DNA from: Lingula anatina
Taxonomy: Eukaryota > Animalia > Brachiopoda
DNA length: 64,000 bases
Reading direction: 5' to 3'
Assembly (NCBI GenBank): GCA_051362555.1
Contig: CM120642.1
Span: 11,098,001-11,162,000 of the forward strand
In this document: in pieces, positions 1-64,000 of the stretch
How positions within the stretch are numbered: position 1 is the first letter of the stretch
Layout: every line of letters begins with the position of its first letter
Program-made: the position numbers and the translations under genes
The notes under the pieces: generated by a model
What the model was told of the DNA's origin: nothing
What the model saw: only the letters and a program-made list of their open reading frames with translations
Database searches by the model: none

Positions 1-1612
1 GAGATATGCAAACTTTACAAGGCAGCCAGTGGCTGAATGACAAAGTAAGTACTCAACAATTAAACAAATTTAGGAATAATTAAGGGATAGTTTCAACAGT
101 TAAAATGATTTATGATATGTCTATTACCTTGACAGTAGTAATTTCCATCAATTAGATGTATATATTCTCTTTATGTACAACCAGATATTTTTATTTTTTT
201 TTAAAATATCAAATTTATACATTGGATACACAGTGTGTGCTTGCTCTGATCCTGTGAGTCAAGGTTTAAATGTATATATGAAGTGGGTCAATTTATTTTG
301 TAGGTCATCAATGCTTATATGAATGTCATCAAAGAAAAGCATGAAGGTATTTTCACAATACCCTCCTATGCAGCTGTCCTTTGGGACCAAGGGCGCTTCA
401 ATCAATACCTGTTTCCACATGTAGGTGAAGATTTCACACTAGTCATTTAGTGCATTTATTTTAAAGATAAAAAATGTACCCATGGTTTCAGTGTTGCTGC
501 CACTGTGATAATATTAAAGTCAAGGCTGATTTGTAGCCAAGGCATTTAGAAAACAGTTTCCAACTTGCATCCATCTTATTCTAACCTTCAGCCAATCAAA
601 TAATTTCAGGATGTTGAAAAGGCATACAGTATACACTTGTTCTTCATATGAAAGTAATAATAGTCTATGTTAAATATGTCATGAGTAATACATGTTAAAC
701 GGCTATATCAAAATGTTTCTTGCTTGCTCTTTGCGCAATATTACTGTTAATTAGTTTTTCAATTACATTCAGGTGAAATTCTCTGAATACAGATGGGTTT
801 TCCTACCTATTTGTGTGCAACATCACTGGGTGTTGCTTGCAGCTCACATACAGACTCGCACTGTTGTTGTACTTGATTCCCTTTATGACGGCAGATTTGA
901 CCACTACATTGATAAATGGAGGTAAGCTTCTTACACATACATGTATAAGTACATAAATGTATCAGAATACCAAAAGCAGTTAAATGCATTTCCCAGATTC
1001 TATCAAAAATGGCATGATTTTACAGAACCACACTGTTGACATATAGTTATTTGTTTGCAGGTACATTAATGGATTCAATTATTAGTTTGGAATTTAAAAA
1101 CAGATTTGTGTTCAATACATACCTATATTATTTTCTTTGAATTTTAAGAACATACATGAAGATCAGAGGGGAAGATAACCAGAATTGGACCAAAGGGCAA
1201 ATGAAGTCCTCAAAACAAAATGATGGACATAGCTGTGGTCTCTTTGTTTTACTTGTGAGTTACTTTTGGACTGTTTCATGAAAATTATATTGATAATTGC
1301 ATTTTTAGACGACTGGAATTGTATGAAGGAAATATATAAATACCACCTATTTTCTTTCCTTAAGGAATTTAACTAGATTAAAAGAATTACTATTAAACAA
1401 CTGAGAAGTAATGGTTATTGACTGCTCAATATTCTCATTATGCTGCATTTCTTATTGAAATTATTTTATAATGTTGAATACTTTAAATTAACTCTTTTCA
1501 GAATGCCCTCACCCTATCCAAGAATATGGACTTAAAGTCAGAAAGTATCAACAGCAGTGACACTGCTAACATGAGGAAGCATGTCCAGCAAGCTTTCCTT
1601 CAAAGACTCTGA
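1..1612 (+). CDS. Ulp1/SENP-family (C48) cysteine protease, 5' end outside the window; possibly transposon cargo
   Basis: Phase-compatible GT-AG exons <1-44, 304-420, 773-921, 1149-1254, 1502-1612 give DMQTLQGSQWLNDK-VINAYM...FLPICVQHHWVLL...VLDSL...QNDGHSCGLFVL. This contains the WLND motif, the His-Asp-Cys triad and the oxyanion Gln typical of Ulp1. Confidence 0.85.
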
Positions 1613-1776
1613 TCCAGTTCAGTTACTATGTACAGACACAGATGTATCTGTGCATATAGCTGTCACCTTGCTTTATTATACCTCAAACACCAGCATTATC
1701 AACTTTGACTTAACTCCCATCCACCTGAAGCCATGTACATTTTCTGCATTGGTTTATGCAATAATTAATGCTGTTA

Positions 1777-1987
1777 AGGGCCCCTTTACAATGGACGGTG
1801 TCCTTTCTGCGTCCAGCAGTACGGATTCATTTGAGAGTTAAAAAATTAATAATTTACGTGCTGACAACTGACCGATCATTGAGCATTCAATCTGATACAA
1901 AATCAATGGTCGTGTCTCCTTATTAAGACCACAGTGATGCCAAATTTCATGGTCGCAGAAAGGACGCCGTCCAGTGTAAAGGGGGTA
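1777..1987. mobile_element. Short MITE (PIF/Harbinger-like, tentative); deletion derivative of the element at 23716-24450
   Basis: TIRs CCCCTTTACAATGGACGGTGTCCTTTCTGCG ... CGCAGAAAGGACGCCGTCCAGTGTAAAGGGG, flanked by TTA/TAA; the same TIRs occur at 23716-24450. Confidence 0.7.
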
Positions 1988-2236
1988 TAAACATTATGTT
2001 ATATTATTTTATGCACTGTTATAATTTTTTTTCATAATTAATATTCAGGGAATCAATTAATAACACTTGAAGCTATATTGAGAAGATCCAATTTCAATAT
2101 ATTGTATATATATATTTTTAATTTTGCCAGAATCTGTTCTTTAATTTGTGGGCGTGACCAGCAGCCTTTAATATTAGGTGTAGTTTGTTTTGGTTACTTG
2201 GCATGGAGGATATTCTGGTCAGTGTTATGCGCTAGG

Positions 2237-2290
<54 letters not shown>
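2237..2290. repeat. (TA)n microsatellite
   Basis: Directly visible TA run. Confidence 0.95.
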
Positions 2291-2296
<6 letters not shown>

Positions 2297-3299
2297 TGCA
2301 GAATGGAAAAAATTCCTTGGCACTATAAGGTGAAAAGGAATACTGAACTGTACTGTACTATACTGGACTGATTTTGACAGGAGGTGTGTAGGTGGTTATT
2401 TTGCATGCAGAACAAGAGTCAATTGCAGTGGCTTTTGTGTGTAACAATAATAAAGAAAATGATTGAAACCAGTACATGTATATTTCATACATGTAGTTCA
2501 TATGTTTGATAACAGTGCCATATGGAACTTTTTGAAGTCAAACTTCAATTTCTTTGTGGAGAACTGATGTTATAAGAAACGGGAATACTGTACATGCATG
2601 TTCTACTGCAGTTTGAAAATTGAAATTACCAAAATTGCATTTAAATAACTTGCATACTGGTACTGTGTAATATAAAAGTACTATTTGAACATGTAAATAT
2701 GATCAGATTGTTGTCTTATTTTTTTACAGTATATATGTTCAAAAATACTTAGTGCATCCATATCAAACTGCATTTTGTATCAATAAATCATTTTTCTGTA
2801 TATTTGTTTTTCTTTTATACCACAACCATGAAACTTAGAAATGGGTATATTTATTTATTGGGGGGGGGGGGGGGGGGGGGAGAGAGAAGAGAGGGAGGGC
2901 TATCGTAACTGAACAGCTAAACTGAACTGGACATACCAGATTTATTAACTATATACCAGTCTGTAGTAAGAAAAGTTTCAGTCCAGTGTACTGTAATTTC
3001 GCATTGATGGCAGCATCGATGTTGTATTAGTACCCTGGCTGCCACTGACGTCATCAGCATATGATAGGACGCAAGTAGTGCCGACCGCCAGTGACTGTTT
3101 CGAGTGTGACTGTTTATGCCATCAACCTCGTCACTCAGAAGATTGCCTCTTATCAGCTCGTACAGGGAACATATTAGCTATGCCACGACTACCAAGCGCT
3201 GGCTGGCTTCGCATTAAATTTGGAGATGTCTGGCGCTCGCGATGGTTTGAACTTGAACCGCGTCAACTAAAATACTATAGGCGGCAGAGGCAAGTTGGG

Positions 3300-3343
<44 letters not shown>

Positions 3344-3552
3344 GCCGCAAGCCGAGAAAATGCTTGAGTTGGGGGGGGGGCGTGCCCCCCTGCAGATCTT
3401 CATATATTCTACACAACTAGACTGTATAAGTTCAATAGAGACAAGGACTGTAAAGCACATATGTGCTTTACATAGTGTATATGATTGCCAGAGTGCGTTC
3501 TTCTTGCGTTTCTGATAATGGCGGACGCACCCGCGCGGTACGGTACGTTGCT

Positions 3553-3770
3553 TAGAGTGCATTCTCAGAGATTAAGATCGATCCATCCGGATCGACCTAA
3601 CTCCCTGGGGGTTCACGCTAAATTGCAGTCAGCCGAGCGCGCACGACAGTTAATTACCCCCTTACAGCTTTTAGTAGGCGGGACAGACGCTTAAGCCGGC
3701 TAAGCTGACAGTAATCTAGTGAGAATCCCACAGGGATAGATCGATCTAAAATCATTTGGAATGGGGTCTA
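3553..3770. mobile_element. MITE in intron 1 of type A copies (second copy about 18297-18519)
   Basis: Imperfect TIRs TAGAGTGCATTCTCAGAGATTAAGATCGATC / GATCGATCTAAAATCATTTGGAATGGGGTCTA; present in copies 1 and 3 only. Confidence 0.55.
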
Positions 3771-4262
3771 ATAGACCAAGAAGTTATAGAGGCAACCATT
3801 CTACTTTATTCTACTATATTTCAAACTGGTGAGCCGTAGGGCTCAATGGTTTAATAAATTGAAATCGAATGCGCTTTAACAATTGTGTGAATATTTTGAG
3901 AAAATTCCAAGGAATGTGCCATTTGCCATATGTATAATATTTAAACCTGAATGTTATGATAAATACCTTGAGCACCTCTTACTGACACGAAACGAAACCG
4001 AGGGTCCGTGTAACAGAAATAAAAGCCCGACCTCCATATAGCATAATGGTTAGGTTTAGTCTGACCCAAGTGGATCAAAATCTAGGGCGAGGCTCACCAC
4101 TAAAATGAATAGGAAGCGGACTCTCTGTTATGGGGAACTCTGTCACGTTACACCGGCACATATCGTTTTGGTGACAGTGCATTTTATTAACTAATTTACA
4201 TATTTCTAATTATTTCAAAATTACAGAGGTCAAAATGAGAATGATGCACCCGAAGCCATTAA

Positions 4263-6720
4263 AGGGTTTGCTTCATGCCGTCAGAATGGCCTGAACGGAA
4301 CATATTCTTCAGAAAACATGCCCAACTAACGATATCTTTATCCAAATACACAAATTAAAAGCTCATTTTGTAAATTTTTGGCTTTAAAAAACGTCCTATT
4401 TGCTCGGCCTGGGAGTTAATGAGCTACGTGGTCACGTGGTCCAATGACGACAATCGAGCCACTGGAGAACAGAGCGTGCTTAGCTGTCAAACTGAGCTGC
4501 ATTGTCTACCTGTAAGATGACTTCTCTGGCTTCTGATAAAAGTTTATACTCATTCAAATCTCTTACCCGAGGGGTCTAAATCCTCGTGAAGCTGTGTAAA
4601 ACCATTTCCCGTCTAGTCATTTCTTTAACAAGCATTTCATTATGGTTATCCCAAGTTGTATAAAACACTGCATTTGAATGAGTTAAGGGAAATGTTAATT
4701 ATTGCATATGAGGTCCATGTTATTTGTGAAATTCAATTTATTTTATTAAACCGCTGACACTCCGTCTTGCATACTTTTATTAAACTGAGGTAAACAATGC
4801 CCGTTACCTTTACAAGTCCTATCTTAATCATCCATCTACCTGGAACTTCCTTTACCTCTTAATTAGAGGGTTAAATGGCATTCAATTTGTCTTGTTTGTA
4901 TCGAACGCACTCTCTATCTAAGCTTTACTCCAGTTATCTCAGGTAAAAATCTACCTGTGCGTTAGTTACAAAGCGCAGCTCCCGTAGACCTGGGGGTACT
5001 AGATAAAATCTGAACACCAGGTTTATCGAGGAGCTAGTGAAAGAAAGGAAGAATTTTTCCTGCACAACTTCATAGGAATGTTAACACGGACTTGATCCAG
5101 CTTAGACCTCCAAACTAATAGGGTGACATGGGCAATTTTCACAAACAAATCATAAAACTATATTTCAGTTAACCGCCTTTAAAATAAATATACCGTTCTG
5201 GGTAAATTAAAATAGTTATTAAATCGCAAGAATATTTTTGACTTAAATGATGATTTTATTATTAATGGAAATTAAGCTACTATATGAGGTACATTTGCTG
5301 TGATTACGCTGTCCTTCATGTTTTGCGTAAGTCTACATTTTGCTGTATGTGCTTGTAATCTTTTTAAATATGTGCGTACAATTTTTGCAGGTCTGGTAAC
5401 CCCCCTGTTATGTGATGAGAGTATTAATTTGGCAATTAGTTCCTTAGCTTATTTGAATAGAATTGCAGTGTAAAATTTTCAACAAGATGTTGGCGAAATA
5501 GCCCATTACTCTTTGTAGGTATTTCCCCCGTCAAAGTTTGTCTAAAATTATCTTTCAATCTTTACTCTTTCAAAGACAGTATAAAGTTACCTGACATATT
5601 TTCGTGTAAACTTAATGACAAGCCAAGTGTCTCCAGTTCATTCCGTACTCAATTTTACCCAAGCAAATTTTTTTCTTGAGTAGATCTTTATAGCACGTTG
5701 TTATAAGCTTACAAATTTGCAAAAAAAAATTGCGTACTGACGCAGAATTTGCGTTTCAAGTTATAAAATAATCAATATGTTAAATTCTTTAATATTTCAG
5801 ATGAAATAATCTTCAGAAACAAATCCTCAAAGCATAAACGAATTAGGATAACGAACCATTTTATTATAGCAGTTCCCATTTTTTCTTTAATATAACGCTC
5901 TTTTTCCTGTTTTTCCTCAACACGTTTTCTTCCACGGAAGCTTCAAGATACCCTGAGAGCAATTTCTTTTATTAATGTTCGCGACCGTGTTTGAACTTAA
6001 TTGTTTAAGTATTGATATTTAACGTCATTTACAAATACCAATAAAATAACCCCATGAAATAAATGAGATATATTGAAAAATATGAAAGCCCACCAAGACG
6101 AGTTTCATACCTGTTATTACCTGGCTTGGGAATTGCAGCGGTGCATAATTAACAGGTTTGTTGTAAACGAGCTTTTGGGCAACTACAATGCATTTAAAAT
6201 GCATCAGCAATCAGTAAGTTTGCCAACTGATGACAGTTAATCTGAAAGACTACCAGCTCTTGATATGATCTAAACCACCTGAGGTGACCATGATCTAGAG
6301 CATCGCAACTATTGTCACCGAAGTTAGTAAGTAAGTCACGGAAGACCGTCACAGACAAAGAAAGATTGTCAACGAGAGCTGCAATTTTGGTGAATCCCAC
6401 GGCAACACACCGAGGCATAACGAAAATTCCTCAACTCCGTTCAACACAACTTTCCTTAACTTCTCCGTCTGTATGCACCTGCAGCTCAGTTGAGTCTCAT
6501 AGACTTTTATCGTGATTGTCGTCACAGTACCACGTGACCCAGATCTGTTGCTTCATTTTTGCATATTGAGGTGAGGTTTACTAAAACGCTTTTTTTCTAC
6601 TAATAGATTGTTTTTATAATTTTTAAATGGCGGGGATCGATTAAAACATACCTCTAGTGTATAGATTGAGTGCTGTATCTTCAAAATTCGAGAAATGGAT
6701 TTTTACATGAACATTGTCCT
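4263..6720 (-). mobile_element. Non-autonomous Kolobok-like DNA transposon, 2458 bp
   Basis: TTAA TSD at 4259-4262 and 6721-6724; AGG...CCT termini with short imperfect TIRs; subterminal inverted blocks (GTCACGTGG..TGACGACAATC..AACTGAGCTGCA at about 4430-4501, inverse at about 6480-6538); decayed THAP-like start MPRCVAVG on the minus strand at 6418. Confidence 0.75.
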
Positions 6721-7448
6721 TTAAAGACATCACAACCGCCAAGGTGCAGGTGGCCAACGACCAAAATCCACGTAGATTTGAAGTAACTGCTGAAGGAATG
6801 ACATATCAACTGGAGGCGATTTCGGCAGAAGAGAGAGGACTGTGGGTGGAAGCCTTAAAACAGGCCATAGGTATATTATCAGTATAAATGGGGTTATATA
6901 GGCCTACCCGTAGCTGCAGTGCCACTGCAGAAAGATAAGTTAGTGTATCACTTCGTTTACTAGACGTACTGAACACAATTAATATGAGTACATGTACGAT
7001 TGGAATTTGAAAAGGATCTTTACAATAGTTAACGCTCATGCAGTGGGGACACATGATTTATTTCATACCCGACCCGTTTCGTCTGTCATCTGCCTCACCC
7101 TCCTCACGTCGAGCCATATTTTATAGAATCTTTTGTTTTAGAACTATCTTTCAGACGGAGGGTTACAAAGGGGTTCTTTGACTCACTCAGTATGCCTTGT
7201 ATGTGCTTTGATAAACATTTTGAAGATTCTGTGCTCCTTGTATGATTTTGCAATTGAACCAGTTTGGAGAAAATGGTTTTGATCCCTGCTATAAAAAAGA
7301 CGTGTGGAAGACTCAATAAAATTGTTCGGGGAAATGTCTGTGATCTTTGGCACTAAAATATTTTATCAATAGGGTTTAGAAAACAACGAACAGCTACAGC
7401 AAGACCCTTGTCTGCAACAAAACGTGGAAAAGAGTAGAAATATTGTCG

Positions 7449-7480
<32 letters not shown>

Positions 7481-7934
7481 GATGGGGGTCTACAACAAAT
7501 ATCTGTAGATGAGCAAATGATCAACAGAGATACTTAAATTGTGAAAGAAATTACCAGTATGACATTCCGATGTACCTTTACCCTATTGATGAATCTCTTC
7601 AGGGAAGTTTGAGACCTTAAAGGCAGTCTGGAACTAGAAAACAATTAAAATGGACTCCCCTCATGAATCCATTCGTGTGAAAACTTGGGAATCGTAATTT
7701 TTGATGATTCTGTAAATAATGAGTCTCCTAATAATGAGTCTCCTAAAAAAGCAGACATATTGGATGTACAATTTCAGTGTCATTTCCATGAACACAACTG
7801 ATTATCAGTTGAAGTCTTACATGTTTTGAATTGTACAGTTACATGGAATACTCAATACGCATAATCCTATAAATCCATTTTCATTTCCTCAACTGCACAA
7901 ATCATTGAGCTGTTGTGCTACTTTATCACAACAT

Positions 7935-8150
7935 TAATTATGATCTGGAAATGCTCTCAGTATAGCGTAAAAAACCAAACACCACATATCTGACAGCTGT
8001 GTACTTACAACTCTTCTCTGTGGTTCAGAATACTGATCATAACAGAAAAAAGATCTCAGGAAGCTATCTACCATTCACACCTCAAGCCTCAGAAAAATCA
8101 TAGAAATATATGGGCCAAGGACTATATCAAACGAAGATCTGTTAAAACAA
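7935..8150 (+). mobile_element. Decayed RTE-like LINE reverse-transcriptase C-terminal fragment (paralogous copy about 20680-20890)
   Basis: Across frameshifts it reads [12 protein letters not shown]...[33 protein letters not shown].(W/G)[10 protein letters not shown], matching the RTE pattern LLYGSEtW...LRkI..I.W...ISNeeL. Confidence 0.7.
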
Positions 8151-9998
8151 GATAACTAACGAACCATGAGCTTATTCAATGTAAAACTAAAAAGCACTCA
8201 AAGAGCCCAAACCTCTGAAAATATGGCTCAATTCTCAAATTTATGAATTAACTCAATTGTTCTTATTTATTGCTTGACTCATTGATTAGCCAAATTATTG
8301 TAAAATACATTTATTGATTATTAATTAATATTTTTTTTATTTCATTACAAATTTTAAATGATTCATGAATCTTTCTTTTCAGGTCCACGACGTAGTTCAG
8401 GAATCCCGATGATAGTCGGAGGTGTCATCAGCGCGGTAGGGGCTGTTGCTTTAGCCCCAGTCGCTCTAACAGTCGTGGGATTTACCAGCGGCGGGATAGC
8501 CGCCGGATCCATGGCAGCCTCAATGATGAGCAGTGCAGCGATTGCAAATGGCGGAGGTGTGGCGGCGGGCAGTCTCGTGGCGTTGCTTCAGTCGGCAGGT
8601 GTGGCTGGTCTTGGAACGGCAGCAACTGGCGCTGTTGCGACTGTCGGAGGAGCAGCTGGAGCCGCAGTCGTTGGAGTGGGACAAAAAATGTTTAGGTATT
8701 AAAACTCTTTGAGGCCACTATTCGAATATAATTGTCGTAAGATGTTAACAGATATGTTTGACTTTCAAGAAGAAAAACAACTATATCCAAATCAAGACAT
8801 TCACAGTTGTAGTGTACCCTCTGCCAGGGTCACAGATTGACTTTCACTTTATTTTCACAGATATTCCTCTGGCTAATTCATGACACAGTTCTTATTGCAC
8901 AGAACGGTGCATATAATAAGATAGAGAAATAATTATCTTTGAATATTTAATGGAAAATCAATAATGCCCCGGTAGAGGGTATCATTAGCCAACCTTTCCA
9001 AAGCAGTCATTCAAAACTAATTCACATAACATTTAAACAGTAACTATAATAATATAAAGGAATGGTAATTTACGAAAATGAATCAAATTTGGATTCCGCA
9101 ATTTTTCAATCGTTACTTATTGGTTTCTTCGGTTGTAAGGAGTTAAGCCAGTTTTGATTGTTTAAATGCTAATAAAAACGATTAAAATTGAACTGTTGCT
9201 TGTTTCACTAAGTTGAATTTTACTCGGCAATCTTATAGCCCATTTTTAACGTTGAAAAAAAACCTGTCCGTGTTAAAGAAGGTGCAGAAATCGTTTCTTC
9301 CTCCTTTCAAAAGAGTTCTAAAATAACTCATAAACAAAATTTAACAAAGATACCCTTACGGTGTCTTTTTCTGGATTGAAAGCCACTTTTTGAAGGTTAA
9401 GGGCTCTTACTTTGCGCAAAATCAACAGCATGACTTTAAATGAACAAAGAGGCCAAACAAAACCAAAGGCTTCTGTTTTGACACGCCAACAAGGGTCGGG
9501 CAGAAGCACAGCATTACATGGAGAACGTGCTATGCTGTCCCGCAACGGTGTGAACATTCCGTATGTTAACAGGTGCCATATGTAGGTTTGGTATCGTAGG
9601 TGGTAAGCTGTTGATTATGTTTACCATTGGTTCGTTGGTGGTCATTGCCTGTATATCGCCATCGGAATGTTCAGAACATCAAAGCGTCATAAAACAGTTT
9701 CGTTTTATTATAAAACCTAAAATGCAAGTCAAATAGATATAAGGCTATTCGCACATACGTGGCACACTAAAATATCGCGCCATTCACCCTAAATTTTAAT
9801 AAGTCTATCCAATTTCTAGGGCACTTTTTTTTGCTTGTTTTCCTGTCATCTTTGCAACTTTACAAGATCTGCAATCTTTGCATCGAGCTGTGAAGCCGAT
9901 AATTTTGTCCGTTTTTTTCCAATAAGAGAAGCAGTTCCTGAAATTTTAATGTCAAACAGTCTGATAGATGCTGTAGTGAACTTCAAAATTTTTGTCTG

Positions 9999-10047
9999 TA
10001 ATATAATATAATATAATATAATATAATATAATATAATATAATATATA
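9999..10047. repeat. (TAATA)n microsatellite
   Basis: Directly visible. Confidence 0.9.
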
Positions 10048-10295
10048 ACTGGTAAATGATAAAATAAATGGTAAATGATATAAGAAAATGACTATGACAT
10101 AATGTAACGCGGTGTAAAAATTATTTCTTTAAAGAAATATTATTTTTTAAATCAAACTTTGACTAGTTGTATCATAGTTATAAATATCATACAAAATGGA
10201 CCATTCGCCTTCTAAAAGACCCCCCGTTATTGTTTACTTTGAGCCACTAGTAAGTGGACCCCCCCCCCCTTTCAAATAATCCTGGATCCGCTCCT

Positions 10296-10810
10296 GAACA
10301 TTGAATGAAAAAGTATTGCATACAAATGAAACAACATTGAATGAAAATTTGAAACAACACTGAATGAAAAAAAAAAAAAATATATATATATATATATTGA
10401 ATGAAAATTTGAAATATCATCGAATGAAAAAAATTATTGCATACAAATGAAACAACATTGAATGAAAATTTGAAACAACACTGAATGAAAAAAAAAATAT
10501 ATACATTGAATGAAAATTTGAAATATCATCGAATGAAAAAAATTATTGCATAAAAAAATGAAACAACATTGAATGAAAATTTGAAACAACACTAAATGAA
10601 AAAAAAAAAGAATATTGAATGAAAATTTGAAATATCATCGAATGAAAAAAAAAATATTGCATAAAAAAATGAAACAACATTGAATGAAAAATACTGCAAG
10701 AAATATGAGACAACATTGAATCAAAAAAAGAAAAGACTATTGCATGAAAATGTGAAACATTGAAAAACAAAAAATTAAATTGAATGAAAAATATATTTAT
10801 TGAATTTGCA
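10296..10810. repeat. Degenerate TGAATGAAAA / TTGAAACAACA minisatellite upstream of copy 2
   Basis: Repeated units such as AACATTGAATGAAAATTTGAAACAACACTGAATGAAAAAA; a shorter paralogous array lies at about 22778-23050. Confidence 0.85.
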
Positions 10811-11074
10811 ACACATGTCATGCCATTGACTATATATAGCGTCATTAGCGATGACCTGTTTATATACGACCTTCAAAGTAAACGCAACGCACGCGCGCTA
10901 TATTGGGTCTATCCTCATCATCACTTCATGCGGTCGTCTGAGAATCCAAGGGGAGACGCGTGACAAACGTCGACCAACGTCGACCGTGCGAGATTCGTTG
11001 CTGGCATTCCACTTTCTCCACTACCTGGTCAGTGCGAAATCCTGAGATCTTAGAGGGAACATAAAATATTAGCT

Positions 11075-14000
11075 ATGCCACGGCTACTATGCACTGGCAG
11101 GCTTCGCATTAAAGATGGGAATGTCTGGCTTGAGCGATGGTTTGAACTTGAACCTTGTAAACTGAAATACTATAGACATCAGAGGTGAGTAGGCTCTTTC
11201 TCTCTCTTTCTCTCTTTTTGGTTGAAAGGTGAGAAAATGCTATTTTTCTCGCCTTTCAACCAAAAAGAGAGAAAGAGAGAGACTTTTCAGACTTGCCCTG
11301 CAGGGTGAAAGCCTGAAAACAGTTTGTCTAGCCGTGGTGTGTAAATATTTTGAGAAAATTCCAAGGTGAGTTCTATTTGCCATAAATATAGTATTTCAAC
11401 TTGTATCTTATGATGTGTGTCTTGCTGACACTTGAATCGCTCTGGCATATACTGTCAGCCCGGGAGCCACCGGCTCATTTGACGGTTAATTTGGAAAATA
11501 TTAGATTTGGCCTCGTTTTCAAAACGTGGAGTGGTAGCCCAAAGAAAATTTGGCGGGAGACGAAGGCATAGAGACAGGTAAGTTGTACATGTGTTTGTGC
11601 AATGAACAGTTGATTTAAATACTAATGAATTTGACAGGACAATACAGTATATGCTTAAGTTACATTTTATACACCGAAGAAGTGTTCGTGTATCGATTTC
11701 ACTGAGTATTCTCTAAAGTTACTGGCGTATAGCAAAATGGCCGCACACAAAACGTCATTGTAAGCATTGACTTTTGAACTGTGCCAAATGCAGCTTAAGG
11801 GTTTTTTTCTTTATCTGTTCCTGTTTTTTCATAGTTTGGCAATATTTTTTGAACATATAAAATTTTTAAGATGTGCGATGGCCTGTTATTTGTAGAATTT
11901 CAACATTTCCAACAAGCTGTATATTCACCGTGCCGGGTACCTATCATTTAGTTGATCGGGTGATGGCAGTGGCGTTCTGGTCTCATGTATGGAATGATTG
12001 TCACCGTATAAGTGAAATGTTTGAATCTTGGCTTTTCATGCAATTTCTTCGTGTTTTAATGTGAAAAAGATGAAGTGGATTGCAAAATGACATTGTCATC
12101 CAACCTGCATACACGTATACGTATGTACATATGGTGGTGTACCGGTACTTAATTGTTTGCAAAGCGGTGGGAAGGGGGGGGTGCATTGGTACCAGTAGTT
12201 GTGAAAGATTCAGTATTGTACACTAACCATAGGCATGTTTAAAAAGATATGAATCTTAAATTATGTCTTTAAACATGTTTTCTTTTTTGCTTGGGGCGGG
12301 GGGTTAAATATATATTGTGTTAATTTTTTAGAAAAAAAAAACATGTAAACACAAAATAAGTTTTATTGCATTGGTTGGGGGTTTTGAGGAGAAAAATGTC
12401 ATAAAAATGCAAGTTTAAAAAAGGTGAATAATATATGTATGTGTGTATGTACATTAAATGAAACATGCTCTTCAATGATGAGGGCATATGATAGTGATGT
12501 GGTGCTCTGAATTGCATGTGTTTTCTAATATTTTCATGCCTTGATTCAGATTGGGTTTTTAATTGATGATGGGTGTGCAACTTTGCCCAAAGTTCAGTTT
12601 CAAATGATTTTTATTTATAATTACTGTTATGAATTAAGTATAAATAGCGCAGTTTAAGGTAAAGATTGATTGTAAATATAGTGCTGTTTAAGATTGACTG
12701 TTACAGTTTACCTATTACAAAGATTGCAATAAATTATTATTAATTTCAGTGTGTATATGTGTGAGCAATTGATAAATGTAGTTAGAATTTTTTTAATGAC
12801 ATTCTATTGAAAACTCTATTATTTTTTCTAGGCTTGAATAGTATGAATGGGACCAGGATTATTCCTTTTGCTGTGCCTTGACCTGCAATTATCATAACAA
12901 AAGCACCCATCATTTCCAAATGCTGTGTGGCAATGAACACCCCTGGGATACTTCTAAGGGATGCAAAAATATATTTTTGAGCTGTGCTGTTGCTTATATT
13001 AATAGTTATTGGTTATCAGTATATAGAAATGCAGTTTGTGAAATCATTTTAGGTTTTAACCACATGAAGTTAGTTAAAAGTGTATGTGCAACTAAGTTAA
13101 CAATACATTGTTTTATTTTTACTGTGCAGGTTTTTTTATATATGTGTAGCTTATAGATAATATCTACTTATCAGAATACATGTAAAACAAGTTTATTCAA
13201 ATGCAAATATGGATTGGTACCTGGTATCAGTGAAAGAAAATTAATTTGACAACTTTGGGAAAATTTTTAAATGTTTCTCAAAAAATCTTCAATTAGGCCA
13301 TTTTCTTACAGAGTGGAGAACCTGGGATTCCATTTTTGACTAGTTTCTCCACTTATAAATTTACTTTACTTTTTCACTAATTTCTTCTATGTAAAATGTA
13401 AAATGTTTGTATCTTGTTATGTGCAGCATCACTTGTAATATACTGTTTTGTACGTAGTCCGGCTATCTACATATATTTCATGTTTACTTAATATATAATG
13501 AATGTCTTGTGTGTGTTATTGTGTGTGTGTGTTTGTGTGTGTGTCTACATATGTATTTTTGTTTGTCTTTTTGTGAATAAAAAAAAAAAAAAAAACTTTG
13601 GGAAAATTTATGAAATTATATTATTTGTAAAAATTGAACTGGTCCACTTTGTAAAGGGGAATTGTGTGTTAGATGGTTAAATATATATAAATGTGTACCA
13701 ATCAAATAAGGTAGCATTAAATTATCACCTACTGGTTAAATATTTCAGACTAGTTGAATTTTATGTAAAATTAAAAAAACAATGTGATTAAATGTAAATT
13801 GTCTTTCATTTGTTATTTTTCATATTTAATGAAAGGAATACCCTCATCAGTTGGCCTCATGTAATAAAAAGGTTTATTTACAATGAAAAAGAATGTTAAA
13901 ATCCATTTGTATTAGCACCGTGGTAAGTGCCAAGAAAAAAATTATTTTCATTGTCCCCAATACTCAGTTGCTCTATATAAGTAATACTGTGTGAAGAAGA

Positions 14001-16108
14001 AACTAAAACGAGACTGAAGCTCATGAGAAAGCACTAAGTCAAAGCGAGGCTTATATGCGGATATCGTAAGTGAGTGTTTTCAGGCTGACATGGCCGTGAA
14101 TTGATTTGTGCCATTCACAGCTTAAGGCAAAGTTACATTGACAGAAAGCTGAATAAATTTGCTACAAATTACTGGTAATTAAAAGTTGTGCGGAGGCCTC
14201 TATAGATACAAAGATCACAGTTAAAGATGAACTTCCGTTATAGCTTTCGTAAATTTTCGATTTCAAACTATTTTTTTAACATTAAATAGGCTCTAGATCA
14301 ACTCGTGGTGCATCTCACATTATTCGAAATTTATTTCTCAATATGTCAATGTACGTAATGTGTCCCTGAATACGTTCATAGCCGAGATATTGCATCGTTT
14401 CTGACACCCTATAAATTTCTAAAATTTTAGCCGATTCAAAAGTGTAAGACTTCCGGATTGTTTAAAAGCCACCTAGCGGCAGACCGGTGGCTCCCGGGCT
14501 ATGGGTGACAGTGCATTTATTAATCACCTCTACTAGTAATTACTTTAAAAATACAGAGGGCAAAATGAGAATGATGCACCCGAAGACATAATAGAAATCA
14601 CGAATGCCAGGGTCAAGGGGACAGAAGACCAAAATCTACAGAGATTTGAAGTAACTGCTGGAGGAGTGACATATGAACTGGAGGCGGATTCGGCAGAAGA
14701 GAGAGGGCTCTGGGTGGAAGCCTTACAACAGGCCATAGGTATGTTCTCATTTTAAAAGGGATTATATACATGTAGCACCAAAACCCAATATACCAGTAGA
14801 GGTCAAAGGCATGCTCTCAAAAATATTCAATGCACAGATTACAAACTACGATTATTTTAGGGTCCCACATGAAGAAGTTTGTATCAAAGTTTCACTCTCC
14901 TAGAACCACGAATTATTAAAAAAAAAAAAAACGCATCGTCTTACCCAAAAAAGGAACATACGTTACTGTCACAATTGCAAAACGTCTAGCTGTGGTAACT
15001 TTTTACTCACTTCGAAAATTCAGTCATCACTGGTTTTGTTCTTTAATTTATCTCCTAAAAGTGTAACGTCCTCACCTCAACATTATAATAATCTTCTTTA
15101 TAGAGCAGTTAATTAGCTTTATATTTACTGAGTGGCTTTGTTTAGCTTTGTTTGGTAAAGAGGCAGGTCACTTTCGAAATTCGGCATGATCGGTTTACAT
15201 GAACGGTAATTTCTTCTTTTTTTCCGAAATTTCTATGACGTTAGCCCCAGAACCGCCAGACTGTATTTTTGTTTTACTTTAAATTTACTGAGTGGCTTTG
15301 TTAGGTAAAGAGGCAAGTTGCTTTCAAAAATCGCCATGATGATTAAAATTGCTTTTTAACTATTTTAGTGACATTCGCCCCATAACTTCAATACCGCATT
15401 TTTGTTTTACTTTACTGAGTGGCTTTGTTTAGTACAAAAGCAGGTTGCTTTCAAAATCAGCATGACCGGTTTACATTTACGGTAATTATTCTGGTTTCTG
15501 TTAAGTGTATATTTGTCAGCTTTGCTGTCTAGTGAACCACATTTGTGTCCGCAAAAGCTTCATTTTAACCTATGAGCTGATTCAATGTAAAGCTAACAAG
15601 CACTCAGGCTTTACCTGCAACATGACGGCTAAATTCTAAAATTTATGAATTAACTCAATTCTTATTATTTATTGCTTATCTGATTAATTAGCTAAATTGT
15701 TTTTATTATAATTGACCTCTTATTTGATTATTCATAAATTAATGTTTTATTCATTACAAATTTTAAATGATTCATGAATCTTTCTTCTCAGGTCCACGAC
15801 GTAGTTCAAGTACCCCCCTGATAGTCGGAGGTATCATCGGCGCGGTAGGAGCTGTTCCTTTAGCCCCAGTCGCTCTAACAGTCGTGGGATTTACCAGCGG
15901 CGTATTCGTGGACGCCCCAATGATGAACAGTGCAGCGATTGCAAATGGCGGAGGCGTGGCGGCGGGCAGTCTCGTGGCGTTGCTTCAGTCGGCAGGTGCA
16001 GCTGGACTTGGGACGGCAGCAACCGCAGCTGTTGCGACTGTCGGAGGAGCAGCTGGAGCCGCAGTCGCAGGAGTGGGACAAAAAATCACACAGTTGTTTA
16101 GGAATTAA
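11075..16108 (+). CDS. PH-domain-IFI27/ISG12 fusion protein, copy 2 (type B), 202 aa
   Basis: Exons 11075-11184 ([36 protein letters not shown]), 14557-14738 ([19 protein letters not shown]...[31 protein letters not shown]) and 15792-16108 (ISG12 domain). GT-AG sites, phases 2 and 1, open throughout. Confidence 0.85.
11199..11282. repeat. Near-perfect inverted repeat (about 39-bp arms)
   Basis: TCTCTCTCTTTCTCTCTTTTTGGTTGAAAGGTGAGAAAA-TGCTAT-TTTTCTCGCCTTTCAACCAAAAAGAGAGAAAGAGAGAGA; one mismatch. Confidence 0.9.
11457..14500. mobile_element. About 3.0-kb TIR DNA transposon derivative in intron 1 of copy 2 (Academ-like termini, tentative)
   Basis: Perfect 17-bp TIR AGCCCGGGAGCCACCGG / CCGGTGGCTCCCGGGCT; the empty site is visible in copy 4 (GGCATATACCGTATGGGTGACAG, about 34825-34847). 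No intact ORF; TSD ambiguous. Confidence 0.75.
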
Positions 16109-17934
16109 AACTCTTGAGACCACTATTCAAATATAATTGTCGAAAGATGTTAACAGATATGTTTGACTTTCAAGAAGAAAAACAACTATATCCAAATCAA
16201 GACATTCACAGTTGTAGTCTACCCTCTACCAGGGTCACAGATTGACTTTCACTTTATTTTCACAGATATTCCTCTGGCTAATTCATGATACAGTTCTCAT
16301 TGCACATAAAGGTGCACAAAATAAGATAGAGAAATAATTATCTGTGAATATTTAATGGGAAATCAATAATGCTCCGGTAGAGGGTAACATTAGCCAACCT
16401 TTCCAAAGCAGTCATTCAAATCTAATTCACATAACATTTAAACAGTAATTATATTAATATAAAGGAATGGTAATTTACGAAAATGAATCAAATTTGGATT
16501 CAGCGTTTTTATTTTCAATTGTTACTTATCTTCGGTTGTAAGGAGTTAAGCCAGTTTTGATTGTTTGAATTCTTATAAATACGATTATAATTGAACTATT
16601 GTTCATTTCACTAAGTTAAATTTTACTTACATGTAGCAATCTCATAGCTCATTTTTAACGAAACGCGTATAAGAAAACCCCACAGCATAACACCTTATCT
16701 TAAAAATACGTAAATATTCCATTATGTGCAATTATTTGGTATTTTTGAGTACGAAAGTCGGCAGTAAAAGTGTCCTTACAATTACTTTTCTTATCTTTTG
16801 TGTGACTATAACTAGATGCTGTCCAATATCGATCTATTAACCTTGTGGTTGCTGTCGTTTTTAGGCCTACTTGGCTAATATTACAGGCTTGGCAAGCGAC
16901 AATGCATAGGCCTATATATCGCTGTAAGAGAGAGGCTGTTTCCCTGCCATCAAGACAGTTTGACCAATAACATATAATAAAAGGCACTCACTGTTTGAAA
17001 AACTTTTTTATTTGAGTGTCCGTTACACTCCCTCGTACACCCTCACACTAGTTAATATTATTTAAGTGGAATGTCCACCCCAGCAATTTTTAAATTTTAA
17101 TACCCCTCCTCTATTTTTAAGATATTGGCGTGGAGCAGGTCTGTGCTTGCTGAAACTAGTTCTCATTTTCTTTTGCATTATTAAGTAGCTTAAAGTTGTT
17201 TCCAGGAAAATGTAAAATCAGTACGTATAGCCTCCCTCTCAGTGTATTTTTAGCCCCTCTCTCTTTTTAGCTCCGGTGCGCTCACCGTACCGGGTATTGG
17301 GCTGAAATCATTGTATAAAATGATAAAATGTTTGCCATATTTCTTTAAAGAATTGGTGCGAAGGCATGGGGACTGTTAACATTTGGATGATGATAACAAA
17401 TGCATGTTTCTCAAAATAGAAAAATTATCTGAAACGGAGATGTCAAAGTGACCAGTCGCATTTCGATGTACTCCATGCTATGGTCTTTATTTGAAAATAG
17501 CACTTTTTACTAGATTACAAATTGCATCGTATTGTTTGGTTCTATTGCCTCGCTTTCAAAAATTAGAACAGGCGCTCCAAAACCGGGAGACGCAGTAAAA
17601 AAATATATTGGCTAAGTTCGCCCTCGCGCAAGAATGTCCTCGCAGCATTATCTGCAGTTAACATTCCTACGATTTTGAATGTATTTTGCAATATCATTTT
17701 CAATCTGGCCCATGAAGAATTTTATTAATCAAGAGTGGGGGAGGGGTGAAAAATCCCCACTGGGGCCACATGTTTATTTCGAACAGCGCACTTTTCGCGC
17801 ATGCGCAGTTGCTTGAAGCCTGTGATCCTTAACAGCATTTGACCTGTATTTAAAGGGCCATTGACTGTTTATGCCATCAACCTCGTCACTCAGCAGTTTG
17901 CCTCTTATCAGCTCGTACAGAGAACATATTAGCT

Positions 17935-18052
17935 ATGCCACAACTACCAAGCGCTGGCTGGCTTCGCATTAAAGTTGGAGATGTCTGGCGCGCGCGATGG
18001 TTTGAACTTGAACCGCGTCAACTAAAATACTATAGGCGGCAGAGGCAAGTTG

Positions 18053-18086
<34 letters not shown>

Positions 18087-21000
18087 CGCAAGCCGAGAAA
18101 ATGCTTGAGTTGGGGGGGGGGGGTAGGGCGTGCCCCCCTGCAGATCTTCATATATTCTACACAACTAGACTGTATAAGTTCAATAGAGACAAGGACTGTA
18201 AAGCACATATGTGCTTTACATAGTGTATATGATTGCCAGAGTGCGTTCTTCTTGCGTTTCTGATAATGGCGGACGCACCCGCGCGGCACGGTTGCTTAGA
18301 GTGCATTCCCAGAGATTAAGATCGATCCATCCGGATCGACCTAACTCCCTGGGGGTTCACGCTAAATTGCAGTCAGCCGAGCGCGCAAGACAGTTAATTA
18401 CTCCCTTACAGCTTTTAGTAGGCGGGACAGACGCTTAAGCCGGCTAAGCTGACAGTAATCTGGTGAGAATCCCCACAGGGATAGATAGATCGATCTAAAA
18501 TCATAGGAAATGGGGTCTAATAGACCAAGAAGTTATAGAGGCAACTTTTTGCTGTGGACTATCTCTGGATGTGACGTCATTCCGACTGTGAGAATTAAAA
18601 GAAATATATATTTAAAAAATCTATAACACGGTAGTGTTACAAATTTTAGTAAGATTTTAATTTAAGTTTTAAAAACATTTAAAATTCATTAGTTACAATA
18701 AGATTGCAAAAACAACATAAGTCTCATTAGACGTTCAAGCACGTACCAAACATAATAACCTTCCGATCTCAGGCCAGCGAATGAGTGCCGTAATTAATGA
18801 CCTCTAGTGGTCGGCAAACGCGTCAATTAAATTGCAAGCAGAGGACAGAGCAACAGCAGATATATATAGAAAGATTTAATTGATTATCTCTTGGTGTCAT
18901 GTATTAGTATTTAATAAGCACTTCGCTAGTTCAGGAAAATGACCAGTTCGGGTTCGGTCAAAATTAAATATTAAGAATCAAAGAACCGGGCAAATCACAC
19001 TATTTAAATCGAAGGTCTAGAATCAGTATTTCCAATAATTAAGTAAATGTTGAATCAAAAATGTCCATCCTTGACGTGAGATGTGAACCACCTGTCGCCC
19101 TAATTTTGTTATAAAAATGCAGCATTCTGCCGCATTCGGTGTGTTCGGCGAGTCGGGAAAATAACAGCGTACCCAAGCCGTTGGAAGGAGACATTGAGGG
19201 AGAGACATTGTGGTCACATCTTTTTTAACTTGATGTAGTCCGTGTGCGCACAATAAAATTTCTTTTAGAGGGAAAAGAGAGTTGTTCATAACTCTACAGT
19301 GACGCGCTTTTATCACACGTAGAAGCCCCCATCACAGTAAATTAGATATTATGCCACAGAAATATTCCAGCTTCTTGACTCAGCGTTTTCCTACAAAGTG
19401 CGTCCTTTACTGTTTGTTGTGGAGATAAGTTCAACTGAATTCAAGAGTAGATTACACCATTCAAATATAAAATAAAAGCAGTACAAATACTTATGTGGAA
19501 CCTTTATAATGATTGAAATCATGTATGATTCTACTATATTCTACTATATTTCAAACTGGTGAGCCGTAGGGCTCAATGGTTTAATAAATTGAAATTGAAT
19601 TGAAATTAACAAGTGTGTGAATATTATAAGAAAATTCCAAGGAATTTGCCATTTGCCAATGGTATAAAATTTAAACTTGTATCTTATGCCTTGAACACCT
19701 CTTCCTGACACTCAAGATGTTCCATGTAACGAAACCGAGGGTCCGTGTAACAGAAAGTCCGCCCTCCATATAGCATAATGGTTAGGTTTAGTCTGACCCA
19801 AGTGGATTAAAATCTAGGGCGAGGCTCACCACTACAAATGAATAGGAAGCGGACTCCCTCTGTTATGGGGGACCCTGTCACGTTACACCGGCATATATCG
19901 TTTTGGTGACAGTGCATTTTATTAATTAATTCACATATTTCTAACTATTTCAAAATTACAGAGGTCAAAATGAGAATGATGCACCCGAAGCCATAATAGA
20001 CATCACGAATGCCAGGGTCCAGGGGACAGAAGACCAAAATCTTCATAGATTTGAAGTAACTGCTGAAGAAGTGACATATGAACTGGAGGCGGATTCGGCA
20101 GAAGAGAGAGGGCTGTGGGTGGAAGCCTTAAAACAGGCCATAGGTATATTATCAGTATAAATGGGGTTATATACACGTAGCTGCAGTGCCACTGCAGAAA
20201 GATAAGTATCACTTCGTCTTCTAGACGTAATGAACACAATTAATATGAGTACATGTACGATTGGAATTTGAAAAGGATCTTTACAATAGTTAACGCTCAT
20301 GCAGTGGGGACACAGGATTTATTTCATACCCGACCCTCCTCACGTCGAGCCATTTTTTATAGAATCTTTTGTTTTAAAACTATCTTTCATACGGAGGGTT
20401 ACATAAGGGTGTAATTTTTGATGATTCTGAAAATAATGAGTCTCCTAATATTTCTGAAGATTTCTGAAGATAAAAAAAAAATGAATTGAAAAAAGCAGAT
20501 ATATTGGATGTACAATTTCAGTGTCATTTCCATGAACACAATTGATTATCAATTGAAGTCTTACATGTTTTGAATTGTACAGTTACATGGAATACTCAAT
20601 ACGCATAATCCTATAAATCCATTTTCATTTCCTCAACTGCACAAATCATTGAGCTGTTGTGCTACTTTATCACAACATTAATTATGATCTGGAAATGCTC
20701 TCAGTATAGCGTAAAAACCAAACACCACATATCTGAGAGCTGTGTACTTACAACTCTTCTCTGTGGTTCAGAATACTGGTGCATAACAAAAAAGATCTCA
20801 GGAAGCTATCTACCATTCACACCTCAAGCCTCAGAAAAATCATAGAAATATATTGGCCAAGGACTATATCAAACGAAGATCTGTTAAAACAAGATAACCA
20901 AAGAACCATGAGCTGATTCAATGTAAAACTAAAAAGCACTCAAAGAGCCCAAACCTCTGAAAATATGGCTCAATTCTCAAATTTATGAATTAACTCAATT

Positions 21001-21437
21001 GTTCTTATTTATTGCTTAACTCATTGATTAGCCAAATTATTATAAAATACATTTTTGATTATTAATTAATATTTTTTTTATTTCATTACAAATTTTAAAT
21101 GATTCATGAATCTTTCTTTTCAGGTCCACGACGTAGTTCAGGAATCGCGATGATAGTCGGAGGTGTCATCGGCGCGATAGGGGCTGTTGCTTTAGCCCCA
21201 GTCGCTCTAACAGTCGTGGGATTTACCAGCGGCGGGATAGCCGCCGGATCCATGGCCGCCTCAATGATGAGCAGTGCAGCGATTGCAAATGGCGGAGGTG
21301 TGGCGGCGGGCAGTCTCGTGGCGTTGCTTCAGTCGGCAGGTGCAGCTGGACTTGGAACGGCAACAACCGGAGCTGTTGCGACTGTCGGAGGAGCAGCTGG
21401 AGCCGCAGTCGTTGGAGTCGGACAAAAAACTGTTTAG
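17935..21437 (+). CDS. PH-domain-IFI27/ISG12 fusion protein, copy 3 (type A), 201 aa
   Basis: Exons 17935-18044 (GC donor AG|GCAAGT), 19962-20143 and 21124-21437. Frame open, with the PH C-terminal helix [16 protein letters not shown] and an intact ISG12 motif. Confidence 0.85.
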
Positions 21438-22777
21438 GTATTAAAACTCTTTGAGGCCACTATTCAAATATAATTGTCGTAAGGTGTTAACAGATATGTT
21501 TGACTTTCAAGGTGAAAAACAACTATATCCAAATCAAGACAATCACAGTTGTAGTCTACCCTCTGCCAGGGTCACAGATTGACTTTCACATTATTTTCAC
21601 AGATATTCCTCTGGCTAATTCATGACACAGTTCTTATTGCACAGAACGGTGCATATAATAAGATAGATAAATAATTATCTTTGAATATTTAATGGAAAAT
21701 CAATAATGCCCCGGTAGAGGGTAACATTAGCCAACCTTTCCAAAGCAGTCATTCAAAACTAATTCACATAACATTTAAACAGTAACTATATTAATATAAA
21801 GGAATAGTAATTTACGAAAATGAATTAAATTTGGATTCAGCGATTTTTCAATCGTTACTTATTGGTTTCTTATGTTGTAAGGAGTTAAGCCAGTTTTGGT
21901 TGTTTAAATTCTAATAAAAACGATTAAAATTGAACTATTGCTTGTTTCACTAAGTTGAATTTTACTCGGCAATCTTATAGCCCATTTTTATCGTTGAAAA
22001 AAAAACTGTCCGTGTTAAAGAAGGTGCAGAAATCGTTTCTTCCTTCTTTCCAAAGAGTTCTAAAATAACTCATAAACAAAATTTAACAAAGATACCCTTA
22101 CGGTGTCTTTTTCTGGATTGAAAGCCACTTTTTGAAAGTCAAGGGCTCTTTCTTTGCGCAAAATCAACAGCATGACTTTAAATGGACAAAGAGGCCAAAC
22201 AAAACCAAAGGCTTCTGTTTTGACACGCCAACTAGGGTCGGGCAGAAGCACAGCATTACATGGAGAACGTGCTATGCTGTCCCGCAATGGTGTGAACATA
22301 CCGTATGTTAACAGGTGCCATATGTAGGTTTGGTATCGTGGGTGGTAAGCTGTTGATTATGTTTACCATCGGTTCGTTGGTGGTCATAAAACAGTTCCGT
22401 TTTATTATAAAACCTAAAATGCAAGTCAAATAGATATAAGGCTATTCGCACATACGTGGTACACTAAACAAAGAAAATGACTATGACATAATGTAACGTG
22501 GTGTAAAATTATTTCTTTAAAGAAATATAATTCTTTAAAGCAAATAAATCTAAGATAATTTATAAACAGTCCTGACCCCCCTTCGGTTTCTGAAAAATAC
22601 ATCACACCAATATTCCCCTCCTGAAATTAGAACTTTGACTAGTTGGATCATAGTTCTAAATATCGTACCAAATGGACCATTCGCCTTCTAAAAGACCCCC
22701 CCCCCTCCCCGTTATTGTTTACTTTGAGCCACTAGTAAGTGGACCCCCCCTCCTTCAAATAATCCTGGATCCGCTCC

Positions 22778-23050
22778 TGAACATTGAATGAAAAATTATT
22801 GCATACAAATGAAACAACATTGAATGAAAATTTGAAACAACACTGAATGAAAAAAAAAAAAGAATATTGAATGAAAATTTGAAATATCATCTAATGAAAA
22901 AAAAAATAATGCATAAAAAAATGAAACAACATTGAATGAAAAATACTGCAAGAAATATGAAACAACATTGAATGGAAAAAAGAAAAGACTAATGTGAAAC
23001 ATTGAAAAACAAAAATTTAAATTGAATGAAAAATATATTTATTGAATTTG
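22778..23050. repeat. TGAATGAAAA minisatellite (paralog of 10296-10810)
   Basis: Same units, fewer copies. Confidence 0.8.
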
Positions 23051-23144
23051 CAACACGTCATGCCATTAGCGTTATTACCGATGACCTCTTTTTATACGAC
23101 CTTCACAGTAAACGCAACGCACGCGCTATGTATTGGATTTATAC

Positions 23145-26055
23145 TGGGCCCCGTATCTCGAAAGCTTCGCTTATGGCGAGCGGGCGCAAGCATGGCGATT
23201 CCGCGCTATCCCATATCTCGAAAGCGTCGCAAATGGCGACCGTGCGCTAGTTTCGAGGCTATTATTTGCGGCGATACAAATTAGTCGCAATTAAGGCCTC
23301 TGCGTATGCATAATTTGTCATTTTAATGTGCCTTTAATGTAAATAAACATAGTGGCAAGTTTGGGTTGCTAGTAATAATAGCATATAACAAAAGCTATAA
23401 CAAAAACATGGAAGCTTATAATAGATTGAATCACTCGGTACCTCTGATAGAAAAACTTGCGGTAAATATTCACGTGAAGAATGCTAAATTCATGTTTTAT
23501 GATGCATTAACATTTCAAAATTAAACATTTCATACATCATTTTATATTTTCTGATGAATATAATTCATCTGTGTAGTCTACTGATAATAATCATAAATTT
23601 AAAAGTGTCATTTTCTACACAAAATGAAAAAGCAGAAACAAGGCATTCGGTCGCACCGTGACCTTCCTCAATGTCTGTTATTGTGAGACTGAACACTATT
23701 CACCAATGCGTCAGTAGGGTCCCTTTACACTGGACGGCGTCCTTTCTGCGTTCCTTCTGCGTTAAAAAAATGTGGTCAGGACGCTCAACAGTCGCCAAAG
23801 CAATTAAATCGTGCCTCAGTGTAAAGGCGTCTGCGTCCCTTGTGCGTCCTTTGAACGACCGAATCTTGATTTTACCTGTAAAACTGCGAGTGACCTGCCT
23901 GCCTCCACTGTACGTCCCCTGTGCAACCAAGGCGTCTATTGCAATGTTTGAGCGACCATTGAGCATTCTTGGTGCGTTCTCTGTAGGGGCCTACCTTCAT
24001 CGGTGATTAGTGGCGTCTATTCTACGATCATTCTGCATACTGCTTGACGGATGAGCTTTGTTTGGGCGTCCTCTATATTCTAACTCACATTTTTTCATCG
24101 GTTCTAACCAGGTCATCCAATAAAGAACATTTCCAGCACGCAAAACAAATAAATTGGAATAAACGCTTTAAACTATAGTGATGCAAGGTCTGAATGGACT
24201 GATAATCAGCCAGATGCTCATTGTTATCCTTATAAGAAGGATGGACAGGCGCCGAAAACGAGAAAGTATGACTGACACAACATAGAATATTTGAATCCAC
24301 TTTCAAATGACGCGTCCTCGGCGATGCTTGAACGTTCTTTGTGCGACCTTGGCGATCACTGTGCGTTCTTTGAGCGTCTGACGGCGTCCTGGCCAGTTTC
24401 ATGGTCGCACAAAGGACGCAGAAAGGACGCCGTCCAGTGTAAAGGGGGTTTAAGCGAAGCTTGAAATGACACACTTACTGACAAACGTGTGAGATTCGAC
24501 GTTGGCATTCTATTGAACGCCGTTTGTACAAAAAAGATGAAAGTAGGCCTATCATTTTGATCAGATTTTCCATTTTTCATTTTAAATGGAAAAACGAAAT
24601 TTGAGTTTCATTTTCCATCACATGTTGGCCATTTCTATCAAATGGAAATGAAAAACGGCCGTTTTTTTATTTTCTGACGACATGGAAATCACGCCCCCCC
24701 CCACCCCACCCTATTCTGTTTGCCCCGCTATACACGACCCCTGGATGCGTTATATAGTTCCTTTTCCCACCGATTGTCATAGGACCACCCCTGGTATTGC
24801 GTCATCTCGCGCAAAGCATGTCGGTATCTCAAAAACGATACACGCGACATGATAACCATCCCCAGAAATGCACTGCATGACGTCACGCCTAGCCCACTGC
24901 GCATGCGTGCATTTTAAATGAGTTGCTAGATTGCCATAGGAAAATGAATGAGTTCGCGATTCGTGGGTAGGCCTAATACGTGAGAATTAACAAACTAACG
25001 GCCTGATGCCGATAGACAGCAACGCTGTGCTATGCTTCAAGCAACTCCTGGCCAAATATCGCTAGGGTTTTAAAAAAAATTATGTTGTACACACGTACTA
25101 AGAAGTTTGCCGTATATTGCCTAGACTACCCTCAGCAAAACGCAAATATTTTCAGTAATAGTGATTTTAGACGGTAGATTCACCCAGAAACAAAGGGAAA
25201 TTAATTCGTTGCCGATAGCACCAGCTGATAGCAGTAACATACAGAGTCTGATTAAAAAATTTCATGGCAATTGAAGATTTTTTACCACTGTACAATGGAG
25301 TCCAAAAAGAGCACTTGGCACAAATGTAAAACTGCCCAGTGCAAGGCCAAGAATTCAATCAGCATTTTCAATCATATTATCAGATTCTACATAAATTGAC
25401 TGACCATATCACTACTCAGTATTTAACTAATCTCTCAATCCGAAATTCCTATCATCAATTAATAATTATGCAAAATTCTTCTTTCAGATTGCTATTTATT
25501 TAAATTTTTAATGCTGCAACTGTTCCAAAATAATCTTGTAGTAAAGGAAAAATGCAAATTAAAGTGGAAGACCAATTTTACCCACAGTATTCAATTATTT
25601 GAATATAAAAAGAATAAGATCACGATTTAACAAATTAAAATAATCTATCATGAACTCTTTCATGAATATCATATTAAACAAAAATGAATGTTATAAATCA
25701 GTGGTAATGGCTCATTCTGGAATATATGACCTCTGTACATCATCAGTACCTGACTTGGTACAGTATAGTTACTACTTGGATACAGAGTTAGATTTAATAA
25801 TGTAACAATAAGAACAATATATATTATAATAATAAACTTCTCTGCACATATCAGACGCTTGTTACCATGAACTAACACTACCTGTACTTGACAATGGGCT
25901 GAGCACTTATCACAGAGTCTGTGGGCTGCCATTCTTGTGCTGTGATTGGTTAGTTGAGTCACGTGAACCTCTACTGTTGCGCCCTCGCGTATCGCGAAAT
26001 GCTGCACATTTCTGGCCATGACGCGAAATGCTGCACATTTCTGGCCATGATGAGA
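23145..26055. mobile_element. Cluster of nested or adjacent insertions upstream of copy 4
   Basis: About 2.9 kb largely absent from the homologous position before copy 2 (about 10910-11010). Begins GGGCCCCGTATCTCGAAAGC (TIR-like, internally repeated ATCTCGAAAGC), contains the 23716-24450 MITE, and 23648-23714 resembles 48419-48485. Confidence 0.55.
23716..24450. mobile_element. 735-bp MITE (PIF/Harbinger-like, tentative)
   Basis: About 30-bp TIRs CCCTTTACACTGGACGGCGTCCTTTCTGCG at both ends; related short copy at 1777-1987. Confidence 0.8.
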
Positions 26056-26134
26056 TAAAACATTCCATTTACTATAAGTACTACCTGGTCAGTGCGAAAC
26101 CCCGAGATCTTAGTGGGAACATATAATATTAGCT

Positions 26135-29100
26135 ATGCCACGGCCACTATGCACTGGCAAGCTTCGCATTAAAGATGGGAATATCTGGCTTGAGCAATGG
26201 TTTGAACTTGAACCTTGTAAACTGAAATGCTATGGACATCAGAGGTGAGTAGGCTCTCTCTCTCTCTCTCTCTCTCTTTGGTCGAAAGGCGAGAAAATGC
26301 TGCTGGGGGTGGGTATTCTTGTGGCAGTCTCTTCAAAACATTCTACACAACTAGACCGGAAGTTCGTTTGGGACACGGACAGTAAAGCGTGTAGTGCCAA
26401 CGGGTATGTTTATGTCTCGATCTGAAAAGGCAGATCACATGACTGGACTGATAGCGAGACTGACTGACATATAGTTTTTAGCCGGACTTCTACATGAAAA
26501 GACGTGCTATCCAAGAAATTAAGAAAGTGACAATTTGGTTCAAGCTAAAGAGCTTTAAAGGTAAGAAACATACTATTACCTTAATTAGAATCCAAAGGGA
26601 ATTCTACATTGGCGACGAGGAAGCACGAACTCACGTAGCTTAAGTAAAATTCAAAAAAGAAAAAATTGTGAGGACACGAGGTAAGTGGTGAAAGCGCCCG
26701 TCACTCGTGTATTAGAATTCACTCGGTCAGCGATATAACAATAATATACTGTCAGTAAAAGTGCTGTTAGTATTATTGTGTATTGTGTTAGTGTTATCTA
26801 GGTTGTTTTGTCTTTTTTGAATCTTATTTTTGGGTATTCGTTGTAATTTCGTTCAAAAGTGAACACTATTCTCAAAATGGCGGGTCACGTGGATAGATTC
26901 TACATCAATTATGCCACTGACCCTCAACTTCAAGACATACCCGGTGTCACATCAGGGCAGGCCCGAATGTTATATTTGTTAAGAGCTCAAAGGGGTAACT
27001 TAACAAAAGGTTTGGTAGAGGAATGGTTGGATGTTCAGTTGTCTCCTTTAGCCCTTAGTGTGATAGACTTTTCCCCTAACCCTCATTTATCGGGGTCAGC
27101 AGATTCTAGGTCATCTTGGATACCAAATTTAGGTCAGAATTGGTTATGGCAATCTGCTAAAAAGTTGTTTAGTTGGGGTAAAAGGAAACCGACTGTTTTA
27201 AATACAACATATCCCTTTCAGTCTGTGGCTAAAAATTATGAGACTAGTGAAAGCACTTTTCTCAAAACTCCACCCCAGAGGGGACTTTTTCCATCCAACC
27301 CTGAGGTTCAAAGGAACTCAACTAACCCTCAATTACAAAATGTTGCTGTATACCCTGAGGTTCAAAGAAATCCGACTGGTTCAAATTTTCAAAATGTTGC
27401 TGTCTACCCTGAGGTTCATAGAAATCTTAATGGTCCACATTTTCAAAATGTTGCTGTCTACCCTGAGGTTCATAGAAATCTGAATGGTCCACATTTTCAG
27501 AATGTTACATCCAATGTCAACCCTGAGGTTCAAAGGAACTCAAGTATACCACATTTGCAAAGTTTTTCAACCAGTGTCAACCCTGAGGTTCAAAGGAACC
27601 AGACTAGTCCACATTTTCAAAATTTTTCAGCCAGTGACCACCCTGAGATTCAAAGGAATCTAATTAACCCTCATTTTCAAAATTTCTCAGCCAACCCTGA
27701 GGTTCAAAGGAACCAAAATAACCCCATTTTTGTCAATTCAAATTTTGGCACTAATATTGCAAATACACCAGCTTTTCCCATTAACGCAATGGGAGGGGAG
27801 GATTATTATCATTCACAAGAATCCCCCATGCAAATAGATCAACCTACAATTCCAAACATTTCTGCATCTAGACGTATGGTATGCCCCCCTAAAAATCTAA
27901 CTTTCAATGGAAAGACAAGCTGGGCAGCCTTTAAACTAGTATTTTTAAGGCACGCAGAAAGAGAGGGTTGGGATTCAAATATGTGCCTGGATGGACTTTG
28001 TTTATGCCTCAGTGGAAAAGCACAAGAGTGTTGTGTAAATGTGACCAAACGTGAAGGCATATTGACCTACAAGGGCCTCTTAGAAGAATTGGAGATGTGC
28101 TATGGAGAAACGGACACACCAGTGACTGTGCGTTCGCGACTCCATAATTCACTACAGAGTGAAACTGAATCAGTGGATGAATGGGGTGTGCGCGTTCTAA
28201 GGCTCGCGTCACAAGCCTACCCCAGCTTGCCTAAATCATTTGTGGACTCAGAGGCTGTTAACAGATTCTGCGCTGGAATGTTGGATACAGAAGCTGGACA
28301 AGCCATTTACATGCAACGTCCTCAAACCTTACATGAAGCTATGCAATTAGCTAAAATGCATAGAGAACTTAAGGTCACCATGGAGACAAAGAAGGGGCGC
28401 ACTATGACCAAAAGGGTTAATAGTGTGACACAACAGCCTGATATGAAAGATGAAAAGTCATCCAGTAATATCTCTGAGATGGTAACTTTTAAAGAAGAAC
28501 TAGGAAATGTGCAAAAGGCACTTAAAGAGATAGCACAACAATTGAATCAAAGACCATGCAATGACCGGTGGGGGTGGCGTAATTCAAAGGAATTATAACC
28601 CCAATCCATCTTATGCAGGTAGAGGACGTGGCAGAGGTAGAGGGTATGTAAATTGTTTTTCCTGCGGAGCTGGAGGTCATTTTGCCAGAGAATGTCCATC
28701 TAATCCACAGGGAAATGGCAGAGGGTCGGGGAAATAGGCCAACCCTCGACCCATGAATCAACAGGCCCAGACGTCAAGGAAAAGCCCTGCTTTAAGCCTC
28801 TTAAGAAGATGAATTCAGCACCCAGTCATTCCTCTCCATTAAAAGTAATGGAAGGAAATGAAATGTTAATGATGCAGAGAAAGAAAGAAGTCAAAAGTAA
28901 AGAGGGAAAACCAGCACCCAGTCATTCCTCTCCATTAAAAGTAATGGAAGGAGATGAGAATTTAATAATGCAGAAAAACAGAGGAGTCAAAAGTGACAAA
29001 TCTGTAGTAGTGTTATGTAATATTGGTTTAACATCCTGCTTAACACTCAATGTACAAGTGGGAGATAAGAAGATTAAAGCTGTAGTGGATACCGCAGCCG

Positions 29101-32100
29101 ATGTAACTATACTGTCCGATCGAGTATATAAAAGTATGAAGAATCCTCCAAGAAAATTGAATGATGTGAAAATGTTATGCGCAGGACGTAACATGACAAT
29201 GGAGGGATTCACTGCAGGGCCATTGAAATTGAAAATAGGAAAAACATGGTACCAAGAACAGGTGTATGTGGCACCCATAGAACAGGATATGTTACTTGGA
29301 TTTGATCTTCTAACCCAAAGGGGTCAAGCTATAATAGACACCCATCATAGAACTCTGCATTACGATGGCATGACATTAACCATGGATAGTGACCCCAAGG
29401 GGACATCTCCACAGGTGGCGAGAGTAAAAGTACTCAAACGTCAAGTAATACCTCCAAACTCAATCGTAAAAGTACGATGTGTAATGGATGTGGACTTAAT
29501 TGACTATGTCATCGAGCCAACAGAAGGGGTGAAAGGTAAATTTCTGATACCTAGGGTAATTCGTAATGCAGGGACAGAGCCCATCATGGTACTAATTAAC
29601 CCTAGTTACCGTCATCGCCTATTAAAGAAAGGTGCTGAAATAGGAAGGGCTTTTATTTATGATCAAATAATGACGCCTGGGAAAGAAGAAGAGCAGGTAA
29701 TGTTACCATCATGTAATACTTGCTATGATATACCAGAGCATAAAGATGCAACTAAACTAGCAAAGGCTACTTTAGAAAAACATGCAACTTCTAGGAAGGG
29801 AAATACAGTTACCATAAGGGTGAATAAAATCACCACAGATGAAAATGAGATCAATGATAAGATGTATGTACCACCCCACTTACAGCAGGTGTTTAAAGAA
29901 TCTTGCACTGAGCTAAAAGTAGGTCAGTGTGAGCAGTTGGCACAAGTACTGAGAGAATACCAGGATGTTTTCGCAAAGGATGAATTCGACCTAGGCAATT
30001 TTACAGCGATAGAACATGTGATAGAGACTAGTGGTGCGAAACCTATAAAACAACGAATGAGACGGACACCAATTTGTTTTGCAGAAGAAGAAGGGGCCCA
30101 CTTGCATAAGATGTTACAAGCTGGTGTGATTAAAGAATCTACATCAGATTGGGCATCACCTCCAGTGTTAATTCGAAAGAAAGACGGATCAGTTAGATGG
30201 TGTATTGATTATCGTGCACTTAATGAAGTGACGGTAAAGGACGTGTTTCCATTACCACTGGTGGATGACTGCCTTGATACATTATCAGGTAATGTCTATT
30301 TTTCCAAGTTAGATGCTAACTCAGCTTATTGGCAGGTACCAATAAGGGAAGAAGACAGGAAAAAGACAGCCTTTATAACCAAGTATGGCCTTTATGAACA
30401 TGTGAGGATGGCTTTTGGTTTATGTGGAGCACCTGCGACTTATGCCAGGATTATGAATCTGGTTTTTAGAGGAATGACATGGGAAACTGTGCTAGCTTTC
30501 CTGGATGATATAGTAGTTCTAGGAAAGTCTTTTAATGATCATTTAAAGAACTTAAGAGAAGCCCTCACCAGATTTAGAATGTATGGATTGAAATTAAAGC
30601 CTAAAAAATGTGCATTTTTGCAAAAGAAAATTGAATTTCTAGGTCGCACAGTAACAGGAGATACTCTTGCTGTATCAGATCATGATGTAAAAATTGTAAA
30701 GGACTGGCCAACTCCACAAACTTCAAAGGAAGTGGAAAGATTTATGGGCTAGCTAACTATCACAGGGCTTTTATTAAAGATTTCAGCAAAATTGCTACAC
30801 CACTGTATGCAGTGACTGGAAAGAAGAACTTCCAATGGGAAGAAAAACAGGAAGTAGCCTTTAATCGCTTAAAAGAAGCATTAACTACTCCCCCTGTTCT
30901 CGCAGTGCCAACGGGAACTGACGAGTTTATATTAGATACTGATGCCAGTGAATATGCCATAGGAGCTGAATTAATTCAGGTTCAGAATGGACAGGAGAAG
31001 GTGATTGCATATGGCAGTTATGGTCTCACTAAAGAGCAGAGACGTTACTGCACAACACGTAAAGAACTACTGGCAGTTGTAAGATTCACTCGACAGTTCA
31101 GACATTACTTACTGGGAAAGCCGTTTAAAGTAAGGACTGACCATTCAAGCTTAAGATGGTTGATGAGATTTCGGGAGCCGCAGGGACAGTTAGCGCGATG
31201 GATGGAGGAGTTAGCGCAATACAATATGGTGTTATCCCATAGAGCGGGGCGTAAACATGGGAATGCTGATGCTTTGTCTAGAGTTAGCCATACCGGGCAG
31301 TGTGTCAACATAAGCACCAAAGGGCGGCTGGTTGACCTACCATGTGGTGGGTGTGATTATTGTAAGCGGGCTCAGAAAAACTGGGCCAGGTTTGAAGAAG
31401 ATGTGGATGATGTAGTGCCACTGGCAACTCGGGGAGTTAATAGCCAAAGGGCAACAGACATCAAGGGTGAAGATTTCTCATCAGACCAGATATGCGACAA
31501 TGGCAAGACAGTCTATACAGTAACGGTAGACTCAGAAAGGGAGTATACTGAACCAGAAGTGCTGGGAGAAAGAGTAGATGGTATTCCAGAGGAAAGTATA
31601 GATGATATGCCAGAATTTAAAGTTATGCAGTGCATAATTGACAACATTCCGTGGGATCCAGGAGAATTAATTCAGGTGAATATGGTAAAGACCAGTCACC
31701 AGGCACCAGGGGGAGCTACTCAGAAAGCTGATGATAGCTCTTCACACTTGACCAGTTGGGGTTATTCTGTTGATGAAGTAAAACAGGCACAGTCAGCAGA
31801 CAGTGAGTTGAAGGTGATTATAGATTATAAAGTGGATGCTACTGAACCAGATCAGTCCACCCTATTTAGAGGCAGTCAGGCGTTGAAAGCATACTGGCTG
31901 AACAGAGACCTGTTTACCATCATTAATGACATCTTGTATTGGTGTGATCCAATTAGTGAGGATAAAAGGTTAGTGTTGCCCTCCAGTTGGCGTGAGGAGG
32001 CCATGAGGATGCATCATTGTTTACCATCTGCAGGGCATCAAGGAGCAAAAAGGACTAAAGAGCGCCTTAAAGAAAGATTTTACTGGTACGGCATGGGCCG

Positions 32101-35100
32101 TGAAATTGATAACTTTGTCATGGGATGCCCGAGATGTAATCAGAATAAAAAGTCATCAAGACAGGGAAAAGTCCCTCTTAGAGAATTCCAGGCAGGTGCA
32201 CCCATGGAGAGAGTACACTTAGATTTCCTTGGCCCTTTGCCAAAGACTGCAAAAGGAAATGAGTATATTTTAATGATGGTGGATCAATTTACTAAGTGGA
32301 TTGAATGCATTGCACTTCCGTCTCAATCGGCTGAAGAAACTGCAAAGGCAGCTATAGATCAATTTTTCTCTCGTTTTGGAGCTCCTTTTGAAATTTTTAC
32401 AGATCAAGGGAGAAATTTTGAATCAAAATTATTTTTAGAAGTGTGCCGGGTTTTAGGAATCTATAAAGCACGAACAACACCATACCGTCCCTCAAGTAAC
32501 GGTCAAGTAGAACGCTACAATCGGACATTGATGGATGCAGTGAGGTGTTTTACAGAAAAGTCACAGAATACCTGGGATGTGAATTTGCAACAAATAGCTG
32601 GAGCATTAAGGGCTTCAGTGAACAGGATGACCGGATTCACAGCAAACAGACTAATGTTAGGTCGTGAGGTGAATGCACCCGCTGACTTAATGTTTCCTCA
32701 AAGGAGGATTAATAATGAAGATCCTGAAAATTATGCTGCACAGTTAGCTGAAGATATGAAGGAAGCACATGAGATTGCTCGCAGAAAGCTGCAAGCAGCC
32801 TCTAAACGTATGAAAAGAGATTATGATCTCAGGATACTGGAGAGAGCATATGAGGTTGGTGATGCAGTGTATATATTGGACACGGCAGATACTAAAGGCA
32901 AATGTAGAAAATTATGTCCACCGTGGAAAGGACCTGGAGTGATTGTAGCCAAATTAAGTTCTAACTTATTCCGAGTGAAGGTTAGAAATGCAGTGTTTGT
33001 GGCCAATCATGACCGACTTAAGCCGTGTAAAGACACGGAATTACCACAGTGGATTGGACATTGGAGGAAAAATCCAGAGAGTCATGCGACCCGAAGGGGT
33101 GATGACAGAGTCTACTGTAACTGCCGACAGCCATGGCACGGTAGATTTATGATACAGTGTGACTTCTGTGGTGAATGGTACCATGGCTCCTGTGTGAATG
33201 TGACTGCTACTGATGCCTTGGAGATTAATAAATATAAATGTCCGGATTGTTTACGCCGAGCAAAAGTGCTGGTGTAAAAGAATGTACATTATAGTAAAAG
33301 TACTGATTTCAAGGGGCAAGTAGTAGAGGGAGGAGATCCTAACAAAGGCTAGTATATATGTAGATCGGTTGGCACCAGAAATGTAATTTGTTTTTCAGGC
33401 CAGACTTGGTATAACCTGGTTAGATGGTCGTGGCAGGGGTGTAAGTGACATTCCTGACTGCGAGTACTATGTACACAGCCCTGAAAGTGAAGGGAGGTGT
33501 GTAGTAAGGTGGGGGTTCAATCTTTTTGGATAAAGAGGGGAAGAGTGTAGTGCCAACGGGTATGTTTATGTCTCGATCTGAAAAGGCAGATCACATGACT
33601 GGACTGATAGCGAGACTGACTGACATATAGTTTTTAGCCGGACTTCTACATGAAAAGACGTGCTATCCAAGAAATTAAGAAAGTGACAATTTGGTTCAAG
33701 CTAAAGAGCTTTAAAGGTAAGAAACATACTATTACCTTAATTAGAATCCAAAGGGAATTCTACAAATATGTGCATTATGATTGCCACAGTGAGTAGGCCC
33801 CTACGTCCTTATTCTTTTCGTATGTGACGGAAGACCAGAATATTCACAGGGGGTGGAAAAGAGCGGCATGAACAAGTACTTATATAATTTGGTCGTCTCT
33901 TGTGGCGCGCATGAACAGCGTTCGATCCGCCACACCTGGGTCTTTGACAGCAGATTGCCCGTTTGCAAGCTGTCTTTGGGACATTGCAAAAGTTATTCTG
34001 TTTTTTCACCTTTTTTCAGCATATATGCAATACCGAAGACATGCTTTAAGGAAAACTATAACGAAGACTCTCTGTACTGTTAACAATCTTTATTCTTCGT
34101 TTATTTGTAACAGTAACTGTTCTCCATTAGGTAGGCTAGCACGCCATGTATCCCTGCCACCAAGACAGTTTGGTCGACATTAACATATGAGATAAAGCAC
34201 TCACTGTTTGACCAATAGGTCATTGACAAGTGACTAAATAGTTTAGGGCTTTTGTCATGCCATGCTTTGCAAAGGTCAGATTTTTCATTTCTTTCATTTT
34301 TTTTAAATTAAATTTTCAAATCAGTATATCACCCAGAGGAGGATAATAATCATACACAGGGCGAATATGCAGTCCTAGATTTATAAGGTGGTCTTAAAAA
34401 TATAGAATAATTGTATTTTATGTTTGGAGAAACCACTTAAAGTTTTCTAGGAGCCCCCTCCCCCTCCTCCTCCTTAAAAATTAAAAAATATTTGGGAGTT
34501 TTCAACTTGTAAGAACAAGCAACGTTTAAAATGAATTTTTGAGCTGGGCTATTCAGTTTCTGTTACACACACATATGCACACACACACACACACACACAC
34601 ACACTTTTTTTCATTTTGCCCAGCCCCACTCCCCCAAATTTGGAGTGGGACAAGTAAATTGTCAGACTTACTAGCCCTGCAGGGCAAGAGCCTGAAAACA
34701 GTTTGTCTAGCCTTGTGGTGTGTGAATATTTTGAGAAAATTCCAAGATGAGTTCCATTTGCCACAGATATAGTATTTCAACTTGCATCCTATGATGTGTG
34801 CCTTGCTGACACTTGAATCGTTCTGGCATATACCGTATGGGTGACAGTGCATTTGTTAATCACCTCACAAATTTCTACTAGTAATTACTTTAAAATTACA
34901 GAGGGCAAAATGAGAATGATGCACCTGAAGCCATAATAGACATCACGAATGCCAGGGTCCAGGGGACAGAAGACCAAAATCTACATAGTTTTGAAGTAAC
35001 TGCTGGAGGAGTGACATATGAACTGGACGCGGATTCAGCAGAAGAGAGAAAGATGTGGATGGAAGCCTTAGAACAGGCCAAAGGTATGTTCTCATTTTAA

Positions 35101-36606
35101 ATGCGATATATACATGTAGCACCCAAACCCAATATACCAGTAGAGGTCACAGGCATGCTCTCAAAAATATTCAATGCACAGATTACAAACTATGATTATT
35201 TTAGAGTCCCACATGAAGAAGTTTGTATTAAAGTTTCATTCTCCTAGAACCACGAATTATTAAAAAAAAAAAAAAAACGCATCGTCTTACCCAAAAAACT
35301 GTCACAATTGCAAAACGTCTAGCTGTGGTAACTTTTTACTCACTTCGAAAATTCAGTCATCACTGGTTTTGTTCTTTAATTTATCTCCTAAAAGTAAAAC
35401 GTCGTCAACATTATAATAATCTTCTGTATAGAGCAGTTAATTTTTGAGCGACTTAAGTTTGCTTGTCACTGTAAAGCCTAACGGAGGGGAAATACGTTCT
35501 ACTGACAGTAAAATAATCATTTAAAAATAATATCCATTTGTGGACCAAATATTATATCAGAAATGTCGAACTATATTGGAATCACAATATTTTTTTCAGT
35601 CATATATATTATTTACCATAACTGAATCACTACAAAATATATCAGAACGCGATATATAAATCAAAATCATATGCCCCGTCACATAAGTTACCATTGAGGC
35701 TCTTTACATAATGTATTACTATAGACGAGGAAAAAACTTTAATTTAAAGATGTAGATGCAAAATTGAGACAGTCGTGGATTTCGTTCTAGACACATGTAT
35801 GTTTTTTAAAACATATTAAAATAAACTAAATACAACTTCAAATTTATTCAATTTAATTTTATGATATAATTTTCATGTGAAATGCACCTCTTTATTGGGT
35901 TTCTGTGGTAGCTGCAGTTCCACTGCAGATATATAAGTTATGTGTTTCACTTCGTGTTCTAGATGTAATGAACACAATCAACGTTTGTACTTGTATAAAA
36001 GTAATATCATCTTTACTATAGTTAGCACTTACAGGTATGCGGGGGGGGGGGATAAATTATTTCATATCCCGTCTGCTCACGCCAAGCCATTTCAGTCATA
36101 TAATCTGCGGTTAAGAACATCATTTTAAACAGTCTTTCTATATGGAGGGTTACATAGGGGTTCTTCGGCTCAGTCAGTATGCGGCTATGCCTTGTTGAAT
36201 TTGACAAACACTACATGTATGAAGATTCTGTGCTCCTTGTCTGATACTGCAAATGATCAAGTTATGAGATAATGGTTACGTATCCTGCTATAAAGCAGAT
36301 AACAGATCAGCCAGGAGTGCAAAAATCAATAAAACAGTCCAAGAAATTAGTCTTTGATCTTAGGTACTAACTTCATCAATAAGTTACTACTTCATCAATA
36401 AGGTGAGGAAAAAATTTGGTGAAAAAGATAAGGGTTGTGATCTAAGGCATCAGTGAGATAACAGTTGTGATAGGTTACCGTGTCAACTTCAGACTGTGTA
36501 ATTTTTTGACAATGCAGATTTTCATCTAGCCTAGATTGAAATTTCATTCTGGCCTAGGTGGATTTCAAATCTGCCAAGATTTCAGTTTGGCCTCTGACAC
36601 ACACAT

Positions 36607-36672
<66 letters not shown>

Positions 36673-37987
36673 CAATACATCCAGACCTACTGTAATACTT
36701 CCGTGTGAAAAGCGCCCCCTGTGATTGTCGTGTTTTTTGTTGTGTTGTTACTTTCGTGTTGGGGTCAAACTTCGGAACTTTCAAGTCGAAATCCTTTTCC
36801 AGCTGGAATTTTAATAATTTATATCAACCTTGCAGTGAAACAGTTTGTATATTTTGATCGGTGTTTGTCCGTATTGTCGCCTTTTCTGTCGCCGTCGACG
36901 TCGCTGCCCGACACATGACGTTCGCCCCATAACTGCCAAACCGTATTTTTCATTAGCTAAATATATTAACTGAGTAGCTTTGTTTAGCTTTGTTTGGTAA
37001 ATAGACAGCTCGCTTTCGAAATTTGGCATAATCGGTTTACATGAACGATAATTTTTTTTCCAAAATTTCTACATTATTACATTAGCCCCAGAACTGCCAA
37101 ACTGTATTTTTGTTTTACTTTAAATTTACTGAGTGTCTTTGTTTGGTAAATAGGCAGGTTGCTTTCAAACATCGCCATGATGATCGGTTTAAAATTACTG
37201 TGATTATTTCGCTTTTTAACTGTTTAAGTGACATTCGCCCCATAACTTCAATACCGCATTTTCGTTTTACTTTACTGTGGCTGAGTAGCTTTGTTAAGTA
37301 AAAATGCAGGTTGCTTTCAAAATCAGCATGACCGGTTTACATTAACGGTAATTATTCTTGTTTGTGTTAAGTGTATATTTGTCAGCTTTGCTGTCTAGTG
37401 AACCACATTTGTGTCCGCAAAAACTTCATTTTAACCTATGAGCTGATCCAATGTAAAGCTAACAAGCACTCAGACAGGCTTTACCTGCAACATGACGGCT
37501 CAATTCTAAAATTTATGAATTAACTCAGTTCTTCTTATTTATTGCTTATCTGATTAATAAGCTAAATTATTTTTATTTTAACTGACCTCTTATTTGATTA
37601 TTAATAAATTAATGTTTTATTCATTACACATTTTAAATGATTCATGAATCTTTCTTTTCAGGTCCACGACGTAGTTCAGGAATTCCGATAGTCGGAGGTG
37701 TCATCGGCGCGGTAGGGGCTGTTGCTTTAGCCCCTGTCGCTCTAACAGTCGTGGGATTTACCAGCGGCGGGATAGCCGCCGGATCCATAGCCGCCTCAAT
37801 GATGAGCAGTACAGCGATTGCAAATGGCGGAGGTGTGGCGGCGGGCAGTCTCGTGGCGTTGCTTCAGTCGGCAGGTGCAGCTGGACTTGGGACGGCAGCA
37901 ACCGGAGCTGTTGCGACTGTCGGAGGAGCAGCTGGAGCCGCAGTCGCAGGAGTGGGACAAAAAATCACACAGTTGTTTAGGAATTAA
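26135..37987 (+). CDS. PH-domain-IFI27/ISG12 fusion protein, copy 4 (type B), 205 aa; Gypsy element in intron 1
   Basis: Exons 26135-26244 ([36 protein letters not shown]), 34902-35083 and 37662-37987. GT-AG sites, frame open. Confidence 0.8.
26390..26608 (+). repeat. 5' LTR (219 bp)
   Basis: TGTAGTGCC...ATTCTACA; identical by eye to 33546-33764. Confidence 0.95.
26610..26621 (+). promoter_or_regulatory. Primer-binding site, tRNA-Ser(GCU) type
   Basis: TGGCGACGAGGA one base after the 5' LTR; complementary to the ...TCCTCGTCGCCA 3' end of animal tRNA-Ser(GCU). Confidence 0.8.
26877..28737 (+). CDS. gag: Gag (N-terminal HhH-like motif, tandem peptide repeats, capsid, RG-rich region and CCHC knuckle), with a 1-nt frameshift near 28555-28560
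   Basis: ATG at 26877; capsid-like [11 protein letters not shown]. The +1 frame from about 28561 reads MTGGGG...[33 protein letters not shown] to TAG. Confidence 0.85.
27295..27720 (+). repeat. Coding tandem repeat in gag, about 8 units of 54-60 bp
   Basis: Recurrent ACCCTGAGGTTCA encoding (N/Y)PEVQRNxxxPHFQN. Confidence 0.9.
28710..33277 (+). CDS. pol: Pol (aspartic protease, RT, RNase H, integrase, C-terminal PHD finger), split by a 1-nt deletion at about 30750
   Basis: Motifs [58 protein letters not shown] and WKGP. FMG-TAG at 30750 resumes as [11 protein letters not shown] in the adjacent frame. Confidence 0.92.
33528..33545 (+). promoter_or_regulatory. Polypurine tract
   Basis: GGATAAAGAGGGGAAGAG directly before the 3' LTR. 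Confidence 0.85.
33546..33764 (+). repeat. 3' LTR (219 bp)
   Basis: Direct repeat of 26390-26608. Confidence 0.95.
36609..36671. repeat. (TA)n microsatellite
   Basis: Directly visible. Confidence 0.95.
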
Positions 37988-40422
37988 AACTCCTTGAGGC
38001 CACTATTCAAATATAATTGTCGTAAGATGTTAACAGATATGTTTGACTTTCAAGGTGAAAAACAACTATATCCAAATTAAGACAATCACAGTTGTAGTCT
38101 ACCCTCTGCCAGGGTCACAGATTGACTTTCACATTATTTTCACAAATATACCTCTGGCTAATTCATGATACAGTTCTCATTGCACAGAAAGGTGCATATC
38201 ATAAGCTAGAGAAAGAATTATCTTTGAATATTATATGGAAAATCAATAATGCCCCGGTAGAGGGTAACATAAGCCAACCTTTCCAAAGCAGTCATTCAAA
38301 ACTAATTATCATAACATTTAAACAGTAATTATATTAATATAAAGGAATGGCAATTTACGAAAATGAATCAAATTTGGATTCGGCGTTTTTTTTTTCAATT
38401 GTTATTTATCTTCGGTTGTAAGGAGTTAAGCCAGTTTTGATTGTTTGAATTCTAATAAATACGATTATAAATTGAACTATTGCTTGTTTCACTAAGTTGA
38501 ATTTTACTCGGCAATCTTATAGCTCATTTTTAACGTTGAAAAAAAAAACTGTCCGTGTTAAAGAAGGTGCAGAAATCGTTACTTCCTTCTTTCCAAAGAG
38601 TTCTAAAATAACTCATAAACAAAATTTAACAAAGATACCCTTACGGTGTCTTTTTCTAGATTGAAAGCCACTTTTTGAAAGTCAAGGGCTCTTACTTTGC
38701 GCAAAGTCAACAGCATGACTTTAAATGGACAAAGAGGCCAAACAAAACCAAAGGCTTCTGTTTTGACACGCCAACAAGGGTCGGGCAGAAGCACAGCATT
38801 ACATGGAGAACGTGCTATGCTGTCCCGCAATGGTGTGAACATGCCGTATGTTAACAGGTGCCATATGCAGGTTTGGTATCGTGGGTGGTAAGCTGTTGAT
38901 TATGTTTACCATCGGTTCGTTGGTGGTTATTAGATCGCTATCAGAATGGTGAGAACGCCAAAGCTTCATAAAACGATTCCGTTTTTATTATAAAGCCTAA
39001 AATGCCAGTTAAATAGATATAAGGCTATTCATACAGAGGTGGTACACTAACCTATCGCGCCATTCGCGCTAAATTTTAACAAGACGATCACAGTCCAGTT
39101 TTTTTTTTTTTTTTTAAAGAAGTATGAAGTACAAGGCGCTGTACATACTGCACATTCAGATAAAGCACTTTTTACATACTCATTGAAAAATTTAATGAAT
39201 TCACGTAATATTGAATAATAGAATTACTTATAGTCTTGTGAAGTAGCAGAAAAGTTGTGTCAGCTTCTTTTTCAGTAGGCTGTGTTCATTGTTATAATGA
39301 TCATAGTATATGCCATTCCTTATATTTTTATACGAAACGTAGGAGTATATCATAAATGCCATCACCAACTTCCTATGCATATAAGTATTAAGACTTTAAT
39401 TACAATATCCACTTCAGGAGTGGATCCAGGATCATTTGAAGATGGGGTGGGGCATTTTTCAGGTGTGACAGTTTCAGGATGCGAACCGACCCTCGGCCTC
39501 CTTGGAGTGTTTTGGATAGCAAACAGTGCCATTTGGAATGGTTAAGAACTATAAATCAGCTAGTCAAAATTCTAATTCCAAGAGGGGATATATTAGTCTG
39601 ACTTTTTCAGAAATCGAAGGGGGGTCAGTACCCTCCTGACCCCCTTCTAAATCCGCCACTGCACTTTCCGTAGACAGGCCACCTTTTGAGAACGCAGGTT
39701 TTAGGACAGGTGTCTTCACCAAAAGGCAGTACATGTACTTGCCTATCATCGTAGAGTAGTTGATCTGACTAAATGCGTGGAGGGACGCCCATGCACATTT
39801 TATCGACGTTATTATGTCAGAAAGCAGGCCATCTTTTGATATAGACTAGTTATGGGGATTGGGTATGCCTGGGTGGTCTTGTTGCTGGGACTGAACGTCC
39901 TTCTGGTACCGGGAACAAAACTTCACAGCGACAGAGTAAGTTAGTTTCACTTTCGTCACGAGCTAATACAGGCTGGCAACGATTTTGAGGAAAAATACAG
40001 AAAATGATTGTAAAAAAGTCTCTACTGGACATTCATGTTTGCATTTCTGAAATTTCCGGCCTGCAACAGTGTAATACGAGTATATGTGGTTGACGTGCTG
40101 TTGCGGTGCATAATTTAAAATTAAAATTGCGCAATGGAGATTTCTGGAATGAATTTTTTTATGAGGGCAACATTTGCATATCTATACCGTATCTGGTCCT
40201 CTTCATTTCTCATATGGATAAATATCTATTTATCCAACAAACCCGAAAACACATTAAAGCGTTATAACTGCATATTCTATTGTATAGGTAACAAAGTATG
40301 TCCCAAGGGAAAGTTTAGAATACGCAAGCCAAGGTTAGTGTCATGACAACCGAAGTGAAATGTTTTCGTTATCATAAGTAGCCTATTTAACGTATTTGTT
40401 CAAAACGTGGCCATTTTGTAAT

Positions 40423-43400
40423 ATGAAGAGTTTGAGAGACTTGTTTTTGTCCCTTTGTACAGTTTACGCTTCTACGTTTCCACTTTTCTGGAAAGATACT
40501 GATAAGCCTGTAAGTAAAGTATACCTAAGTTCAGTAGATAAGCACAAGGCTAAGTATGCAGTGTAGGTTCGGTTTCATGACCTTGACCTTCCTGTTAATT
40601 TTACGTTAATTTTTTTTCACTCCAGGGCCGCAGACCACGCCTCGGTTGTTTGAAGGCGACATTGCTGGCTTTAACCCCTTTGTGAGTATATCAAAGGTCG
40701 AGACAGGGGGGCCTACCACCTTCTTAAAACAAAATGGCAGATTCAGCTCCGTCTCTTCCAAAAAGGGATTAAATGTGCTCTCTTAGGACCAAAAAATTAC
40801 GAAATACCATAAATTGCACAATGAAAATCGCAGAGAAGGGGATTTTGACTCACCATTCTTCATATCCAAGATCCGACAGTAGTATACGCAAAGATATACT
40901 GTATGTAATCATACTATATAATGTATGTTCCCCTATTAAATACCCAATGGCGTGAAAATTAAAAAGGAAGAAAAACAATTCTGACTGTTGAACGAAGATG
41001 ATAGCTTTACCCATAGTTGTTCTGCTACAAAAAATTACTCTACTGTACAATTAACTAAGCTAATTATCTTCTTAAAAGGCTACAGTAGGCATTGCTTCTT
41101 ATAAAGTCCAGTATATATGTGTCAGGGATATTAGTGGAAAACCTCTTTATATAGGATGATTGGTATACGTAAGCACGTATGTTGAAACTCTGGATTGTGC
41201 AACATATGTAATGATAGACTTCATTCATTTTCAGCACCGTAATGCGCTTGCGGACTCGACCAAACTCTGGAGAGGCGGTTTTATACCAGTCAAACTGGAC
41301 CAGACCCTCTGTAAGTTCTCTTCAACACTGACTATTGATCCTTAACTACCATATTACTTTGCTATATCAAATTTTAAATAAAGATCTTATAAATAAAAAA
41401 GATTTTAGATATAGTATTTTTTCAATAAAGATGTTATTTTGGTGACGAAGAAATTGTACGTGTGATTTAGACAGATCGTTATGACCGAAACTGCTGCCTT
41501 GCTCTCTATTTCAGCATCCAGAGAGCTGATCAGCATCCAAAATGCTATGCTCACCATATCACGACAGACTTGTGTACGCTTTATGCTGAGAACCAACCAC
41601 CCGGACTTTGTCTTTATACGTAAAAGTAAATCAAAGTAAGGGAATTCGAATTCATGTTGTGCTTGCACATTGCTTTCATTCTATTGATATCTTTAGAGAA
41701 TTAGAGGTAAAGTATTTTGATATCTTAACTTGCTTGTTGTTGCCTGCCAAATGACCAGCACCAACTTCAATATTGTTAAAAGGGAAAATATTTTACATGG
41801 GGAGTAAAAAAGCAAGGAATGCGTTTCTGCCAACCCCACATAGTTTTTGGAACATACTTTATTCATAAATGTATAATATTATTTGAGCTTGTATGTCGAA
41901 GTTCAAGGTCGTGGTTGGAACCGGTAAAACTGGATCATTTTGAAGACCTCTGTACTCTGTCTTAAACTCCACAAACCACCATTTTAATTTTACAGAACAG
42001 ATTGCAAAATCCCACCAGTCATTTCAATTTACTGTAAATATTTAACTTTGAGGCCAAAAAGGCTAATTTGAAAGTTTGAGGCGCAAAAGGGAAAACTTTT
42101 AAACCTATTTCCAGTCTAACATAGCCCTGGTTTGAACAATACGTTTCTGTTTAGATGTTACTCGTTCTTTGGCCGAAAAGGCGGCAAGCAGGATTTGAAC
42201 CTGACGTCAGGATGTCTCAGGTACGAGCACCTCATCATACACGAACTTATGCACGCGCTGGGGTTCGTGCACGAGCATAGTCGTCCAGATCGAGACCAAT
42301 ACATAGACATCCACCCGGAAAACATTCGTCAGGGTATGTTACATGTATCACGTTATCTTCTTTTCACACAGCATTTATACCGTGCTCAAAATCCCATATA
42401 CGTAGCATCAAAATGCCTTTGAAATACAATGCATAGAGGTGCTAATAATATAAGCTCACGAATAATCCACATGCAGTACGGTAAAAAAATATTTGTAACA
42501 AAGGGTATCATCGCGACCTAGATAATCTACTTCATTCTTTAGAAGTTTATTAATAATCGCAGGTAATTTCGTACTTTCATCTTTCATGCAAACGACTTCT
42601 GCTTTATAACGATAAGGAACTCTATGTTAGAAAGTGATATGTCAAAATAGTAAAAAATAAAATAAAATACTCAGAAGCGTTATCCCGGCGAGGCTAGCTA
42701 TTAAACTCGTTGAAAATCTAAATATTATCTAAAGGATGTTTAGAATGCAAACCATTCACAAAATGAATAAATAAATTTAAAAAATAGGCTTTCATGTAAA
42801 TATGTCAATTTCCACGGAATCAAACTAGACTGCAAATCAATAATTGATCTGTGAACTTGATTAAAAATGCAATTTCTTTCATTTTCAATGTAAGATAATA
42901 TGTAAAACGCAAGGCACTGTAAAACCCCAGAAATCGGTGTTTTAAGACAAGCCCAAAGCCACCATAAATAATCTTTGTCTTTGCAGGTAATCTGAAAGAT
43001 TTCGAAAAATTGCCGGTGTTTATCCTGTACGACCTGGGAGCTCCTTACGATGTAAATTCCATCCTACATTACGAGGTATTATACTGCAACTCTTTTGCAA
43101 CCGTGACATTTTTATACATGAATCTTTATTTTTCTTTTTGTCAAACTTGTTTCTTTAATTGTCATAATTGTTATGTTTTTTAATTGTTATGATAAAACAA
43201 CAGTTAACAGTTCCAGCTGCTTAGGGATGGGTGGGGCGTCATGAATAAACAAGTGGTTTGGATGGTTGGACTAGGAAGGGAGTGTAAGTAAGCGAGGTGT
43301 GGGGGCAGGGTGTGAGCGAGAACGTGACCAACTGAATGAGTTAACTACTGGATGTAAGGGCGAGATTTTAAAGTCTTTTTGGAAAGTGACACCCAGCGCT

Positions 43401-43896
43401 TCATAGATAACATGAAACAAACCTTTGCCGTAAGTTACTTGCAACGGCAAGGTGTGCGGTGTAGAGGTTTGTTTCAAGGCATCTCCGAAGCTCAGGGCGG
43501 AAAGTGAGAACCAAAAGCAAATAAGATTGTTGTTAAGCAAATCCCTGGGAGCGCATGCTTTTTAATGAGGGTTGCCGAAGCAAACAAGGGGATACAGAGA
43601 AGGGTGAAAAAGGGGGTTACCACGAGCTAGGCTGATCCTGTGCTTTCACTCATTTGCAGAAAGATGCCTTCTCAAAGAACGGAAAGCCAACCATCACCCC
43701 CAAAGACCCAAGCGTTACCCTCGGAAACACACGCATGTCCGCCTGGGACGTGGTCAAGATCAACCGCCTGTACAGGTGTTCTGGTGACCAGTACGATATT
43801 GCTGGGCCCAAGATGCCACCACCACCACATGATCAACACCAGAGCCCAGCACATCACGTACCACCAGTCGGGAGTCTCTTACATGGAGTTTTGTAA
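40423..43896 (+). CDS. Astacin-family (M12A) zinc metalloprotease
   Basis: Exons 40423-40509 (possible signal peptide, less certain), 40634-40681 (prodomain LFEGDI; acceptor uncertain), 41235-41310 (RNA...LW..GFIP), 41515-41635 (TCVRF), 42155-42333 (HELMHALGFVHEHSRPDRD), 42987-43075 (YDVNSILHY) and 43660-43896 (AFSKNGKPTI...DVVKINRLYRC). Phases are compatible. Confidence 0.92.
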
Positions 43897-44379
43897 AACA
43901 CAATTTTAACTAAGTATAGACGACTAAAACAAGTGCAGAGATAAGGGTATTAAAGTATGTAAACCTAATGCTTTTTGGCGTTGCTGTCTTATCTTCGTGT
44001 ATTTGACAACAGGAAAAGAGTTTACTAGCACACAGTATTTTAATCATTCTGTTATATTATATTCAGTGAGAAACACACCATTTTTTGCCTTCACGTCAAT
44101 AAATCAAACAACATTATGCTGACGGGATATGCATCTTTTCTTCACCGTATCGACATGCGTCAGTTGCCAAATATGACTCGTTTTTGGAACGTCTTAAATT
44201 CGTTCCAGAATTAGTGCCTCTGGACTTCGGTACTTTTTGACGATACTATTTCTTTCTACGAAATTGTTTTAAAATGTGCATAGCCAGGCATGTGCCATCT
44301 TGTATGCTTTTTTAAATAAATTATCACAGTTTTATAATATTTCAATGGTATTTTCGCCGTCTGTTTTGAACCCAACGTG

Positions 44380-46521
44380 CTATTTTCTCCGTTTAGAACT
44401 CCGTTTACCTGGCGTTGCCACCTCCCCTGTTATAGAGCCTTCATCTTGACTAGAGAAGTCAACACTCTCTGTAGCAACATCTTCATGAGGCTGTGGTCTC
44501 TTTGTCGATCCCGATCCTTCTTGTTTTTCACTTTGCTTATCCTCCGAATGCGCGCGGCTTGACACACCCTCACCAAAGTTCACATGCCCGGATGGAACCC
44601 CATACTCGTGAGCGCTCTCAATATTCTTCTGCGTGTCGTCGAAAAATATGTGCGCTTTTATAGCGCTGAGGACAGGGCCCTTAGGTCGCCCGCATAGGAA
44701 ATTGCACTCATTTATTTTGAGGCCCCAGCTACGCAGAGTCTTAAGCGTCCGTATCCCAGAACCGTGGCTAGAGCTGCGGGCGGTCACGATATAGGTCCTG
44801 ATGGGACTGGGGTTAAAGTTGGCATCTTCCAAACGCTTTTGCATCTTTCCTATGGCTACAGCAAACGGTTTAAGAGGCCCCTGCGACAAGAATTACTTAA
44901 TTACAAAACAGAATTTCAAAAAGAACAACATTCATGTCTTTCGTAGGGCAGTTTGCACATTGATATTTATATTTAATCGTTTTGCCCTTTTTCTTTCAAA
45001 ATTTCTTTGTGCATATGGCTTGTGATTTTAACACAGAATGACTCTCTAAAATAAAATTCATGCTAAATGATAGTATATAACCGTAGTCATATAATTATAC
45101 TTTTAAGTAATTAAAATTACTTTAGACCATTTATGTGCTTGTTAAAAATTGCAAATAACATTTTCCCACCTCTGGCAAAGGTTCATTCATGCGTTCATTC
45201 TCGAAGTCCAGGAAGGCTCCCAGCCCCTTTGTCTGGAAGATCTGCTCAGCCTCGTCAGAGAACAACACGGCGTCGCAGTCAAATACGATCCTTAACTGGT
45301 CGACTGATTGGTTTTCTGCCATTTTTTGAGGAAAGATTGCTGCGGCACCAAATCCTTAAAGATGACATAAAACATTGATCAGTGGGAAAGCTCGACAATT
45401 ACATTTCACTTTAGAACCGCTAGAATAGGATATGAACCAAGAGCCATTAAACACTAAACGATCCTGCTGTCAAGTTTTTTTTGCGACATTTGGTGGACAA
45501 ATGAGATCAAATGCACCAGAGGTTACTAGTAAAACCACTAAAACATTTGAAGTATATGGTGAAAGCTAGATACGCCTTCTTGCCTGCTTTCAACGCTTCC
45601 TGAACCTCGTAAGTGTGTGACGACAGATATAACGTGATGTCGTAAGCTTTCAGGTAACCCACGAGCGACGCTCCGTCCGTCAGACACATCTGATCAATCT
45701 TCAGCCCTGCATGAGTAATGAAATACCAGAATTAATGCATAGTGAAGACGCAGTAGAATATGATATTTTATTCACTTTTGACACCCTCGGTTTTACCTAC
45801 TGTAGTACATGTAAGCAACTAAAAGGTTTGGAGTCCCACTATGTATATTAGCCCTTATTGTAAATATTCGATATTATCGATACTCTTAAGCATTAAAATG
45901 CGCGGCACCAACATCAAAATTACAGCACCCCCTCCTCGCGCGCCCACTCACCCATACACCACATACCGTGATGATGTATTGACCGTATAAGTCGTATTCC
46001 GGCAGTGTCTGCTTGGTTGTGGCTCATTAGAACGATCTCAAACAGCTCATTTTCAGGCGCACCTGCTTCTTTTAATTTTGCGTTCACTGTGTGGGCCGCC
46101 TAAAATACGAAGTGTTAGCTAAGGCATATTACTGCAAAATGTACCCTCAAAAACGATTACATTATGCCCCGGACTGGGTTGACTGTTAAAAAGTTTCGTC
46201 AGTCTTTTCGTTTCATTTGAAAAATGTTCTGCAACGTTTTTGTGCTATCAATGCATGTTTTCCCGGATGTCGGAGCTAAAATAAATGTAAATTTATCAAA
46301 CTAATAGATAATTCAGAGACTGTCAACTCACAATGGGGGACGTGGGGTTTTACGCTAAGTTATACCTTAATGAATGGGAACGCAGTTCCTGGTTCCAAAA
46401 TTTCTTCCTCGTGAGCGTGATGATACTCTGTGTACGCTTTCACACCCTGCTCCTTGAAAATGGTGTATTCTTTGGTCTGATCAAACAGAGCACGACTGGA
46501 TACAGCTATCTTCACCGCAGG
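44380..46521 (-). CDS. NT5C1A: Cytosolic 5'-nucleotidase I-like (cN-I, HAD superfamily); first coding exon not located
   Basis: Minus-strand exons 46521-46366 (KIAVSSRALF...PGTAFPFIK), 46099-45967 (FEIVLMSHN...GIRLIRSIHHH), 45706-45584 (YLKAYDITLYLS, GC donor), 45354-45170 (QLRIVFDCDAVLFSDEAE) and 44880-44380 (PIRTYIVTARS...KGPVL...HIFFDD). The symbol denotes the family, not demonstrated orthology. Confidence 0.9.
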
Positions 46522-49500
46522 CTGGGGAAATGGAAACAATTACTGATAATACAAACTAATAATGTAGAGATGTTATTTTATGTGGGATGATGTCTCCTAC
46601 CATAATAAATGAGAATGACATTGTACCATTTGAAAAGTGCCCACCATTTCGAATTAAAACACTGAAATCAACTTTGTTTTGTAAAATCATTATCGTCGCA
46701 TTATGAATATTTGTTTTAATGTAAAAAGAAATCTAGATTCGAATCAGTGACGCTAGGTCTATATTTTGACACGTATTAGGTTCACACTAGTATTATTTAG
46801 AAATTCAGAGGCAGATTCACATACATATTTACATTCGATGACCTGTATTGCTATTTCAACATACTGGGGGTATACAGTGTAGTATAATCCAAGCTAAAAA
46901 TATGCCACCTGTACACGTCTTCCAGAAAGGTCGATATTTGGCTCCATAGACGGAACTTAAGCAACTTATGCAATGACTGCAATGGGAGTGCACATCTGAT
47001 GCCTGTATTCATACCCCCCCCCCCTTTTCAATCGCGCCTCTATCGACATTCAGGTTCATTTCTATGGTCAACTTCTTCCAATCTGCATTGGACGTTGTAA
47101 CATAAATGACTAACCTTGCGTGGAATGTTCAAGCTTTCATGTATCTAACAACCAATACGTTATGGCAAGGACACAAAAGCACACGTGAACACAGACACAT
47201 TCAACAAAGCTTTACTTCACATGTTATTGCTCCCTCCTCCCGCCCCCACACACAATGTAATCACTTTTTAACCGATCAATAATGACTTTTGAGCACATAC
47301 ATGGCAATTTTCACCTAGGGCAGAGGAAAACTTTCTTCTATACTAGTTTTAACCCGTTGTTTTAATTCAGTATTCCTTTAATCATTCCCAGTCCCTCTTT
47401 ATAGTTGATCTCTGAGTCAATATTAATGATACATGTAACTATAATACCCATGCTGGTGAGACATGCAGTCTAAAAGGAGACCAACTTATATTCTGTATGC
47501 TGAGAGTTGACTTGTGCTTTTGCGTGGTCCTCGGTGTCAATCAATTCAGTCGACAACTGATACTGTGCACATACAGTGCAGGCCCACACAATGTCGAACT
47601 ACAGTCTCGCTCCCCATTCAGACATTAATCTCAGTAATATATTAAGTCAAGGTCGACGAGATGACCTCGACGCATCAAGATGCATTGCCCTTGCCAACGT
47701 TATCTCTTACCGTGTCTCTCGACCAGCCGTGCGCCATATGATTCACATAGTTATAAGAGCATTTGTCTTATGTACATGTCGCTATACTTACCATGGTTAT
47801 GTCGCAGTAATATTTAACCAGGGCATAGACCAATGGTTAACTAGGTCACGTTGGTAAATGTGCGCACAACTTAGACTCAGCTATACTAGGTCCAGTGCGA
47901 TAAACAACGTCTGCGGCGCACACTTATTTCATTTAACAGGTGTGTGTGTGTGTGTGTGTGCGTGTTTGTGTGCGTTCGCGTGCGCCCGAGCGTCGCATAT
48001 GCATCACTTAGTGACCACTGACGATGTAAAGCAAGCTTTTTAAGGGCTCCTGAAACCACGAGAAATAACACAAAGTATATAGGTCCTGGGGGTGCCGAAG
48101 CACAGTGACAAGCGAAGTCAGGGTATTTTTGTTATTCCATCTGAAAACAAAAAGTCAGAGAGAAACAAAAACTGGACTGAGAAAATTGAAAATAAGTGGT
48201 GATTTTGAAGCTTGAGACAACAAGATCATTTGTATTACAATGGTAAAAATATTGCCATTTCCGGAATAAAATTATTCTAATAGTTCTTTATAGGACAATG
48301 ACGAAAAGAAGGCTGTCTTTACACTCCTCATACATGTTCACAAGAGGCTTATATAAGTTTAAATTTTCACTGCATGTCTACACTAAATTGTAGCTATTTG
48401 TTTTCCTCGTAAAACTTTCGGTTACTCCGTGACCTTTTTCAGTGTGTGTTACATTGAGACTGAGCACTATTCACAAATGTCTCAGAAAAAGTACTGTCCC
48501 ATGCATGTGGTGTCCCCCGTCTCAGTTCAGGCTTGGGTTGTGGGCATAGATATAAATTGCCCCCTTAACCCCCTCTCATACTTTTCACAGAGATTTTAGA
48601 CAACTTCGTCGTTTTTATCGAAATTAATAGAAGTCGTGGAAAATTGACTATTTGTCGACATGATGATGCAGGTATCATCAACGTGAAACAGCAACAACAG
48701 ACAATTACTTCCAGGTGTCAGGTCTCCTTATTTCAACTTTGCTAAACGCACGGGTTGAAATCGGAGTAACAATTATCCATATTTTTGAAGATGCGCGTAT
48801 CATGAGTCTAGCCGTCCCTGTACCAAAAACGCTCTGATCAGCGGTCTCATTCAAACGAGAAAACAATGTTAGTAACCAGAGATTGTGAGTCCTTATTACT
48901 TATGAAGTTTGGCAAGGGCTACAAGTTTGCCTTCAAACAAGTAAATGCATCAAATGACTTTAAAAAGCATGAACGGATTATACATGTAGTAACCCGATTC
49001 TATTTGTCAGCTCGTGGCCTTATGGTGGGAAAAAGGCGCTGGTCGAGGGCTCCGTATGACGTGCATTTGCGGGAACGTACAAACTGTGGAACATGTTCAT
49101 TTCCGGCTTAAAAGAGAAATTCACTAACTTGAGAGTTCAGATCAGTAACAGCTTTTTAAGCAAACGAATTTACTATATACATGTGCATTTATTTATTTTT
49201 CAAATTCAATTTCGACTGCTTGACTTGATGATTTGTAAAAGTGAAAAATGTTTATGCTTCTACTCAAAATTTAGAATAATATAAATAAAATACTTATCTA
49301 TTTATCTATTGTATTCCCCGAGCCTGTAATCGAAAGGCCTTTAGTAATGTTCATTATCCATGGTTTTCAGACTTTTTAGTGCCAAATCTATTATGGACAA
49401 ATGAAATGGTTAAAATTGATATTTCAGAAACGCAGCTAAACTTACATTTATTCCACATATATACATATATACATATGAACTTGTATAGACCATCAACATT

Positions 49501-50486
49501 ATCCAAGAAAGCGGTGAACATGCCTTGGTCAACACGTTGGGTAAAATTTGATAGCAGAAGTAGGACCAAATGATGTTTTCTTGTGAATAGATATTATAAC
49601 ACGATTCAGATTGTTTGAAGCGACTGTGTTGCTCAATCACAGGCGTAACGGTTGCGGAGTATCAAATTAAATTGCAAGGACCAGGTACGTTTTGTCAACT
49701 GGTGATCTTTTTGAAATCACTTTCATTAGTTGATAAAAACAGAAGAAAGTTATGTCAAAGCCAAACGGTTTAACACGCGCGATTCAGGTAGATGTTCCAA
49801 ATATCTTATTAGTAGGCCCCCTAACAGCGTGACGACTGGCGGTATTCCTGGTTTTGGACCAGACCCGTCTCGTACTGCTTCCCCGGTACCAAAGAAGTAT
49901 GATCAGCAGTCCGATTCAAACGGATTCAAACGAGAAGACAATACTAGAAACCTGAAATTGTAAAGTCCTTACTTATAATGTTTGGTTACAAGTTTGCCTT
50001 CAAGTATAATAGCCCGTGGGCCTGTAATCAAAGGTGTCCATTATGTATATGATATTCAGACAGCTTACTGAAATGTTTATCAGAAACTTTGTTATCATTA
50101 AAGTGACGATGGGTGAGAGCGTCAGAGCCGATACCATGACAATGCACTGGTTAAATTTGAAAATTCAGAGACCCCAGGTAATCACTCACACGCACACACA
50201 CACACAAATACGTTTCAGATTGTCTGATTGACTCTCGTTGCTTCAATACCTGCAGAACGGTTGGGGAGGATCAAATTAAATTCGAAAGACCACTTGACTC
50301 ATCGAGCGCGTTGAACTGGCGAGCAGACAAACAACCCCAAAATTACCATAATTTAACCACGATAGTGCAAATTACTCAGGGTTTTTAAAAAACACCTCAA
50401 TTGATGTAATCGTTGCGCGAGTTATCCTGGCACGAAAACTGTCCGGGTGCGATTTGAAATAAGTGTTTGAAATAGAGGTAAAAATG

Positions 50487-50494
50487 TATATAAA
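50487..50494 (+). promoter_or_regulatory. Candidate TATA box (paralog at 59347-59354)
   Basis: TATATAAA about 70 bp upstream of the signal-peptide ATG in both copies. Confidence 0.5.
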
Positions 50495-50645
50495 TTGGGA
50501 GTATTAAGCAAAGACTGCTTAAATTTATCTTACACGGTACATCCCACCATTGAAGTCAACTATGATGAAAATGCTGCTGTTTGTAGCGTGCTTAAGTCTG
50601 CTTATTTCAAGTGGAAAAACGAGGTAAATATATCTAAATAATAAT

Positions 50646-50677
<32 letters not shown>

Positions 50678-51320
50678 CAGAAGAGGAAAAGTTTATGTCA
50701 ACTGGTGACATTTTTTTAAATCGCTATCATTAGCTGTTAAGAAAGTTGTGTAGAAGCAAACAGTTTTAACACTCGCTTTTCAGGCGGATGTTTACAATCT
50801 TTTCCAAAAATTCTGATAATTTACCATACGGTTTCATACACGATTGTCAGTGACCTCTAGGAAAACATTCAGGCTTATAACATTTCTGTCTTCGGATTTT
50901 CCATCATCCATTCTAGTCTAAATATTGATGTTTCCGTTTCTGTTCATTAACGTTAATGTAAAAAAACTTGTAATTTCATGTTGACCCTTATTGCAGTAAG
51001 AGGCAAGTGGATTGCAAGCCAGGAGTACCACTGTACCGCAGCGTTTTTGAACCAGACAGATTCACCATGGTCTCGGTCGAAGGCAGCCAAGAAATTAAAC
51101 TGGGGCCTCGAGCAGAAACGTGGACCTACACCACAGACTTCGATGACGACTGCGACATTGACATTCTGGCCGGCAACTCGGGAAATGTGTATTTGCTAGA
51201 AAATACTGGCGACTCAAGCAATGTAAGTACATTGTACCATGTCCTCCAGACTGAAATTCTGGTCCTAGTTTTGTTTTAACCTATTTACAAAATCTGTTTT
51301 GTTGTGCTGTAAATATAATA

Positions 51321-52844
51321 CAGACTTGCCATTTAATATGGAATATTTTTTTCCAAATCATTTTTCATCATTTTCCCTATTTTGCTGACTGATAAATTAA
51401 AATAAGGATTAAAATCGTGTTTCAGTAACTTTTAATTATCTCTTTGATGTCATTGTGACATCAGTTCATTAATGGAATTCGCCAGAGAATCAAACAAAAA
51501 CACATTGCCTATTCTGTATCATACGACACCATTAAAAAGATATTTTGGACCTCCATATTTCCCAAATTATTGTCTGTAAAAGAGTTACACACTCCACAAA
51601 GGACCTTAATGTCAGTGTCTAGTCACAGTATCGGTCGCTGTTACGCCTGACCTCTTCTGGCTGCTACCAGCGCTCACAAGTGGCAAGGCATACCTTGGGA
51701 TAGGTTTTTAAAGTTAAATCTTGAATAACATTCCAGGCATCGGTCAAAATCTGTCCAATTCGGCCTAGTTTTGTTGTAGGACATGTAGGCCTACCCACAT
51801 ATTGTCTATGTGGTTCAAATATGGCGATTTTGATGACCAAGGTAGCTACACATTCCCTTGGTTATGTATGTAACCTGCTATTAAAAGTTCTTTGTGAACC
51901 GCAATCTCACCGTGCAACCTAAAATTGTTCCTAGGTTGACCCCTATCAAATGATAGCCAAGTGGTTACCATTGGTGTTTTGGCACCAATGTGGTATCCAC
52001 TCCAAATAATGACGCTGTTAATGACATTAGTCACTTTAGACGCGATACACCGTTCGTCGCTGGCCTCATCTGGATGTCTGTAAACTCTATTTTGACTGTT
52101 GAGCGGTTCAGTTGAAATCTGACCTCAATAAAGAAACCCAAGAGATTTCAGTGTTCAACCCAGAAACAGTCAAGGTCCCCAATTCATTAGTGAAATATAC
52201 AACGATGTTTTACTGTTTACAGTGGGTTCCTCGGTGGTCGTCTGGTATTTTAACCTGCTAAAACCAGTTTGGTGTTCGCTAAGGGCCTTGAAAAATGCGT
52301 TTTGGTGGCAATGTACCCCTCATTCTGAACGGACTGGGTGGTTATTGTCTAGTTGCAACAGCATATTGCGAAAGACAGTGGGTGTACCCTGGTGGTAAGA
52401 TTTCAATACATTGGGTGTAGCGTCTGTGTAGGTACATGTACATCAGTCTGGGTATTACTGATGCGGTCTGGGTTAACTTACTGGGTAAAACTGTGCGGAC
52501 CGTTTCGTGTGGCGCAATTATCTGTCTGGCAATGCCTGTCTTTTTCGCGCCATTCTGCCACAGATTAACACATTTGTAGAGCACTGCATAGCTCATTTTA
52601 CACACTGCAAACCCGACCACTTGCATGCAAAATTTCAAATTCTTCTATGCAGTAGTTGCCGACGTATGGACACTTTTTTTGACAGAATCATGCTTTGCTA
52701 AAGCCAAGCGTTGACCTGCCCAAAGGAGCACTATCAAATTAAATCATTGCATATATGAGATCGGAGTTTGTGAAAAAAAGAACGCATTTTCACCTAGGCA
52801 TATACCTTCGAAACTGAAATATTCCATATTAAATGTCAAGTCTG
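51321..52844 (-). mobile_element. Decayed Tc1/mariner element, 1524 bp, in intron 2 of FG-GAP copy 1
   Basis: 28-bp TIRs CAGACTTG(C/A)CATTTAATATGGAATATTT with TA TSD; empty site in copy 2 (about 60175); minus-strand transposase remnant RVYRHPDEASDERCIASKVTNVINSVIIWSG. Confidence 0.88.
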
Positions 52845-53104
52845 TATTTCAACTTAGTTTCGGCCGTTATTTGCAGTCGCTAAGATTTTTACTTTAATTG
52901 AGTCTCTGAGTAAAGGACATAATTTAAGTCTTGTTTTTTTAACTTTATACAAAATCATTCAAAGGTACATTTGAACCTAGCGTCGATGAAGCGTGGGTTC
53001 CCAGTAATGCATATAAACCACCTGTATTATTTTCTTATACGAAAGTTGGCATGTTAAGGGATATACCAAATTAATCACTGGATGAGCTATAAAAGAGCTT
53101 TTAA

Positions 53105-53266
53105 GGCTATAAACCACTATTAAAAAGTCCCATTCACTTCCATTGCAACGTTTAATTCTCTTAAAAATAATTTCCATGCTTCAACAAACACAACACTTCA
53201 GGTTTAAACACTTCTATTCAAGGCTTAAACAATTTAAAAAAATCAGGGTATATTAATGGTATAGCC
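53105..53266. mobile_element. Small MITE candidate
   Basis: TTAA-GGCTATA..CCA.TATTAA ... TATTAATGGTATAGCC-TTAG, inside a segment absent from copy 2. Confidence 0.45.
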
Positions 53267-56200
53267 TTAGAGTGACATTACATGACCAGTAAGGTGCTGC
53301 CCCCAGTCGGCCAAAATAAGCACTAAAATGCAGCAGGGGGGGAGGGCATGTAAAACTGGCCCCAGGCAGTTAAATTTCACCTTGATATGAAAAATAACAC
53401 ATCAAATTGAAGGTAAATAAACAAATTAATTTCTAAAATTGATTTAAAAATTTCCAAATGATTATCTTTTTCTTATATGCAAATCTTCTTGCTTCAAACT
53501 TACTAAACAAGAAAGGCCGGAAGTGACGTATAATTTTAAGTGCACCTTCTTCAAATTTTTGGTAAATATTGGAACAACCTATCTGACAAACTTATCTGCC
53601 CCTTCATAAACAGCACAGAGAGCAAGCAGAAAAATTCTTTCGGGTAATATGAAACGATGCATTTCTGTAATTTTAAGTTATAATACATGGTGGCATTTGG
53701 TTGACTTTTCTTGCAAAAATTTACTTAAAATGCATCTTTATATGTAATTTTAAATCTAAGACGCAGAATCTACTATGATTTCATAGGGCCGATTTGCAGC
53801 TCCCAGAAAGTTGACTACCGCCGACGGCACTGTCATATAAAAGGGTTCTTTGAGTGGCTCACCGGTATTCAAAGACATGAACGGAGACGGCCTAAAAGAT
53901 CTGCTTCTTTCTGAATGGGCTTATTACCTCGCCCCCATCTCTCTTTTCATCAACACTGGGACATCAACACAACCTACGTTTTCTGCCCCTAAAGTTTTAA
54001 TTAACAATAACGCTGGCGGTGTTCGTTTTGATGCAGCTGATTGGAACAACGACGGCCTGAATGATCTGGTGGTTGGGCCCGACAGGCAACCGTTTGCCTA
54101 CTACCCAAATGAAGGTACAGCCTCAAGTCCCATTTTCAGCAGTTCATTTACAAACATCCAGGATGGTTACACCACAATTCCCCATCACTATCCTCGAGTT
54201 GTTGATTGGAGGGGTGACGGAAAAGAATATATTTTGTACAGCGGTTATTTTCCGAGCGACGGCGTCCATATTTGGACAAAAGATCCAAGCACAGGAAAAG
54301 AAGAAGATGCGGTTATGTTAGGCTTTGGCACAGATTGGAAACAAATTGAGAACAAAGTTGGGTACAGTCTTTCATCCAACATTGCCGATTTCAACGGTGA
54401 TGGTCTAACTGACTTACTTATTTCTGGTAAACGGGCCAAACACGTTATATTTTGGGGCAAAGACATAAACCAGGTGACCCAGCACCACGTTGATGAAATT
54501 GCCGCCACACTGAGCCAGCACAGCACAGACCTTGGATCAGTGATGGAGAGCAATGATCAGGTATGTAAGAAATTGCAGTTACACCAGGATGTTTTGTTGA
54601 AGCTCGCAATCTTGCCTATGCCAGATTCGTTCAAGGAATATTTTTTCAACACACTCGCAGCTCTGGTGCAAAAATACCCACAATACTTGAGTAGACAACG
54701 TTTTTCTTCCACATACCTAGCCTATTTCTCCTTCTATACCTGGATAATAATGTTGGAAGGAAGGGACGACACGAGAAGTAATCGACTCGGGTTGGCTGAA
54801 GTGAGTAATCACACAGGAAGTTTAAAGGACGTTCTTGTTGAGAGGGGAGTTATGTTGATAGACAATGACCAATCTTCGGAACTAGCAAATCGCCTGTTGA
54901 GAGATTATGTTTTGTCCCTGCGAGCCGAATACTTCTGGATTGAACGCATAAGTAAGAATTGTGCGCTAAGCGGCATTGACGGGCGCAGATATACCTACAG
55001 GCAGGTGCGAAAGGGGGGAGTTAATGTATTCTGTAACGATGAGCACATCTCGATAAGAAAACACATTCTACCTGGTTGTAAGGTATGTAAAACGCATGGT
55101 AACCCGGTGGGAAATTTTCTTGTTTCTGTTGTCGCTCACGAAATTGGTCACAACTACGTAGAATACCCTGAGGTGAAGGCGAAGAGGCTCTTGTTGATGA
55201 AAAGAGCCTTGCTAGGTAGTCCGGATATTTTCTGGAAAGATAACAATCGCTACGACTCTACGAAAACGCAGGAACATTTTGCAAGCAAAGGTTGGTTCAA
55301 TCCCGGTTCCGATAATTGGAACTCGATTTTACATGCCTATTTCAATGGACAGTTCATTCCTGAAGCTGCTCAGTACCAATATCAGATCATCACTGATGTC
55401 AACCCAAGCTACGTTGTGCTAACTAATCCCCAGGAATTCTTCGCTTCAATCGCCCAATGCTTCTCTATGGACTCCAAGATGCTGATGGACATTGCTGTCG
55501 AACGTTTTCTTAGTACGCCATCATACAAAGAGTCCATAAATCAAATTTTGTTCTTGGTTGAGTACTACTCTCTCGGTGGAGGCACTTCACGATTTTGGAT
55601 GCATACCCATTCAGGTAACATATATTATTATGAAGTTACCCTCGAAAGAAATCCCAAGGATCACATCGTCGGCGTTAGTGTCCCCAAAGATGTTGCGAGG
55701 AAAGTTGAAAACCCCAATGAAGCATATTTGGTGGATTTGCCAAGTCCACATGTGTATCGGTTCCAGGTTGATGGCGATGGGTTTGTTACCGCCATTGAGG
55801 AGTACCCGGCATATATCAATCCATAGACTTATAAGAAAACAATACAATCGAAATCGATCTTAATGTCCATTTTTCCTTCCACTAGACTAGAGGAGAAATA
55901 AGTATCTTTAATATATCCAATGTGACATTAACCAAGCCATAATGTTTCTGTAAACATGACCAAGTTCAGAGTAAATAAATCTTTGAATTACATGCCTTGT
56001 TAATCATGGTTTTAACTAAACAAAATGGATCTTTACAAAAAAGCACAGAACACATTTCAACACCGGGTTTATTTGTATAAAAATTCTAGGTCACTAGATG
56101 CAATTTCCCCAAACACTGAATTGCAAACACCACAACTGCCATAATCAGTTTATATGTATATCTGATTATGTGTCTTATAGCAGGTCAAGATAGCTACAAG

Positions 56201-58356
56201 CCAGCATTTTGAGGCTAAATGTTTTTTATTTTTATTTTGATTCAATGATTTAAAATTGGTGGATTTATCTTAATGGTTTTTTTTAAATAAGCGCAATAAG
56301 ATCAGATTTACATAATGAAAACATTTATCGTAAAAAAGTATTTTACAAAGAAATTATGCAACCGTTGTCCTGTTTTAATAAATTGCAACATATTTGTCCA
56401 ATGAAAACAGTCTAATTTTTTTCTGGAACTCGTGTATGTAATACATACGCCCCATGAAATGCGCAGGTTTAGGTTGTGAAAGCAAAATTCCGAGGTGCTG
56501 AAAGTTTCGCAAAATGAGAAACCAGAAAGGTGCCACCGCTGCTTACATGAGCATCAGTTATAAACCAAATGGCCGTAGACTAGTTTATAATCGTATCCCA
56601 CTTATTAAGTTTAATACTGAGACAAGCTAGTGATGTTTACCGAAAAGCCCTGCCTTTAGATCGAGCCATCTAAATCAGCAATTTAAACTATTGGCAGAGT
56701 CATGTTTTCTTTTTCAAATCTTGAATTTCAGACAGTTTTATCAACTAAAGAAGTTTCCTTTGAGAATCCTCTACAAATTAAAGTACAGATGTGTCTATGC
56801 TCAGACCTAGCTGTAAACGTTTTGTTTTATTTAAAGCTAGTAAATGTTGATAGTACAGACGGTACTTGCAAGGCGTGCAAGGACCGGTCAAGACCTCCAA
56901 GGCAAGACGGGGGTCGGTAAGAAACAGCTTTACTGAAATAAAGTGTCCGTGATGTTTAATATTCCAGGTCATTTGTACTGAATGCTATACATGTACATAG
57001 GGAAATTGTTGCAGAATTAAACTTGTTTTCTTCTTCCTTTTAACTGCATGAAGTTATTTGTGTTTAGCAAAATACAAGTGGGCTCTTCAAAGAAGTCACC
57101 AAAGCACTGCAACTGTCTTGGCCCTATAAACACAGACCTTGTAATGACTCCCCTACACAATTTTGTACCACAAAATGTTGCCACCAAAACATCAGTAGTC
57201 TGCTAAGACACTATATATAGGGGCTCCCCTCGTATATAATGTCTGCTTAACTTTTCGATCACGGTCTTATCAAGTATATCTGTCATTAAACTATACTAGT
57301 AATACACTTACAAATATCTGGTTTACATCCCACTTGTTAGTAACCTGAGATTGTTAAGTCTTTATTACTTATAAAGTTTGGCAAGGGCTACAAGTTTGCC
57401 TTCAAACAAGTATATGCATCAAATGACTTTAAAAAGCATGAACGGATTATAGTAACCAGATTATATTTGTCAGCTCGTGGTCTTATGGTGGAGAAAGTGG
57501 CGCTGGACGAGGGCTCCGTATGACGTGCATTTGCGGGAACGTACAAACTGTGGAACATGTTCACTTCAGGCTTCACAGAGAAATTCACTAACTTCAGAGT
57601 TAACGAATTTACTAGCAATATATACATGTGCATTTGTTTATTTTTCAAATTCAATTTTGACTGCTTGACTTGATGATATTGTAAAAGTGAAAAACGTGTA
57701 TATGCTTCTACACAAAATTCAGAATAATATAAAGATAATACTTATCTATTTATTGCAGTCTGCAAGCCAGTAATCGGAAGGCCTTTAGTGATGTTCATTA
57801 TCCATAATTTTCAAACAGTTTACTGCCAAATCTATTATTAGGTGGACCAAAGCAACGAAGTGGTTTAATTTTTCAGAAACTCAGGTAAACTTATACATGT
57901 ATATATTCCACTTGTATAGACCATCAACATTATCCAAGAAAGCGGTGAGCACACATTGGTCAACATGCTGGGTAAAATTTGATAGCAGAAGTAAGAGCAA
58001 ATGATGTTTTCTTGTGAGCACATATTATAACACGATTCAGATTGTCTTAAGCGACTGTGTTGCTCAAATACTGGGTAACAAATGCGGGTTATCAATTTAA
58101 ATTGCAAGGACCAGTTTTTAATTGTTTCTTCTAGCGTGTCGATCAGCAGACAATACACCCGAAAATTGCTGTAATTTATGCTCCATAGTAAAAATTGCAG
58201 AGTAATTATCGCGATTACTGTTCGGGTGCAATTTTAAGTAAGTATTACGAATAGTGATAAAATATTTAACTCGGGAGAATTAAGCAATGACTTCACAGCT
58301 TTATCTTATACCTACCGTGCACCCCACAGTATGCATCTTCAAGTTGAAAATCAACA

Positions 58357-58418
58357 ATGGTGAAAATGCTGCTGTTTGTAGCGTGTTTAAGTTTGCTTAT
58401 TTTATGTGGAAAAACAGG
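58357..58418 (+). CDS. Duplicate signal-peptide exon; candidate alternative first exon of FG-GAP copy 2
   Basis: MVKMLLFVACLSLLILCGKT plus GG|GTAAAT; same 62-nt length and phase 2 as exon 59423-59484. Confidence 0.6.
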
Positions 58419-59422
58419 GTAAATATCTGGAAAAAATATGACATTTGTGACAAAACAGAAGAGCATACCTTTTGTTTAAAACACGCAGGTACGTTTTTGT
58501 CAACTGGTGACCTTTTTGAAATCACTTTCATTAGTTGATAAAAACAGAAGAAAGTTATGTCAAAGCCAAACGGTTTAACACGCGCGATTCGGGTAGATGT
58601 TCCAAATATCTTATTAGTACCAACAGCGTGACGACTGGCGGTACTCCTGGTTTTAGACCAGCCCCGTCTCGTACTGCTTCCCCGGTACCAAAGAAGTCTG
58701 ATCAGCAGTCCGATTCAAACGGATTCAAACGAGAAGACAATACAAGAAACCTGAAATTGTAAAGTCCTTACTTATAATGTTTGGTTACAAGTTTGCCTTC
58801 AAGTATAATAGCCCGTGGGCCTTTAATCAAAGGCCCTTAGAGATGTCCATTATGTATATGATATTCAGACAGCTTACTGAAATGTTTATCAGAAACTTTG
58901 TTATCATTAAAGTAACGTCAGACATAATTAAAGTCTTGTTTTTTTAAAAAAAATTATATATGGGTGAGAGCGTCAGAGCCGATACCATGACAATGCACTG
59001 GTTAAATTTGAAATTTCAGAGACCCCAGGTAATCACACACACACACACACACACACACACATAAATAAACACGTTTCAGATTGTCTGATTGACTCTCGTT
59101 GCTTCAATACCTGCAGAACGGTTGGGGAGGATCAAATTAAATTCGAAAGACCACTTGACTCATCGAGCGCGTTGAACTGACGAGCAGACAAACAACCCCA
59201 TAATTGCCATAATTTAACCACGATAGTGCAAATTACCCAGGGATTTTAAAACCACCTCAATTGGTGTAATCTTTGCGCGAGTTATCCTGGCACGAAAACT
59301 GTCCGGGTGCAATTTTAAATAAGTGTTTGAAATAGAGGTAAAAATGTATATAAACCGGGAGAATTAAGCAAAGACTGCTCAGAATTTATCTTACACGGTA
59401 CATCCCACCACTGAAGTCAACT

Positions 59423-62400
59423 ATGATGAAAATGCTGCTGTTTGTAGCGTGCTTAAGTCTGCTTATTTCAAGTGGAAAAACAAGGTAAATATATCTAAAT
59501 AATAATCTTGTGAAAAAAAAAAAAAAACAGAAGAGCATAAATTTATGTTAACTGGTGACGTTTTTTAAATTGCTATCATTAGCTGTTAAAAAATTAGAAA
59601 GTTGTGTAGAAGCAAACAGTTTTAACACTCGCTTTTCAGGCGGATGTTTACAATCGCTTCCAAAAATTCTGATAATTGTTTTACCATACAGTTTCATACC
59701 CGATTGTCAGCGTCCTCTAAGATAACATTCAGGCTTATGACATTCTGTCATCGGATTTCCTCTATCCATTCGTGTCTAAATATTGATGTTTCCGTTTCTG
59801 ATCATTTAAGTTAATGTAAAAAAAAATTAACTTGTAATTTCATGTTGACCCTTATTGCAGTAAGAGGCAAGTGGATTGCAAGCCAGGAGTACCACTATAC
59901 CGCAGCGTTTTTGAACCAGACAGATTCACCATGGTCTCGGACGAAGGCGACCAAGAAATTGCACTGGGGCCTCGAGCAGAAACGTGGACCTACACCACAG
60001 ACTTCGATGACGACTGCGATATTGACATTTTGGCCGGCAACGGGGGATATGTGTATTTGCTGGAAAATACTGGCGACTCGAGCAATGTAAGTACCATGTC
60101 CTCCAGACTGAATTTATGGACCTAGTTTTGTTTTAACCTATTTACAAAATCTGTTTGTTGTGCTGTAAATATAATATTTTAACTTAGTTTCAGCCGTTAT
60201 TTGCAAATGGTCGCTTAAATTTTTACATAAATTGAGTCTTGGAGTAAAGGACATAATTTAAGTCTTGTTTTTTTTTTTTTTAAATTTTATATAAAATTAT
60301 TTAAAGGAACATTTGAACCTAGTGTCGGTAAAAGGGTGGATTTCCAGTAACGCATATAAACCACCTGTACTATTTTCTTATACGACTAAAATAAAGTCGG
60401 CATGCTAAGGGATATACCAAATCAATCACTGGATGAGCCATAAAAGAGCTTTTAAGTGCACCTTCTTCAAATTTTGGTAAATTGGAACAAACTATCTGAC
60501 ATACTTATCTGCCCCTTCATATACAGCACAGAGAGCAAGCAGAAAATTCTTTCGGGTAATATGAAACGATGCATTTCTGTAATTTTAAGTTATAATACAT
60601 GGTGGCATTTGGTTGACTTTTCTTGCAAAAAATTACTTAAAATGCATCTTTATATGTAATTTTAAATCTAAGACGCAGAATCTACTACGATTTCATAGGG
60701 CCGATTTGCAGCTCCCCGAAAATTGACTACCGCCGACGGCACTGTCATAGATAAGGGTTATTGGAGTGGCTCACCGGTATTCAAGGACATGAACGGAGAC
60801 GGCCTAAAAGATCTGCTTCTTTCTGAATGGGCTGGTGACCTCACCCCCATCTCTCTTTTCATCAACACTGGGACATCAAAACAACCTACGTTTTCTGCCC
60901 CTAAAGTTTTAATTAACAATAACGCTGGCGGTGTTCGTTTTGATGCAGCTGATTGGAACAACGACGGCCTGAATGATCTGGTGGTTGGGCCCGACAGGCA
61001 ACCGTTTGCCTACTACCCAAATGAAGGTACAGCCTCAAGTCCCATTTTCAGCAGTTCAGCTACAAACATCCAGGATGGTTACACCACAATTACTCAACAC
61101 TATCCTCGAGTTGTTGATTGGAGGGGTGACGGGAAAGAATATATTTTATACAGCGGTTATTATCCGAGCAGCGGCGTCCATATTTGGACAAAAGATCCAA
61201 AAACAGGAAAAGAAGAAGATGCCGTTCTGTTAGGCAGTGACGCACAAATTGGGAACAAAGTTGGGTACAGACTTTCATCCAACATGGCTGATTTCAACGG
61301 TGATGGTCTAACTGACTTACTTATTTCTGGTAAATGGGCCAAACTCGTTATATTTTGGGGAAAAGACATAAACCAGGTGACCCAGCACCACGTTGATGGA
61401 ATTGCCGCCATACTGAGCCAGCACAACACAGACCTTGGATCAGTGATGGAGAGCAATGATCAGGTATGTGAGAAGTTGCAATTACACCAGGATGCTTTGT
61501 TGAAGATCGCCAACTTGCCTATGCCAGAGTCGTTCAAGGAATATTTTTTCAACACACTCGCAGCTCTGGTGCAAAAATACCCACAATACTTGAGCAGACA
61601 ACGTTTTTCTTCCACATACCTAGCCCATTTCTCCTTCTATACCTGGATAATAATGTTGGAAGGAAGGGACGACACGAGAAGTAATCGACTCGGGTTGGCT
61701 GAAGTGAGTAATCACACAGGAAGTTTAAAGGACGTTCTTGTTGAGAGGGGAGTTATGTTGATAGACAATGACCAATCTTCAGAACTAGCCAATCGCCTGT
61801 TGAGAGATTATGTTTTGTCCCTGCGAACTGAATACTTCTGGATTGAGCGCATAAGTAAGCAATGTGCTCTAAGCGGCATTGACGGGAGCAGATATACCTA
61901 CAGGCAGGTGCGAAAGGGCGGAGTAAACGTATTCTGTAACGATGAGCACAGCTCGACGAGAAAACACATCTTACCTGGTTGTAAGGTATGTAAAACGCAT
62001 GGCAATCCGGTGGGAAACGGTCTTGTTTCTGTTGTTGCTCACGAAATTGGTCACAACTTCGTAGAATACCCTGGGGTGAATGCGAAGAGGTTCTTGTTGA
62101 TGAAAAGAGCCTTACAAGGTAGTCCGGATATTTTCTGGCAGGATAACAATCGCTACGACTCTACGAAAACGCAGGAACATTTTGCAAGCAAAGGTTGGTT
62201 TAATCCCAGTTCCGATAATTGGAACTCGATTTTACATGCCTATTTCAATGGACAGTTCATTCCTGAAGCTGCTCAGTACCAATATCAGATCATCACTAAT
62301 GCTAACCCAGGCTACGTTGGGCTTACTCATCCCCAGGAATTCTTCGCTTCAATCGCCCAATGCTTCTCTATGGACTCCAAGATGCTGATGGACATTGCTG

Positions 62401-62729
62401 TCGAACGTTTTCTTAGTACACCATCATACAAAGAGTCCATAAATCAAATCTTGTTCTTGGTTGAGTACTACTCTCTCGGTGGAAGCACTTCACGATTTTG
62501 GATGCATACCCATTCAGGTAACATATATTATTATGAAGTTACCCTCGAAAGAAATCCCAAGGATCACATCGTCGTGGTGAGTGTCCCCAAAGATGTTGCG
62601 AGGAAAGTTGACAACCATAATGAAGCATATTTGGTGGATTTGCCGAGTCCACATGTGTATCGGTTCCAGGTTGATGGCGATGGGTTTGTTACCGCCATTG
62701 AGGAGTACCCGGCATATATCAATCCATAG
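59423..62729 (+). CDS. Secreted FG-GAP/VCBS-repeat protein with a C-terminal HExxH (gluzincin-like) metalloprotease domain, copy 2, 772 aa
   Basis: Exons 59423-59484 (signal peptide MMKMLLFVACLSLLISSGKT), 59861-60086 (DFDDDCDIDILAG...LLENTG) and 60699-62729 (DMNGDGLKDLL, DWNNDGLNDLV, DWRGDG, DFNGDGLTDLL; VVAHEIGHNF; downstream THPQEFFAS). Canonical splice sites, open frame, AATAAA downstream. Confidence 0.88.
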
Positions 62730-64000
62730 ACTTATAAGAAAACAATACAATCGAAATCGATCTTTATGTCCATTTTTCCTTCCACTAGACTAGAGGAGAA
62801 ATAATATATCCAATGTGACATTAACCAGGCTATAACGTTTCTGTAAACATGTGACATTAACCAGGCTATAACGTTTCTGTAAACATGATCAAGTTCAGAG
62901 TAAATAAATTTTTGAATGACATGTCTTGTTAATCATGGTTTTAACTAAACAAAATGGATCTTTACAAAAAAGCACAGAACACATTTCAACACCGGGTTTA
63001 TTTGTATAAAATTTCTAGGCCACTAGATGCAATTTCCCCAAACACTGAATTGCAAACACCACAACTGCCATAATCAGTTTATATGTATATCTGATTATGT
63101 GTCTTATAGCAGGTCAAGATAGCTACAAGCCAGCATTTTGAGGCTCAATTTTTTTTTTTTTTTGGATTCAATGATTTAAAATACTTTGGTGGATTTATCT
63201 TAATATTTTTTAAATAAGCGCAATAAGATCAGATTTACATAATAAAAACATTTATCGTAAAAAAGCATTTTACAAAGAAATTATGCAACTGTTGTCCTGT
63301 TTTGATAAATTGCAACATATTTGTCCAATGAAAACAGTCTAAAATTTTTCTGGAACTCGTGTATCTAATACACACGCCCCATGAAATGCGCAGGTTTACC
63401 TGTAGGTTGTAAAAGCAAAATTCCGAGATGCTGAAAGTTTCTCAAAATGAGAAACCAAAAAGGTGCCACCGCTGCTTACATGAGCATCAGTTATAAACCA
63501 AATGGCGGAAGACTAGCTTATCATCGTATCCCACTTATTCAGTTTAATACTGAGACAAGCTAGTGATGTTTACCGAAAAGCTCTGCCTTTAGATCGAGCC
63601 ATCTAAATCAGCAATATAAACTATTGGCAGAGTCATGTTTTCTTTTTCAAATCTTGAATTTCAGACAGTTTTATCAACTAAAGAAGTTTCCTTAGAGAAT
63701 CCTCTACAAATTAAAGTACAGATGTGTCTATGCCCAGACCTAGCTGTAAACGTTTTGTTTTATTTAAAGCTAGTAAATGTTGATAGTACAGACGGTACTG
63801 GCAAGGCGTGCAAGGACCGGTCAAGACCTCCAAGGCAAGACGGGGGTCGGTAAGAAACAGCTTTACTGAAATAAAGTGTCCGTGATGTTTAATATTCCAG
63901 GTCATTTGTACTGAATGCTATACATGTACATAGGGAAAATGTTGCAGAATTAAACTTGTTTTCTTCTTCCTTTTAACTGCATGAAGTTATTTGTGTTTAG

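Follow-up and report, generated by a model that had tools for sequence, protein, structure and literature searches.

Tandemly Arrayed Genes for PH–ISG12 Fusion Proteins in the Brachiopod Lingula anatina

ISG12 Proteins, PH Domains, and Their Combinations

The human ISG12 (FAM14) proteins IFI6, IFI27, and IFI27L1 have hydrophobic, Gly/Ala-rich helices. IFI6 is 130 aa long and starts with a signal peptide (PMC13705193). It acts at the ER to block the replication organelles of flaviviruses (PMC8228428), and PI4P at such sites recruits PH proteins (PMC8228428). In shrimp, IFI6-16 is induced by virus and has antiviral activity (PMC9144789). The membrane action of ISG12, IFI6, and IFI27 is still poorly understood, and their reported locations (mitochondria or ER) conflict. 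ISG12 is also found fused to other folded domains, each arrangement being represented by several database records: RING-ISG12 in decapods, ISG12-RING in oysters, vault-repeat-ISG12 in scombrid fish, and lysozyme-g-ISG12 in salmonids. Partner domains and lineages in all these arrangements differ from those of the Lingula fusion.

The Lingula anatina proteins described here, encoded in a window of 64,000 nt, share the Gly/Ala-rich helices of the human family, and their ISG12 part is homologous to human IFI27L1 (PDB 2LOQ; E 2.3e-16). However, where human IFI6 has a short leader at its N-terminus, the Lingula protein has a 97-aa PH domain. It departs in this way from the small stand-alone ISG12 form, and the joins to the upstream PH domain are seen in RNA reads. 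Classical PH domains (CERT, ORP11, DAPP1, and the PLEKHA family) have their fold in common with the Lingula PH domain (rmsd about 2–4 Å), but their sequence identity to it is just 16–30%.

Gene Structure and Transcription

The window harbors four PH–ISG12 gene copies in tandem on the + strand:

3180..3289, + strand: copy 1 exon 1, 110 nt, type B, GC donor; PH strands 1-3; KXn(K/R)XR present
4227..4258, + strand: copy 1 exon 2, 5′ piece, 32 nt
4259..6720, no strand assigned: insertion in copy 1 exon 2, 2,462 nt, DNA transposon
6721..6870, + strand: copy 1 exon 2, 3′ piece, 150 nt; C-terminal PH half
8383..8702, + strand: copy 1 exon 3, ISG12/Ifi-6-16 domain (E 5e-26), stop
11075..11184, + strand: copy 2 exon 1, type A, GT donor; without basic motif
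14557..14738, + strand: copy 2 exon 2, PH E 3e-5
15792..16108, + strand: copy 2 exon 3, ISG12, 12-nt in-frame deletion, altered core
17935..18044, + strand: copy 3 exon 1, type B, GC donor; basic motif present; PH E 0.036
19962..20143, + strand: copy 3 exon 2, PH E 2.5e-6
21124..21437, + strand: copy 3 exon 3, ISG12 domain (E 1.5e-26), stop
26135..26244, + strand: copy 4 exon 1, type A, GT donor; without basic motif
26385..33764, + strand: LTR retrotransposon in copy 4 intron 1, Ty3/gypsy-type, 7.4 kb; outside the gene proper
34902..35083, + strand: copy 4 exon 2, PH 33.6 bits, E 6e-8
37662..37987, + strand: copy 4 exon 3, ISG12 domain (E 1.5e-26), stop

Exon 1 (110 nt, phase 2) and the ISG12-encoding exon 3 are present in all four copies. 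Exon 2 (182 nt, phase 1) is intact in copies 2, 3, and 4, the spliced open frames of which encode 202, 201, and 205 aa, respectively. The exon-1 donor is GC in copies 1 and 3 (type B) and GT in copies 2 and 4 (type A). A preliminary description of this DNA placed two conserved exons of 110 and 182 nt before each ISG12 exon, spliced in frame in all four copies. The layout holds for copies 2–4, but exon 2 of copy 1 is interrupted by the 2,462-nt insertion, and in-frame splicing of all four copies does not stand. The amplified array itself is confirmed, and the GT..AG ends of the junctions proposed for copy 2, 11184^14557 and 14738^15792, are present in the sequence.

RNA support comes from seven public L. 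anatina raw-read runs, for which treatments are not given. In-frame exon 1–2 and exon 2–3 joins both occur in the reads, as the preliminary description anticipated, but its exact copy-2 joints are not among the 15 listed of the 20 read joints. The PH–ISG12 fusion genes are real, spliced, and transcribed, with three exons and tandem amplification. Assignment of reads to single copies is uncertain, since they are short and were obtained from other animals, and the following counts (four runs each) are to be read accordingly: the exon 2–3 joint is covered by 95, 19, 0, and 36 reads in copy 1 (6870^8383, GT..AG; three of four runs positive), by 114, 89, 14, and 52 reads in copy 3 (20143^21124; all four runs), and by 4, 1, 9, and 0 reads in copy 4 (35083^37662). 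In run X6, 15 reads span the exon 1–2 joint of copy 4; they derive from an allele that is longer by 6 nt.

In run X1, exons 2 and 3 of copy 1 are covered to a comparable depth, 178 at position 6838 and 152 at 8602, with zero in the intervening intron. The open reading frame beginning with MIHESFF had been interpreted as starting within the polypyrimidine tract and acceptor. In agreement, the bin containing the corresponding ATG of copy 1 (7712–8375) has a depth of 0 in all four runs, while the bin that follows has depths of 107.5, 14.8, 0.8, and 46.4.

The Interrupted Copy 1 and the Altered Copy 2

The insertion at 4259..6720 has a TTAA duplication, AGG..CCT ends, and subterminal inverted repeats, and is a DNA transposon, presumably Kolobok-like. 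With exon 2 interrupted, the window allele of copy 1 is unable to yield the fusion by normal splicing. Excision of the insertion as an intron was considered and rejected, as none of the seven possible cuts has GT-AG, GC-AG, or AT-AC ends. RNA reads nevertheless jump the insertion exactly (218, 12, 0, and 56 reads in four runs). Apparently, the animals that supplied the RNA lack the insertion, their empty site being deduced from these reads, and the insertion is likely polymorphic. The coding pieces of copy 1 have PH similarity: the exon 1 peptide aligns with profile positions 5–36 (E 0.096) and the 3′ piece of exon 2 with positions 56–104 (E 0.005).

Exon 3 of copy 2 scores 64.6 bits against the Ifi-6-16 profile, compared with 91–93 bits for the other copies. 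Reads of run X1 carry the letters of the other copies at both diagnostic sites (86/86 at 15955 and 152/152 at 16026), and none there is copy 2's own. The ISG12 exon of copy 2 is likely decaying.

The PH Domain

Exons 1 and 2 together align collinearly with the PH profile, at positions 5–36 and then 40–104. Exon 2 alone scores 24.9, 28.4, and 33.6 bits in copies 2–4 (E 3e-5 to 6e-8), and the full-length RefSeq counterparts score 36.3–42.8 bits against PF00169 in 4/4 cases (cut-off 25.1). The PH-fold pattern of the preliminary description is thereby matched beyond chance, both for exon 2 and for the full-length proteins. In the AlphaFold model, residues 11–100 have pLDDT values of 84–94. The PH part is confidently predicted to form seven strands (7–14, 17–26, 29–33, 47–50, 55–58, 66–71, and 74–79) closed by a C-terminal helix (83–97). 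A fold search of the PDB is headed by PH domains; all of the listed top matches are PH domains or PH-containing proteins, with TM scores by target of ≤0.80. The ESM Atlas gives no feature match for the protein, and its structure matches are generic PH proteins. Three matches at E ≤ 0.001 in a viral fold library are all of low identity and uninformative.

The conserved PH tryptophan is kept in all four copies. Copies 1 and 3 carry KXn(K/R)XR in the strand 1–2 loop, and copies 2 and 4 do not; among 67 human PH domains, this motif did not discriminate binders from non-binders (PMC8282632). The PH part is acidic overall, with net charges of −5, −5, and −7 in copies 2–4. Several PH classes score nearly equally at 16–30% identity, such that the Lingula PH domain is not assignable to a ligand class. 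The domain shows no clear sequence affinity to the PI4P-type OSBP/FAPP/CERT class, ORP11 ranking only 8th of 11 (E 0.002).

The ISG12 Domain and a Proposed Mode of Action

The exon-3 peptides match Ifi-6-16 (PF06140) with 64.6–92.5 bits in all four copies (cut-off 29.1), and in each of the four RefSeq proteins both the PH and the Ifi-6-16 profiles exceed their cut-offs, which bears out the two-domain composition proposed earlier. The ISG12 half of the AlphaFold model comprises four helices of low confidence (pLDDT 41–70), and only the first hydrophobic stretch exceeds a hydropathy of 1.6. The 400 nt preceding each of the four start codons contain no ISRE/IRF, GAS, or NF-κB consensus.

The gene structure, transcription, in-frame joins, and both domain assignments are established. 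How the protein works is best explained, with a probability of roughly 0.55, by a PH domain that is likely cytosolic and likely aims the ISG12 helices at a membrane or partner, likely in innate defense or the control of cell death. The protein of ~200 residues would have an N-terminal PH head in the cytosol and C-terminal ISG12 membrane helices, the PH domain putatively replacing the short leader of ordinary ISG12 members. The hydrophobic stretch at residues ~103–128, directly following two arginines, may act as the anchor and leave the PH domain on the cytosolic side, from where the head could direct the ISG12 helices to a specific membrane or partner. The strand 1–2 loop is encoded by exon 1, so that the two types of this exon would provide two putative binding surfaces, one (type B) with the basic KXn(K/R)XR motif and one (type A) from which it has been lost.

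If so, the Lingula fusion indicates that an ISG12 module tolerates a folded, removable, putatively cytosolic N-terminal domain, and comparing the protein with a type A, a type B, or no PH domain would directly address whether location decides ISG12 function.

Relatives and Novelty

Four RefSeq models of L. anatina combine PH and Ifi-6-16: XP_013400146.1 and XP_013400147.1 (isoforms X1 and X2 of LOC106166212), and XP_013400149.1 and XP_013400150.1 (LOC106166215). These models were generated automatically, carry the name "uncharacterized" or "IFI27-like 2B", and represent the same genes as the window copies or close alleles. Exon by exon, XP_013400149.1 shows 0, 1, and 3 differences from copy 4, and isoform X2 joins exon 1 of copy 2 to exons 2–3 of copy 3 (0, 0, and 2 differences). 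Neither copy 1 nor the body of copy 2 itself has a RefSeq model among the matches. XP_013400150.1, which has no close match in the window, may represent a fifth copy.

No paper describing the PH–ISG12 architecture was found, although published work on the Lingula immune system could mention the genes. The suggestion of novelty holds to that extent and is tempered by the existing two-domain RefSeq models and by the other domains added to ISG12 in many animals. The proposal of a lineage-specific protein is borne out as far as searched: in the search for a PH donor, the PH region matches just two Lingula clusters among proteins of 110–352 aa (2/17 candidates) and none among those of 353–2000 aa (0/62 candidates). 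In a further search, the PH-only matches are three long multi-PH proteins of 27–32% identity.

An extra Pfam family is found in 25 of the 120 long ISG12 matches listed, among them P0028, the only second PH–ISG12 lineage in the best 150 of 1,390 matches; a scan of longer ISG12 representatives for PH gave 0/46. P0028 (220 aa) has the same domain order as the Lingula protein and a similar size. Unlike the Lingula PH domain, that of P0028 belongs to the OSBP/FAPP1/CERT class and is nearest to FAPP1 and CERT (E 1e-13). Its ISG12 part groups with salmonid lysozyme-g-ISG12 proteins (support 99/95), the sole grouping used from a tree of 54 chosen rows and 84 columns in which 32/50 branches are unresolved and the bootstrap did not converge. 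These two affinities suggest a fusion likely independent of that in Lingula, although P0028, represented by just one sequence on a 1.25-kb contig, could be a chimera.

A more tentative reading, possible but with the odds well against it, regards ISG12 as a swappable membrane-effector cassette to which animal lineages repeatedly added captured host domains (PH twice, RING, vault repeats, and lysozyme) as targeting or bait heads, and in which the two first-exon types of Lingula would swap the PH pocket on the same body by paralogy and alternative first-exon splicing across the array. The resulting effector variants would then differ in the membranes or pathogen proteins they address. Repeated independent ISG12 fusions were not found as a pattern in the literature searched, and they may outweigh in importance the Lingula locus, which concerns one non-model lineage.

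Selection and Alternative Explanations

Between copies 1 and 4, the ISG12 exon has a dN/dS of 0.23 (p 0.007). In six copy pairs, the dN/dS of the PH part is 0.59–2.17 (about 0.6–0.75 in most) and never differs from 1; positive selection is significant in 0/6 pairs (highest 2.17, p 0.26), and the values are as compatible with relaxed constraint as with diversifying selection. The PH part diverges faster than ISG12 (dN 0.21 vs 0.025, copies 1 and 4), and nine replacement and no silent changes fall inside the exon-1 types. Both observations would suit a PH domain acting as bait, i.e., an integrated decoy that mimics a host PH domain bound by a pathogen protein, with binding bringing or triggering the ISG12 effector. 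The repeated joining of ISG12 to unrelated host domains, and the occurrence of lysozyme g or an OSBP-class PH domain on salmonid-type ISG12, point in the same direction. This explanation is unlikely, however, as dN/dS is nowhere significantly above 1 and protein searches found no host PH donor to mimic. We know of no brachiopod pathogen ligand.

It is less probable again that the PH exons are mere passengers or that ISG12 is a mere anchor. As an anchor, ISG12 would make the PH protein a small tether or adaptor in a non-immune role, in keeping with the transcripts in seven public runs of unspecified treatment, the lack of an interferon-type promoter consensus, and a known class of PH-plus-transmembrane proteins (PMC9692390). 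Yet the full 84-position ISG12 profile is retained at about 90 bits, far beyond the needs of an anchor. As is typical of immune loci, the array combines tandem amplification with allelic diversity and turnover. The passenger explanation, in which an ISG12 exon fell under the control of a PH gene's promoter and initial exons while the PH domain itself contributes little and drifts, is considered the least probable. The dN/dS near 0.6–0.75, the loss of several typical PH residues from copy 4 exon 1 (no Pfam match by itself), and the transposon in the copy-1 PH exon of at least one haplotype are consistent with drift. In contrast, the PH exons contain no stop or frameshift in any copy besides the insertion, despite dS of up to 0.3, PH scores are still above the cut-off, the predicted fold is confident, and P0028 represents a likely independent PH fusion elsewhere.

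Whichever role the PH head has, the array appears to evolve by birth and death, as judged from the transposon insertions and the one decaying copy. The retrotransposon within copy 4 has LTRs of 224 nt that are 99.6% alike.

Gene Organization of the Array

The PH–ISG12 genes of Lingula anatina are real and expressed; as far as the searches reach, this two-domain variant of a known family is restricted to its lineage, and its architecture is already present in the database as unnamed models. They lie in intron-rich animal DNA (38% G+C across the window), and the nearest proteins are Lingula anatina RefSeq models with zero to a few differences from the window exons. The architecture is undescribed in the literature searched, although Lingula immune-system or FAM14 papers may still mention it; the available text of PMC8917759 and PMC4892480 deals with mollusc IFI27 only.

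Exons of the array (+ strand; start positions in the window)
Exon 1 (110 nt): 3180, 11075, 17935, and 26135 (copies 1-4)
Exon 2 (182 nt): 14557, 19962, and 34902 (copies 2-4)
Exon 3: 8383, 15792, 21124, and 37662 (copies 1-4)

The preliminary description had all four copies splicing in frame. This holds for copies 2, 3, and 4, with open frames of 202, 201, and 205 aa, but not for copy 1, whose exon 2 breaks off after 32 nt at an insertion of 2,462 nt (4259-6720). Exon 1 exists as two types, ~82% alike: copies 2 and 4 carry type A, which has a GT donor, and copies 1 and 3 carry type B, which has a GC donor. An in-frame stop lies directly upstream of the ATG in copies 2 and 4. In copy 2, 12 nt are missing from exon 3, and its ISG12 motif is altered at the core.

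The insertion in copy 1 is a TTAA-duplicating DNA transposon within a coding exon, presumably Kolobok-like. It starts with TTAA-AGG, finishes with CCT ahead of a second TTAA, and harbors 26-nt subterminal inverted repeats (88%). Its exact skip, which gives back the 182-nt exon, accounts for 218, 12, 0, and 56 reads among the joins listed in X1, X4, X7, and X5 (public same-species RNA runs from other individuals), and the insertion is missing from transcripts in three of the four. Its skipping as a normal intron was rejected because no possible cut fits; therefore, the RNA reads indicate that the donor animals likely carry a copy-1 allele without the insertion. As a likely insertion polymorphism, the segment would inactivate copy 1 in the window's haplotype.

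Transcription

Reads of X1, X4, X7, and X5 were mapped to 2400-22300 at 94% likeness, and those of X1, X2, X6, and X8 to 17990-37989 at 89%. In the first set's stranded runs, the exon reads are carried by the gene strand. The copy-1 join 6870^8383 (GT..AG) has 95, 19, 0, and 36 reads in the first set, whereas the intron before exon 3 has a depth of 0 in all four runs. This intron includes the ATG of MIHESFF, the open-frame start of copy 1, which was correctly dismissed as a real start. Exon 3 expressed without exons 1-2 had also been considered; X1 depth in copy 1 is 178 over exon 2 and 152 over exon 3, which shows no excess of exon 3.

In the second set, join 20143^21124 (copy 3) has 114, 89, 14, and 52 reads, and join 35083^37662 (copy 4) has 4, 1, 9, and 0. 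Reads linking a copy-4-type exon 2 to an exon 3 mapped on copy 3 number 145, 133, 2, and 0. Because these are short reads from other animals and the copies share 82-95% likeness, joins across copies may be mis-assigned reads. Exon 3 of copy 2 has no reads of its own: at two sites, 86/86 and 152/152 X1 reads carry the letters of other copies.

Among the joins listed, exon 1-to-2 joins comprise, in the first mapping, 5 + 7 reads (X4) and 5 reads (X5) from an allele longer by 6 nt, in frame, and, in the second, 15 reads in X6 and a further 17, 15, and 4 with a type-B exon end. At 11175 / 26233, reads of X4, X5, and X6 show an exon 1 with a 6-nt in-frame insertion, from an allele or further paralogue. 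Copy number or alleles differ among animals, and the RefSeq protein XP_013400150.1 may represent a fifth copy. Clusters of RNA 5′ ends occur at 3127 in X5 and at 3166-3167 in X7; the X7 cluster sits directly behind an acceptor-like AG, and type-B copies possibly have a non-coding upstream exon. The first introns of copies 1 and 3 each carry a short, very abundant transcribed repeat (3590-3750 and 18330-18490) with hundreds of reads, loose ends, and both strands represented.

Domains and Predicted Fold

Profile searches bear out the proposed domains, with PH on exons 1-2 and Ifi-6-16 on exon 3. Exon 2 of copies 2-4 matches PH positions 40-104; exon 1 of copies 1 and 3 has a weak match to positions 5-36, and exon 1 of copies 2 and 4 has no PH match. 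Exon 3 matches Ifi-6-16 in every copy, and the four RefSeq proteins all score above both cut-offs.

For P0122, a PH–ISG12 protein, an AlphaFold model was built on a 38-row alignment, with just 5 rows covering the PH domain. It predicts seven strands and a helix (pLDDT 84-94 across residues 11-100), in line with the PH fold anticipated earlier, followed by four low-confidence helices in the ISG12 half. The PDB fold matches listed are all PH domains or PH-holding proteins (16-30% identity), and no PH class is favored among them.

First-Exon Choice and Evolution

RefSeq isoform X1 joins a type-B exon 1 to exons 2-3 of copy 3, while isoform X2 joins the exact type-A exon 1 of copy 2 to the same exons. 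The strand 1-2 loop of the PH domain falls within exon 1, whose type B carries the basic KXn(K/R)XR motif and whose type A lacks it. These automatic models suggest that the two exon-1 types may provide two binding surfaces. According to the available text of PMC8282632, the motif failed to predict lipid binding across 67 human PH domains.

Between copies 1 and 4, dN/dS is 0.23 for the ISG12 exon (p 0.007) and 0.73 for the PH part; over six pairs, PH values range from 0.59 to 2.17, none significant. Protein searches returned no close relative of the Lingula PH domain, which is weak evidence where long proteins are concerned.

ISG12 Fusions in Other Animals

Judged by sequence, ISG12 is a promiscuous fusion module, and the Lingula genes belong to a broader pattern of ISG12 domain capture. 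Another Pfam family occurs in 25 of 120 listed ISG12 matches (of 162 long matches): PH (3), vault (6), lysozyme/SLT (7), RING (6), and three single cases. A scan of 46 longer ISG12 representatives found RING in 8, ankyrin in 1, and PH in none. The literature search found no paper on this repeated pattern.

P0028, a single unverified database sequence, is a second PH–ISG12 protein. Because its PH domain is FAPP1/CERT-like and its ISG12 domain groups with salmonid lysozyme-g fusions (support 99/95), the PH fusion likely arose twice, as far as these sequences indicate. ISG12 fusions from different animals (P0028; P0033, P0017, P0034, P0162, P0099, and P0178) have as partners OSBP-class PH, lysozyme g, vault repeats, RING (N- or C-terminal), a SUMO-like domain, and ankyrin repeats.

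Proposed Function

In IFI6, a signal peptide precedes two transmembrane regions (PMC13705193, in part). In contrast, the Lingula fusion has a PH domain in place of the leader, and its first hydrophobic stretch comes after two arginines. The predicted mechanism, which is plausible, is that the protein would be anchored in the membrane with PH on the cytosolic side, where PH would determine to which membrane or partner the ISG12 helices are directed (probability roughly 0.55). According to partial texts, IFI6 acts at the ER to block the replication organelles of flaviviruses, a site to which PH proteins can be drawn by PI4P (PMC8228428); IFI27 (bioRxiv 10.1101/693333) can destabilize mitochondria or bring an E3 ligase to a viral protein; and virus induces shrimp IFI6-16, which is protective (PMC9144789).

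No response-element consensus lies within 400 nt of any start, which counts against an interferon-like role. That PH serves as bait for pathogen proteins is unlikely; that the fusion is a non-immune tether is less likely still, and a PH domain that is a mere passenger is the least probable reading.

Other Elements in the Window

The LTR retrotransposon at 26385-33764 sits in intron 1 of copy 4.

26385-33764: recent LTR retrotransposon of Ty3/gypsy type, its LTRs 99.6% alike
42120-42419, + strand: astacin protease exon
44383-44892, - strand: last exon of a 5′-nucleotidase gene
48867-64000: gene with FG-GAP repeats in two tandem copies

The integrase ORF of the retrotransposon terminates in a PHD finger, and read depth over the element is low. 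The FG-GAP gene copies each have a long single exon (stretches of 661 and 676 aa, 94% alike) with an HEXXH-like motif in a region without a Pfam match, and possibly encode an unusual metalloprotease.

Follow-up and report, generated by a model that had tools for sequence, protein, structure and literature searches.

A Ty3/Gypsy retrotransposon in Lingula anatina with a conserved integrase-terminal PHD finger predicted to read H3K4me3

When a retrotransposon integrase ends in a domain that resembles a histone reader, does that domain help to choose where the element inserts? This question is raised by a 64,000-nt stretch of Lingula anatina DNA (hereafter, the window), in which a Gypsy integrase was predicted to end in a PHD finger of the H3K4me3-reader type and to lie next to a first exon, and from which a PHD-guided, promoter-seeking LTR retrotransposon had been proposed.

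The features of the element, of its host gene, and of a third gene found in its relatives are collected in Table 1. The element is a Ty3/Gypsy LTR retrotransposon. Its pol domains follow the Gypsy order (protease, reverse transcriptase, RNase H, integrase), with RVT_1 and rve both present, and the top Foldseek matches of its integrase are foamy-virus and Ty3 integrases. The primer-binding site, presumably for tRNA-Ser, has the same start in the relatives L006, L029 and L030.

Table 1. Coordinates of the element, the surrounding host gene and the third frame of related loci. Positions are those of the window unless a locus is named.
Feature	Position	Strand	Evidence or remark
Copy 4, first coding exon	26135..26244	+	First half of PH domain; apparent RNA 5' end ~26040-26100
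5' LTR, 219 nt, TG...CA	26390..26608	+	Identical to 3' LTR
Primer-binding site	26610..26627	+	Complementary to tRNA 3' end (CCA)
gag-like frame	26877..28598	+	Weak Ty3_capsid and PNMA matches
Protease and reverse transcriptase frame, first part of pol	28704..30752	+	Pfam, open frame
RNase H, integrase and PHD frame, second part of pol	30686..33277	+	Pfam, open frame
Integrase H2C2 zinc-binding domain and DDE core	31980..32550	+	Catalytic motifs present
GPY/F module (KLCPPWKGP ... NHDRLKPC)	32861..33030	+	Followed by variable linker to PHD; beta-rich in model
PHD finger (C4HC3), integrase C-terminus	33110..33250	+	Pfam, alignment, AlphaFold model, fold search
Cage positions	Y810 (33113), W817 (33134), M822 (33149), W831 (33176)	+	Mapped onto PHF2
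Polypurine tract	33530..33545	+	Beside 3' LTR
3' LTR, 219 nt	33546..33764	+	No target-site duplication; last two bases equal the two empty-allele bases
Copy 4, exon 2	34902..35083	+	PH domain PF00169, E 6e-8; splice with exon 1 seen in X15, X16
Copy 4, exon 3	37662..37984	+	IFI27-like PF06140, E 1.5e-26; RNA loose end at 35085
TatD third frame, PHD loci	L001:2278-4284, L006:8546-10990, L008:6346-9588; L013, L031, L081-L091		
TatD third frame, PHD-negative loci	L030, L039, L047, L050, L053, L056		

The copy in the window is broken twice and is non-autonomous. Its gag frame stops at 28596-28598, short of a CCHC zinc knuckle that itself lies in another frame, and its pol is split over two frames that overlap at 30686-30752. 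Because contigs of four DNA runs show gap differences at these places, both breaks appear to be private to the window copy. The summed contig depth in X1 is a few times higher over the element (~220) than over the unique flank (~80), which suggests a low-copy family, contig depth not being a copy number. RNA depth over the element is low, and the animals that donated the RNA may lack the window copy.

Several further observations concern the family. At the start of the gag frame (26877-27010) lies a helix-hairpin-helix-like motif, which scores below the cut-off (HHH_3, E 0.05), and a second gag-like frame in the relative L009 starts similarly. Positions 27298-27740 of gag hold a tandem repeat of ~18 codons (NP/YPEVxRN...FQN) in at least 8 units. 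Internally deleted derivatives of the window family are also present, with joints at 29692-33282 (seen in all four DNA runs), 31774-32919 and 33055-33355, the last of which was seen in one run and takes out the PHD finger.

The original prediction described a complete C4HC3 finger in frame behind the integrase WKGP motif, and peptide and coordinates agree with that description. Residues V809-C855 of the second pol frame correspond exactly to the tabulated interval, beginning 62 residues past the W of WKGP (32924). Pfam recognizes a PHD (PF00628) on residues 811-855 with 31.1 bits (cut-off 24) and an E value of 2.5e-7, and the RNase H, H2C2 and rve domains share this one open frame of 863 residues with it. 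The window finger has both the C4HC3 zinc ligands and the PHD fold: an AlphaFold model of the isolated finger has a mean pLDDT of 88.9, and its top fold matches among 48,161 chains are the PHD fingers of BPTF (Z 9.9, rmsd 1.5, 58 aligned) and PHF2 (Z 8.0). The top of the 42 PDB sequence matches is made up of PHF8, PHF2, KDM7A, PPS, CFP1, BPTF and DIDO1. The assignment to a PHF2/PHF8/DIDO type is thus borne out, in that the top matches, by sequence as well as by fold, are H3K4me3 readers (PHF2/PHF8/CFP1/BPTF/DIDO). The bit scores against the host families PHF2 (80.8), CFP1 (79.9), BPTF (76.9) and DIDO1 (75.5) are all near one another, too close in sequence terms to single out a donor family.

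Four other identities were considered and rejected. One is a chance motif; another, a host PHD gene beside the element, is incompatible with a finger that lies in the integrase frame and inside the LTRs. The element is not a chromovirus, since no chromodomain is found at E values up to 0.01 and just 8 residues and a stop codon follow the finger. Nor is it a Ginger1 DNA transposon, since it has direct LTRs rather than terminal inverted repeats and RVT_1 is present. An Rfam search gave no match.

We then asked how widely the finger occurs. A search with the integrase tail produced 93 matches, comprising 91 retroelement proteins and two PHF2 proteins, and PF00628 is present in 80 of the 91; relatives with a named host come from gastropods, bivalves, one crinoid and one sea urchin. 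Searching with a profile produced 241 matches, with PF00628 in 119 of 120 among the matches listed. To avoid selecting for the finger, 80 loci were picked by integrase patterns alone: 44 have the finger, 25 are without it, and 11 are undecidable where the contig ends early or the region is missing. Trees were built after dropping rows below 200 (integrase) or 170 (reverse transcriptase) aligned residues. In the integrase-core tree (158 rows), all 116 PHD-positive rows fall in one branch and none falls outside it; this branch has 126 tips (116 positive, 4 negative, 6 undecidable) and a support of 0.962. The reverse transcriptase phylogeny that the original prediction had called for (90 rows, distant outgroups) likewise groups the PHD-positive elements, in a branch of 67 tips with a support of 0.835. 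Absence of the PHD from other family members is excluded, the finger being clade-wide in both trees. On these phylogenies, a single gain of the finger would be the simplest reading, and the PHD-negative proteins inside the clade (P0083, P0085-P0087) may reflect loss of the finger or a frameshift.

Conservation within the finger approaches that of the catalytic domain. Column conservation across 24 loci is 0.75 in the integrase core, 0.67 in the PHD finger and 0.29 in the linker, and in the finger of the pair L018/L022 there are 10 silent changes in 25 sites versus 2 replacements in 116 sites; dN/dS comparison of 25 sequences left 2 usable pairs, most pairs being saturated, and one looks misaligned. 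These data bear on the reading that the finger is an idle piece of a host gene, captured recently, and that the first-intron position of the window copy is due to chance. That position may well be chance, and the insertion junction is aberrant, as described below. However, the finger is kept, with invariant cage residues, across a clade of molluscs and echinoderms whose integrases are only ~50-65% identical. Conservation on this scale refutes an idle finger, and we give the reading as a whole almost no credence.

A search of viral contigs for related loci found none. One Mytilus member (P0234) is annotated as 'COMPASS component SPP1', and L081-L098 are host retroelements contaminating symbiont genome bins (Sedimenticola, Thiodiazotropha), in which they bear the names of bacterial integrases. 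Members filed as host genes in such ways inflate PHD and TatD gene counts.

What would such a finger bind? In PHF2, K4me3 is held in a cage of Y14, M20 and W29, capped by Y7, and the first residues of H3 are read by F19, I21, I45 and E22 (PMC8166343). When the window finger is mapped onto PHF2, Y7, Y14, M20 and W29 correspond to Y810, W817, M822 and W831, so that all four cage positions are kept, with W for Y at Y14, and the Y, W, M and W residues that had been predicted are all intact. The pocket residues F19, I21 and I45 correspond to F821, I823 and I847. The R2 contact E22 is Q824 here and is Q in 63 of 76 relatives, a set that was pre-filtered for C4HC3 and similarity to the query; loci found by integrase patterns are preferred for counts. 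Of the 44 fingers retrieved with no PHD bait, 42 could be scored; the cage W is present in all 42 and the M in 41. At cage position I, 35 of 39 fingers have Y or F. Position IV varies within the clade: of 39 fingers, 19 have D there and just 12 have W or Y. D826, which by alignment is the R2-binding aspartate of BPTF, is D or E in 41 of 42 fingers. Given that the cage and pocket residues map onto PHF2 and that D826 is kept, though Q stands in place of E22, the finger is likely to bind H3K4me3/me2.

The same surface might instead engage a non-histone mimic of H3, such as a methylated host N-terminus or one of the element's own proteins, in the service of nuclear import, assembly or cofactor tethering. 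Indeed, the PHD finger of PHF2 binds a VRK1 K4me3 peptide through this surface (PMC8166343). A mimic would also accommodate an R2 contact that differs from that of PHF2. Against this, H3K4me3 is by far the commonest ligand for PHD fingers of this class, and an acidic residue at D826 is nearly invariant; we regard a mimic as very unlikely and H3K4me3/me2 as the predicted ligand.

Many relatives carry a further gene. Right behind the finger they have a frame of 670-1080 residues that ends in a TatD nuclease domain, which was detected in 8 of 9 third frames checked at E 4e-26 or better. The TatD motifs HxH, GExGLD, H and ETD are kept, and the N-terminal part is conserved and of no known domain. 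This third frame (ORF3) is present in 18 of 19 PHD loci with at least 2.8 kb of downstream sequence, in 13 of 13 in a second scan, and in 10 PHD-negative sister loci. ORF3 thus occurs in both kinds of locus, and the PHD clade lies within a larger TatD-ORF3 group. A search of the window with both ORF3 profiles gave no match, and contigs span the finger-to-LTR interval at family depth, so the window family lacks ORF3 and has kept the finger. Therefore, the finger and the TatD protein are separable.

This separability matters for the proposal that the finger acts after or apart from site choice, recruiting or shielding active chromatin where the new copy or its LTR lies, which would help the copy to escape silencing or would limit harm, possibly together with the TatD protein. 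Chromatin remodelling has been proposed as a role for transposon PHD fingers (PMC9940879, PMC8557442). The regularity with which ORF3 follows the finger in PHD loci would also fit. Yet in retroviral intasomes integrase acts once and is then removed, and a partnership with TatD sits poorly with two genes that occur apart. We consider a post-integration role distinctly unlikely.

We next consider the insertion and the gene that it entered. The window contains, at 3180-39100, a tandem array of ~4 genes that join a split PH domain to an IFI27/ISG12-like (Ifi-6-16) domain, a fusion that is unusual for such an antiviral-type family. Copy 4 of this array is expressed, with exon 1-exon 2 splice reads in X15 (12) and X16 (3). 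The sense depth in X12 is 0 in 25255-25705, 17 reads at 26047 and ~190 at 26183, and no joint upstream of exon 1 is present among the RNA joints listed for X12. From this start of coverage and the lack of an upstream joint among those listed, exon 1 is probably the first exon, as had been predicted, with the limits that reads may come from paralogues and that a high-copy repeat lies just upstream. The predicted distance is also correct: the 5' LTR (26390) lies 145 nt past the end of exon 1 (26244), which places the element in intron 1, ~300-350 nt from the apparent RNA 5' end. H3K4me3 is usually high at such a distance from a start.

An empty allele, joining 26384 or 26389 to 33763, is found in all four DNA runs and in 2 RNA reads of X15, and the insertion is therefore young and polymorphic. 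A target-site duplication of 4-6 bp was sought at both flanks and in the empty allele and none was found; the flanks differ, and the two bases between the flanks in the empty allele are the same as the last two LTR bases (26389/33765). Such a junction could stem from a small deletion during repair, from capture independent of integrase or from a fault in the assembly. Given the lack of a target-site duplication, the insertion may not be a clean integrase product and is poor evidence of integrase choice. The window copy is young and polymorphic, it is non-autonomous, and its junction is aberrant. Both flanks of relatives were sought in 80 + 24 loci, which are mostly collapsed repeats ending in the LTR, and no locus gave both.

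At 26233 and at 26384, other alleles have a short insertion, and the palindrome that results, TAGGCCTA, is identical in the two places; one of the two lies inside exon 1, and the palindrome is possibly a transposon footprint. High-copy repeats (contig depth >10,000) at 25400-26007, 33912-34215 and 23721-24446 flank exon 1 and the element, and 23721-24446 is an inverted-repeat element of ~725 nt. Elsewhere, the minus strand carries the last exon of a 5'-nucleotidase (PF06189) gene at 44380-44892 and two long single-exon-like frames, 94% identical, at 53841-55826 and 60699-62729. These two frames have FG-GAP repeats and a HEIGH zinc-metalloprotease-like motif; they look bacterial and are possibly a transferred or secreted protein family.

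Does the position of the window copy argue for targeting? A first exon occurs every ~7-8 kb in the array and the insertion was picked post hoc, so we estimate that such a position would arise by chance about one time in ten. In CpG observed/expected, the insertion site ranks only at the 28th percentile for the window, and the element itself is poor in CpG (0.44 vs 0.79); these low values do not suggest a history in unmethylated promoters. In one host set, PHD-positive elements are slightly less depleted in CpG than PHD-negative ones (0.88 vs 0.71; 11 and 5 elements, p 0.054), but the two groups do not differ when all loci are taken (48 and 33, p 0.46).

CpG proxies without a clear promoter history would fit a finger that reads H3K4me as a switch or as a general nucleosome grip instead of an address, licensing or speeding strand transfer on active chromatin with only a weak bias in site. 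RAG2 offers a functional parallel, in that the RAG recombinase, whose RAG1 subunit is a DDE recombinase, is allosterically activated via the RAG2 PHD finger. The RAG2 PHD is among the fold matches of the window finger (Z 4.1), and one entry is titled as modulating recombination activity. On the other hand, a short variable linker and a terminal position fit a simple tether, as in chromoviruses, and no contact between the finger and the catalytic core is seen in the model (pTM 0.36). We consider a RAG2-like switch unlikely, if the most credible departure from tethering.

The reading that we prefer is that the finger, as a predicted H3K4me3 reader, tethers the integration complex to nucleosomes that lie immediately downstream of active promoters, and we put its chances at about even. 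The finger would stem from a single gain, with a host reader of the PHF2/CFP1/BPTF/DIDO type as its source, in a lineage of the TatD-third-gene Gypsy group. Integrase would be cut from Pol with the finger still attached, the intasome would carry several fingers, and these would dock on H3K4me3/me2 tails. Strand transfer would then favour the 5' ends of active genes, open and transcribed regions in which first introns would tolerate insertions. That tethering results in a real bias of this kind is a proposition that could fall either way. An engineered ING2 PHD tether moved HIV-1 integration towards start sites (PMC8149907), so a finger of this sort can suffice. Tethering would be the most plausible function for a reader at the integrase tail, the place that in chromoviruses is taken by the targeting chromodomain (PMC2774666, PMC6673714).

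A bolder form of the tethering model is tentative, and we hold it to be somewhat improbable. It would have an old, undescribed clade of animal Gypsy elements, in molluscs and echinoderms and within the TatD-ORF3 group, whose integrase is a self-contained H3K4me3 reader that needs no host tether and for which the 5' ends of active genes are the intended target, as an active-chromatin mirror of the chromoviruses. Such elements would be a steady source of promoter and first-intron variation, here in an array of interferon-inducible type. A natural integrase with a reader of its own would also bear on regulatory variation in farmed shellfish.

PHD fingers have been reported in other mobile elements, including Penelope-like and CR1 elements (PMC8557442). 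A full-text literature search, to which Repbase, GyDB, subscription journals and supplements were external, found no animal Gypsy integrase with a terminal PHD finger. The term PHD has 0 occurrences in the main text of a mollusc LTR survey (PMC6238403, MolGy) and in that of PMC5890265, and passages of PMC3601003 and PMC5408684 add nothing further. A Gypsy polyprotein with a PHD finger has already been published for an alga: Gypsy-7a_cRei of Chlamydomonas reinhardtii has the finger in its Gag-Pol, its insertions are non-random (86 insertions, 2.6-fold enriched between genes), and a possible targeting role has been raised (PMC9940879). It differs in belonging to a green alga and in the order of its legend, RT, RH, PHD, INT, which suggests that its finger precedes the integrase (PMC9940879). 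REM1 of C. reinhardtii, known to us via citing papers, is likened to it as a Gypsy element with a PHD finger.

Other elements share parts of the design. Ginger1-9_HM of Hydra combines a Gypsy-type integrase, a GPY/F module and a C-terminal PHD finger, but, as a DNA transposon, it is bounded by terminal inverted repeats and lacks a reverse transcriptase; in Ginger1 the PHD lies behind a Ulp1 protease, in 1 of the 16 families listed (PMC2836005). CopiaMBD of centipedes and spiders also has a host chromatin reader in the Pol of an animal LTR retrotransposon, linked to insertion bias, whereas it is a Copia element whose methyl-CpG reader, with binding tested, directs it to methylated repeats (PMC6673714). 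The host readers PHF2/PHF8/KDM7A, CFP1/Spp1, BPTF and DIDO1/PPS have the same cage and pockets; here the finger is fused to an integrase and has Q at E22. Known tethers of other integrases are borrowed from the host: promoter targeting by MLV uses host BET proteins (PMC8149907), and the host tether of Ty3 is TFIIIB, according to the PDB title of a structure match.

The closest comparison is with chromoviruses, of whose design the fusion described here is a variant. Both have the Gypsy pol order, a GPY/F module and a histone reader at the integrase tail (PMC2774666; PMC6673714, citing Gao et al. 2008). In chromoviruses this reader is a chromodomain, and its targeting to heterochromatin is demonstrated; here it is a PHD finger whose predicted ligand is the active mark H3K4me3, the opposite chromatin state if the prediction is true. 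In that case, beside integrases that borrow host tethers and those with chromodomains for silent chromatin, this clade would provide a third design, a natural integrase with its own H3K4me3 reader.
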